Positions 1 through 64,000 are shown, counted from the stretch's first letter. The stretch: DNA of 64,000 nucleotides from Vitrella brassicaformis CCMP3155 (GCA_001179505.1 CDMY01000454.1:1-64000); one strand, 5' to 3'. The notes: generated by a model not told the origin, from the sequence alone. Numbers and translations: made by a program.

Positions 1-696
1 GCACGACGGCAAGTGTGTCAAGAAGGCCTACTATGAGGCCGACTACAAGTGCCCATCCGGCTACTCCCTCACGAGCGACTACAGCAAGTGCTGGGCGGAC
101 AAGTATGAAGACAAGAAGACCAAGTGCCCCTACGGCTTTAAGTTCGACGACGAGACGCACAAGTGCATCAAATACGACTATGCCGACCTCAAGTACTACT
201 GCCCAGCGGTGAGTGAGTCGAGTGAGAACATCGGCAACACGGCACTGGACGATTCCGCACGCACACACACACTCGTCTGTGTGTGTGCCTGTCATTGCCC
301 CAGCACTTCAAGTTGACGCCCAAGGGCTGCAAGACCACGAAATACGAAGCCAAGGCGCCTTACTGCAAGCACGGCTACCTCGAGGGCGGCAAGTGTGTGG
401 CCAAGAAGACCTATGACGTCGACTACGAGTGCAAGTATGGCTACAAGCTGACTGATGACGGCAGCAAGTGCTACGCCAGCAAAAAGCTGAGCTACAAGTA
501 CAGGTGCCCTTATGGCTACGAGCTGCTCGAGGCCGACAAGAAGTGCGTCAAGCCCATCTATGCGAAGGTGGCCTACAAGTGTGCCAAGGGCAAGCTGACC
601 TTCATTGACGCCGAGCATTACGGCAAGAAGACCCCCGTGTGCTGCATATACGACTACCACAACTTTGGGGGAGGCTCCAACAGCTACCACCACTGA
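1..696 (+). CDS. Cys/Tyr/Lys-rich repeat secreted protein (oocyst/cyst-wall-like), copy 1, 5' part outside the window; exons <1-208 and 304-696
   Basis: CPYG(Y/F)...KC repeats; GT-AG intron 209-303 in phase 0 after YYCPA; near-identical to 46278-46985. Confidence 0.85.
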
Positions 697-1120
697 TTGA
701 GGGTGGCGGAAGGGGACACACACACGCCCTCACTGGTCTGTCTCGTTGTCTTCATTATGTGATTAGTCTGTCTGTAGTACCAGCTGGTGCCTTGATTGTT
801 TCTTTATGTGACGAGATGTGTGTCGTTGTTGGTGGTATGCCCTCCGTGTTGTGTTATGGTGTGTTGTGGTGTTCCTTTGTTCCATGCCCATAGTATGGGG
901 TTAATGTCACCCGGGTGGATGGGGGGCGGGTGGTGAATGTGTTTGTCAAGTGTTGTTTGTTGGTTCATGTCCGTGGTCAAGTCGATGGTGTGGTGGTTTG
1001 GTGTCCCGGCAGACGGATTAGTGCCCTAGTCGACACGTGCTCATAGACAGACAGACAGACAGATAAGTGTGTGTATGCGTGTGTGAATTAGGTCATATCA
1101 TCCATCGCGTGACACCAGGG
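1..1120 (+). repeat. Direct duplication of the wall-protein 3' half and 3' flank, partner 46278-47415
   Basis: Position 1 aligns to 46278; similarity continues through about 420 nt of 3' flank. Confidence 0.92.
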
Positions 1121-1654
1121 AGGGAGGGAAGGGAGGCCATGAAGGCAGGGCCGGGGAGGGGGGAGGGGGGGAGGACTGTATGTTCGTGACGTTGCTCAGC
1201 TACACGAGACATGACACTTGTTTGTTGACATGCCATGCACTCTCGCCATTCGTTCAATGCATTGGAAGCTCAAGGAATGTGTGACCACATCACTGACATG
1301 CTATGCTGCATGTCTGTCTGTAAACGTCATCAGCATCACTCAGAAGCCATTGGATGAATTAATCATGTGTCAGTCAGAAGCTGACGGACTTATCAATTAT
1401 ACACACGGATAAAAAGACCGTAACCGACAGACACGTAAAGCAGCAAAAGGGGGATGCACTGCACCCACCCCGCCAGCCAGCCCTTCATTCCGCCTGCCTG
1501 ACATCACCAGGCCCACCCCACCCCACCATACATCTACGGCTGTCTCAGCAACCTTCATGGGCCGCTGAGTGACCATCTGACATGACACACACGGCCGGAC
1601 AGACAGACACTCAAGGCACGTCGTGGGTTGTGGTGTGTGGGATGTGTGTCGTAC

Positions 1655-4438
1655 CTATGTGGCGGCACTGCGGCGCTCGACACACAGCCCTTGGCCATCG
1701 AGGCTGAGCTTGTAGGGCCCGCCGCTGAGGAGGCTGATGCCGGCCTGCTGGGCTATGAAGCGCCGCTGGAAGTCGGTGCGCGTGTCAGCCTCAGTCAAAC
1801 CCACATATGTCTTCTTGTGACCCTGTCCGTCAGCCAAGAGGACGAATGGCGTAGCCACACTGCCTGACAGCTGTGTGTGTGTGTGTGTGTCTATGTGGTG
1901 TATTGCGTTGCGTTACCTTGAGCTCGTCCGTGAAGGACGTGATCGTGGCCATCACGTTACTGTAAAAGGTTTCATAGTGGTCATCCTCTACACCGCCTAC
2001 AGTGAATGAACACACACAGACGCCATGACTGCTGGTTGTCCCCTGCGCCCCCACCCCCTCACTGAGCACGGTGATCGTCACTTCCTCGACCGGCGGCAAG
2101 TTGTCGTTGCTGCGACGCCCCCACAGACACGGGATCCGGTTGTTGTGCACGGGCTCGACGAATGCACTCGCCGACAGATACCACTGGACTGAAAGGCTCC
2201 TCTCCCGCCCCCTGCTGCTGACCAGCGCCGCCTGCAGCCGCTCGAGGAACCGCCACACCTCACCAACAGGTCCATCCAGCTCCACGGCGTCCTCCCCATC
2301 TCCTACCTTGACGCACGACAGCCTCAGCATGTGCGAGGCGATCTCGAGGGCGCGTTTCACGTTGCCCTCATCGTCGAGGGCACCGTCCATCAGCTGCAGG
2401 GTGTGGGCGGCGGGGAATGTGTCGTCACTGATGACTGCAGGGATGGCCTCGTCCTCTCCAATGTAAGCCACCGTGCCGGCTCTTTTGGCGAAATCTCCGA
2501 TGAGTCGCCAAATGCCGGGGCCGCCGTTGCTGCGCGAGAGGAGCTCCGCGTCGATCCGTCCACACGTGCCGTCGTCAGTGAGTGCGAAGACGCCCTTCTC
2601 CACTGCTTCGGGATGAGCAATGGCGTCACTGATCGAAGGCAAAGCACAGGACTGAATGGCACCGTCTCTCTGCAGCCTCTCTCTCTCTCTCTCTGTCCCT
2701 CTCTCTGTTGTGTCCTTACATGAGCTGCGCAACGCTCTGGCACCGCTCCACAGGCTCGTCACTGCCCATTCACCTCATGTCGATCTCGAGCTCGCGAATG
2801 GACTGCCTTACGCCCCTCGCCACCATCACCTCACGGAGCTTGTCGATCCCGATGGCGCCGCTGCAATCCATCTGGACGCCCCGGAGTGTGCGAAGGGCCT
2901 TCAGCGACTTCCCGTCGGCGGGCAGCCCACTCAGCGCATTGGCCGCCGTACTGGCGTCCCGTCCGTTGAGCTGCAGCAGTTCAAGAGCTCCGCAGTCAGC
3001 CAGCCAAGTCCTTCCGCCCTTCACCCAACTAGCCGCCCAACTGTCCCTGGTGATAAGCGTCTTGACGGCAGGTGTGTGCCACTGGCGGTCCACACGCGCC
3101 AGCAGGCACTCGTGGGCTATGTTGCGGACTGTCTTGAGTGCCGGCAGGTGAATGGGGGCGGGGGGGGCGGGGGGCGGAGCTCGTGAGGGGGGAGGGTAGG
3201 GGATTACAATGCTGTCGTCGAGCTCGACGGCCTCGAATGACAGCACCTCCAATGTGCCCTGAGGCTCGTCAGCCGATCTGGGGTCGTCACCATCTCGCAT
3301 CGCCGCAGCGTCAGCTGTCCCCTCCCCTCCCTCCCTCTCCCGTCTCTTCCCTGCGATGGCCGCCCGCTGGATGGCGTGACCCTCCACTAATGCCACCCAG
3401 GTCCCGCGACACCATCCATCTGGGATGAGGGTCCATGGTAGCGAGAATTGGGGAGAGGTCCATGGGTGGCGGTGCCTGATCTCTCGCACGTTGGTCGCTC
3501 TCTCGCCCCAGTTGTGCGCCACGGCCAGCGGCATGGTCTCCCACATGCGCCGCGCCGTATCGTCCTGCCAGTCGATGACCAGTTTGGTGTAGTTGGCGGC
3601 CGACTGATGGAAGAGGGGCGTGCCGAGACGCCGGCGGTGGCGCGTCAGCTCCAGGGCTGCAGGTGGCCGAACACGTTGGCCAACTCGTCGCGCGACAGCC
3701 GACGACGGGCCTGAAGCGACAATCAACAGGACAGCAACACGCCATAGGCTGATTGAATCATGCCCGTTGCCGTGCGTGTCCCTTACAGGTCCTTGGTTGA
3801 CAGGAGGAGGGTTGCCACTTCTGTGGATCAGACGAAATGATGGACGACTCACTGCAGGTGCCTGCAGAAGACAGAGCAAGAGGCACCAATAGATACACAC
3901 ATGAAGAGTGCCGTGCTGCGGCCATCTGCTGTGCGCACCTCGGCATCATCTTGAGTGGCGGGATTGGGTGCGGCCGCCAGGATCGGCTTGAGTGCATCCA
4001 CCACCCGCGACACGTCCTCATGTGTGCGCGTGAGCTGCGACTGTGCTGTGGCGATGTGGGAGCTGACGAGGGCACGCTGCACATGAAGCTCCAGTGAGGT
4101 GGCCGACGGCGCCTGCGCGCAAAACAACAGCAGCAGTGTGCGAGAGCGATGCAGCAGTGTGTGTGACATGCCTGTCCAGAGAGGCTGGGAGGCTGCGCCT
4201 GCTCAAAGTGAGACCGCAACGCGCCAAGCTGCAAGGAAGACACATACACACAGAGCCGATGACTCTTGTCGCGCAGGAAGGCAGGCACACCGCTGTGTTG
4301 AGCTCCTGCAGGTGCCGGAGGCCCTCCTCGACTGCTCGCGTACCCTCCCTGACCTGACAGTCACACACGAGAATGGAAGACAATCATCAGAAAGAAATTT
4401 GTCTGTGGCGGTTGCTTGCCCACCTGATGCACATCCAT
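1655..4438 (-). pseudogene. Family A copy A1: F-box-like + LRR-like protein, disabled
   Basis: Start ATGGATGTGCATCAG|gt at 4438; RRRLSRDELANVFGHLQP motif; 1-nt deletion near 3651 (CCCTGGAG vs CCCTGGGAG); TGA for TGG at 2770-2772; last exon GHKKTYV...ERRSAAT*. Confidence 0.85.
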
Positions 4439-4494
4439 GCTGACAGGCTTATTAAATTGAACGACGAAATAATTCTCAAAATTTGAGCTCGCCA

Positions 4495-4516
4495 GTCGAG
4501 AATTCGCGCCTGAGAC
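4495..4516. promoter_or_regulatory. Candidate element in the bidirectional A1/B1 spacer
   Basis: GTCGAGAATTCGCGCCTGAGAC is retained as GTCGAGAATTACGCGCTTAGAGAC (reverse complement of 30451-30474) although the flanking spacer has diverged. Confidence 0.4.
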
Positions 4517-4627
4517 GGAGACCCTTTTCGCGCCGCGAAGCCATTTTCTCGGCTGTCCCTCGTTTGTGATTTGTCCTAATGGGTCCTAATGGGTTTGTCT
4601 TGCCGTCATTTGCTGGCACTCGAAAGC

Positions 4628-6030
4628 ATGCCCGACGGCACCAGCCCACACGCGCCTCGCGGAGCTCCACGAGGAGATCCAGCGGCTGCATGACGCATGT
4701 GCGGCCCTCACCCGGGAGAAGGAGGCGCTGGCCAAAGATAAGGAGGCGCTCTCCACAGGCAACGAGGAGCTGAGGGTGGAGAATCAACACCTCCGCCGAA
4801 AGCTAACCGAGAGGGAGCGGGAATATGAGGATAGGGGCATCGTAGAGCGATATAAGGGGGAGAAGGGCAGCCGGACGGACCACAGCATCTTCGTCCGGGC
4901 TGGCGCCAAGGAGCGCCATGATATGGGCAGCATCCCCGGCGCACATCCAGTGCAATTCTATGACGTAAGCGATGAAAACTACATGTGTTGCATGGGTCTC
5001 ACTCTCACTCATTCTGTGTGGTGTTGTGTTGTCACTCATGGATTCAGGAGGCAAGCCACTCCTTCAAGGTGGCGCAGACGAGGGCGGGCTACAAGTACGA
5101 CAGCAACGGGTACGCCAAGGACATCACCCACCTGTTCGGGCCGCAGATGGCGCAGGAGAAGGCTGTCGTGGTAGGTCACTCAACCAGCCTGGCCAGACAG
5201 CCCTTTGTGCACACTCTCGTCCCTTCGCCTCGCTGTTTGGCTTGTCGCTGGCTGTGTGTGCAGCACGTGAGAGTGGACCGTGCCAAGGCGCCGAGAAGGA
5301 CCTCCTCTACACCACGGGCGAGCGCCGGTATACGAGGGATCGAAGGCCGACCAAATACACGAACGCACACCAGCTGATGGAGGTGAATACCACAAGCACG
5401 CCGCCAGCACTTTATACGATTTCGTATCATTTCATCGCATGCTGTTGTGTGTGTGTGTGTGTGTGCGTGTGTGTGTGTGTGTGGTTTGTGCAGGAGATTC
5501 AGAAGCAGGGCCTGGAGGAGAAAATGACTCTAGAATTCGCCGGCGGTGCTGCCGAGTAGCAGCTCCTCGACGAGGCCATCCGCCATGGCATGGCCATCGA
5601 CTGGTCGGTGGAGGAGAGGGAGGTGAAAGTGGACGAGGAGGAGGAGCCCATCGACGGCGGGGAGGAGGGCGACGAGGAGATGGCCGAGAAGAAGAAAGAA
5701 GATAATCATAATCATCATCATAATCATCTGGTGCTGCAACATGTAAGTGACCGGAGCCTCCCGAAATGTCCCTCGGTCTATACATGGGTCTATCGGCGCC
5801 ATGTGTGTCTGTGTCTGACTCGTTGCAGTATCATTATCATCATCATTTTTCTGATCATGGTGGCCTACATGCGCCTGGAGGCGGGGGAGGACTGCACACA
5901 CGAACTAGAGACACTAAAGCGACTACGTGTAAGTCTCACTCGCGGAAGCCATGTCGATGTTTCTTTCTCTCTCTCTCTCTCCCTCTGTGTGTGTGTGTTA
6001 TTGGTCGCAGTTGGGCCACGACGCCCGTCC
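4628..6030 (+). pseudogene. Family B copy B1: coiled-coil/acidic/poly-Ile hypothetical protein, disabled
   Basis: ATG 4628 is out of frame with the downstream coiled coil; TAG for CAG at 5557-5559; frameshift in the Lys run near 5695; exons homologous to 29080-30349 (inverted). Confidence 0.75.
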
Positions 6031-6990
6031 CCACAGACGCCATCATTGTGAGGACGGGCGTGCCCTTCATTTCTCGGCCCGCCACCACTACAGCAAAACA
6101 GACGTGGTAAGTTGTGAATGAGCAGATAGCAATGCATCCATCCATCCATCCAATGTGCACAGCTAGATGAGCGCATGCAGCCATCGACGCCTAATGGATG
6201 TTTTTGTTGTGTCTCTTGGTTGCTGCAGTCGTTCAGCTGGACTACTACCTACCGTATGTGATAGATTATCCACACACGCGGCGACTGCACAATTGCAGTA
6301 TGATCCATACCTGTGTGAAACATGATGGGTGTGTCTGGTGTGGCTCTTCCTTCCTGTCTGTCTGTCTGTCTGTCTGTCTGCAGGTGGATCTTCATCCATG
6401 AGCTGCGGGTGGGGCTGTATGTGTGGTTTAGATGCGTAGCCGTGCCGATCGCCCGCCAGATCCGCGCGTGGCCGGAGGCATAATTCTGTCTGTCTCTCTG
6501 TCCGTCTGTCTGTCTGTTTCTTCTTTGATGCTTGCATCTTTCTTCAGGCACACGTTCTCTCATCCGATCCATGGACGAGCAGAGGGCGGCATAACCGCTG
6601 TCTGCATTTTATATCTCGTGGTCCGTGTCTTACTACGACTGCCACCGCCAGCACCGAAGGGCAGCTTCGAGCTTTACCGTCTCGTCCTTCGGGACTATTG
6701 ATGCGCCTGCCGGCAGCCGTCCGCTACCGTTCCCAGTCGGCGAGCTTGTTTTCAGGACCCGTGGAGACGTCAGCAACACTTATCAAGCCACTGCTTCGAT
6801 GTTGTGCCCTGAGGGTGAGAGATGCGTGAGCGGACACAGAGATAGGAAAACAAGAGACCAAACAGGACACACATGTATAGATACACACAAGCCACACGCA
6901 TCCAGACCCTCGTACGTGTCTGTGTGCAGGCTGCTGCAACTACGGCGATGCAGATGTTCATGATCAGACTGTGAAGGCTCACTAACTGCA
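6011..6990 (+). other. Exon/intron-like stretch downstream of B1, not homologous to the B2 3' half; product unknown
   Basis: Splice-site-like gtaagt/gtgaga and cag signals bounding microsatellite introns; short open frames such as 6625-6812; no recognisable domain. Confidence 0.3.
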
Positions 6991-7039
6991 TCTATATGGT
7001 GTGCGGCCCTGCCTGTGTGAAGGGGGCTGGCGTATAGGA

Positions 7040-8720
7040 ACTGCAAGCAGCGGTGTGGTTTGTTTAGTGCTCTCGGTATGGGTGGAACGGCGGACGGGAC
7101 AGACAGCAAATGTGTGTGTACATATGTAAGACTCTCTCTCTCTGCGTCTGTGTGAGAATATGTGTGTGGTGAAAGGCGGCACCGCTGCCCAATAAATTTG
7201 AATGCCTGGACAAATGGATGGATGGATGGATGGCACGAACCAATCTGGTCATCGTCACGAATTAAGTAGGTCACCACACACAGATACCTACACACACACA
7301 CGTGTTTGTCCACCCTCCACGCATCGTCTGTCCGCACAAGCCAGCTGCATCTGCCGCACACGAGTAGCTACCACCCGCCCCAACCAGACTCACGTTTCTG
7401 AGTCGAACGGCACACAGATCGGTGATGCTGGCGCGGGTGGTGCAGCTGGGCCTGGTCTCACCTGATTGGCAGCTGGACACGTCAGGCGCAGCGCTCGACG
7501 AACAGGGTGTAATTGTCGAAGCTGAGCTTATATGGCCCCCCATTGAGGTTGACGGCGGCCTGCTGTGCCAGGAAACGCTGCATAAACTCCAAGTGCGACT
7601 CTGTAAAGAAGACCTCAGTCCTCTCGTGGCCCTGTCGATCAGCCATTCCGATGAGAGGCGCACACACATTGCCCAGCGACCGCCTGTGGTCTGTCTGTCG
7701 GTGTGCTGCTTGTCTGTGCTGTGTGGCGCACCTTGAGTTTATGATTGAATGATGTAACTGTGGCCATCACGCCGTTGTAGAATTCGTCCAGCTCGTCATC
7801 CGGCACACCGCCTGAAATGCATGATGAGCAGACACAGCCACCATGCAGTCTCCACTCGTGCTCAGTCCCATTTCCCTTACCTTCGACGGTGATCCCCACT
7901 TTATCGATCGGCGGCAACTGACCGATGCCCCGATCCCACAGACAGGGGGTCGCGGAAGCATCCGTCGGGGAGGCTGTGAATGCCGCTGCCGACAGCACGA
8001 GGCTCACCGACAGGTGCCTCTCCCGCCCCTTCTTGACCAGCGCCGCCTGCAGCCGCGCGAGGAACTGCCACACCTCACCAGCAGGTGCACTCAGCTCCAC
8101 CTCGTGCTCATCTCCTGCCTGGACGCACTACAGGCTGGGCATGTTGGAGGCGATCTCGAGGGCCCGCTTCTTGTTGGCCCCATTGGCGAGGGCATCACCC
8201 ATTAGCTTCAGGGTGTGGGCGGCGGGGAATGTGTCGTCACTGATGGCCGCAGGGACGGCCTCGTCAAGACCGCTGTACACCACGGTGCCGGCTCTTTTGG
8301 CGAAGTCGCGAATGAGCTTCTGGGCGGCGGCGGGGCCGGTGCTGCTGCGCGAGAGGAGCTCCGCGTCGATCTGGCCGCACGTGCCGTCGTCAGTGAGTGC
8401 GAAGACGCCCTTTTTCCACTGCCTCGGGATGAGCAACGGCGTCACTGATCGAAGGCAAAGCACAGACATGAATTGCTCTCTCTCTCTCTCTCTCTGTGTC
8501 CCTCTCTCTGTTGTGTCCTTACATGAGCTGCGCAACGCTCTGGCACCGCTCCACAGGCTCGTCACTGCCCATCCACCTCATGTCGATCTCGAGCTCCCGA
8601 ATGGACCGGCTGACGCCCCTCGCCACCATCACCTCACGCAGCTCGTCGATCTCGGCGGGGATGCTTCCATATATCCGGACGCCTCGCAGTGTGCGAAGCG
8701 CCGCCAACGACTTCCCGTCG
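7040..8720. repeat. Inverted duplication of the A2 3' half and 3' flank, partner about 35330-37060
   Basis: Shared exons, introns and about 450 nt beyond the stop (gtggtttgtttagtgctctcggtatggg at ~7055 vs reverse complement at ~37025). Confidence 0.9.
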
Positions 8721-10528
8721 GCGGGCAGCCCACTCAGCATATCTTCCGTCGCGTCGGCCCTCCATCCGTCGACTGAGGTGAGCTCTTCGATGGCCTCACA
8801 GTTGGCCACCCATGCCCTCCCGCCCTCCACTGACGGCAACCATACCGTGGTGAAGGACTTGACAGCGGGCGTCCGCCACGGGCGGCCGACGCGAGAAGCC
8901 AGGGGAAAGGTGGATATGTTGTTGACCATCTTGAGTGCCGGCAGGTGGATTGGGGCGGTGGGGGCGGGGGGCAGAGCCCATGAGGAGGGAGGGAACAGGG
9001 AGATGTCAACGCTGTCGTCGTACTCGCCCTTCTCGAATGACAGCACCTCCAATGTGCCCTCGTCAGCCATGTGGCGGTCCCCATTCTTATGCGCCGCCGC
9101 AGCAATAGCTGTCCCCTCCCCTCCCTCCCTCTCCCGTCGTTTCTTGGCTGCGATGGCCGCCCGGCCGATGGCGTGACCCGTGACCCCTCCACTAATGCCA
9201 CCCAGGTCCCGTTGCACCATAGATCTGGACGACTGGGATACCGGTGCCTGATCTCTCGGACGTTGGTCGCCCTCTGCCCCCACTTCTGCGCCACGCCGAG
9301 GGGCATGGTCTCCCACATGCGCCGCGCCGTGTCGTCCTCACAGTCGATGACCAGTTTGGTGTAGTTGGCGGCCGACTGATGGAAGAGGGGCGTGCCGAGA
9401 CGCCGGCGGTGGCGCGTCAGCTCCCATGGCTGCAGGTGGCCGAACACGTTGGCCAACTCGTCACGGGACAGCCGACGACGGGCCTGAAGTGACAATCAAC
9501 ATGACATCAAAGTAAGGTCAAGATGGTTTAGATGTATCAGGTCTGTCCTGGTGTCGGTCTGACCGGTCTTTGGTGGTTGACAGGGGGAGGTTTTTTGGTT
9601 TTGCCGCTTTGATGGATCAGACGATACGATGGCCGCCGTGCCTGTGAGCAACACATGGGAGGGCATGGACACAATGCTTCCTCCCCTCTCCTTATGTGCA
9701 CTGTGATGTTTACCTGTGACTGTTCATCGGTCCCTTCAGCTGCCAAGCTAATGACTGGTGGTGCCGTGGCTGTGGCCGCCAGCGCACCAACCGCATCCGA
9801 GAGGCCCGACTCAGCAGATGACAGCTGAGTGACGGCGCTGTTGACATGGGCGGCGGCGAGGGACAGCTGCACGTGCACCTGCAGCGACTCAGGTGACGAC
9901 GCCTACGACAAGCAGGCAGCAGAGGGAGCAGCAGACACCATCTAGTGAAGTGCCTCGACCTGCTGCCTAGTGCAGGGTGTGGGTGTGTACCTCGAGAGGG
10001 TGATTGGCAGGGTCCAGCTGGTTGATCTGCGATAGATGAGCACCAACCTGATGCACACAGCGGGAAAGAAAGGGTGGCAAGGAAAGACACATGTGTGACG
10101 TCGAGTCTGTCAGGTGCGTCAGTCACATCACATCACATCACACCAGACCTGTGAGTGGAGCTGCAGCAGCTTCTCGAGGCTCTCCTCCACACCCGCCGAC
10201 TGCTCCTTCAACTGAACACAACACACAACACAACATGACTCGCCTGTCTGCCAATGGGAGATGCAGGCTTCTCCTGCCCGTCAGGCCGCCACTCACCTGA
10301 GCTACGTTCATGGCGCCGGTCTTCTGTCGCTATGCACAATTGGCAACGAACCGCAGCAGAGAGGCCTGCAACCATCACAAAACACATGAGCACAGTGGTC
10401 AAAAGCATGGCAAAGGCGGCCTTCTCTGTCTGCATTCTCTCTGCTGTGCTCGTCTGTCATCCCCTGCCCTGCCTTGTGAGCCCTTGTGAGCCCTCCCGCG
10501 CCACGCCTCTCACCTGATTGACGTCTAT
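7482..10528 (-). pseudogene. Family A copy A2, disabled
   Basis: Start codon ATA (ATAGACGTCAATCAG|gtgaga at 10528 vs ATG in A4); net +8 nt gggtcac duplication near 9172-9186; +1 A near 8411-8415; TAG for TCG at 8128-8130. Confidence 0.85.
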
Positions 10529-10933
10529 GGCAAATCTCTCCAGTTGAGCTATTGGAGCTGGCAATGGAAAACCAGCACAAAGCTATCAAACAGCAAAGCG
10601 GCAGCAACCACACCCCTGCAATGAGTCGACCGAAACTCGTCGGCTCGCAATTGGGTTAGGTGCTCCCTGAAACCGCTGCTGGTTGTTGGTGGCTCAGCGA
10701 GCTTTGTCGCCCGACGACGTACGGACAGCGGGCCTGCGAGTGGAAGAGCTTCAAGGCCAGAATAATCCGAGATCTGAACTCATGAACTCGTTGCCATGAA
10801 GCTTCCTGCACATGCTGACACACGTGTGAAGGGAGGCAGGTACGTACGGGCATGCGCAGAAAGACTCATCGACTCTCAACTCCCGTGCATCTGTTGATTC
10901 CAGATCAGGACTTAGCTGACTGGCCGACTCTGC

Positions 10934-12974
10934 ATGGGCTGCGGATGCCATCAGATTGCCCTCATCGCCCTCTACTACTCGGCTTTTGCTGCTCTCAGCC
11001 GCCAGCCGGTCCATCTCGAGGCATTCATGACGCCAACGGCACTGCAACAGTCACTGGACAGCAGACGGCATCTGCTTCGCACAGGAAGAAGTCGCGGCGG
11101 CGACTCATTGTCGAGGCTGCAAGGGGCTCTCCCTGAGGCCTATGTGGAGTATGTGAGCGGCCTGCTGCCTGCCAATAAAACGGATGCCTTCATTAAGTCA
11201 TGTGGGACGAGGCTGCGGCCGAGCATTCGTGTCAACACCCTGAAGGGCAGCGTTGGAGAGTTCATCAGCAGGCACAGGAGAGGGGATGCTCGCAATGCAG
11301 AGTGGGACTTCAAGCCGATCCCCTGGTGCCCGGAAGGTACGGAAAAGGCACACAGCGCTTTGCCAGGAAGATGCATCAGGCGTACTCGTCGTTGGCTGTC
11401 TGTCAGGTCTGTGGATCTCGCCCTCTTCCAACGGCAGCGACCTCTCAGATCTGCAGCTGGGCAGTCGTCTGGAACATTTGGCTGGTCTCTACTACGTGCA
11501 GGAGGCCTCATCGATGCTGCCCGTCACAGCACTGCTCGATGGCGGCGATCTCGACACAAGAGATAGTGACCTCAAGATCCTGGACATGGCTGCCGCGCCC
11601 GGTTCGAAGACCACGCAGCTCGCCGCCCGGCTTGCGAATCGCGGCCTCGTGTGTGCCAACGAGCTGTCAGCGTCCCGTCTAAAAGGGCTCTTCTCCAATG
11701 TGCAGCGGACGGGCACCACCAACACCATCCTCACACAAGCGGATGGGCGCGACTTCCCCCACCATGAGGGCTCTGCCGCTTTGTTCGATGCCGTGTTGTT
11801 GGACGCTCCCTGCTCCGGCGAAGGGACGGTCCGGAAGAATCCCAAAGAGGAGCTGCCGTCGTGGAGCTTGCGTTCGGTGCTGCGGCTGCAGAGCCTGCAA
11901 AAGGGGCTGATCGACGCTGCCATGGGGATGCTCAGGGAGGGGGGCGTGCTAGTGTACTCCACATGCACACTCAACCACTACGAGAATGAGGAGGTGGTGA
12001 GGTGGCTACTTGAGGAGAGCGGGCATGTCGGTCGAGTGGAGGTGGTTCGTCTGGATGGCCTGTGCGGCGGGTCGCTGCGTCGCAGCGCCACTGATGAGGG
12101 CTTTCTCCACGTGTGGCCGCATCACTTCGACTGCGAGGGCTTCTTCGTCGCCAAGTTGCGCAAGAAGGCTGGTGGCCACTCTGCCTTTGCTGCTGCCGCC
12201 CCGCTCTCTCTTGTCGGCTCTCTAACTGCTCAACAAGTCGCCCGTGAGAGCCTCTCTGCGCCAGCAGCAGCCACAGCATTGAGAGACAGAGAGCCCCGGC
12301 GCCGCACACAGCGAATGGTGCGAAGCGAGCTGTCATCACCGCCTTCGTTCCATCGATGGCTCGATCGCTTCGAGCCGCCGTCGACAGAAGAGGCTCGGCA
12401 ACTGCACTCCTTCTTCACGTCGAGATACGGCTTTGGCAAAGTGGCAGAGTGGCATGAGGAGGGCCGGCTGCGCATCCGTCGAGCTCGGACACGAGAGGGC
12501 CGTCAGCAGGGGGCGAAGAGGGGGAATGGCGGCGCTCAGCAGCAGCCCAGGGTGGATGAGTGGTGGCTGCTGCCCACGGGGGCCGCATCGTTCCTCAACA
12601 GCATCGGTGGGGCTTCCCGCGTCAAGGTCTCTCGTGTGGGCGTCAAGATCGCTGAGCGGCCAATTGCTGCGGTGAAAAGGCGGAAAGAGGGCGTGGCTGA
12701 CGGCGGAGTGCGGCCGACACATGAGATGGTGATGGCTTTCGGAGGTGAGTTCAGTGGGGGTGCTGTTGACGTGTCCGACGAAGAGGCGCGGCTGTTCTGC
12801 AGAGGCCATGACTTGCCGCTGACACATGGGGACTCGGGGGCGTGTCTGACTGATCGGTGTGACATTGTGGTGCGGTGGGCCGGCCTGCCACTGGGTGTGG
12901 GGCGCGTGCAGATGGAGAGAGGACGGCTGAAGAACATGCTGCCCAGAGATGTGGTCAGGGATACTGTCGTATAG
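10934..12974 (+). CDS. rsmF: 16S rRNA m5C methyltransferase RsmF/YebU-like (NOL1/NOP2/Sun family) with N-terminal leader; exons 10934-11336 and 11407-12974
   Basis: SIRVNTLK, PIPWCPEG, EHLAGLYYVQEASSMLPV, DMAAAPGSKTTQ, FDAVLLDAPCSGEG, LVYSTCT, EGFLHVWPHHFDCEGFFVA and C-terminal RLKNMLPRDVVRD motifs follow the RsmF pattern as recalled; one 70-nt GT-AG intron. Confidence 0.9.
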
Positions 12975-14130
12975 CGTGCCCTGCTTGTGTGACGGGGGTT
13001 GGTGTATAGGATGGATGGACGTGTGTGTGCATTGGTATGTAATGGACATCTCATCTGGCGGATCAGATCTTGTTTGAACGACAGATGCACTCAATCTGTC
13101 CTCGTGAGGCGTTGGCATGCAGTCGTCTTGTTCGCTATAAAAAGCCCCCTCACCGTACACTTTTCTCACAGTCATGCACGCCCCGCCACCCCTGTCTCCC
13201 AATCCATCCATCCATCCATTCAACACCGTACACCAAATGATTCATCTCTCTGCGAGTCGATCGCTTAGACACACATACATGAGATAAGGGCCTCGTATCA
13301 TCTGCTCTCTGCCCATTTCTCGGCCCTCTCCCCCTCCCAGCCTGCTGTCTGTCTGTCTGTCTGTCTGTGAGTGTGTGTGTGTGGAAGGACCGCGAGAAAA
13401 ATGGGGTGGACTCGTTCGTTCGTTGTGGACGGTTGGCTGATGCATGTCATGTCATGGCCGTGTGTTTGGGCGGTCGGTGTAAAAATCAGGAAAGGCATTG
13501 ACCGACCCGACCCTTAAAAGCAATTCCCAATCGCACGTGTGTCGTACGCAGCAGGAAGCAGCACGACAGGAAGGAACACGGAGAGCCAGGGGACAGAGAT
13601 AGCGAGGCAAGGCAAGACTCGAGCATCTCATTCATTGTGGCGTGTTCGTCCGAAGACACACAAAACCTTCGTGCGCCCAGAAGCTACACGAGTCAGTGAG
13701 TGAGTGGGTGTGTGGGGGGTGGGGGACGGGACAGCGCAGAAGAAGAAGAAAACTGTATGCAAAATGGAATTCGGCCAGCCAGGCTGGTGTCAAAAAACCG
13801 GACTATCGACCCTCAATGGTATCGTTGGAGCGATATGGGCCAACCAACACCTGACATCCCACACACACCCAAATCAATGAGAGTCCGACCCGACCGATCC
13901 GATATGCAGCAAGTGACATCCCACTTACCGATAGCGCTATGCATTTTACTTGTGTGTCATTATGACCTCCACGGTGCGGGGGACGGCGGCCTGCCGCTGC
14001 CCCTCTCCCGCTCCCTCTCCCAGTGCATCTGACGCTCACGCATCAAAGACGCCACCCTGACCGATCCATCACACCAAAACATCCCAAACAACCATACCGA
14101 CACCTGCACAGGGGTGTCGCAGTGGTTGTC

Positions 14131-17100
14131 TCACTGCTTCACGTACCGTTCCTGCATGGTCATCTCCTCGTCCGACTCCTCAAACCACTGGTCGTCCACC
14201 GATCCGATCTCGCCGTCATGCAAACCACCCGCTACGCCGTCAACACCAGTGACCGTCGCTGTCGTGGTTGATCCCCCAGAGGGGTGGTCGCCCAGGTCAC
14301 TGGTGGACGACATGGCGCCGCTGCCCAAGCCCACCGAGCCCCAGCGGCCAGAGGACGACCGCATCCTGCCTTTGCTGCGGTGGCTGTGGCTGTGGCTGTG
14401 TGTGTGCTGGACATGTGGCGGTCGGAGCAGACCTCCCACCGGGGCGCCGCCCTCACGAGGGCCAAGCGCGAATCCTCCAGCCGTCCTCTCGCTGCCCATC
14501 GATGCCACGAGGGGGGCATCCTGGAAGGCGAAAGGCGCGTGTGAAGGAAAGGTCGACGGCAGCTTGCTCCTGGCCGCCTTGGCCTGGGGCCGGCTGCGGA
14601 TGAGTGGGGAGTTGGGGGGGCTGTTGTGGTTCGCCTTGGGGCTGCTCTCCTCGGCTGTCATGGCCTTCCGCGTCGTGGTCATCCAGCCTGGCGAGTCCTG
14701 AGCACTCGTGGATGACCGAGGGGCAGCGGCCTCACCACCACACGCATACCTCAAGCGCGAAAGCTCCTCAGACAGCGGCCTAGCGATCTGGTGCTGGGGC
14801 ATGTGCTGTTGCCGTTGCTGGGCAGGTGGACTTCCGAACCGCCCGAGGGAGCCGCGATGCGCCGAGTGGGGTGAGAATACGGGAGAGGTCTTGGACGACG
14901 TCCAGGAGTGGGGCGACGCCCCTCCACCCTTGGAGGCTGACCCCGAGCCGTCGGTGTTGCTGTGGCTGTCTGCCGGGAGTGGATCTGTGTGCCCGCCGAT
15001 GAACGACGCCAGCAGTGAGTCACGCAACGACCTGGGGGAGATCTGGTCGATGACGAGAGAGCTGCGTGAGCAGACGGGAAGGGGCAGAGACGACGGGGGC
15101 TCAGTGGATCGGCGGGAGAGCTCCGGCATAGCCAGGTCAGTGGAGGGACGCTGCACCGCCCGGGCGTCTTCATCCTGTGTGCCAGTGGCGGCTGCTGCTG
15201 CTGCTGCTGCCTGGGTCACAGGCATCGCCGCCCCGACCACCTGCTCCTCCCTCACTCGAACACCCTTGCTCCTGTCATACGCGACGGCCTCCCTCTCCTC
15301 GTGCACCGACAGGTGGATCTGCGTGTTGTTGCTGAAGCTCGTCCGCACACTCACTACCGACTCGCCAAGCGGCCCGGGAGACGACGGCAGCTCGGCCTCG
15401 TCAGTGGGCTGCCGGTCGTTGTCGTTGCCTCCGCGAGGCACCGAAGGCGCTGGCGATGAGGCAGCCGACGCGTCGAGAGGTTCGAGTGTGAGTGGCGGTG
15501 GGGCGTCGATGGAGGGGTCTGAGGATGAGACGGGGAGGGGGTGGCTGGGCGTCTCGGTGGGGGGCGCACGGGATGCTGAGGCCGATGACGAGTGGCTTGA
15601 GTTGCGGAGATCTCTTTCTCGGCGTCGCTCCTGCTCCTCAGACCTCAGCTGGCTCACGTACTCCTGGATGGACAGAGAAATCACACGTCGGATGATGTGC
15701 TGTGTCGGCCTTATTCTGGCCTTATTCTCACATTCGGTCTGACCTCTGTGAGTCGCTGTTTGTCCTGCCCCTCAGCCTCATGGAGGAAGAAGTCTGCCTT
15801 GCGGAGGATACTGCGGCCGTCGTCCAGGGCTGCCAGCTGCACTTGACGCGTCATGAAGCTCTGAATCGCACGGGTGCTCGCCTCTGTCACATTTCCAACA
15901 CACACATACACACAGATGGTTGACGCGTCAATTCAATGCAGTGTTGCTTTCCCTCTCCCTCCCTCCCTGACTCCCTGACCAGGGTGTTGCAGCTCCTCTG
16001 GCGGCACCATGAAGGTGCAAGCATGCACCTCCAGGAGAGCGAGCAGCACTGCAAACACTGCACGGGGCCCCTCCACCACGAGCAGGTCCCACACGCGCAC
16101 CACCGCCTTGAGCGGCAGCGTCTTGGCAAACAGACACAACAACGGATCAACTGCCAGCTGCACACACACACAGAGAGAGAGAGAGACGGGCAGAAAGCAG
16201 CAGGGAGGAGTTGATCACACGAGGCGAGGGCTGGTCGGTTGTGTGTGGCGGCTAGTTTCTGTATCGCTTTCTTTCTGACCCATAGGAGTGGCAACGAGAG
16301 TCGTCTCAGCTGCTGCTCGACGGCGGGCAGGAACTCAGTCACGATGCGCTCACCAACCTCCACGTCAACCAGAAAACCCTCCAAACGGTCTGCAGTGGGG
16401 CAGGCAAACCACACACTCATAAACACGCCTTTGTGTGCGTGTGTGTGTGTCTATGTGTATCTTTCGCTGCGTACGAGCATGGTAGTTTTTGCAGTATCGT
16501 TCCAGCAGTGCAGCGAGCGCCCAGAAGGCGGTCTCCTCGTCAAAGCCAACCACCAGGAGGACGGCTACCAACAGGTTCATCGACTGACAGTACCTGCACA
16601 AAGGAAACAAGGGATAAGACATGACAAGGGGTGCGGCTGTCCCGGCCTGTTTGTGGTGAATAGGTGGCTGGCTGACTGACCCGATGTCTTCGTTGTGGAA
16701 TGCGTATGCAATCAGCACGTTGCGCAGCGCTGTGCGATGCTCCGTGTCCAAGAAATTAGGCATCGTCCTCTCAACGTCCTACAGGCGGCGCGCAGACGCC
16801 CAGTCATCGCTTGGTGTGTGTGTGCAGAGCGGTCTGGGCTGTGGCGTGCTGCGCCCACCAGGTCGACTTGTCTCATGGAGTCGGTCTCGCCGTCGGAGGT
16901 CCTGGCGAGCAGGCCGGCGAAGTACTGCGATCTAAAGGTGGAGCGGAGCTCACTCAGACCCAACAGGTGACTCCACAGCTGCACACACATACACACACAC
17001 ACACCACACACACAGAGATAGAGATACATGTGTGTGTTTCGTCAATGGTGTGAGTGTGTGTGTGTGTTTGTATACCTTGACGCGGAACTGCGCCGGGACG

Positions 17101-18528
17101 CCCTCATGCACGAGTGTCCTGAGCTCATCGGCACTCATCGACGACACATCCAGCCGATTCTGAAGAGCATGGTACCTGCAGCCACACCACACACACCACA
17201 CAGGATGTGAAACAGACACACAGCTACCCTGGCACTCGTGTGCTATCTGTCGTCCTGACTGACCATAGCTGCAGCACTTCCTTCCTTGAGGCACCGGGGG
17301 CCGCCGAAGCGCTGCTAGCCGCTGCCTCGCCAAACGGCCCCACGCTCCACTCTGGCGACGCTGCACCATTGCTGCCACTGCTGCCATTGGCCGATGCCGC
17401 CGCCCCCAACTCTTGCTGCTTCCTCTCCGCCAGGAGGTCCCCCATGTCGGGCAGCACACAGTAGTCGTCCTGGCTGGCAGTGGGGGTGGTGGTGGTGGGC
17501 AGTGCTGGTGCAGGGATGGCCGTGGGCGCCACGTACAAAGCCGAGTGCTCGTCGAAGAGCAGTCGGAATATGTCCTCGCGGCTGACGTCGATGTCCGGCA
17601 CGTTGGAGCGCAGGACGTCGCCCTCGGTCTTGAGGAAGCTCCCGCCCATGCCCCCTCCTCTCCTCAGCCCCCTGTGTATCGACCGCGACCGCAGCCGCCG
17701 GGCCCGCCCCGCCACTCGCTGCCGTGCCTGCTGCCCAATGCTCGCCAGCCCACCACGGAGCGACCGCAGGCCATCTGCCAGCCGTGAGGTGCGCGTCTCG
17801 CCGCTCGTGTCACGCGGGGACGGTCCGGCGGTATCTTCCGGCCGCTGCTGGCGACTTGCGAATCGGTTGCGGACCATACGGATGGCGGATGAAGGGATGC
17901 TGCGGAGCGGGGGAAGGGAGAGCCGCATCGAGGGAGAGGTGGCTGCTGGCGGGGAGGGGGTGCCGCCATCGGCCTCATCCGACTCGTCTGTCCCCGTGCT
18001 GCGCGGCCGGCGCTGCGTCACCTCGCCCACCGCGCGTGACGAGCGGAAGGCGGCCGCGGCAGCGGCAGCATTAGTGGCTGTCTGCTGGGTGGCGTCGCTG
18101 TCGTGCATGGGCTTCTGCGGCGAGTCCACAGGGGAGGACCCGGAGAGAGACTGCACTCGGTCTGTGGTGCGCTGGCTGACGAAAGCCGTCTGTGCTGTGT
18201 TGCTGGCGCTGTGGGCGCTCGACAGCGGCACGGGAATGGGCTCGAAGGCGGCAGCCGGCGTCACGTTGGCATCCTTGTCGACGTCATGCCATTCGCTCGC
18301 GACGGGCTGGGTAGTCTCATCCCGGTTTGCTTCCCGAGCCTCTCGCGGCGACTGGGATGACTCGGGGGTGTCGCTGCCGTAGCGCCTCTCCCAGTCCTGC
18401 GTCAGGCAGAGGGTGTCGATGCCCAAATGGGAGAGGCTGACGAGCGTCGCCGTGTTAGACGAGCCCGGTCGTCGATGTGGGCCTCCCGCGGACGGCCTGC
18501 CGCCCGTCGTCGAGTTGTTGTTGCCCAT
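14131..18528 (-). CDS. TBC-domain Rab GTPase-activating protein, multi-exon, long low-complexity N- and C-termini; 3' end approximate
   Basis: Exons encode VHEGVPAQFRVK, LWSHLLG, DLDVERT (IxxDxxR), LRNVLIAYAFHNEDIG-YCQSMN (YxQ), VRVWDLLVVEG; starts MGNNNS. Confidence 0.9.
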
Positions 18529-18786
18529 TTATCCTCAGGGAGCCATCGAGGTGATGGAGGGCAATTTGCTGGAGGGACACTCGACAACGTGAAGAGAGCG
18601 GCTCCGAAACGAGAGGGGAGTGCAGCTGGTCTCCTCCTCTCCTTTTCTGCTCTTCCCCTTGGGTTGCGTGCGAGCTTTTAGCGTTAGGACCGGATGTAAA
18701 ACTGATGGCGCGGTTGGTTCCCGAAAAAGCCCCTAGACGGCCCTGAGAGAGGTTTTCTGAATAAGCAGCATTCACAAGTCAGCGAA

Positions 18787-21700
18787 ATGAAGGTTGGGAA
18801 GGTTGGTTCTGTCGGCGTGTGTCATCTCCTGACTGTCTTCCTGCTGGGGTGGCTGTTGCTGGCTGACCCGAGCGTCGGGGACGGCTCCTTCGGGGGGAAT
18901 CGGAAGAACGCCAAGAACATGGACCACCTCTCGAGCGCTGAAGCCACCACCCTCTTCCTCAAGGCATGCACACACGAACAGCACACCTTCTCACGCTCCC
19001 CGTTTGATGTCTGTGCGTCGTCTGCTCGGGCGTGTGTCTGTGGTCAGGAGGGCGAGAAGCCCAGAGACAATGGTGAGCGTCCTAACTTGGTTCGAGAACA
19101 CCTGTAGAGACATGACGTCTGTGGTGTCATGTCTCCCTTCAGATGACCCGGTGGGTGGCGGCCTTCTGACTCAACATCTGGAGGCTGATGTGGTGGTCGC
19201 CGGGGGAGGCAGCGCGGGGACGAGCGCAGCACTGGCGTCAGCGAGGAGCGGCGCCAAGACCATACTCATACAGGGAAGGTGCGTATGGACAGAGACACGC
19301 GCAGAGAAACATGCACAATCATGGCGACATATCTTCTGTGTGTGCGCGTGGTTGGTGTGTAGAGGTGTGTTGGGTGGCAATGCGTCCTCGGAGTCGAAGC
19401 TTCACATGGTGGGAGCCGACCGGCACGGCGACCGCGGCATCTACCGCAAGACGGAGACACGCGAGGGCGGCATCGTCGAGGAGTACACACTGAAGAATGC
19501 CGTCGACAATGGCCAGCGTTCCCACTCGATCTTCGACCTCATTCTGTACGACATGTTCCGCACCGAGCCCAACGTGCAGCTCATCCTCAACGCCTGGGTG
19601 GTCGCCGCCAACAAGACACCCGCCAAGGGAGACACACCCGGCACCGTCACCGAGATCATTGCCGAGAACCAGGAGAGCCAGGTGGGTGCGAACCAACATC
19701 CAATCACAACTGTCTGTCTAGTGCCTCATCTGTGGGCGTCTCCGGCTTTAACAGCTTCGGTACGTGATCAAAGGCAAGGTCTTCATTGACGCGACGGGCG
19801 ACGGGCGGCTCGGCGCGGAGGCGGGGGTCCCCTACATCATCGGCCGTGAGTCGCAGAAGGAGTACAACGAGACGTTGGCTGAGCCCGAGCAGGACGCCGA
19901 GACCATGGGCAGCAGCCTGGCGTTTGTCGCCAGGAACCACTCACAGCCGATGAAGTTCGAGCCGCCCTCGTGGGCCATCCGCTACTCCGAGGAGGACTTC
20001 CGATACAGACCCATCAAGAGCGGCGACCTCATGGTTTGTATAAGGCGGCATCGCATCGCGTGTACGTGTATTGATTGCATTGCCTTTGTGGCCTGCGCAG
20101 TACGGTTACTGGTGGATCGAGGTCGCATGGCCCTTCCACACCATCAGACAGAACGAGGAGATCCGAGACACACTCATGGAAGTCGTCCTAGGTAGGTCTC
20201 CTGCCTGCCACACATCACATAGATAAGGGGCGGGGCACTCACGTGTGTGTCTGAATGGAATGGACCCCCTCGCTCACTAATTCAGGCACATGGGATTACA
20301 TCAAGAACAGCGGCAACTTCCCCGAGGCCGAGAACCTCGCACTCGAGTGGCTCGAGTGGTGGCCCTGCAAGCGAGAAGGTGAGTCAACGGGAAGAGACAC
20401 AACACCAGGAGACACGTACGCACGCCGAGTGGCCTTCCTGCACAGGCCGCCGCTTCCGTGGTCAATACATCATGACGCAGAACGACCTGCTGCCTGGTAC
20501 ACACACAGCCGAGAGACACCAAGACACACACAATGGTTGATCGTATGTGCGTGTCCGTCTGTGCCATCAGACCCCTTTGTTGAGGAGGAGAACGCCCACG
20601 CGCCGACCTTTTTCTGGGACCGTGTCAGCCACGCCGGATGGAACCTCGACCTGCACGCCGTCAAGGGCGTGCTGGACACGGCCGTTCCCGCATACGCCTC
20701 ATACTACATCCCCTACGTATACAGGCAAGTCAGCACACGCACACAAAGCCGCTGAGGTGCTCTCCATTTCCCTCGATATTTCTTGGCTCTGCAGCACCCC
20801 TCTCCGTTCGCTCGTGGCCCTGAACACCACCAATGTGATGCTGGCCGGCCGTCTGGCATCGTTTTCCCACGTGGTGTTTGGCAGCCAGCGGGTCATGAAG
20901 ACCTGCGCGGCCATGGGCCAGGCGACAGGCACGGCCGCGGCCTACTGCGCCCTCCATGACATCGAGCCGTGGGAAATTGCCAACCATCCTGGTAGAACGA
21001 TGGACGAGTAGAGGGGCTGGCTCGACATTGTGTGGGCATGAGCATCGTGTTCGTATGCCTTGGTGTTGTCAGACGCTGTGTGGAGCATTCAGCAGCAGCT
21101 TCTGCGTGACGACCAGTACATCATCGGCATGTACAACCAAGACCCAAGGGTGCGGTGCGATGACAACACACATCACATGACATATGGGCGTGGTGTGCAT
21201 GAGTGCCGCTGTGTGTCTGCTTGTTCCTTGTCAGGACTATGCGCGTGCTGCTCGCATCACAGCTTCATCAGAGCACAGCAACGCCACAGCCAAAGAGGTA
21301 TACGCGATGCACCACCGTTCTGATCACCACTCTCATCGCATTCGTGTATTGGTGTCTCTGCGTGCAGGTGATATCTGGCCAGACCCGTGCAGTTGACGGC
21401 CGCAGCGGTGCGGCCCCCGAGCAGCGCATCGACGGCACCAACCGGTGGATATCAGAGACGGTGCCCGCCTGGCTCAAATTCGAGTGGGAACACCCCATCC
21501 AAGACCTCGCACTCGTAACCACTACTATATCAAAACACCCACATCCCTGGCCGTCCCTCCATGTCCCTCCTTGCCTCCGTCTGCAGGTTGAGCTAGTGTT
21601 TGACACGGGCATGCACCGCGAGCTGACCCTCACACTCAAGCGCTCCATGTGGAACCGCATCGTGTGGGGCCGCCCGCAGCCAGAGACCGTCAAGGACTAC

Positions 21701-22033
21701 GACATCCAGGTGCAGCTGGCAGGCGACGGCAAAGACATGTGGTGCAGCGTGGCCTACATCCGGGGCAACTACCTGCGCAAGCGGGTGCACGACATCAGCC
21801 ACGCCGTGGCCAAGCTCGACAACAAGGGCGAGGGCGTCAAGGCCATCCGTGTGTTCATCAAGGCCACCAACGGGGTGGGGGAGGCCCAGGTGTTTGAGGT
21901 GCGGGTGTACGACAAGTACGGCGTGGACAAGTTCCCCAAGAAGCCCAACGGCGACACCCAACACGGCGACAAGCCCAAAGGAGCCAAGCGCCGCAGCCTC
22001 AAGGGCTCATCTTCTTCTGACATATTTGTGTGA
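18787..22033 (+). CDS. Bacterial-type FAD-dependent oxidoreductase (FAD_oxidored-like) with signal peptide and C-terminal beta-rich domain, multi-exon
   Basis: VVVAGGGSAGTSAALASAR, VLGGNASSE, FIDATGDG, KREGRRFRG, GWNLDLH, PLRSL, AGRLASFSHVVFGSQRVMKTCAAMGQATGTAAA motifs; hydrophobic N-terminus. Confidence 0.88.
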
Positions 22034-22859
22034 GAAAATGCAGTAAGGGAGAGGGAGTAGGGAGGGAGACACTGACGGGTGTATTCTTAGCGCCTGGTTT
22101 TCTGCTGGGCACTCTGTGCTGTATATATAGATAGGAAGCGTCCCCCCCCCCTTCCCTCTCTCCTCCTTTTCCCCAGAGTTCGTTTGTTCAAGAAAGTGTG
22201 CGTTTGCATGGGGTAAGGGCAAATTTTTCTGGGTGGCCGTGCCCGCGTCCACCCGCAACAATGACCATGACCTGTTCTGCCTGCCTCTCTCTCTCTTTCT
22301 CTCTGCATGTCTCTTTGTTGTATTGCTCATGTTTTCACCTTATACAACTTTCTCGTACCACTTTCTTCTGTACGCATAGCTACCTACCTACCTTCCAACA
22401 TATACCGTCCACTACATTACATTACATAGCATTTCATCGCATTTCATTATTCCATTTCGTGAAGCACACTGCCATTTCATCGCTTGAACACGAAGCACGT
22501 GTACACATGTGCACTGCCCTGTCAATGTGGTTCTCTCGCCGCCCTGCATGTCCATGCGGGGTGGCGGCGCGGCCGGCAGGGGGACCTGCCTGTCTGCGTC
22601 AGTAGTGTTTGTGGCATGTCGATGTATGAGTGGCCACGCGCACCGGTGGATAGCTCGACAACGAGATTTTCTTGAAGGGTCAGTCAGTGGGAGGGAGGGA
22701 AGGGTCTAGTGGACTGTCAAGGCTGGGGAACTTTCTTTCACGGTCATCAATGAAGGGACAAATCTCACAGGACTTCAAAGCGACTCAAGTAAACCACAAA
22801 AGTTCGTCAATTTGTGTCACGCCCCCAGCCGGGCCCCCCATTGACACCGAAGATCATCA

Positions 22860-25800
22860 TGTTGTATGGAATAGCTAATGCGCCGGTAGCGAAGATGAGT
22901 GCGTCAGGTCCGTCCGAGGCGGATAGCCCCGAGGCGGACGCCGCCATCGGTGAGGCCCTGACCAAAATCTACCAAAGGCAGAAGGAGGAGGGCACGGTGA
23001 CGGGCCCTATCATCGTCGCAGACGGGCAGGGCGGCATCACGCACACCGACACGCAAAGCACCGAATGCATCTACCTCCCAAGGGTGGGCATCCAGTGGCA
23101 ATGCCATGCATTGAGGCCAGTGCGCTTGGAATCACGCCTCTCTGTTGTGTTGTTGCTGGTGCAGGACCTGTTGCTGCTCAACATCAAGCGGCTGGTGCAG
23201 ACGACGCTCGATGATCCATCCAGACACCTGTAGGCAAAGAGAGACACCTGACGTTTCCCTCTTTCCATCTCTCTCTTGGAATGTGTGAGTGCGTGTGTGC
23301 GTGTGTGCGTGTCAGGTATATGTTGCTGTTTATGGAGGGCCTGAAGGCGGCGAGGCAGGACGAGTCCAAACCCACACTCTTCCAGCGATACCTATTCAGC
23401 CTCGGTACGTACGCACGGCCTCACACATGTACAGCGCACACAGCCTTTGTGTGCCATTTGTGTGTGCGGGTTGGTTTGTGTGCAGAGGAGTGCATGTGTT
23501 GGATGGCTGACCTCGACTACGGCGCTGAGAAGGAGTCGGCGAGGTGTCTCGTGACCGACAGCATGATACAGAGCGACGCACTGCGGCTCATCTATTACGC
23601 ATTCCTGGACGACAGTAGGCTTGCACAACACAAACAGACACACAAATGGATGGAAGCGGAAGCACATGTGGTGCTGATTGTGGATGGACGCATGTCATGT
23701 CATGTGTGCAGCCGAGTCTGATCGTCAGGTGTCGTGCGCGCTGATCCTTCAGGCGCTGCAGCAGGTCAACTTCACATCGCTCACACGTAAGCAACAAACG
23801 TGGCACAGAGTTCTGGGCAGAATGGTCATACGGTGCCTTGTGCTGTGCCCAATCAGCGCACTTACTGCAGATTACAGGAGGTCGGGAGCAGTTCTATGCC
23901 GACATCTCCCGTGTAGCCATCAACGCCCGCACCAACACCGTCATGGTGCGGCCGCCGACCGACACAGCGCGCCTCCCGCCCCCATTCATTCATTTAGGAC
24001 GACTGTGTGTCTGTGTGGGTCAGGTGAACCCATCGACAGGCGCCAATGTGCGGCGTGTGTGTGAGTTTGTGAATCGGGCGGCCTACACGCTGCTGACGGC
24101 CATCATGCTGGCGGAGGAGTCCATGGCCGACGGCACCGCTGCGGCCGTCTTCCACGAGGACATTCGCAACGAACTCGTTCAGCAAGGAGAAATGCTCTCA
24201 CACGCTGAGGTGGCTGACATGGATGGATGGACGGATGGACGGATGGATGGATGGACGGATGCAGTCTCCGGTCCATGGCATGCATGGATGTCTCTTTGTG
24301 TGGACGGGCGTGTGTGTCAGAGGCTTCTGGGAGGTGTTGACGTGTCGCGCAACGCGGCCATGAACTTCTTGCGTGTGTTGCACGGCGAGAACATCCCGAA
24401 CGTGAAGCCCCTGCCGATGGCCGCGGTCCTGCGGCTGACCAAGCCCCTCATCGACACCGTCCTCGACTTCACCGAGAAGAGGAAATCGACCGTAGAATGG
24501 CTGTACGCCCACGCACACATATGTCAAGACACACACGGGCGGGAGAGAGACAGACACATGGTGTGTGGTTGATGTGTGTCTGGACTGTTATCCAGGTCGT
24601 TCAGCCGCACGTTTGACGTTCACTCCTGGGCCGTGAGAACCATCGATGAAAACTTCAAAATAAGTAGGTTGCAGGGGGGCAGGAAAAGCTCACGGATGGA
24701 TGGATGGATGGGTCAACTTATGCCGTGTCGCGTCTCTTGTCTTCTGTAGAGCCGTTGGATGAGTTTGTGGCCGAGTACACGGCAGCGCTGGAAGAGCACG
24801 TGTACCCCCATGTGGGCAGGCTGGCTGGCGTCCTCGCCTCAGACACGGCCGACGGCAACCTCAAGTGGTCCGCAACTATGCTCCAGGGCATCTGCCACTC
24901 ATACCAACTCGACCGTGAGTAAAGGCCAGACCAGAAGAGACCAGCGGGAAAGCACACCCGTGTTGTGTCGGTGGGTGGTGTGTGCAGTGTGCACACGTCA
25001 GAAGGTGGAGACGCCAGGAGCAGCAGCTCGCGCTCGGCTGAAGCGCATGGCAGACAACAGCAAGGCTCTCAAGGCCTTAGCATCCTCACTCAAGGTAAAT
25101 AGATGCAAAGACGCAGCAACACGCCCAGCCCACATCAAACCAAACGAGTGTCACCTCACCCGTGCATCTGCAGCTGCGAGGCCCCACAGGTCCGCCCTGG
25201 TTTCCCATCCACGGCGGAGCACTTGACGCCCTAGTTCCCAACTACACCACCCACCTGATCGCAGCATCCACCATACTCGTCATACGTACAAGGCAACACA
25301 CCCACACACAATCCGTCCAGACGGTGAGCATGTCTGTCGTCGATGCAATGCAATGCAGACGGGCCAGATGCGGACCCGGCCATTCAGCAAGCGTTCCTGT
25401 CTGCCGTGCTGACCATCATACGGGACGGGCGGCTGGACGGCCTCACAGGTGAGCCTCAGGTGCACCTGCGGCTGCTGGAGATCATTCCCACACTCATCAA
25501 GGGCAACGAACGGGTAACATACACACATACACAAACACACACTGGATGCGGGATAGGGAGGAGGCTTTGGTGGTTGGTTCACTCACTCGGTTGTGGTGTC
25601 AGTATGCGGTTCGTGAGGGTGTAGTGGAGGTGCTATGCAACCTGCTACTGAAGCAGCACATACCCACAGATACGATATGCGACCTCCTCGACTCACTCGT
25701 CAGGTACGTGAAGGGGCGCCTGCACATGCCAAGGCACATGCCGACACGTCACGCATGGCGGTTCCAAGGCTGGTGGCCTTTGGTTATGTGTGTCCTGTTG

Positions 25801-27385
25801 CCCCAGCTACGGCAACCAGGTTTCTGAACAGCGCGGGGGCAACAACGCCGTCATCCGACAAATCCTACAGGTCCAGAAAGAAATGAAGGAGATCTCTCCC
25901 TCTCTGCGGGTGTGGTGTGTTGAAATGGAGTGCATGATTTTCTGCAGATGGGTGCGGTCAAGCGGATGCGTCAGCCGGGCAAGAGGGGCAAGGCAGGCGC
26001 GCAGCTCAACGCTCCAAAAAGGGTGAGCTCACCCCAGCCCACCACACGCATACCCCACCCCGTCAGGAACCATCATTCCCACTCGTGTGTGGTGTGCATG
26101 TTATGTCATGCAGGTGATGGATTTCTTTGCCAAGATCGAGGCAGAGGAGAACGACAGGACCGATCGCATCATTGAGAAGACAGGGCTGCTCGACAACCAT
26201 CGCACCACCAGTGGCAACGGCGATAGCGCCGCAAGCCCCGCACGCAGTGACGACTCCGAACCGCCTGCCGCCAAGCGGAAGGGCGGCAAGGGCAAGGGCG
26301 GCAACGGGGGCGGGCCTCGCATCTCACCCCCACCTGCCGCTACTATGGTTACGGAGAAGACCCCATCAGTGGCGACTGAGTGAGAACGAGAGAATGCTCT
26401 GCTGACGGCTGATCGCCTTGACATATCATGATTCCATTGCAGGTGCCGTGGGAATGAGGAGGGAGCGGAGGATGCTGGCCGCACTCGGAAGCCTCCTGTG
26501 GACATTCCGCCTCAGTGCGCAATTTCGAGCAGCGAAATCATTCGTTTATCGGTCGTGTCTCCTGTGATTGATCTCAGGAAGGTGTCTCTGTTGGGTGTGG
26601 CGCCAGCTGATGGTCCCAAAGTAGATAGAGGGGTGCCCCCGCCCTCCCGTCCATACGCGGCAGCCACCATGCGGCGCGCGCAGTTCCCGCTGACAGCAGC
26701 AAAAGGGTGGGCCACATCAAAAACATGGGTGAGACCAACCATCGACTGCGTGGATACGTGCAGGGGTCCGGAGGGGTCTGATGGGGTGGAGCGTTTGAAT
26801 GCGGCCCATCCTACTGGGGGTGATGGTGGTGCTGCGGGCGGTAGTATTGTCGAAGACAGGTACACACACGACAGAAATCCGCGATGTGCGTGAGTATATG
26901 GTGTCCATCTTGTGTGTATGTGCAGGGAGCTGCAGGATGAGAGTGACGTAGACGTGTTGAGGCAGCGACTTAGGGAGAAGGAGGCGGAAGCCCTCAGGTG
27001 GCGCACCCATCCACTCGCACACAGCACATGTGCTGCATAGATGTCTGTCTCTATCAATCCCTGTTGTCTGCCCAGGCTGGCTGCCAGACTGCAGGAGTTG
27101 AAGGAAGACAACCACGACGCATCGGCCTCCAAGTCAGATTAGCGAGCAATACAATACAATACATGGCACAACGACACCCGCACCTGCGGCTGCTTGTGTC
27201 GATGTTTGTATGCATGTAGGCTTGCGGCTGAGTTGTCGTGTCTGAGTACTGTGGACGAGGTGACGGTCTTTTCCCAGCGGCTCATCCAGCGCCAGATGGT
27301 GCTCTCGGAGAGCGTAGCGCGGCTGCAGAGCCTCGCCATTCAGACGCAGAGGCGACTGGCGGAGGTGCGCAACGCCCGCCAGTAG
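22860..27385 (+). CDS. Large multi-exon hypothetical protein, helical (ARM/HEAT-like) with C-terminal coiled coil; start and exon set approximate
   Basis: About 20 exon-like blocks bounded by GT/AG and microsatellite introns; amphipathic Leu/Ile-rich segments; no diagnostic motif recognised. Confidence 0.65.
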
Positions 27386-27793
27386 CAATAGCTACAATGC
27401 AGACTGAGGATCGAAAGGAGAGTTGCATCACGGAGGAAGGTGGGGCGTCCTGGCCTTTTGGCAAGCTGTTGGCGTGTAGTGAGACATGTATGTACATGAT
27501 GCCATGGCTGAGAGACAGAGAAACACATTCCTTTGCTTTCTCAATTCAATTGACGAGCGTGAATTGAAAGCTTGACCAAGGTCGTCCATAAATGTACGTC
27601 TGTTCGTCTGCTTCATGCGCCCCCCCCCATGTCTCGTATACGCATCCACGGACGGAGGACAAACAACCAACGGATGTAAAATGTAGGCAGCGATGCTGCA
27701 CGGGCGCACCCCTTCGTATCATATATCCACCACTGTCTTGGCACCCTCTCCCGTTACCGGTAACGCCGATCGATTACAAAAAGTCGACAGACG

Positions 27794-27871
27794 GGATGGG
27801 CCGCTACGCCGCTTTCCAAACAGGATGGGCCGCTACTCAAACAGGATGGGCCGCTACGCCGCTTCTCAAAC
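27794..27871 (+). repeat. Three imperfect tandem copies of GGATGGGCCGCTAC...AAACA
   Basis: Core GGATGGGCCGCTAC at 27794, 27823 and 27844. Confidence 0.85.
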
Positions 27872-27888
27872 AACACGAATGGGATCTC

Positions 27889-30349
27889 TTAGGCATACGG
27901 TAGGGATCTGTCCGCTAAGGACGTGTTCGGCCCACACACACTGCGATGGTATCCCTCCTGTCTACGGCTCCTCCTCCTCGTTGTCGCCGTCGCCCTCTTC
28001 CTGCTCGGCCGCTGCTGCAGGTGCTCACACGCCTCTGGGGCGCGGGTCGGCCCGTGGGCACTTATGGCCAGCAGCTCCTTGTCGGTAAGCTGTGAGGGCG
28101 GCTTGGCGGTCGGCGCCACAGCGGCGGGGATTCCCTTGTTATACTCTGTGACCGTGATATCCCTAGGCACGCCCACTCCTGCAGGCATGTGTCACACACA
28201 GCGAGAGACACAAAAGTAGAGAGAAATGCGAGTTTGTGAGTCAGCTGCTGACTGATATGCATACCCAGGCGACTGAGATCCTGTGTGAGGCGTTCGTACA
28301 GCTCCACGCTGAGGTACTCAGTCCAGTAGGCCTCGCTGATCGGAACGAACGGCCGCACCACCTGTGTGCATCCGCGACACACAGCAGCGACAATGTTGCA
28401 TACGTGTCTGTCGGCCTCCACAGCCAGCTGCTGGCTTGGCGTGTTACCTGTTCTCCCTTGTCGTTCGTTCCCGCCAGCACCGGCTGTGCCAGGAGAGAGT
28501 TGATCTCATCCATCAGCAGCTCCGGCAGCTGGCGGGGGAACGGACCTCGGCAGCTGGTGCGGATGTGCTCCACCACCTGACACACACACCACAAAGGACA
28601 GCGTCCATCTATGCCCGTGGGCGAATGTGAGTTTCTCGTGGCACTCACTCACCTGGTGTAGGTCGTTGTCGCATGACTGCACGATGCCCATGGCCTTCTG
28701 CCAGCTCGTAAAGAACTGCGGCACCGATTGGCCCCCGCTAATCGTGGCCGACACGAGGAACCCAACTGATGGATGGATGAGACACAGCCAGCAGACGGAC
28801 AGAGACACCACGCACACAATGTCATAGGTGGACGACTGAGTGGATGCGTCCACGACAAATCAATCACGTGTGCCTTGGATCCTTACACAGGGAGAGGGCG
28901 GGGTACTTCTCCTTGATGTACTCATAGACCTGCAGGCGATGGATTAAACACAAGACCAGAAGACATACACAAGTGGGCGTCTAATGGTGTGTGCGCATGT
29001 CCTTGTGTGTTGGTGTGTGCATACCTTGTAGGGGTCTGTGAGGTCGCACTTGCCCTTGATGCTGGGCTGTGTGCCGAGCTGCAGCCAGAAATACACACAC
29101 ACACACACAGACAGAGAGAGAGAGAGAGATAAAGACACAGCAACACGCCTTGGCTGCGTCAAGACTTACACGCAGCCGCTTTAGTGTCTCGAGCTCTTGC
29201 CTGCAGTCCTCCCCCCTCTCTATGCGCATCGCCGCCACCATGATGAGAATAATAATAATAATGATTATGCTGCAGTCAGTGCGTCAGGAACAGACACACA
29301 CACACCGTTCACGACAACCAACGATGCACACATGGACGATGGACACGACTTGGCGCTTCACTTACATGCCATTGCAGCACCAGATGATGATGATGATGAT
29401 GATTATGATGATGATTATCTTCTTTTTCTTTTTCTTCTTCGCGGCCATTTCCTCGTCGCCCTGCTCCCCGCCGTCGATGGGCTCCTCCTCCTCGTCCACT
29501 TCCACCTCCCTCTCCTCCACCGACCAGTCGATGGCCATGCCATGGCGAGTGGCCTCGTCGAGGAGCTGTTGCTCGGCAGCCCCGCCGGCGAATTCTAGAG
29601 TCATTTTCTCCTCTAGGCCCTGCTTCTGAATCTCCTGCACAAACCACACACACACACACACAACACACAAAATCGTATAAAGTGCTGGCGGCGTGCTTGC
29701 GGTATTCACCTCGATCAGCTGGTGTGCATTCGTGTATTTGGTCGGCCTTCGATCCCTCGTATACCGGCGCTGGCCCTTGGTGTATAGGAGGTCCTTCTCG
29801 GCGCCTTGGCACGGTCCACCGTCACGTGCTGCACACAGCCAGCGACGAGCCAAACAAGAGGCGAAGGGACAAGAGTGTCCACAAAGGGCTGTCTGGCCAG
29901 GCTGGTTGAGTGACCTACCACCGTCGCCTTCTCCTGCTTCATCTGCGGACCGAACAGGTGGGTGATGTCCTTGGCGTAGCCGTTGCTGTCGTATTTGGAG
30001 CCCGCCCTCGTCTGCGCCACCTTGAAGGAGTGGCTTGCCTCCTGAATCCATGAGTGACAACACAACGCCACACACGATGAGTGAGAGTGAGACCCATGCA
30101 ACACATGCAGTCGCCCTCGCTTACGTCATAGAACTGCACTGGATGTGCGCCGGGGATATTGCCCATGTCATGGCGCTGCTTGGCGCCAGCCAAGACGAAC
30201 AGGCTATGGTCCGTCCGATTGCCCTTCTCCTTCTGATATCGCTCGATGATGCCCCTATCCTCAAATTCCCGCTCCCTCTCCGCTAGGCGTCACCCTCACA
30301 GCTCTGCGTGGCGCTGTTCGGGTGGTGGTGTGTCGCTGCCGTCGGGCAT
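27889..30349 (-). pseudogene. Family B copy B2, multi-exon, disabled near its 5' end
   Basis: ATG 30349 followed by in-frame TGA at 30296-30298 and 30290-30292 where the B1 coiled coil is deleted; later exons open (EKDLLY..., K7-I12-WCCNG, ELETLKRLR, VYEYIKEKYP, RPFVPISEAYW). Confidence 0.7.
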
Positions 30350-30516
30350 GCTTGCGAGTGTCAGCAAATGACGGCAAGACAAACCACAAACGAGGATGCG
30401 GCGGCGAAGAGATGGAGCGAGAAAAAGAGAAAAAAAGACAAGTCGAGACGGTCTCTAAGCGCGTAATTCTCGACCGGCCACAGTGACCTTTCCCCCTTCA
30501 CATTCTCAGCAGCATC

Positions 30517-33307
30517 ATGGATGTGCATCAGATGGGCAGGCAACCGCCACAGACAAACTTCTTTCATCAGATCTGACGATTGTCTTCCATTCTCGTGTGA
30601 GACTGTACAGGTCAGGGAGGGTACGCGAGCAGTTGAGGAGGGCCTGCGGCACCTGCAGGAGCTCAGCACAACGGTGTGCCTGCCTACCCGCCTGCCTGCA
30701 CGAAACAAGCACTCTGTGTGTCTTCCTTGCAGCTTGGCGCGGTGCGGTCTCATTTTGAGCAAGCGCAGCCTCCCAGCCTCTCTGGACAGGTACGTCACAC
30801 ACACTGCTGCATCGCTCTCGCACATCGCTGCTGTTGTTTTGCACAGGCGCCGTCGGCCACCTCACTGGAACTTCATGTGCAGCGTGCCCTCGTCAGCTCC
30901 CACGTCGCCACAGCACAGTCGCAGCTCACGCGCACACATGAGGACGTGTCGCGGGTGGTGGATGCACTCAAGCCGATCCTGGCGGCCGCACCCAACCCCG
31001 CCACTCAGGATGATGCCGTGGTGCGCACAGCAGATGGCCGCAGCACGACACTCTCTCTGGGTGTTCATCGTTGGTCCTTGTTGCTCTGTGGTTTGCAGGC
31101 CCCTGCAGTGAAGCGCCCGTCATTTCGCCTCGTCTACAGAAGCGGCAACCCTCCACTTGTCAACCAAGGACACCAAGGACCGGCAAGAACGACCCCATGA
31201 TACATCTAAACCAGCTCGACCTTACTTTTATGTCATGTTGGTTGTCACTTCAGGCCCGTCGTCGTCTGTCGCGCGACGAGTTGGCAAACATGCTCGGCCA
31301 CCTGCAGCCCTGGGAGCTGGCGCCACACTGCCGGCGTCTCGGCACGCCCCTCTTCCATCAGTCGGCCGCCAACTACACCCACCTGGTCATCGACTGTGAG
31401 GACGACACGGCGCGGCGCATGTGGGCGGCCATGCCGCTGGCCGTGGCACACAACTGGGGAGAGAGGGCGACAAACGTCCGAGAGATCAGGCACCGGTATC
31501 CCAGTCGTCGAGAGGGCTGGTGCCGCGGGACCTGGGTGGCCGTGGTGGAGGGCCACGGGCGTGGCTGGGCGGCCATCGCAGAGAAGAAACGACGAGAGAG
31601 GGAGGGAGCGGAGGGGACAGCTGACGCTGCTGCGGTGGCGCAGGATGATGGCGGCCCCAGATTGGCTGACGAGGGCACATTGGAGGTGCTGTCCTTCGAG
31701 GAGGTCAAGCTCGACGACAGCATTGACATCCCCTACCCTCCCCCCTCATCTCTTCCGCCCCCCGCCCCCACCGCCCCAATCCACCTGCCGGCACTCAAGA
31801 CGGTCGACAACATTCCCACCTTTTCCCTGGCTTCTCGTGTGGGCCGCCAGTGGCGCACCCCTGCCGTCAAGACGCTCATCACCAGGGACATTTCGGTGGC
31901 TAGTGGTCTAAGGGCATGGCTGGCTCACTGCGAGGCCATTGAAGTGCTGCACCTCAACGGACGGGACGCCAGTACGGCGGCCAGCGCGCTGAGTGGGCTG
32001 CCCGCCGACGGGAAGTCGTTGGCGGCGCTTCGTACACTCCGGGGCGTCCGGATGTATTGGAGCATCCCCGCCGCCATCGACAGGCTGCGTGAGGTGATGG
32101 TGGCGAGGGGCGTCAGCAGGTCCATTCGGGAGCTCGAGATCGGCATGGGGTGGATGCCGAGCACTGATGAGACTGTGGAGTGCTCGCAGAACGTCGCACG
32201 GCTCATGTAAGGACACAACAGAGAGAGAGAGAGAGAGGCTGCAGAGAGACGGTGCAATTCATTCCTGTGCTTTGCCTTCGATCAGTGACGCCATTGCTCG
32301 TCACGAGGCAGTGGAGAAGGGCGTCTTCGCACTCAACAACGACGGCACGTGTGGACGGATTGACGCGGAGCTCCTCTCGCGCAGCAGCACCGGCCCCGCC
32401 GCCGCTCAGCAGCTCATTCGCGACTTCGCCAAGAGAGCCGGCATGGTGAACTACAGCGGAGATGACGAGGCCATCCCTGCAGCCATCACCGATGACACAT
32501 TCCCCGCCGCCCACTCCCTGCTGCTGCTCAGCGATGCCCTCGCCAATGGGGCCAAGAAGAAGCGGGCAGTCGAGATCGCCTCCCACATGCCCAGCCTGTC
32601 GTGCGTCGACGAAGGGGATGCTGCTGGGGACGGCGTGGTGCTGGATGCACCCGTCGGTGACCTGTGGAGCTTCCTCGAGCGGCTGCACGTGGAGTTGGTC
32701 AGGAGGGGCAAGGAGAGGAGCCTTACCCTGGGCCTCTGGCTGAGTCCTGCCGCATTCACCGCTTCCATGGAGGACCTCGCGAACCCCTGCCTGTGGGGGT
32801 GAGACTCTGACAAGCTGCCGCCGATCGAGACAGTGTACGTCAATATCGATGGTGAGCTCACCAACCATCGTATTGGGACGGCCATTGGCCCTGGCATTTG
32901 CGTATGGTGTATGTGTCTATTCGTTTCAGGCATTGAAGACGATGATCGGCATAAAGAGGATGCCGAATTGGAGACACTCTACCGGCATGTGATGGCCATG
33001 ATCACGTCCTTCAACCAAAAGCTCAAGGTGAGCCACAGTGCACGGTGCGCCCAGGTGTCAGTCAGCAGGCTGCAGGGCAATGTGTGTGTGCGTCTTTGAC
33101 CGCTCCTGGCTGAATGAATGACAGGGCCACAAGAAGACCTGTGTGAGTTTGCTCGGCAATGACCTGGGGTCCGACTTTGAGCGGCGCTTCCTGGATCAGC
33201 AGGCCTCTATCAACAACAGCGGCGGAGCATACGAGTTTAGCATCGCTCGCTCCGGCCTGCGTGTCGAGCGCCGTGATGCCGCTGGTCAATCAAATGGCTC
33301 TTCGTAG
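30517..33307 (+). pseudogene. Family A copy A3, disabled
   Basis: First donor is AT instead of GT (30532); GC donor at 31183; in-frame TGA at 32800-32802 (CLWG*); otherwise a full exon set ending GHKKTC...GQSNGSS*. Confidence 0.8.
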
Positions 33308-33747
33308 GTAAGAAGAAGCGCATCTCACACACCAGCCGCCCAGCTGCCCGCCGACGTGTCTGTCTGTCTGTCTGTGTTCCGTCAGATTAATATCGGGCAG
33401 CACAGACAGGCCGGTGCTGTAGCTGGTAGCCGCCAACCGATGTGTGGATGCTGCGTGAGAAGGCTGCTGACGGCGTGGCGCGGGATGAATGTCCGTGTGG
33501 TGCATAGGAGAGGCACTCACTCACGGCCGTCAGACACTGGATGGACAGCGGGTGTTGGTGTGTGTGCGGCCGTCATCTGTCTGATGGCTTCACGATGATG
33601 CTTTTCGTCAGTGTCTGCTTCGGCGGATTTGTATACGAAACCATCCACTAATTCCATTCGCCAAGAGGCACTCCTGGCCAACCACGGCGAGGTTCTGCAA
33701 GCTCAAACAACACCCTTCCCCGCAATTTCAATCGGCGCACCGGTCGA

Positions 33748-33800
33748 TTGCTGCCGCCTTTGTTGCTTGATAGTTCTGTGTCTGGTTTTCCCTCGCCAGC
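33748..33800 (+). promoter_or_regulatory. Conserved 5' flank element shared by A4 and A2 (10558-10607, minus)
   Basis: TTGCTGCCGC-TTTG-TG-TTGATAG-T-TGTG-CTGGTTTTCC-T-GCCAGC lies 17-30 nt upstream of both start positions. Confidence 0.45.
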
Positions 33801-33817
33801 ACACGTGGCCGTCCTCC

Positions 33818-36610
33818 ATGGACGTCAATCAGGTGACTTCAGACACTCGAGGGCTCAGAGGCTCAGAGGGCAGAGCAGAGGATGACGCACGCAGTGCACG
33901 AACAGAAGCACACCACCATCTTCCGATTTCTTCCTTGTGATGTGTTTGGTTCTCTCTGCGTTCAGTTTGTTGCGAACGCCCGTGCCGTTAAGGACAGCTT
34001 GGCGCTGCTCCTCGACCAAGATGCCGCCACCGTCGCCGCACAGGTGGGCGTTATTCGCTGACGGAGAGGCCTGCACGACAGAGGAGCCGCTCACTGTGTC
34101 CTTGGTTGATGCAGGCGTCGTCGCCCGAGGCATGGCTGGTGAATCATCAGCTGGGATCGATAGCCCCACTGCTGAGCACCCTCACGACCCGGCTCCAGCA
34201 GGGAGGGCCCAGCCTCGCCAGCGCTGTAGCTGTAGATGCACCCAACTCGACCACCGAGGCCGCTGCTGCATCGGGAGCGGCACACACAAAGCCACAGGTG
34301 GGGTGAGGTGGGGTGAGGTGGGTGGCCGTCCATCGGCAGCTGACCATGGATCCGCCCTCTGCGTTGTTGTGGCTGTCGTGTTGTCTTATTGCACTGCAGG
34401 CGGCTGTGGCCAGTGGTCCATCGTATCGTTTGATCCATCGAAGCGGCAACCCTCCACCCGTCAACCAGGGACACCAAGGACCGGTAAGGGCCACGCATTA
34501 GAATGAGTATGATTCAATCAGCCCATGGAGTGTTGTTGTCCTCTTGCTCTTGCTTCAGGCTCGTCGTCGTCTGTCGCGCGACGAGTTGGCCAACGTGTTC
34601 GGCCACCTGCAGCCCTGGGAGCTGACGCGCCACCGCCGGCGTCTCGGCACGTCACTCTTCCATCAGTCGGCTGCCAACTACACCCACCTGGTCATCGACT
34701 GTGAGGACGACACGGCGCGGCGCATGTGGGAAGCCATGACACTGGCCGTGGCACTCAGATGGGGGCAGAGAGCGAGCAACGTCCGAGAGATCAAGCACCG
34801 CCACCCGTAGTGGCGAGACGGATGGTGTTGCGGCACCTGGGTGGCATTAGTGGAGGGACATGGGAGTGGCCGGGCGGCCATCGCAGACGAGAAGAGACGG
34901 GAGAGAGAGGGCGGGGAGGGGACAGCGGACGCTGCGGCGGTGGCGCAGGATGATGACGACCCCAGATCGGCTGACGAGGGCACATTGGAGGTGCTGTCAC
35001 TCGAGGAGGTCGACCTCGACGATAGCATTGTAATCCCCTACCCTCCCCCCTCACGAGCTCTGTCCCCCGCCCCCGCCGCCCCCATTCACCTGCCGGCACT
35101 CAAGACGGTCCGCAACATAGCCCACGATTGCCTGCTGGCGCGTGTGGGCCGTCAGTGGCGCACCCCTGCCGTCAAGGCGCTCATCACCAGGGACAATTGG
35201 GCGGCTAGTGGTCTAAGGGCATGGCTGGCCGAGGCCATTGAAGTGCTGGACCTCAACGGACGGGACGCCTATATTAGCGCGGCCGATGAGGAACTGGACC
35301 TCAACGGACGGAGGGCAGGCCTGACGGCCGATGCGCTGAGTGGGCTGCCCGCCGACGGGAAGTCACTCGCGGCGCTTCGCACACTGTGAGGCGTCCGGAT
35401 ATATTGGAGCAGCCCCGCGGACATCGACGAGCTGCGTGAGGTGATGGTGGCGAGGGGCGTCAGCCGGTCCATTCGCGAGCTCGAGATCGACATGGGGTGG
35501 ATGCGGAGCACTACCTTCACTGTGGAGCTGTGCCAGAGCGTCGCACGGCTCATGTAAGGACACAACAGAGAGAGGGACACAGAGAGAGAGGCGGGGAAAT
35601 GCAGACAGCTCAATTCATTCCTGTGCTTTGCCTTCGATCAGTGACGCCATCGCCCACCCCGAGGCAGTGGAGAAGGGCGTCTTCGAGCTCAGCAACGACG
35701 GCACGTGTGGAGAGATTCACGCGGAGCTCCTCTCGCGCAGCAGCACCGGCCCCGCCGCCGCCCAGAAGCTCATTCGCGACTTCGCCAAAAGAGCCGGCAC
35801 CGTGGCATACAGCGGTCTTGACGAGGCCGTCCCTGCGGCCATCAGTGACGACACATTCCCCGCCGCCCACACCCTGAAGCTAATGGGTGATGATGCCCTC
35901 GCCAATGGGGCCAACAAGAAGCGGGCCCTCGAGATCGCCTCCAACATGCCCAGCCTGTCGTGCGTCAAGGCAGGAGATGAGGAGCACGAAGTGGAGCTGG
36001 ATGCACCTGCTGGTGAGGTGTGGCGGTTCCTCGAGCGGCTGCAGGCGGCGCTGGTCAGCAGGGGCAAGGAGAGGAACCTTTCAGTCCAGTGGTATCTGGG
36101 GACGGGTGCATTCGTGCCACTGGAGCCCGTGCACAACAAGAGCAGCCCCTGTCTGTGGGATCGGGGCATCGGCCAGTTGCCGCCGATCGATGAAGTGAGG
36201 ATCTCCGTTCATGGTAAGGGACATGAGACTGCATGGTGGTTGTGTCCATTCACCATGCATTTCAGGCGGTGTAGCCGATGACGCGCTGGACGAACTCTAC
36301 AACAGCGTGATGGCCATGGTCTCCTCCTTCAACCACAAGCTCAAGGTGCGTCACACAGCACAGACAAACAGCACACCGACAGACAGCACACCGACAGACA
36401 GACCACAGACAGTCGCTGGGCAATGTGTGTAAGCCTCTTGTCGTGCTGGCTGATCGACAGGGCCACGAGAGGACTGAGGTTTTCTTTACAGAGTCGCACT
36501 TGGAGTTTATGCAGCGTTTCCTGGCACAGCAGGCCTCTCTCAACTTCAATGGCGGCCCATATAAGCTCAGCTTTGACGATATCACCCTGTTCGTCGAGCG
36601 CTGCGCCTGA
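33818..36610 (+). pseudogene. Family A copy A4, disabled
   Basis: ATGGACGTCAATCAG|gt at 33818; in-frame TAG 34808-34810 and TGA 35387-35389; internal LDLNGR duplication at 35246 and 35294. Confidence 0.85.
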
Positions 36611-37100
36611 CGTGTCCAGCTGCCGATCAGGTGAGACCAGGCCCAGCTGCACCACCGAGACGACCTTACCGATGTGTGTGTCGTCCGACTCAGAAACGTG
36701 AGTCTGGTTGGGGCGGGTGGTAGCTACTCGAGTGCGGCAGATGCAGCTGGCTTGTGCGGACAGACGATGCGTGGAGGGTGGACAAACACGTGTGTGTGTG
36801 TAGGTATCTGTGTGTGTGTGACCTAGTTAATTCGTGACGATGACCAGATTGATTCGTGCCATCCATCCATCCATCCATTTATTTGTCCAGACATTCGAAT
36901 TTATTGGGCAGCGGTGCCGCCTTCCACCACACACATTCTCACACAGACGCACAGAGAGAGAGAGACTTACATATGTACACTCACATGCACTTCGCATCTG
37001 CTGTCTGTCCCGTCCGCCATTTCACCCATACCGAGAGCACTAAACAAACCACACCGCTACGCCCTGCCTGCTGGCTGCCGGCTGCCAGCTGTCTGTCTGT

Positions 37101-37877
37101 CTAGCTGGGAAAGGACCGGTGGAAGTGGATATTCTTCCACTCCTTCTTGCCGTCGCCCATCTTGTGCCACACCCTGGTCTCCTCCGTCGCCACCGTCTCC
37201 GGCGACCCCTGCCGCATCACCTGCATCAGCCGGTTGTACGTCACCACGGCTGTCTCGTTGCCCAACAAACGAATCTGCTCACCCACCCAAAGAAACAGAC
37301 AGGGACATCACACACAGCCATGCAAGAGCCGAGTGCCCCTCTCCTGCTCGCCTTGAGGTTCGTGACGGTCACTTTGGCGGGTGCACTGGCGTCCACCTCC
37401 TTGCCGACCGATGTGGTCTTCTTGGCCGCCGTCAGGTTGAAATAGTACTGTGACGAACAACACACACACACACACACACACACGGTAGAGGAGATTGACG
37501 CCGGCAGAGGAGATGCGGCTGCCCACCTTGTGGAAGTCCAGGCCCTCCACCAGATAGCCTTTCGATTCAGGCTCGAAGCAGGTCAGCGAGGGGTCACAGA
37601 GCTGCTTGTACGTCTCCCAGTCGCCATCTGTGATGGCCTGCAGAAGCCGCTTGTTCAGCGCATTCAGCTCCTCTATCTCCGATGGAACGGCCGGCATGCT
37701 GCTGCTGCTGCTGCTGCTGCTCTCGAGTGCGGGGACCGGCCACACCTGGGATGCTGCCGCAGAATGCGTTGCCGCAGCGGCGTGTGTGAGAAGGGGTGAT
37801 CTGCCGCTGAAGAGAGCCGGGTTGCTTCGGATGAGAAGGAACAGCAGTGCGTTGAGCGGCAGAGGGCTCAGGGGCAT
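37101..37877 (-). CDS. Stand-alone CaMKII association (hub) domain / NTF2-like protein with N-terminal leader, 3 exons
   Basis: LLQAITDGDWETYKQLCDPSLTCFEPESKGYLVEGLDFHK|YYF, IRLLGNETAVVTYNRL, EETRVW, WKNIHFHRS match the CaMKII hub signature; no kinase exons between it and the MCT gene upstream. Confidence 0.88.
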
Positions 37878-38114
37878 GAATCACGTGGCAGCAGACGCCA
37901 GCACGACTGTTCACCTGCTCACAGACACGTATGATGGATTCCGATCACAGATCTCGCATCCTTCTTGTGGCTGTGGCTGCTTACGTGGCGTGGGGAGAGA
38001 GACCCGCCGGAAAGAACGCGAGCTGAAGTCATTCTGCGAGCTTTTTGAAGCAGAAAGATCAGGCAAAAGACAAAACGATGTAGCTCAGGCTAGACACGTG
38101 CTCACACAGCAGAC

Positions 38115-40174
38115 ATGGACAGCTTCCGAGATTGGACGATTGTGTTAGGCAGCTGGCTCGTGCACTTCGCCAGCCTTGGGACAGTCTACACATTCGTAAG
38201 CAGCAAGCAGCGCTCAGATGCAGGCACACGCATTGTCTTGTCCTTGTTGTGCTGTCTTTTGATGCAGGGAGTGTTCTTTCCATATTTGTTGGCAGGATTC
38301 GGGGCGAGCAAGGCGGTGACGAGCCTTGTCTACTCGGTGTCTGCGTCGTGCTTTATGTTCTTTGGCTTCTTGAACGGTGCCCTTGTTCGGCGATATGGCC
38401 ACAGAAGGTGTGGAAACAAGCACTCGGTTAAAGTGACCGAGGAAAAAGACCGTTAGCCTCTGTCTGATGATGTTGTTATTGTTGTCTCATCAGGATGGCT
38501 CGAGTGGGTGCGGTGATTGTGCTCGGTGGCCTGATTGCAAGCTCGTTCGTCTCTGATTTGTGGCAGCTGTTTCTCACCTATGGCGTCATCAGCGGCTTCG
38601 GCTTCGGCCTCAGCTATATGAGCTGCATCACCATCATCGCACTCCACTTCGACAAACACAGGGCGACAGCCACTGGTACACGCAGACACCAACCATTCCT
38701 CATTCGTCACATTTGCTTTGATGGTTCGTTCCATGTTGCAGGCCTTGCTGTGTCGGGCAGCGGCATCGGCACTCTCGCCCTCGCGCCAACGTTTGATGCC
38801 CTCCTGGCGAGTATCGGGTGGCGCCACACATTCCGAGTCCAAGCGGCCATCTGCACGGCCTTGATCGTTGCCGCGTCCTTCTTCTTCAAGCGGCCACATC
38901 AAAGCGATCCCTACCAGCAGCCGCAAGACCAGCCACAGCAGCGAGAGAAAGACTTAGAGGCCAAGCAGCTGCCGGCTGCCGATGGGGATGCCGCTGCTGA
39001 TGATTTGAAGGTGGTTATTGACGAGAAAAGCGGCTACTTTGTCATCGAGAAGGCGACGTCTGCCGGGGAGGGCGAGGTGGAGGAGACCTCAGCCACTGGG
39101 AGTGACGATCGTCCACACACGCCGCTGCAGCCGTCAGAGCCGCCATCAGCAGCACCACCGGCAGCCGCAGAAGAGGCGCCCGCACCCCCAGCACAAGACA
39201 AATCGCACCCCGATGAGGGAAGGGGGAAAGAAGTACAGTCCGTCGTCACTGCAAAGCGGTCGTCGGCTGCTCCGGAGCGGCAGAAATCCTTGATGAGGCT
39301 ATTGCCCGCGCTGCATTTCGACTGGTCGCTGTTTTGCGACTCGAGGTTTGTGGTTCTCTTCATTGGCTCGTTCTTCTGCTCCTTCGCATACTTCGGTAAG
39401 CGACGAATGAAACGCGCAGCCACATGGCATCACGAGGCCACCGGCACATCTATATCATGCCTTATATGTTGCCTTCGTATTGTGTTGTCTTGCTACGTTC
39501 AATCAGTCCCTTTCTCCCACTGGGTCGAATGGTAGGCGACAAATCACACACACACACGACACCGAGGGCACCAAACGGATTTTGCTGTGTTGCATGCCAA
39601 TCTCTTTCGTGTATTCAGGGGCATCGAGAACGGCATAGCCTCTGACCGAGCGGCCCTCACCGTCACGGCGTTCGGCGTCGCGTCGACCGTCAGCCGTGTG
39701 TTCGTCGGTCGCGTGGCTGACTCACTTGGCCGCGTGAAGGTGTTCTGGCTCGGCACCCTGATCATGTGTCTCGATCTCGCCTTCCTGGCCATCGCCGACC
39801 AGCTGTGGCGGCTTATCGTGTTCGCCCTGGTCCTCGGCATCGGCTCGGGCGCTTTCATCGCCTTGACGCCGGTGATCACGGCTCAGCTGTTCGGCAGCCA
39901 TCGGCTGCCTGGCGGCTTGGGGTTCATCTACTGCGCCATAGGCACCGCGAATGCGATGGGGCCGCCATTCGCCGGATGGGTGGCGGACCAGATCAGTTAC
40001 CCTGCCGCCTTTGGCTTCGCCGCTCTGGTGATGGCTGTCGGGTGTGCCTTCATCGGCGTACTGTGGGCGTGGACTGCGTGTGGGGTTGGTGAGAGCCGGG
40101 AGCGCTTTATGCGGGCTTTGTCTTGTCAAGGGGGGTTGGCAGGGCAGCGGCTCAGCCGGCCGCCGAGTGCGTGA
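38115..40174 (+). CDS. MFS monocarboxylate transporter (SLC16/MCT-like), multi-exon
   Basis: WTIVLGSWLVHF, GVFFPYLL, LFLTYGVISGFGFGLSY, HFDKHRATATGLAVSGSGIG, VSRVFVGRVAD, GPPFAGWVAD; about 12 hydrophobic segments with a central hydrophilic loop. Confidence 0.92.
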
Positions 40175-40747
40175 AGGGGGAGGGGAGGCGTGATAAGTAA
40201 AGCTCATGAATGCGTTTTTTGGGGAACGTGAGAAACTATCATTTATTCCCGGCCACTGGTTCAGCCGGCAATTGTGCATACGGCTTTTTCGGACACACAT
40301 TCCAGCTCGCGAGAGCGAGGGGATTTTGACGTCCACGTGTGGGTGCCGATGGATGAAGGTCGGGAGGATGCGTGTGATTGATTACTCACTGCATCCTCAC
40401 CCGCCCCCCCAACCAGGCAAAGCGAGACGTCCCGTTTTCGTATCTCGGCTGGTGTGTACAGTGTGCCGATATATGGTGGTGGGGGTGACTGCGTGCTGTG
40501 CTGTGCAAGTGACAGGTGTAATCCTGCAATCCGACCATTCGTTGATGGTGACTGGATCATGAAATGAGCAAGCCTCCCTCCCGCACAAACAACGCCCCCA
40601 CCGTCCCTACTGTTAGCTACTACTAGTACTGGCAGCACTAGCATACAAATCACACCCGTGGCGAAATGACCAGATAAAAACTCACACAGACCAGAAACAG
40701 AGCTACTGCAGACACATGCATCCCTCACATGGCAGCCGACCGGCTAT

Positions 40748-42282
40748 TCACGCAGACAGCGGGCCAACAGTATCGTCCTCGATCCCCAATTCCCGCAGGA
40801 ACGGCCGCAAACGACCCATGGTGGCGGGGAAACGCTCATCGAGAGTCCAGCCGTCAGCCACAGCCACAGCCACCTCAGTGGTGTCGATCTCGATGAAACC
40901 GTATGTTACCAATGAAATCCATGCCAGATGCGGGTATGCATCCTCCTGACACGGCCCCTGAAGCAGGAACACGATCCTGCGGTGGGAGATGGGCCCGACG
41001 TACTCAGGCTGCAGCACCCAAAGGTACCCGTGGTCCTTCCACGAGTCGAAGACAAACATGTCCGCCCCATCAGCCATGTCTTTGCTATGCAGTGCCCGCC
41101 AGCGGACGTCGGCGATGCCGAAGATGCCCACATCGACCCCCCACAAGCGCGTCCGCCGCTGCTGAACTGCTGCGCTGTCCAGCAACTGGTTGGCGATGAA
41201 TGACGCAAAGGAACGATGCAGCAATAGGTCGCAGCGGATCGGCGGGTCACGGTGACGAAAGTCTTGGCGGTAGGGGTGCCAGCTGCACATTTCGAGCAGC
41301 TTGACTTCACGAAAGATCTTGCCGCCCATGAACAGCAAACGCACGCTGCGCCTAGCACTCTCAGGACCACCTCCAGCGCAAAACAAAAGCCGACAGAGAG
41401 GATGAGGGCCACGGTAAAGTCCGCCAGGATCGACAGGCACATCCACCCTAAGGTGCTCCAGAAGGGGTCCTTAGTGAAGAGGCCCACGTACTTGAAGATG
41501 TCCAAAACAAGTTTGGTCAACAAGTAGGTCCAATAGAGCGGACATAACACCAAATACCACCGGCCCTCCAGCCCGTCAAGCATGCCGGTCATCAACATCA
41601 CCTCAGTCCTTGGTATCGACCGCCTGACAGCCATGGTAGTGGTCGTGCTGCTTGTACTGCCCCTGTCGAGTTCAAGGAGGTGGCCGATAGTGTTGAAGGC
41701 GGCCACGGAAGCCGGCAGCCGATTGAAGATCGCCGTGTCGGGCAGATAATGCGCCACGAGCCACTCAGCGGATATCACCAGGGGCAGCCGCCCAGTTGTC
41801 ACCGCCCCGCAGGCGGTCGCCAGCCGCACCACAGTGGCCATCTGGCGCCACCCAGCCGCCCTGTCGATTATGTGAGCGCACCGACAGAGATACCCAAATC
41901 GGGAGAGAGACGGGGCGGCTGGCTGTGTGTCACCGGGATCCCTCTCCACATCAACGAGGCCGCTCAGCCGCTGCTGTGCGAGGCATCTGTCGATGTGGCG
42001 CATCAGGAAGGCCTCATCGACGGCTTTGCTGAGCGTCCTGCTGGTCGGGCGAACCTTCACAGCCTCAACCAGCGATAAGAAGGGCAGAACCGCCGCAGAG
42101 TAGACGTCAGCCGGGAGCGGCACAGCAACGACAGATCTCGTGAGATCTCCGCCCCTCTGAGCGTCATCCTCAGGCAAGATGGAGATGACCACAGACGAGA
42201 GCTCCTCAGTGTCGTCCGCTTCGGGGTCGACTTTCTTGTACGAATGCCGCCACCTCCGCCATCGCCAAAGGAACCACCTCAT
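40748..42282 (-). pseudogene. Family C copy C1: intronless F-box-like + transmembrane protein with a frameshift
   Basis: LPADVYSAAVLPFLSLVEAVKVRPTSR; TM segments; similarity to C2 (GGKIFREV..MCSWHPY..PPIRC) continues in a different frame after about 41360. Confidence 0.7.
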
Positions 42283-42458
42283 CGCGAACGACCACGGTTG
42301 GGAAAAGTGCTCGTCGGCTCTAGCACAGAAAGGGCTGCGAGCTCAGACGAGAGAACGAAGAACAGGCCGAGGACGCCGAGGAGCACTTCGCCGCTGTGGC
42401 GAGCACACATCGCAACGTCACTCTGCAAAACCGCCACATTTGACCACATTCACAAGCG

Positions 42459-44415
42459 ATGCTGAGTTCTGTGTTGCGAGAGGGAGGGCCCCTCCTGGGG
42501 AACCTCAAACGGAGCATGAAGGTGTGAACGGAAACCCATGGATGAAAGACCTGCCTCCCATCTCTTCCCCCAATCTCTGTTTTTGTGGTCGACGCGTTCG
42601 TTTGTCGGCAGTTGGAGCGTCTTCACATCCCGAAGCCTCGTCGGGGCGAGGTGCTGCTCAAGACCACCTCATGCGGCGTGTGCCACACAGACCTACACGT
42701 CATACAGGTGGGCTGGTGCATGCAGAAGAAGATACATCGATGCATGATCGATAAGGGTCTGTCTGTCTGTCTGTGTGTGTGTTGGTTCAGAAAGAGGTGC
42801 CCTTCCCGATGCCGGCAGTGATGGGCCACGAGGTGTGTGGTGAGCTGGTCGACTTCGGCCCCTCAGTGAGCGAGCAGGAGAGGATCCGGCTGACCAGTGG
42901 CGGGGCCACGCACTTCGTGGCGCCCTTCATCATGCCATGTGGAGAGTGCCATCAGTGTGTCGAGGGCCAGGAGGACATCTGCGATACGTTTTTTGCCATG
43001 AACAGGGTGAAGGGCACGCTCTATGATGGCGAGACCCGCTACTTCACCGAGGCCTCCAATGAGCCGATAGCCATGTACAGCATGGGCGGCCTCTCGCAGG
43101 TCAGGCAGAAAGGCCAAACAAACATCACATAGATGTGCGTGTGTGTGCTGTCCGGTCTTCATTCATTATCCAGTACACTGTGGTGCCGGTCTCGTCGGTG
43201 TTTCCCCTCCCTCCCGTCAGCTTCCCCCCGCACCAGGCGGCGATACTCGGCTGCGCCATCTTCACTGCCTACGGGGCCATCAAGAATGCGGCCGACTTGC
43301 AGGTGGGGCAGAGCGTGTGTGTGATCGGCGCGGCGGGCGGTGTGGGGTCCAACATACTGCAGATTGCCAGGGCCTACCAGTGCTACCCCAGGTATACACA
43401 CGTGCATACGACATCCAAAGGTGTGCAGGTGGTGAGTGACTCTGCGTTGTGAGTGCCTCTCTCTCTTTGTCAGGATCGCCGTCGACGTGAACGATGAGAA
43501 ACTCGCCGCATGCCGGTTAGTTGAACACTCACCGACTCACTCACCCAGACGCATCCTCCCCCCNNNNNNNNNNNNNNNNNNNNNNNNNNNNNNNNNNNNN
43601 NNNNNNNNNNNNNNNNNNNNNNNNNNNNNNNNNNNNNNNNNNNNNNNNNNNNNNNNNNNNNNNNNNNNNNNNNNNNNNNNNNNNNNNNNNNNNNNNNNNN
43701 NNNNNNNNNNNNNNNNNNNNNNNNNNNNNNNNNNNNNNNNNNNNNNNNNNNNNNNNNNNNNNNNNNNNNNNNNNNNNNNNNNNNNNNNNNNNNNNNNNNN
43801 NNNNNNNNNNNNNNNNNNNNNNNNNNNNNNNNNNNNNNNNNNNNNNNNNNNNNNNNNNNNNNNCCCCCCCCCCCCCTTTCTCCCTCCACGACATGCAGGG
43901 ATGTGTTTGGCGCCACGCACACGATCAACTCGCGGTCCTTCTCCTCAGCAGATGAGGTGCGCGATGCCATCCGTGGTGTGACTGACTACGGAAGGGGTCT
44001 GGACGTCTCCTTCGAGGCCATCGGCAAGCCCGCCACATTTGAGCTGGCCATCAACATCGTCAAGGACGGCGGCAAGGCCGTCATGGTCGGCATCGCAGAC
44101 GTCAAGGACAAGGCCTCTGTGCCCATCACACATGTGAGCCGAGACGGATGGATGGACGGAGGGAGGGAGGGCGAGGGACACACACAATTGGATTGGATGT
44201 GTCAGGTGGTGCGTCGGAAGATCATGGTTCACGGGTCGTACGGTGCCAAGACGCGGAAAGACATGCCGGAGATTCTCAAGCTGCTGGCCAACGGGTCTTT
44301 GGAGGTCAGCCGGTTCATCTCCCGCGAGTACACCCTTGAGCAGTCGGAGGAGGCCTACGCCGACTTGGCCGATGGCAAGATACAGGGCCGGGCGGTGGTG
44401 CGAATGGACGGCTGA
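42459..44415 (+). CDS. Zn-dependent alcohol dehydrogenase (MDR family; resembles the plant At5g63620 / SSADH-like subgroup), multi-exon, N gap in an intron
   Basis: CGVCHTDLH, GHE, CGECHQC...EDIC structural Zn motif, AILGCAIFTAYG, VIGAAGGVG, VRRKIMVHGSYG, GKIQGRAVV; first exon 42459-42521 is inferred. Confidence 0.9.
43564..43863. other. Assembly gap (300 N)
   Basis: Run of N flanked by poly-C. Confidence 1.
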
Positions 44416-45442
44416 TCTTAAGAATGACTGACTGGTAGCTCTCTCCCTGAGTCGGAGTCGATGCGGTTTTTCTGTTGTGTGTAAGTGAGTGCGACTGAGA
44501 GGTTTTTCTGTGACGATAAGCGTTGGTGGGCGGGGGATGGATGGATGGACGGTTATTAGGCCCTTGTCTGTCTGTCTGTCTGTCTGATTGCTTCCTTGCT
44601 TGCTTCCTTCATAGGCCAACAGGGCTCTATTTTCCCTGTTAGCTAATGACGTTGTTGACAGTAGCCTGCCTCTGTCCGTCTGTCCGTCCGTCCGTCCGTC
44701 TGTCTGATTGTGTGGCCGACGCGCACCGGCACACGGCGTGTGGGAGAGGTACAACCAATGGAGGCCCACGCCGTCCCATGTCGGCCTTCCGTTTGTTGTA
44801 GTGGGCCCACATGCCGCTGTTAAGTGTGTCTGCTGGGGAGGCTGGTTGAGGGATGTGACCATCATTTGCGAGCTCAAATTCTCACCACGACATCCTTGTT
44901 TCCCCTTTTTCATAATTCTTTCATCTCACGTCTGTGCGGTCGCACCGAGGACCGGATCGTGCGAAAAAATCGCAAAACGAACTCGCCAGATCCGAGAAAA
45001 ACAGGAACTCGATCCTCACTCGATCCAATTGACTCGATCGGATCCAAGGTTGCTTCCCTCGAGGCTTCCCGCCGCCTTTCTGCCTCCAGATGGCTACCTC
45101 AGTGCTTCTCACGCACTGCTACGAGCATTTTTGAGGAGAAGAACGGCAGATGGTGGTGGGGAGTTCGCACGGGAGATCTCTCCCTTATCTCATCTCATCT
45201 GTCAGTGCGTCCTTCAGCCCGAAAGATCAGCCCCAAGGACAGCATGGCGAGGCAGAGGAGCCACCGCCTCACTCCAACAGCCCTCATCACTCGCCCCCTC
45301 CCCCACCCGGCATCAAGCACAGCAAACAAACACTTACCCAGCCTCTTCCTGACCCACAGACAGCCAGTACAGCGACTTCCCTGCACTCATCGTCTTGTCA
45401 CCGCCCCGCTTGGCTGCCATCCGCCAGCCCTCAGCTGTCACT

Positions 45443-46985
45443 ATGACCGTCTTTGCCCTGTGTGCTTCGGCCTTGCTGCTGCTGGCATGTGTGCCGGCAG
45501 CTGTCGCCCAGAGCGGTTACGGCGGTTACGGCTCCACTCACGGTGTGTGCGAGAAGAAGGCTGATGTGCGCTACGAGTGTCCTTACGGATTTGAGTTCGA
45601 CGCCGACTCACACAAGTGCGTCAAATACGACTACCAGGACATCAAGTACTACTGCCCTCAGGTACGCAGACGCAAGCAGAACCCAGCACTTGAGTGTTGT
45701 GCTGGTCGATTGATTGGTTGATTTATTCCCTTTATTGATTGTGGGTGCAGGGCACCAAGAAGACCGCCGCGGGCTGCGTCAAGTACGTCTATGAGGAGAA
45801 GACACCCTACTGCAAACACGGCAAGCTCGACGGCCACAGGTGCTTCGTTTACGAGTACTACCCCGTCGAGTACCAATGCCCTTACGGCTACGGCTTCACA
45901 GCCGACAAGGCCAAGTGCTACGCCGACAAGTATGAAGACAAGCTCTACAAGTGCCCTTACGGCTACGAGCTGACCAACGACAAGAACAAGTACTTCAAGT
46001 ACATCTATGCCGACCTCGAGTACTACTGCCCAGCGGTGAGTGAGTGAGTGAACACACCACACCACACCACACAGACAGATGGGCGTGTGTCATTCCCTCT
46101 CTTGTGTGTGTGTGCGTGTGTGCAGCATTCTTATGAGTCGCCAAAGGGCTGCAAAACGACGACGCACGAGGAGAAGGTGCCCTACTGCAAGCACGGCTAC
46201 CTCGAGGGCCACAAGTGCGTCAAGGTGATCGACAGCTACAAACCCTACTACCCCAAGTGCAAGGCCGGATACACCCTGCACGACGGCAAGTGTGTCAAGA
46301 AGGCCTACTATGAGGCCGACTACAAGTGCCCATCCGGCTACTCCCTTACGAGCGACTACAGCAAGTGCTGGGCGGACAAGTATCAAGACAAGAAGATCAA
46401 GTGCCCCTACGGCTTTAAGTTCGACGACGAGACGCACAAGTGCATCAAATACGACTATGCCGACCTCAAGTACTACTGCCCAGCGGTGAGTGAGTGAGTG
46501 AGTCGAGTGACAACATCGCCAACACGGCACTGGACGATTCCGCACACACACACACACACACACTCGTCTGTGTGTGCCTGTCATTGCTCCAGCACTTCAA
46601 GTTGACGCCCAAGGGCTGCAAGACCACGAAATACGAAGCCAAGTCGCCTTACTGCAAGCACGGCTACCTCGAGGGCGGCAAGTGTGTGGCCAAGAAGACT
46701 TATGACGTCGACTACGAGTGCAAGTATGGCTATAAGCTGACTGATGACGGCAGCAAGTGCTACGCCAGCAAAAAGCTGAGCTACAAGTACAAGTGCCCTT
46801 ATGGCTACGAGCTGCTCGAGGCCGACAAGAAGTGCGTCAAGCCCATCTACTCGAAGGTGGCCTACAAGTGTGCCAAGGGCAAGCTGACCTTCATCGACGC
46901 CGAGCACTCCGGCAAGAAGACCCCCGTGTGCTGCATATACGACTACCACAACTTTGGGGGAGGCTCCAACAGCTACCACCACTGA
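45443..46985 (+). CDS. Cys/Tyr/Lys-rich repeat secreted protein (wall-like), copy 2, complete, about 418 aa; exons 45443-45661, 45751-46035, 46126-46485, 46593-46985
   Basis: Signal peptide MTVFALCASALLLLACVPAAVA; repeated YxCPYGY...KC units; three phase-0 GT-AG introns. Confidence 0.9.
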
Positions 46986-47873
46986 TTGAGGGTGGCGGAA
47001 GGGGACACACACACGCCCTCACTGGTCTGTCTCGTTGTCTTCTTCATGTGATTAGTCTGCAGTACCAGCTAGCTAGTGCCATCATCGTTTCTTTCTGTTT
47101 CTTTCTGTCACGAGATGTGTGTCGTTGGTGGTGGTATGCCGTGTTTGTGTTGTGTTGTGGTGCTTCTTTGTTCCAGGCCCATAGTATGGGGCTAATGAAT
47201 TACATGCGGGTGGACGGGGGACGGGTGGTGGATGTGTTTGTCAAGTGTTGTTTGGTGGTTCATGGCCGTGGTCAAGCCGATGGTGTGGTAGTTTGGTGTC
47301 CTGCGGCAGACGGATTAGTGCCCTGGTCGACGCATGCCCACAGACAGACAGACAGACAGACAAGTGTGTGTATGCGTGTGTGGATTAGGTCATATCATCC
47401 ATCGCGTGACACCAGGAAGGGGTGATTATGTGATTATGGACACTTCTTTGCACGGCGGTGAATGGATCGAGAGGCGGTTCTCTTGCGTCTGCTGTCTGCC
47501 ACGGCAGGCAAAGGTTAATGAACACGTGAATGCGCTCAGTCTCTGCACGCACACGCACACACATATGGACAGACACATCATGCGATGGATGCAGAGTCAC
47601 GCTGTGGATGGGCACACACAGAGAGGGAGGGGGAAATCCTATACGTATGCACACCAGAGAGAGAGAGAGAGAGGGACAGCAGAAGAAAGAGAGCCATCCA
47701 TCCATCCATGTGCTTACGCCATTGCAGAGGCAAGCTGACGGACAGCCACCTCCCCTCAATCCATCCATCCACGCCATACATACACACGCATATGCAGCCT
47801 CCCCTTCCCCCTTCCCCCTCCCCGGGCACCTTCTCTCTCTCCCACTCAGTGATTTATTCATTTTCTACTTACT

Positions 47874-48931
47874 TCAGACGCCGTATTGTCCGCCGCCGTC
47901 GTGTCTGTTGGTGTCTCTGGTAGCCCTGAGCCCCATGGCGGCGAGCCCGCCGAGCACCACACAGATGAAGAGGAACACGAAGATGCCGGCCACCAGGAAC
48001 CCCATGCCGTTCTTGTACTGCTCGTCCTGCGTCGTGTTGGGGTTCTTGACCCACTTGACCAGCACGGGCTCGCTGGCGCTCGTGAGGCCCCAGTAGGCCT
48101 CGGCTTTGTGAATCGCCTTCTTGTAGCTCTTTGTCATCCTCACCGTCACACCACCACGAGCGCTGCCGCTCTTGGCCGCGTCGCCGCACCGGAAGCCGCC
48201 CGTCTTGCCGCAGCAGTTGGTGCCGACGGCCCAGAACTGGACCATGGCCGTGGACTGTGTGGGGTCGCTGTTTGTGTCCTGGATGGGCGCCACGCAGAAC
48301 ATGGTGCCCTGCTTGAAGCCCACCGACTGGTCCGTGTTGACGATCGTGCCGCTTGTGAAGAATATCTTGCCCGCATCGCCGTACTTGGCCGCGCTGTCGG
48401 TGGCGATGACGTTGGCGTAGGCCTGGTTCTCCTGGTAGGCCCAGTACTTGGCGATGTACCGATTGTAGTTGATGGTGCCGCTCCAGACGCCCACCAACAC
48501 AGCCACGACCATCATGAACGACAGCACCAGGTTGAGGGAGGGGTGGGAGCGGCCCGGGCTGACGCGGCCAGAGAGGCCAATGCCTATCGCGGCCACCAGC
48601 CCGAAGAAGCTCGTGGCCCAGACGGCGAGGGGCGAGTCGTGGTAGGCGAAGGCGAAGAGGAGGGCGATGATCGTGTAGAGCAGCCACGGCACCACAATCA
48701 GGCACGCCACCGCCTTGAAGCCGAAAGTTGACGCCTTGAAGCCCATCGGGAAGCGGTTGCGACGCTTGCGGCCTGCCTGCGACGAGGGAGGGGTGGGCAG
48801 GGGCTGCGCACCGGTGAGGAAAGGGTCGTTCTCCTGTGACCAAAGCATCCATCCATCCATCCATCCGTTCACACATGCGTGATGCATCCTTCATCGTGTG
48901 TGTGCACGGCTGATTGTGACGTTCGCACCAT
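47874..48931 (-). CDS. Hypothetical multi-pass membrane protein with a Cys-containing loop; probable short first exon at 48908-48931
   Basis: Long open frame with three N-terminal TM segments, FCVAPI / FWAVGTNCCG loop and a C-terminal TM segment. Confidence 0.8.
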
Positions 48932-49187
48932 GGCGCTGGCGATTAGAGCGGTGGTTGAGAGAGGAGGAGGTGCACGGTCACGAGAGGGACGCAGGGGGGA
49001 AGGGGAGAGCCTGATGCATCAACGAGGAAGCGATCGGTAGCCGTGTCGTTGCAAAGCGATACGACAATGATGGAGGAAGGTCTGCGTAGCTTGGGCAGAT
49101 GGTCGCTATCTACCTTTCAGGGATGCCGCCGTGTAAACAGAGAGCGTTTTGTCGCGAAAGATCGCCTGTTCTAGCAGTGGGGTGGTC

Positions 49188-50390
49188 ATGATGAGGTGGT
49201 TCCTTTGGAGATGGCGGAGGTGGCGGCATTCGTACAAGAAAGTCGACCCCGAAGCGGACGACACTGAGGAGCTCTCGTCTGTGGTCATCTCCATCCTGCC
49301 TGAGGATGACGCTCAGAGGGGCGGAGATCTCACGAGACCTGTTGTTGCTGTTCCGCTCCCTGCCGACGTCTACTCTGCGGCCATTCTACCCTTCTTACCT
49401 CTGGATGATGCTGTGAAGGTTCGCCCGACCAGCAGGACGCTCAGCAAAGCCGTCGATGAGGCCTTCCTGATGTGCCACATCGACAGATGCCTCGCCCAGC
49501 AGCGGCTGAGCGGCCTCGTTGATGTGGAGAGGGATCCCGGTGACACACAGCCAGCCGCCCCGTCTCTCTCCCGATTTGGCTATCTCTGTCGGTGCGCTCA
49601 CATAATCGACAGGGCGGCTGGGTGGCGCCAGATGGCCACTGTGGTGCGGCTGGCGACCGCCTGCGGGGCGGTGAGGACTGGCCGGCTGCCTTTGGTGATA
49701 TCCGCTGAGTGGCTCGTGGCGCGTTATCTGCTCGACACAGCGACATCCGACGGGCGGCCGAGGGGGGCGACCACAGGCTCACTCAGATACGTCCGGGCAC
49801 TGTGGAACATGCTGACAGGCGGCAGCGACACGTCATCCGAGAGTGTGGGCATCGAGCAGACGGAGAGTGAGGAGGAGGTGAAGCTCATGACCTACTGGCG
49901 TGAGCGGCTGCAGGAGCGCTGGGTCGAGCTGTTCTGTTGGCTCTTTTGTCTATCCATCTTGGCGGTGCTTATCTGCTTCGTCTGGATGGTCATCGAACAC
50001 GGCTTCCCCAGGATCAGCATAGTTCCTCTGCTGCTGCTCCTATTCCTCGGCATAGTGGTCGACGCCGTTGCGTTGTCGCTTTGCCTCACTATGATGGTCT
50101 ATGAACACGTGGAGCTCGAGGACCCGCAGTGCACCATGCCTTGGCTGACCATTGGCGGGAAGCGATTCCGCGTCGTTCCACGGGAAGAGATGTGCAGGTG
50201 GCACCCTTTCTGGCGAGACTACGACGAGCTCAACCCGCCCATCCGCTGCGGCCAAGGGGTGTATCCCTCCTGGACGTCATTCATCGCCTACACGTTGCTG
50301 GACAGCCCGGAAGTTAAGCAGCGGATGACGCAGCTATACCCGATAAGCGCTGATCATTGGAAGCCGCTGTACCTTGGTGACATCACTGGG
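49188..50390 (+). CDS. Family C copy C2: intronless F-box-like + transmembrane protein, apparently truncated and joined to family D sequence
   Basis: First ~540 nt nearly identical to C1 (inverted); LPADVYSAAILPFLPLDDAVKVRPTSR; two TM segments; similarity to C1 fades after YLGDITG. Confidence 0.7.
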
Positions 50391-50424
50391 GTCGCTGAAG
50401 CCTCATCGGCGTGTTCATTTCTGC

Positions 50425-52407
50425 AGGGACTTCGAGAAGAAGTTCCTGCTCTTGGAGAACTTCTACCCCGCCCGTGTCTACTTGGCGAAGGTGGGGGGCT
50501 CGGAGGAGGTCAAGCAGCAAATGTTCTCAAGGTTCTTCAACAACGTACGTCAACTCCGGCAGACAAGATAGACAGCACAATGGGGCTCTGCATTGTGTGT
50601 GTGTGTGTGTCTGTGTGTCACCACAGAGCCATAGCCAGACGACCTCTGGGTGTGTCTTTTTGTCTCGCATCCGTCCTTTCCGCTGTGCGGGTGTGTCTGG
50701 CGGCCTCTCGTGCTCTACGAAGGATGACGTGCGTCGCATTTGACTTGCAAGACCTCATCTCGGGCGGCAGCGATTACATTCCGTTCGAAGTTTCGTCGGC
50801 GGTTCTTCTACCAGCCTGACGAGACCAAGAGAATACCCATGGGCCTCCAGCGCAGCATCCCATCGTACGACTACCTCTCGGTGCCGCAGTTGGACCTGCA
50901 CAAGGTGCCCGACGGCCCAATTCTGTAGACGCACTTCAACTGGGACGGCGTGTGCGACAAGAAGGGCTGTGGCGGCGGGAAGAAGTACTACATGCACGTG
51001 GAGCGAAAGCCCAACCACCCCGCCGAGTCAGACCCCTCCTCGCGCAAGGACGGGATGGGGCCCCGGAGCACCCTGCGCTGCACCGAGAACAGGGCGGATG
51101 ACGGCCGGGACCTGATGGGCAGGTTGCAGGAGAGGGTGCAGATGTTTGAGAGGGCCGAGCGGGAGTGGCTGAAGCACTTCGCGCGGCTCCGAGGGGTGAG
51201 TGAGAGAGGGAGGATACTTGTGTGTGTCCGTCCACGTATCCATGTTTTGTCTTGTGTCGTGTTTCTCAGGCGCATCACTGTCGGTCGTCTTCCTACTTGG
51301 AGTTCGAGGACCTGAGCGCCCACGAAGTCGACAACGAGGTCAGGAAAATGATGGCTTTGCTGCTTCGCAACACTTTCCTGGTTTGCTGCGTCGGCACACT
51401 CGAGGCCAGACGGTCCACCCTGGCCTTACAAACTCCAATGACCTCTGGCGCCTCGTGTCGTCGTACCTTCGTCAGCCCATTGCCGTGTGCAAAGCCTGCG
51501 CTTCAACCGCGACATTGCTCAGAGAGACTTGAGGGCAAATAAGACGAATGTCATCATCCACCGTCACACGATGATCACCACACCGCTATGTACACACCGT
51601 ACCAAACCGGGTAACTAGGCACGCTCAACGACTGCATCGAGAGGCGGGGCGTTGCGCCGATGAGCGAGCATGAGGCCTCCCACTGGGTGCGGCAGCTGGT
51701 GGAGACCCACCAGGAGCTCAAGGCCATGGACAGATCCTTCAAGTAAAGACCCATTCAACATGTTGACAGGCAGACACACACATCATGTCTGTCTGTGAAT
51801 GAATGTGTGCAGCGACTTCGACCTGAGGAGCTACCTGGTTGACGAGGCCAATACGGTCAAGCTGGCGTGCATGAGGTGGCGTGTTGGAAAGCACTCCGTC
51901 GCCACAGAGAGGACACAGAAACCGCTCACTCACTCACCAAGGTAGGCTCACGCCGCCGTCTCGAGGCTCCTTCGCGCACCGTCAGCGATGCGGTGCATCC
52001 CCAAAGGCCAGAATGAGTCTAGCACGCAGACATTCTAGAGTAAGTACCGCTTGTCTTCCCTCCCGGCCTCCTCCCGGTGCCAGGATACGAACGCTACCCG
52101 ACCATTCTACTCGTACGCCACACAACACACCGCACCACACCACACCACACACACATTCGTTGCGCATTGTCTGTTGTGTGTGTGTGTGTGTGTGTGTGTG
52201 TTTGGCATGTTGGCAGACGTATGAGTTTCCCGACGGCGAGCAGCTGAGCGTGCACGCCAACCTTGGCGCGCCCTTCAGGGGCGACAGTCGTGTGGGCTAA
52301 TGCGGCGCTCGTGTAGATGTTCGTGCGATGCTTCATGGCGGTCAGTGAGACACTCAGCGAGCGAAACACACGACTAATGTGTGCTCTGTGTGTATGTGTG
52401 TAGGGTC
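50425..52407 (+). pseudogene. Family D copy D1: possible degenerate protein-kinase-like gene
   Basis: Exon-like blocks AEREWLKHFARLRG, SYLEFEDL, MSEHEASHWVRQLVETHQEL, DFDLRSYLVDEANTVKLA; TAG at 50926-50928 where D2 has CAG; kinase call is inference. Confidence 0.5.
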
Positions 52408-52707
52408 NNNNNNNNNNNNNNNNNNNNNNNNNNNNNNNNNNNNNNNNNNNNNNNNNNNNNNNNNNNNNNNNNNNNNNNNNNNNNNNNNNNNNNNNNNNNN
52501 NNNNNNNNNNNNNNNNNNNNNNNNNNNNNNNNNNNNNNNNNNNNNNNNNNNNNNNNNNNNNNNNNNNNNNNNNNNNNNNNNNNNNNNNNNNNNNNNNNNN
52601 NNNNNNNNNNNNNNNNNNNNNNNNNNNNNNNNNNNNNNNNNNNNNNNNNNNNNNNNNNNNNNNNNNNNNNNNNNNNNNNNNNNNNNNNNNNNNNNNNNNN
52701 NNNNNNN
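52408..52707. other. Assembly gap (300 N) at the junction of the D1/D2 tandem duplication
   Basis: Run of N. Confidence 1.
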
Positions 52708-54720
52708 ACAGAGCCATAGCCAGACGACCTCTGGGTGTGTCTTTTTGTCTCGCATCCGTCCTTTCCGCTGTGCGGGTGTGTCTGGCGGCCTCTCGTGCTC
52801 TACGAAGGATGACGTGCGTCGCATTTGACTTGCAAGACCTCATCTCGGGCGGCAGCGATTACATTCCGTTCGAAGTTTCGTCGGCGGTTCTTCTACCAGC
52901 CTGACGAGACCAAGAGAATACCCATGGGCCTCCAGCGCGGCATCCCATCGTATGATTACCCATTGGACTGCACAAGGTGCCCGACGGCCCAATTCCGCAG
53001 ACGCACTTCAACTGGGACGGCGTGTGCGACAAGAAGGGCTGTGGCGGCGGGAAGAAGTACTACATGCACGTGGAGCGAAAGCCCAACCACCCCGCCGAGT
53101 CAGACCCCTCCTCGCGCAAGGACGGGATGGGGCCCCGGAGCACCCTGGGCTGCACCGAGAACAGGGCGGATGACGGCCGGGACCTCATGGGCAGGTTGCA
53201 GGAGATGGTGCAGATGTTTGAGAGGGCCGAGCGGGAGGGGCTGAAGTACTTCGCGCGGCTCCGAGGGGTGAGTGAGGGAGGATAATTGTGTGTGTCCGTC
53301 CAAGTATCCATGTTTTGTCTTGTGTCGTGTTTCTCAGGCCTATCACTATCGGTCGTCTTCCTACTTGGAGTTCGAGGACCTGAGCGCCCACTCGACGCCC
53401 AACGACTGCATCGAGGGTCGGGGCGTTGCGTCGATGAGCAAGCATGAGGCCTCCCACTGGGTGCGGCAGCTGGTGGAGACCCACCAGGAGCTCAAGGCCA
53501 TGGACAGATTCTCCAAGTAGGGACCCATTGGACATGTTGACAGGCAGACACACACATCATGTCTGTCTGTGAATGAATGTGTGCAGCGACTTCGACCTGA
53601 GGAGCTACCTGGTTGACGAGGCCAATACGGTCAAGCTGGCGTGCATGAGGTGGCGTGTTGGAAAGCACTCCGTCGCCACAGAGAGGACACAGAAACCGCT
53701 CACTCACTCACCAAGGTAGGCTCACGCCGCCGTCTCGAGGCTCCTTCGCGCACCGTCAGCGATGCGGTGCATCCCCAAAGGCCAGAATGAGTCTAGCACG
53801 CAGACATTCTAGAGTAAGTACCGCTTGTCTTCCCTCCCGGCCTCCTCCCGGTGCCAGGATACGAACGCTACCCGACCATTCTACTCGTACGCCACACAAC
53901 ACACCGCACCACACCACACCACACACACATTCGTTGCGCATTGTCTGTTGTGTGTGTGTGTGTGTGTGTGTGTGTTTGGCATGTTGGCAGACGTATGAGT
54001 TTCCCGACGGCGAGCAGCTGAGCGTGCACGCCAACCTTGGCGCGCCCTTCAGGGGCGACAGTCGTGTGGGCTAATGCGGCGCTCGTGTAGATGTTCGTGC
54101 GATGCTTCATGGCGGTCAGTGAGACACTCAGCGAGCGAAACACACGACTAATGTGTGCTCTGTGTGTATGTGTGTAGGGTCGTACCAGCGTGACGACGGG
54201 TGAGAAGAACACCCTGATGTGGGGCGGTGTCCACCACAAGACCAACCTCGACCACGGTATGGGATCCAGGCGGCTGCACGTCACACCGTGATTCATGTGT
54301 TGGTGTGTGTGTGCATCCATCACACTAGGAGCGGCGCATGGATACCCCGACCAGGGCTACTTCTTTAACGCGACACGTCCGCTGCACGACACACTGACGG
54401 AGGCATGGCGCCACCCTCCTCGGTGATTGCCTGAATGTCGCGTGTGCAGACGAGCTCCATGGCCACGGTATCGTGCCCACACCGATGGAGCAGACCCTCC
54501 TCACTGGCGACACTCCTCCACTCGGCACAGCGCCATATGGGAGGCCACCGACGCTCAAGTGGTCACCTCACTGACCACACACACATCACATCATCCAGTG
54601 AGTGTCAATTGGTTGCATTGATGGATGTGTGCGCAGCGTGCAAGGGCCCCCGTCTCCGGCTGACCTGCTGGTTGACGACGACGCCGATCTGGAGGAGCGT
54701 CTCAGGTGCTGGTGCTGCTG
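52708..54720 (+). pseudogene. Family D copy D2, tandem duplicate of D1 with further 3' exons; end approximate
   Basis: 52708 onward matches 50628 onward; frameshifting deletion near 52955-52970; 53535-54181 appears identical to 51761-52407. Confidence 0.5.
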
Positions 54721-55629
54721 CTGAGTTAAGTGAGGGAGTGACTGCTGGATAGGTTGGGGGGTTAGCCCACAATATAGGATTCAGTCTTTCATCGCTTCCT
54801 ACATCTTATATTTCGTTGGAGAGTGTTCCGCCATCAGCGTCACAACTTTCCCGGTGGAACAAATGACTTTTCATCAAACATGTGTTCCAATTGTCATATG
54901 TGACATGTATGTTTGATCAATGATGTATGTGTCACGGGCTGCCTCTCCTCGGTAGTTTGAACGCACACACACCCTTGCACCGGCCATTTTTGCACATACA
55001 TGTAGGTTGCAGCTGCCTGAGTCAGGCACTCGTGTAAGGGCCGCTCTGGAAGGTTCCGTGCAGCACACGTTGGATGGATGCGTGAGTGTGAGTAAAATTC
55101 AAAAGGGAGAGAACAGCGAGCTGAAATGGATGCGCGGGTCCTATGCATGGCAATAGATATGCTGTGTTCGTCTTCGTTTGTGGGCAGCTTGGCAGGCAAG
55201 TCTTATTGCTGTCTGGCTGGGGGGTGTGGTGTTTGTATTGGGAGAGGCGTGTGTGGCGATCGGCTGGCTGCATGCTGAATGCCTCCCTCCCTGGAATTTT
55301 GTACGTGTACTCGCTGCCTCGTGTGACCTGATGACCGGTGTGAAGGACTCTGCCGCGGACATTAACGAGCTAATGCGGTGAGCTTTATGCGGTGAGCTTT
55401 TGCAAGTGTCAATCCCAATAAGCCAACCAAATGTCTGCTTGTCATCCCTACAACGTATTGTGCAGAGACGCTATTAACAGCCCTCTCCTGCACTGATGGC
55501 AACTAGATACAGCAGCCGAGGCAGCAGCCGTCCGTGACAGCTTATGTATTACATGATCGATCACACACAGGCGACGTGCGTGTCGCGGCAACCGGGCGGC
55601 TTGTGTGTCACACCCTGTCTCTCACTCAC

Positions 55630-58280
55630 CTATGTCGCAGCATTGCGCCGCCGAACGCACAGCTTGCGGTCGTCGAGGCTGAGCGTGTATGGTCCTCCGC
55701 TGAGGTTGAAGCCCGCCTGCTGAGGCATGAAACGCCGCCGAAACTCGACCACCAGCTGTTCGTCATCAATTATATGCACAACGGTGCTCTTGTGGTCCTC
55801 TTATTCAGTCAGCTCAGCACATCCACATTGCCAACCAGGAAGTATCTGGATGTGTCCGGTGTGGAAGTACAGCGCACCGTGAGTTTTCCCATAAATGAGG
55901 CGACCATGGCGATCACATGGTAATAGAATAGGTCGAAGTCGAATTCGTCATCCTCCACATTACCTGGAGTGAACACACACAAACATGGCCATACACAGAT
56001 TCCACGCCCCTACGGCTGACTCCCCCCTCACCAAACACATTGACAGTCACTTCCCCTATCGATGGGATGTCGTACGACGGGCCCCACATACAAGGGCTGT
56101 CATGAGTGTCCGGAGCCGCCGTGAGCTCGGCTGTCGACAGGTTTAGTTCTATGTCCAGGGTTTTCTCCACCTTATTGCTGACCAGCACCGTCTGCAGCTG
56201 CTCGAGGAAACGCCATACCTCATCAGCAGGCCATTCCAGGGGGTGAAAGTATTCATCATCTCCTGCCTTGACGAACGACAGGCTGGGCATGTTGGAGGCG
56301 ATCTCGACTGCGCGTGACACGTTGGCCTCATCGTCGAGGGCATCATTGAAGAGCTGCAGAGTATCCGCGTCAGGGAATGTGTTGTCACTGATTGCTGCAG
56401 GGATGGCCTCGGTACTCCCGCAGTAGGCAACGGTGTGGGCGACCTTGGCGAATCCGTCAATGATCTTCTGCATGGTGGGACTGCCGCTGCTGCGGCTGCG
56501 GGAGACGAGCTCCACGGCGATCTTCCCGCATTGAAGCTGACCAAGGTCCTCCGATATCGCTGCAGGATGCGCGACAGCGTCACTGCAGAAAACAATGACA
56601 CAGAAAGTCATACTGGCGATGTGATCTTCCCTGTCTTTGTGCCCCCACATGAATTGTGCCGTCTCCCGCAATTTTTCCCGGTATGGGGCTGCATCCCACA
56701 GAGAATCACCTATGTCGATCCCGAGTTCGCGAATGGACCGGCTGACGCCCCTCGCCACCATCACCTCACGCAGCCTGTCGATCTCGGCGTGGGAGACATA
56801 CTCATCCATCCGGATGCCGCGCAGTGTGCGAAGGGCTTTCAGCGACTTCCCGTCGGCGGGCAGCCCTCTTAGCGCATCGGCCATCTGGTCAGCGTCCCAG
56901 CGGACATTGTCCAGCACTTCTATGGCTTCACAATCGGTCAGCCATGTCTCCCCGGCATCCACGTCGCACGGAGACGCGTCGATGATGATCGTCTTGACTG
57001 CGGGTGCATACCATTTCCGGCCTAGACGAGCCGACAGATACTCCCAAGGCGTGTTGTCGATCGTCTTGAGTGCCGGCAAGTGGACGAGGGCGGTGGGGAT
57101 AGGGGGCAGGTCAGATGTGGGGTCGAGGTCGGGGTCGTAAATGCTGTCAGCGACCACGATGCTATCGTCGAGGTCGACGGCCTCGAATGACAGCACCTCC
57201 AGTGTGCCCTCGTCAGCCGACTGATTCCCTTGCCCTGCCACCGCCGGAGCAGCCGCTGTCCCCTGCCCTCCGTCCCTCTCTCGTCTCTTCTTCTCTGCGA
57301 TGGCCGCCCGCCCGATGGCGTGTCCCTCCACCAGTGCCACCCAGGTCCCGCGACGCCAGACCATGATGGTCCATCCGGGATGGCGGTGTTTGATCTCTCG
57401 CACGTTGGTCGCCCTCTCGCCCCAGTTGTGTGCCACGGCCAGCGGCATGGTCTCCCACATGCGCCGCGCCGTGTCGTCCTTACAGTCGATGACCAGGTGG
57501 GTGTAGTTGGCGGCCGACTGATGGAAGAGGGGCGTGCCGAGACGCCGGCGGTGGCGCGTCAGCTCCCAGTGCTGCAGGTGGCCGAACACGTTGGCCAACT
57601 CGTCACGCGACAGCCGACGACGGGCCTGAAGTGACAATTAACATGACATCAAATAAGGTCAAGATGCTTTAGATGTATCAGATCTGTCATGGTGTCGGCC
57701 TGACCGGCCCTTGGTGGTTGACAGGTGGAGCGTTGCCGCTTTGATGGATCAGACGATAGGACGGACCACTGGCCCCAGGCGCCTGCAATGCAATAAGACA
57801 ACATGACAGCCACAACAACGCAGAGGGCGGATCCATGGTCAGCTGCCGATGGATGGCCACCCACCTCACCCCACTGTGGCTCTGTGTGTGCCGCCCCCGA
57901 TGCGGCAGCGGCCTCGGTGGTCGACGTGTGTGCATCTACAGCTACAGCACTTGTGAGGCTGGGCTCTCTCTGCTGGAGCTTCTTGGGAAGAGTATCCAGG
58001 AGGCAGGCCACGGAATCCAGCTGATAACTCAACGCCAACCCCACTGGCGACGATGCCTGAAAGCAGCCAGGAAAGGCCCCTCTGGCATGGACGCCTCAGT
58101 CAATGAGCTTACCTGTGCGGTGATGGCGGCTTGGTCTTGGTCGAGGAGGCGTGATAAGCCATCCCTCACAGCACGGGCATTCGCAACCAACTGGCAACAG
58201 AAATGCACAGTCACTGTGGAATGCCCTTTCCTCCGCTGCAATTCCGTGCGCGTGCATCTCACCTCCTTATTGGGGTCCAT
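55630..58280 (-). CDS. Family A copy A5: apparently intact F-box-like + LRR-like protein
   Basis: ATG 58280 (MDPNKE|gt); no stop or frameshift seen in any inferred exon; last exon DHKST...RRRNAAT*; the donor after TEPQ lacks a G but an in-frame alternative (GAG|gtgggt) lies 9 nt downstream. Confidence 0.7.
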
Positions 58281-58707
58281 GGAATCAGCCTCGGAAATCA
58301 ACCGCGTGTTTGTGCAGAGGGAGTTCGCTATCGTCAAGACGGGGGGGGATGGGGGCTGAAAGATCGCGCGCGTTGGTTTGGTTTCGGTTGAGACCCGAGT
58401 CTTTGGCGTGCGCATCACCAACGCGTCTCCGTCAGCCATCCACAGAATGGGCTCCGGCCTTTCATCCATCTCGCTGCGGCTACCCAAGGCGGCTGGAAGA
58501 CGTTGTGCCAGAGACGATGAGGCCACTGAGAGGTGGGCAAGACGACAGTGTGCAAACACACAGGCGTAAGCAGCATGTGCACTGGCGCTAATTTGGGCTT
58601 CTTCCTCCGCCTTCCTGCGCAGCGTCCCGGGCAGGCAGGATGGCTCTTTGCAGATTCCGTCGGCAGAGGAGGGCAAGCCAAAGGCGACTCTTGACCAGCA
58701 AGGGACC

Positions 58708-61700
58708 ATGGCGAGCAGCGGGCCTCGCCGCAAGAGCGTGACGGTGCCTGTGGTGGAGGGCGACTCTACCGTGAGATTTCAGGAGGTACCAAAGAAAGGA
58801 TGCACTTTGGCATGAATGGCTGCATGGCCTGGCAATACATTCATGTGTGTAGGTCACGCTGCCCACGACGCGTACTCTACTTCAGTTGCGTATCGAGAAG
58901 GTGCCGAATTGCACCATCCCCATCCATCCATACTCCAACGTGAGCAAGATATGGAGCGTCGCTGTAGCCATCCTGCTGAGTGAGTGAGGGAGGGAGAGAA
59001 GAGGAGTGGATGTGCACAGACCACATGCACCGACACAAACATGCCATGTGTCTCCTATGCGTGTGCGCGCGTCAGTGTATACGGCGTCGGTCATGCCTTA
59101 TCGGATCTGTTTCCTCGAGATCACCAAGAGGGGCGATTTCAGCAACCCATGGACGACGATTGAGATTATCGTTGACGTGGGATTCTTCACCGACGTCATA
59201 ATGAACTTTAATACAGGGTGGGCGCTTACGTTAAAAGTTCATTCATTCCACCCTCGCCCGGAAAGAGAGGAATGGACGTACTTACATTTGTCGACGTGCT
59301 GATGTGTCTGCAGGTATTTTGATAGCGAAGGGAATGCTGTCATGGACAGCAGAGAGATCGCCAAGAACTATGCCATGACATGGTATGAAATGCGCCTCAC
59401 AAAGACAAGCGTGGGAAGTCATGTCTCTCCGCCTGTAGGTTCCTCCCTGATCTCATTGCGTGTCTGCCGTTCACTTGGCTGTCGGGGTCTGGCGAGTCGG
59501 AAGACACCAAGGAATTCGACTGGAACAAACTCGCACGGTGACCGCCCCACGTATGCGCTTTGCCATCGTGTGAGACGTCTTCTCTATGATCTTCTCTGCA
59601 GGCTGGGTGTTCTGAATCGTGTCTTTCGAATGCTGAAAATCCTCCGCCTCTTCAGGCTTGTCAAGGTGATGCAGAGCCCATACGAAGCGACAATGCTGTC
59701 TGTCCACTTCATTTAACGCGTCTTGTTCCTGACCAGGTGCTAAAGATATTCAAGAAAATCGAAGACATCACTGCAGGCGCCACCATGGAACAAGCCAGAC
59801 TTTTTGGATTTCTCAAGTTTTTATGTGGGATGCTGGTCTTCGTTCACGTCATCGGTTGCTTCTGGTACTTCTCGGTCGGTGAGGGAGTATACATTCCTGA
59901 GAGCATCTTCACTGCTGTGTGGCTTTGCACGGTGCCCCAGGCTCGTCTTGCGAATTTTCACGATGACACGTGGGTGGTGCGCCACTTTTCTCAGGGCATT
60001 ATCGGCAATGAGGAGGCGCACAAGGAGTTCTCACTGGCGTCAAAGTACCTCGCGTCAATCTACTTCGTAAACAGACAGAAGGGACACTGAGTGTCTGATG
60101 GCCCGGACAATGTGGGCGCGTGCGCGCCTGTAGGTGTTGGCCACGCTGACCACCATCGGGTTTGCCGATATAATCCCCTTCACGAATGCGGAATACTGCT
60201 TCGTCTTTGCTTTGATGTGCACTGGGGTGGGTGAGACACAAGGGCTATCGACAGACAGAGACACGCATGTACGCTGTGTGTCCTCCCTGCACAGGTCGCC
60301 TTCTACACGACCTCCATCTCGACCCTCACCAATGTCCTCTTCTCCAGAGACGCGAGGCAGCAAGCTCTTAAGGAGAAGTGAAGACACACACACAATCAGC
60401 CAGCTAAGCGTATTTTTGCATCATTTAAGTGTCTGTCCTTGAATGTGTTTTCCTGAAGGCAGTTGGTGCTCAAGACCTTCGCCTCTGAGACACGACTGCC
60501 ACGTGACACATACCAGGAGCTCAACCGAAACCTCGAGCACCTCACGGTCAGTCAGTGGGACACTCGCTGCATTGGGCGGCATTGCGTGGAAGTGGCTTGC
60601 CCGTTTATTGTTCTGTGATACAGCACAAAGGGATGACCTCGGACATCCGTCGGGCCTATAACGCCCTAATGCAGGAGTTTCCCATCCGTGACCGATACAG
60701 GATGGCCTGTGCCATGCACCAAGGCAAGCACACCAGCACGTGCAGATGCATGCGGATCACCCCAACGCAGAATAGTGGGAGAGAGTGTGTGTGTGTGTGT
60801 GTGTCAGGTCGGCACATGGAGATTCCCTTCTTCGCTGACCGCAAGGACGACGAGCTGTCTATTGCCATGGTAAGGAGAGTGAACCAGGGAATGGGATACA
60901 CACACATCCGGTCAGTGTTCCTTGTATGACGACTGACTGATAGGTGGCCCCTCGTCTCCGTCTGGTTCAGTTCCTTCCAATGGAGATCATCTACCACAGA
61001 GGGGACCACCCTGGTCAGCTTGCCAACGCCTCAGCTCTTGTTCACAAGCTTGTTCACAAGCCTAATCGCGCGTTCTGTGCTGTCATTTTGCATGTGTCTC
61101 TTCCTCAGTGAATTGTTACTTCCTCTGCAAGGGCACGGTGGGCTATCTGAGCGGCGGCGAGTGGGGACACTTTCCTTACCAGCTGCTGCCAGTAAGAGGG
61201 GGAGAGAAGAATGCATGGAGCACCATAGCGACACTGAATGGTGTGCGTCCCGGCTGACTCACTCAGCACGGATCGTATTTTGGTGAGAGTGAGATCATGG
61301 TCCCGGCCAAGAGACAGTACACGGTCAGAGCGGAAACCAAATCCGAGTGCCTCGTCATCTCAAAAAAGGTACACAGACATTCCATCCTCTATACTTTGAT
61401 GTACTTCGTGGCATTGCTTGTGGATCCTGTCCTGCAGGATCTCTTCACGGTTTTTCTTGAGTTTCCTGAAATCGCCGCTGAGCTCCGTGAGACGGCATTG
61501 GCGAGGGAGGAGAAGGCAAGAAAACGATCGATGCTTACGAGAAGGTGACACTGCATGTCTGCTGAAGACTCGCATCCCAGGACGATTTACTTTGTTTGTC
61601 TCCTTCTTAGGGCCCCGCGTAGCCCATCCCGCAAGAGGACGATGGAGCGGCGGTCGCAGTCGTGCCTCGACATCGGCTATGAGAGCTCGTCTCTCTTCCT

Positions 61701-63244
61701 GGAGAGCCCCCCCGGTCCCCTGTCAGCCGTCTCGCCTGTGGCAAAAAGGCAGGAGGAGCCGCGGACAGTACCAGTCAAGCTCAGGCAGAAGAGCGCCACT
61801 GAGGACCTGACGAGCTCGGCCTCGTCCAGTGCGGTTGCCACTGCTGACACCGATGGGGACCCGGTGCTCAGTAAGAGTGCGGTGGAGACCGGGAAGGAGA
61901 TGGAGGGACCTGGGCAGAGGTAAGAATAGATAGACAGGAATGTGGTCAAGGCCAATCCGTGTCTCGACTGTTGGTGGCTTCCAATCAGGTCCACCATCCG
62001 CACTGTGTCCTTCACTCCCGGCGACACGCAAGCACCAAGCCGTCCGGCCGGCCGTCAGAAGCAAGAGGCCCCCCTGCACAGCAGCCCTCCTCCCATGCTC
62101 ACCGGCACGTCCGCTCATCCCCCCACACCCTGCAATGAGCAGGACGGAGACACCACCCCTTTGTGGGTGCAGGAGCTCGTCACGAGTGCCGTCATAGAGC
62201 AGACTGATGCTGATGCTCCCGTGCCTTGTGCCGACAGGCAGGAGACACAGTTCTTGTGTGGCGGGTCGTCTCATGCGCATCTTGTCGAGGTGCCCACGAG
62301 GGCGCCCACTGTTGAGGACGTGCCGGTGTTGCACAGCGAACCGGTCACGGGGCGGGCTGGGTCGATGGCTGGTGCTCAAATGGCGGGTATGTTCAAATGG
62401 GAAGGAGCGCGGACCACCAATCCCCTGTTTCGGAGCTTCCATCAATCCGCCGACGAGTCCCGGCGGTAAGGCACTGCTGTCTCTCTCTGTGTGCGTGTTC
62501 ATGTGTCTTTGTCTGTGTGTCTGTCTGTGTCTGTCTGTGTGTCTAGTGGTTCTGCCAGCGACTTGCAGCTGGGTGCTCTGCATCCTCCTGTCCTTCCGCA
62601 GAGTGTGTCTGAGAGACTCGTCAAGTATGACAACAATGCTGGAGCGAGCAGTGACCTGGCGTCTCCATCGAGGGCTGGTGTGCCGACATCGACGGCCATA
62701 CTGGCGGGATGCACGGCGTCACTCAAGATCATCCAGGAGGTGAGCGACCACAGCAGTGGATGCACTGCACACATCCGATGAGGCGTCCGTCATGTCTCAT
62801 CGGATGTGGTCATGTCTCCTATGGGGTGTGTGGGTGTGATGGATCCATTTGTTCCCTGATGCAGGAGTGCGACAGAGTGCGGAAGGCCTTGGATGACAAG
62901 GCGGCTACGCATACGGGGGGTGGTGATGCTCTGGGGATGGCTGACGTACTAGCCAGACTGACCAACATCGAGGCACAGGTGTGCAAGAGAGGATGCATCG
63001 CATCCAACGCATGATATCATGCACGGGCAGGGGTGTGTGTGTGGGTGCGCATTTGTGTAGATTCGGGTGGCCTCGTCGTGGCAGAAGGCCTTCACCGAAT
63101 CGCAGGTGAGTCAGTCGAAACTGGGGCAGCGTACGTGCGCAGGGTGTGCTAAGTGTGTCTCTCTGGCAGATCGAGGTCATTAATTTCCTGAAGGGATTAG
63201 ACTTCAACTTGCAGATGATCTTGGCAGTAGTCAATAGAGACTGA
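58708..63244 (+). CDS. Voltage-gated, cyclic-nucleotide-binding-domain cation channel (KCNH/HCN/CNG superfamily), multi-exon
   Basis: IHPYS...W S1, DVIMNFNTG, S4 RVFRMLKILRLFRLVK, HVIGCFWY S5, YLASIYF-TLTTIGFAD pore, CNBD YFLCKGTV / YFGE / RQYTVRA, C-terminal coiled coil. Confidence 0.92.
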
Positions 63245-64000
63245 CTAGCTATTTCGTGGGTGTGACTGGGTGTGTTGTGTGATGCTTCCCGCATAGACAG
63301 ACAGATGTCTTTATGTGTGTACTGTACTGCACTCCCCGAGGCCGCCCGGCGCTGCCATCATTTTGGCTGTGCATGGTCGACGGTGCGTTATAGACAGTTC
63401 TCCCAGAATGCCATGGCATGAGGATGATGCATATTGAATTAAGCGTCGCGAGGCCAACATGCATGTGGGTCAGCACATCCAATTGTCTCATCTGCCGGCA
63501 GCTCGTTCATGACCACCTGGTTGCCGTCTCTGCGCTCCCATTGGCAACGGTTCTAGATCTACGCATCAACGCGCAGACCTAGAAAGGTCACCAAGAGGAG
63601 CGTCACGGTACCAGGCAGTCTGATGAAAGCCGCCCGTCCATCATCCAATTATCCGACCGTTGCATAGCTTGACGAAAGAAAAAACATGACCATGTACACC
63701 ACACACTCCACACCCACTCCGCCACACGCCGCCCTCTCTCTTCTCGCTGGCTGGCTGGCTCGCTGCATTGCATGGTTGCGATGGATGCACTTACAAGACC
63801 AGCCGGCAAAACTCGCGTGCATCCATCCATCCATCAGCCGCCCACCCATGTGTGTGTATCCGTGTGTGTGTGAGATCAGAGGTTGACGAGCAGGTACGAA
63901 TGGCCATATCGCGGGAACATCATGGGAGGACCTGCAACAAAACAAACGCAACGAACCAGGCACAGATGACGACCGACGGACCGACCGACCGAATGATTCA

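What the first reader, a model, noticed from the sequence alone, without database searches (positions are those of the whole stretch)
1655..58280. Five-copy F-box-like/LRR-like gene repertoire, one intact and four disabled
Seen: copies A1 (1655-4438 -), A2 (7482-10528 -), A3 (30517-33307 +), A4 (33818-36610 +) and A5 (55630-58280 -) share exon structure. Each disabled copy has different lesions, so they died independently after duplication. LSRDELANVFGHLQPWELTRHRR resembles the F-box pattern (L..EL..IF..L.P.EL.R) and is followed by LxxLxxL-type repeats (LPALKTV, LKALRTLRGVRM, SIRELEID, FPAAHTLQL). Known: rapid birth-death of F-box genes marks SCF adaptors under conflict in plants and nematodes. 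Inference: a lineage-specific ubiquitin-adaptor or defence repertoire.
Basis: partly seen in the sequence, partly recalled or inferred. Interest (0 to 1): 0.75.

Follow-up and report, generated by a model that had tools for sequence, protein, structure and literature searches.

The report
Cryptic F-box/LRR gene cluster, mostly dead
This stretch of the alga Vitrella brassicaformis holds five copies of a species-specific gene, one intact and four broken in different ways. The protein appears to join a very divergent F-box (the hook to the cell's protein-tagging machine) to a leucine-rich-repeat target-binding domain, but no binding has been tested.

Summary

- **A5** is intact and equals public protein CEM14149.1 (715 aa, 8 exons).
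- **A1-A4** each carry private lesions. A1 has a 1-nt deletion and a TGA. A2 has an 8-nt duplication, a 1-nt insertion and a TAG. A3 has one TGA. A4 has a TAG, a TGA and a 45-nt insertion.
- **The two N gaps** lie outside all five copies.

- **Pfam sees nothing**, not even at E = 10.
- **Head motif.** A profile of the head matches Pfam-positive Vitrella F-boxes in register (hhalign P 7.6e-6; 0 of 200 shuffles come near).
- **Fold.** AlphaFold with a diverse alignment (pLDDT 87) gives a short helical head packed on an LRR solenoid. Its best PDB matches are SKP2, FBXL2/3/5/17, TIR1 and COI1.
- **Skp1 link.** Two distant relatives are natural Skp1-like::F-box-like fusions. Skp1 and cullins are in the genome.

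All relatives I looked up are from Vitrella. The head is nearly constant and the LRR part is twice as variable. The copies are recombinant mosaics.

SCF-adaptor function is inferred and the defence role is untested. Other windows of this scan already reported the same superfamily. I rate it a new variant of a known kind, of moderate interest.

The parts
55630..58280 (-). A5: intact gene (CEM14149.1, 715 aa). Exons: 58280-58263, 58190-58113, 58056-57865, 57782-57705, 57625-56649, 56582-56032, 55963-55878, 55797-55630.
   Evidence: The translation of these eight exons equals P0001 exactly. My protein-to-genome alignment recovers the same 7 introns.
57497..57613 (-). F-box-like head of A5 (residues 127-165: LSRDELANVFGHLQHWELTRHRRRLGTPLFHQSAANY), at the start of exon 5.
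   Evidence: hhalign to Pfam-positive F-boxes gives P 7.6e-6, with 0 of 200 shuffles reaching it. The AF2 exon-5 model shows helices 7-14, 19-24, 26-29 and 31-39, with 10-residue block means of pLDDT 81-96. The first 150 nt of exon 5 are 92-97% identical in all ten pairs of copies.
55630..57499 (-). Irregular LRR-like solenoid of A5 (residues about 165-715; exon 5 remainder plus exons 6-8; includes introns 5-7).
   Evidence: Alternating strand and helix elements. Foldseek top hits are TIR1, COI1, D3, FBXL2, SKP2 and RNase inhibitor. VIA Z scores are 8-10. The C-terminal 130 aa aligns to the ends of F-box/LRR models in the ESM Atlas.
57705..57782 (-). Exon 4 of A5, carrying the conserved motif PSYRLIHxSGxPPP just upstream of the head.
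   Evidence: The motif is conserved in alignment A1 and in 30-40%-identical paralogues on other contigs. Its function is unknown.
1658..4362 (-). A1: pseudogene. It has a 1-nt deletion in the W codon of the head motif (between 3653 and 3652) and TGG>TGA at 2772-2770. The public model CEM14122.1 covers only 3534-1658.
   Evidence: for the lesions; for the model.
7491..10528 (-). A2: pseudogene. It has an 8-nt tandem duplication at about 9176-9186 (frameshift), a 1-nt insertion at about 8415 (frameshift), and TAG at 8130-8128. No public protein model matches it at 95% identity or more.
30599..33307 (+). A3: a copy with a single in-frame TGA at 32800-32802, about 100 codons before the end. It also has a GC donor at 31183. 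Otherwise the frame is open.
33818..36610 (+). A4: pseudogene. It has TAG at 34808-34810, CGA>TGA at 35387-35389, and a 45-nt in-frame insertion at about 35231-35290. The public model CEM14136.1 splices around these.
   Evidence: for the lesions; for the model.

Best explanation
The five loci are paralogues of a gene family so far seen only in Vitrella brassicaformis. The product has four parts:
- an N-terminal helical (coiled-coil-like) segment;
- a low-complexity linker ending in a conserved SYRLIHxSGxPP motif;
- a highly divergent F-box;
- an irregular leucine-rich-repeat solenoid of about 15 repeats that runs to the C-terminus.

The most likely mechanism, which is inferred, is that the intact member A5 docks through its F-box-like head onto Skp1 and so onto a cullin-RING ligase. 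The variable LRR surface would then select the protein to be ubiquitinated. That makes it a lineage-specific FBXL-type SCF substrate receptor.

The cluster evolves by duplication, by recombination or gene conversion between copies (which keeps the head nearly identical), and by decay. A1, A2 and A4 are pseudogenes with several private lesions. A3 carries one private nonsense codon.
For: Shown:
- Five copies, one intact, with private lesions.
- The organism and the absence of named relatives elsewhere.
- A large family in the own genome: 82 matches from 320 candidates.
- The head is homologous to F-boxes by profile-profile comparison, in the correct register and at the correct position. An HMM built only from Pfam-positive Vitrella F-boxes lands on the same motif in roughly two dozen family proteins.
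- More distant relatives show canonical LPxD/E..L...L..LP and LCKQW forms at that position.
- The AF2 exon-5 model has pLDDT 87.4 and pTM 0.87, with a helical head followed by beta/alpha repeats.
- Foldseek's best hits are COI1, FBXL2, TIR1, MAX2 and SKP2.
- VIA gives Z 8-10 to SKP2, FBXL17, FBXL5, FBXL3, FBXL2, KDM2A/B and TIR1. From what I recall of those proteins' domain boundaries, the aligned chain ranges start near their F-boxes.
- The ESM Atlas nearest clusters, by features and by structure, are F-box proteins, aligned from residue 126-139 onward.
- Relatives CEM22146.1 and CEL94714.1 join a Skp1-like N-terminus to an F-box-like motif and the same downstream module.
- Skp1 (both domains) and cullins are encoded in the genome.
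- The head is constrained and the LRR is more variable. dN/dS is 0.25-0.49 for the head against 0.56-0.75 for the LRR. Column entropy is 0.68 against 1.44 bits.
- Identity along the genes is mosaic.
Against: - Pfam F-box, F-box-like and LRR models do not reach even E = 10 on any close family member. Genome-wide PF12937 and PF00646 scans hit none of the family loci.
- hhalign covers only the first two helices (27 columns). The third helix lacks the usual V-C/S-K/R-x-W. The canonical Pro after the first Leu is Ser in the close family.
- TM-scores to solved F-box/LRR proteins are low (0.2-0.37). A non-F-box LRR protein, RanGAP, scores as high (Z 10.2) as SKP2 (Z 10.0). So the fold search proves the LRR, not the F-box.
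- The first full-length model was poor in the head (pLDDT below 50).
- No Skp1 contact was modelled or measured.
- No expression data for A5 were seen.
Confidence: 0.65

Rival explanations
1. The proteins are LRR proteins whose N-terminal helices descend from, or merely resemble, an F-box but no longer bind Skp1. They would act outside SCF ligases, for example as scaffolds or sensors, with the head serving only as an N-terminal cap of the solenoid.
For: Pfam F-box models fail completely. The LP proline and the third-helix tryptophan are replaced in the close family. The non-F-box LRR protein RanGAP matches the model as well as SKP2 does.
Against: The head is the most conserved part of the protein, in sequence and even at synonymous sites, which is not expected for a relic. 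The profile match to true F-boxes is in register and position-specific. Relatives fuse the same head and module to a Skp1-like domain.
Confidence: 0.2
2. The 'dead' copies are not dead. The lesions would be assembly or consensus errors in a repetitive, recombining cluster, or they would be bypassed by splicing, as the public gene models for A1 and A4 assume. Several copies would then be functional.
For: The A1 frameshift is a GGG to GG run-length change. A3 has only one nonsense codon. The contig has two N gaps, and a 2.07-kb redundant duplicate flanks one of them. The annotators called models at A1 and A4.
Against: There are nine separate lesions of different kinds (substitutions, an 8-nt duplication, single-base indels) in four copies. 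A5 and most exon-5 copies sampled elsewhere are open: in a filtered sample of 32 other loci, a handful stop early. The public models pay for bypassing the lesions by losing the F-box-like head (A1) or conserved blocks (A4; see the gaps of P0022).
Confidence: 0.1
3. The family is cargo of, or derived from, a mobile element. On this view the clustered, decayed copies reflect transposition and decay rather than host gene birth and death.
For: Copy number is high, pseudogenes are many, and copies lie in both orientations with high-identity patches.
Against: None of the ten long flanking ORFs tested has a transposase, reverse-transcriptase or integrase domain. The neighbours include an RsmB/NSUN methyltransferase and an MFS transporter. 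The copies keep 7-8 spliceosomal introns at conserved positions. The shared flanks are pairwise (A1/A3, A2/A4), as in segmental duplication, not common termini.
Confidence: 0.05

Closest known systems
FBXL-type F-box/LRR substrate receptors of SCF ligases (SKP2, FBXL2/3/5/17, KDM2A/B; plant TIR1, COI1, MAX2/D3)
   Same: An N-terminal short helical head is followed directly by a ribonuclease-inhibitor-like LRR solenoid. These proteins are the best structural matches. The head aligns to F-box profiles in register.
   Different: No Pfam F-box or LRR model detects the family. The LP proline and the third-helix W are replaced in the close family. The repeats are irregular, with long insertions (a 30-residue helix and a charged disordered loop inside the first repeats). 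There is an extra N-terminal coiled-coil-like segment and a conserved SYRLIHxSGxPP motif. Skp1 binding is untested.
Lineage-specific F-box expansions with birth-and-death evolution (plant FBX/FBD-LRR genes, Caenorhabditis F-box families). This comparison rests on my own knowledge of the literature.
   Same: There are dozens of clustered paralogues and many pseudogenes. A conserved F-box head is joined to a faster-evolving target-binding domain.
   Different: This is in a chromerid alga, and the family is undetectable by standard models. Homogenisation of the head extends to synonymous sites and into the preceding intron, which points to gene conversion rather than only purifying selection.
Pfam-positive Vitrella F-box family 'LDGLPPDVAHIVLAFLPTKD...VYRHLVIG' (for example C643, C529, C706, C984, C295, C542)
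   Same: It is in the same genome. The F-box is followed at the same spacing by a Y-x-H-L-V-I strand, as in the family's YTHLVID.
   Different: It passes the Pfam cut-offs. The family HMM finds no significant similarity to it beyond the head.
Vitrella Skp1-like::F-box-like fusions CEM22146.1 and CEL94714.1
   Same: They carry the same F-box-like motif and the THLxID...WC...VEGHA module with downstream repeats (hmmsearch domain E 4.7e-20 and 8.1e-14).
   Different: They carry a Skp1-like N-terminus. Skp1_POZ scores E 7.7e-12 in one; the other scores 19.6 bits, below the 21.9-bit cut-off. The window's copies have a coiled-coil-like N-terminus instead.

Membership tests
F-box proteins (Pfam PF00646 / PF12937 clan) | The sequence matches an F-box profile at the curated threshold. 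| tested here: not met
   No F-box hit at E <= 10 for A5, for 19 family proteins, or for 10 distant paralogues. Genome scans with PF12937 and PF00646 hit none of the family loci.
F-box proteins (Pfam PF00646 / PF12937 clan) | Remote homology of the motif to bona fide F-boxes (profile-profile comparison). | tested here: met
   hhalign of the family head (47 sequences) against 21 Pfam-positive Vitrella F-boxes gives Prob 84%, P 7.6e-6 and score 26.7 over 27 columns. The column-shuffle null is 7.8 +/- 1.6 with a maximum of 12.3 (0 of 200 reach the observed score); the reversed head scores 6.4. The best hit in the whole profile is residues 127-149. Only helices 1-2 are covered.
F-box proteins (Pfam PF00646 / PF12937 clan) | A three-helix F-box fold placed N-terminal to the substrate-binding domain. 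| tested here: inconclusive
   The AF2 exon-5 model shows helices 7-14, 19-29 and 31-39, with block means of pLDDT 81-96. VIA alignments to SKP2, FBXL2/3/5/17 and TIR1 begin at about where I recall their F-boxes lying. However, only first and last aligned residues are reported, and RanGAP scores as high.
F-box proteins (Pfam PF00646 / PF12937 clan) | Binds Skp1. | not testable with these tools
   Co-folding is not available here. The indirect evidence is the Skp1-like fusions in relatives and the presence of Skp1 and cullins in the genome.
Leucine-rich repeat proteins (RI-like / FBXL class) | The sequence matches LRR profiles. | tested here: not met
   Only one of 19 members touches PF24758, at E 0.054. 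One distant relative reaches 2.5e-11.
Leucine-rich repeat proteins (RI-like / FBXL class) | A curved solenoid of beta-strand/helix repeats. | tested here: met
   Regular strand/helix alternation over residues about 300-710, with pLDDT mostly 80-96. Foldseek gives E 2.6e-7 and prob 1.00 to TIR1, and also hits RNase inhibitor and NLR LRRs. VIA gives Z 8-10 to RNA1p/RanGAP, SKP2 and RNase inhibitor.
PIP-box-tailed branch of the Vitrella F-box/LRR superfamily (earlier scan notes s1-197158, s1-212182) | A C-terminal Qxx[ILM]xx[FY][FY] motif. | tested here: not met
   A5 ends ...GGPYTLSLDDRKLCVRRRNAAT and the family consensus ends ...LxVERR. No such motif is present.

The most novel reading that the evidence does not exclude
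The superfamily is a diversifying recognition repertoire. A gene-conversion-maintained constant head plugs into the ubiquitin machinery. The heads are shuffled between copies, and the LRR bodies evolve quickly and turn over by birth and death to track changing targets such as viruses, mobile elements or symbiont and competitor proteins. That would be an SCF-based innate-immunity-like system in a free-living relative of apicomplexan parasites.
Probability: 0.2. Interest if true: 0.7.

Novelty: new variant of a known kind. Interest (0 to 1): 0.45.

Why it matters
Public databases list these proteins only as 'unnamed' or 'uncharacterized', with no domain.

- **More receptor candidates.** If they are cryptic F-box/LRR receptors, Vitrella gains dozens of candidate ubiquitin-ligase substrate receptors. 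Vitrella is used as the free-living reference point for apicomplexan evolution.
- **Under-counted F-box proteins.** It would show that F-box censuses based on Pfam under-count F-box proteins in alveolates.
- **An example of repertoire turnover.** The cluster combines a head kept nearly identical at the nucleotide level, mosaic bodies and independent gene deaths within 57 kb. This gives a compact example of how such repertoires turn over.

The practical limit is that nothing is known of targets, expression or Skp1 binding.

Tried and rejected
- **Pfam on the long ORFs, on 19 family proteins and on 10 distant paralogues:** nothing relevant.
- **Profile search of PDB sequences:** one chance hit to alkaline phosphatase, E 0.19.
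- **First hhalign, using only the close family (Neff 1.7):** right register but not significant (Prob 5.9%). It became significant only with the diverse alignment.
- **Full-length AF2 with 19 close paralogues:** the head was unresolved (pLDDT below 50). It was replaced by the exon-5 model built with 47 diverse rows.
- **Family HMM against loci of Pfam-positive F-box genes:** no significant similarity beyond the head, so I make no claim that those genes belong to the family.
- **Codon-projected reading of a five-way MAFFT alignment:** this mis-called lesions near intron 5, because the exon 5 boundary of A5 differs. I replaced it with a protein-to-genome dynamic programme and checked each lesion in the nucleotide alignment.
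- **My first 'longest ORF' extraction of F-box segments:** this failed in GC-rich DNA and was redone from the match coordinates.
- **Mobile-element origin:** no transposition domains in ten flanking ORFs.
- **PIP-box tail:** absent.
- **Literature:** two full-text searches found no description of this family. The one paper I opened, of the eight that mention both Vitrella and F-box, only BLASTs Toxoplasma F-box proteins against Vitrella (PMC11570480).

**Handling of spliced models.** I handed no self-joined spliced model to any search tool. The spliced A5 product was represented by the public protein P0001. A script showed that P0001 equals the translation of the eight exons. Exon 5 was searched by reference. 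No mended version of A1-A4 was built.


Full report
**Origin of the window.** The window is contig C454 of a 72.7-Mb, 1064-contig genome with about 58% G+C. Every named relative of the encoded protein is from Vitrella brassicaformis CCMP3155, a chromerid alga related to Apicomplexa. The best hit, P0001 (715 aa, CEM14149.1), lies on a 73,519-bp contig and is the public model of copy A5.

**Observation.** The repeat finder links the same places. The copies are 63-79% identical in DNA.

A5 translates exactly into P0001 as eight exons. A protein-to-genome dynamic programme that I wrote, with states for frameshifts, stops and phased introns, recovers its seven introns, all with GT donors.

I applied the same programme to A1-A4 with four different guide proteins and verified each result in a nucleotide alignment. 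It gives these lesions:
- **A1:** one G is missing from the TGG codon of the conserved QPWEL motif (between 3653 and 3652), and there is a TGG>TGA at 2772.
- **A2:** an 8-nt tandem duplication at about 9176-9186, an extra base at about 8415, and a TCG>TAG at 8130.
- **A3:** a single TGA at 32800, otherwise open, plus a GC donor at 31183.
- **A4:** TAG at 34808, CGA>TGA at 35387, and a 45-nt in-frame insertion at about 35231-35290.

None of these is shared, so the inactivations are independent. The public annotation has models at A1 (CEM14122.1) and A4 (CEM14136.1). They dodge the lesions by starting downstream of the frameshift or by adding introns, at the cost of the head or of conserved blocks.

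**The assembly gaps.** The two 300-N runs do not touch any copy. The run at 43564-43863 sits inside a poly-C tract. The run at 52408-52707 sits at the junction of a 2.07-kb duplicate: 51621-52407 recurs at 53395-54181 at 98.6% identity. Continuity across them is therefore irrelevant to the five genes.

**Standard domain searches are blank.** Pfam gives no hit for A5, for 19 family proteins or for ten 30-40%-identical paralogues from other contigs. A profile search of PDB sequences gives only chance. Six-frame scans of the whole genome with PF12937 and PF00646 find about 50 places each, none at a family locus.

**Is the head an F-box?** I collected 21 Vitrella segments that the Pfam F-box models do recognise. 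I compared their alignment with the family head by hhalign.
- With only close paralogues the match was in register but weak.
- With a 47-row alignment that includes distant paralogues and relatives, it reached Prob 84%, P 7.6e-6 and score 26.7 over 27 columns.
- 200 column shuffles gave 7.8 +/- 1.6, with a maximum of 12.3. The reversed alignment gave 6.4.
- Scanned against the whole 715-column family profile, the F-box profile picks residues 127-149 as its best match, starting at the 'LP' position.
- An HMM built only from the true F-boxes lands on the same motif in roughly two dozen family proteins.
- More distant relatives have canonical-looking forms there, such as IDLPNDVLCLITAFLPLWKL, KLPCDLLLTTLAYLPLRLL and ...LSAVPTLCKQW.

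The match covers helices 1-2 only. The close family has Ser for the canonical Pro and lacks the third-helix Trp.

**Structure.**
- A full-length AF2 model from 19 close paralogues was good for residues 300-710, which form alternating strands and helices, but poor for the head. Foldseek nevertheless ranked TIR1, COI1, D3, FBXL2, SKP2 and ribonuclease inhibitor first (E down to 2.6e-7).
- A second model, of exon 5 alone with the diverse alignment, reached pLDDT 87.4 and pTM 0.87. It shows helices at 7-14, 19-24, 26-29 and 31-39, followed by a strand (HLVID) and irregular repeats.
- Foldseek again put COI1, FBXL2, TIR1, MAX2 and SKP2 on top.
- VIA-align gave Z 8-10 for SKP2, FBXL17, FBXL5, FBXL3, FBXL2, KDM2A/B and TIR1. 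The aligned chain ranges begin about where I recall those proteins' F-boxes lying. RanGAP, an LRR protein without an F-box, scored Z 10.2.
- The ESM Atlas independently places the protein among 'F-box domain-containing' clusters, by features and by structure, aligned from residue 126-139. It aligns the last 130 residues to the C-terminal ends of F-box/LRR models.

I take the LRR fold as established at the level of prediction. I take the F-box fold as consistent but not proven by structure alone.

**Link to Skp1.** A profile search of 1.84 billion representative proteins found 129 relatives. All 20 that I looked up are Vitrella proteins, or environmental entries that cluster with them.

Two of the relatives, CEM22146.1 and CEL94714.1, begin with a Skp1-like domain. 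Skp1_POZ scores E 7.7e-12 in the first and is just under the cut-off in the second. The domain is followed by an F-box-like motif and the same THLxID...WC...VEGHA module. Such a fusion of two normally separate partners is indirect evidence that the head works with Skp1.

A canonical Skp1 with both domains (C278) and at least three cullin loci are present in the genome.

**Evolution within the cluster.**
- Pairwise dN/dS is 0.25-0.49 for the head plus module, 0.56-0.75 for the LRR part and 0.33-0.73 for the C-terminal part.
- Column entropy among 19 proteins is 0.68 bits in the head against 1.44 in the rest. The most variable positions lie just after the LRR strands.
- The first 150 nt of exon 5 are 92-97% identical in all ten pairs. 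Elsewhere the closest partner changes along the gene: A5 with A4 in the N-terminal exons, A1 with A3 in several blocks, A1 with A4 in mid-LRR, and A2 with A4 at the 3' end at 84-98%. The repeat tracts that include the head also reach about 28 nt into the preceding intron. This is the signature of recombination or gene conversion among paralogues.
- Outside the window, most sampled exon-5 copies are open, so this cluster is unusually decayed.
- Flanking long ORFs are ordinary genes (an RsmB/NSUN methyltransferase and an MFS transporter) or unknown. None has a transposition domain.

**Comparison with what is known.** The closest known kind is the FBXL class of SCF substrate receptors. The evolutionary pattern resembles the lineage-specific F-box expansions of plants and nematodes (this is from my own knowledge). 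Membership by curated sequence models fails; membership by remote homology and by predicted fold is supported; the defining biochemical property, Skp1 binding, could not be tested.

I found no paper describing the family. PMC11570480 only reports BLAST searches of Toxoplasma F-box proteins in Vitrella.

Earlier notes of this scan on other windows of the same genome describe the same superfamily. One branch has a PCNA-binding tail, some members have shuffled heads, and one is a Skp1 fusion. The present family lacks the PIP tail.

**Verdict.** The F-box/LRR reading is supported by four partly independent lines: the profile-profile match, the predicted fold, the language-model neighbours and the Skp1 fusions. 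It remains computational, and the defence idea is open. I rate this a new variant of a known kind, of moderate interest.

**Handling of sequences.** I submitted no self-joined spliced sequence to a search. The public protein P0001 and exon references were used instead. No repaired version of A1-A4 was made.

Noticed in passing
window 1-1124 and 45576-47421: A cysteine-rich repeat gene with units such as CPYGFKFDDETHKCIKYDYADLKYYCP. The start of the window is 93-100% identical to 46278-47421, and there are further 62-83% units in tandem at 45576-46220.
   Followed up: no
window 50623-54181: A 2.07-kb direct duplicate (95-99% identical) brackets the N run at 52408-52707. It may be a redundant haplotype or scaffolding artefact, or a true tandem duplication.
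   Followed up: partly
window 43534-43893: The first N run lies inside a long poly-C tract, with C runs on both sides. This suggests a sequencing drop-out in a homopolymer.
   Followed up: partly
window 4803-5697 and 29431-30286: The upstream flanks of A1 and A3 are 91-96% identical in inverted orientation. That is more alike than the genes themselves (79%), so the duplication unit includes a neighbouring sequence or gene.
   Followed up: no
window 41713-42283 and 49190-49760: A 571-nt inverted repeat (94%) lies inside two long ORFs, 40906-42282 (minus) and 49149-50819 (plus). Neither has a Pfam hit, so this is a second duplicated unknown gene pair.
   Followed up: partly
window 57705-57782 (exon 4 of A5) and its equivalents in L014-L026: The motif PSYRLIHxSGxPPP just upstream of the head is kept even in 30-40%-identical paralogues. 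No known function; possibly a docking or modification site.
   Followed up: no
P0097 = CEM22146.1 (near G000:C552:42196-42273) and P0119 = CEL94714.1: These are single polypeptides that join a Skp1-like N-terminus to an F-box-like motif and the family's downstream module.
   Followed up: partly
P0080, P0085, P0099, P0068 (Vitrella proteins of 1037-1160 aa): These relatives have the head and module at the N-terminus and a TLDc domain near the C-terminus (E 8e-7 to 2e-4; only P0085 passes the cut-off). The head is therefore combined with other bodies.
   Followed up: partly
G000 loci L011, L059, L061-L065 (C643, C529, C674, C706, C984, C295, C542): A multi-copy, Pfam-positive F-box family 'LDGLPPDVAHIVLAFLPTKD...VYRHLVIG', whose F-box is followed by the same Y-x-HLVI strand as in the window's family.
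   Followed up: partly
window 11253-12971 (+) and 38495-39532 (+): Ordinary neighbouring genes: an RsmB/NSUN-type RNA methyltransferase (E 9e-47) and part of an MFS transporter (E 3e-11).
   Followed up: no
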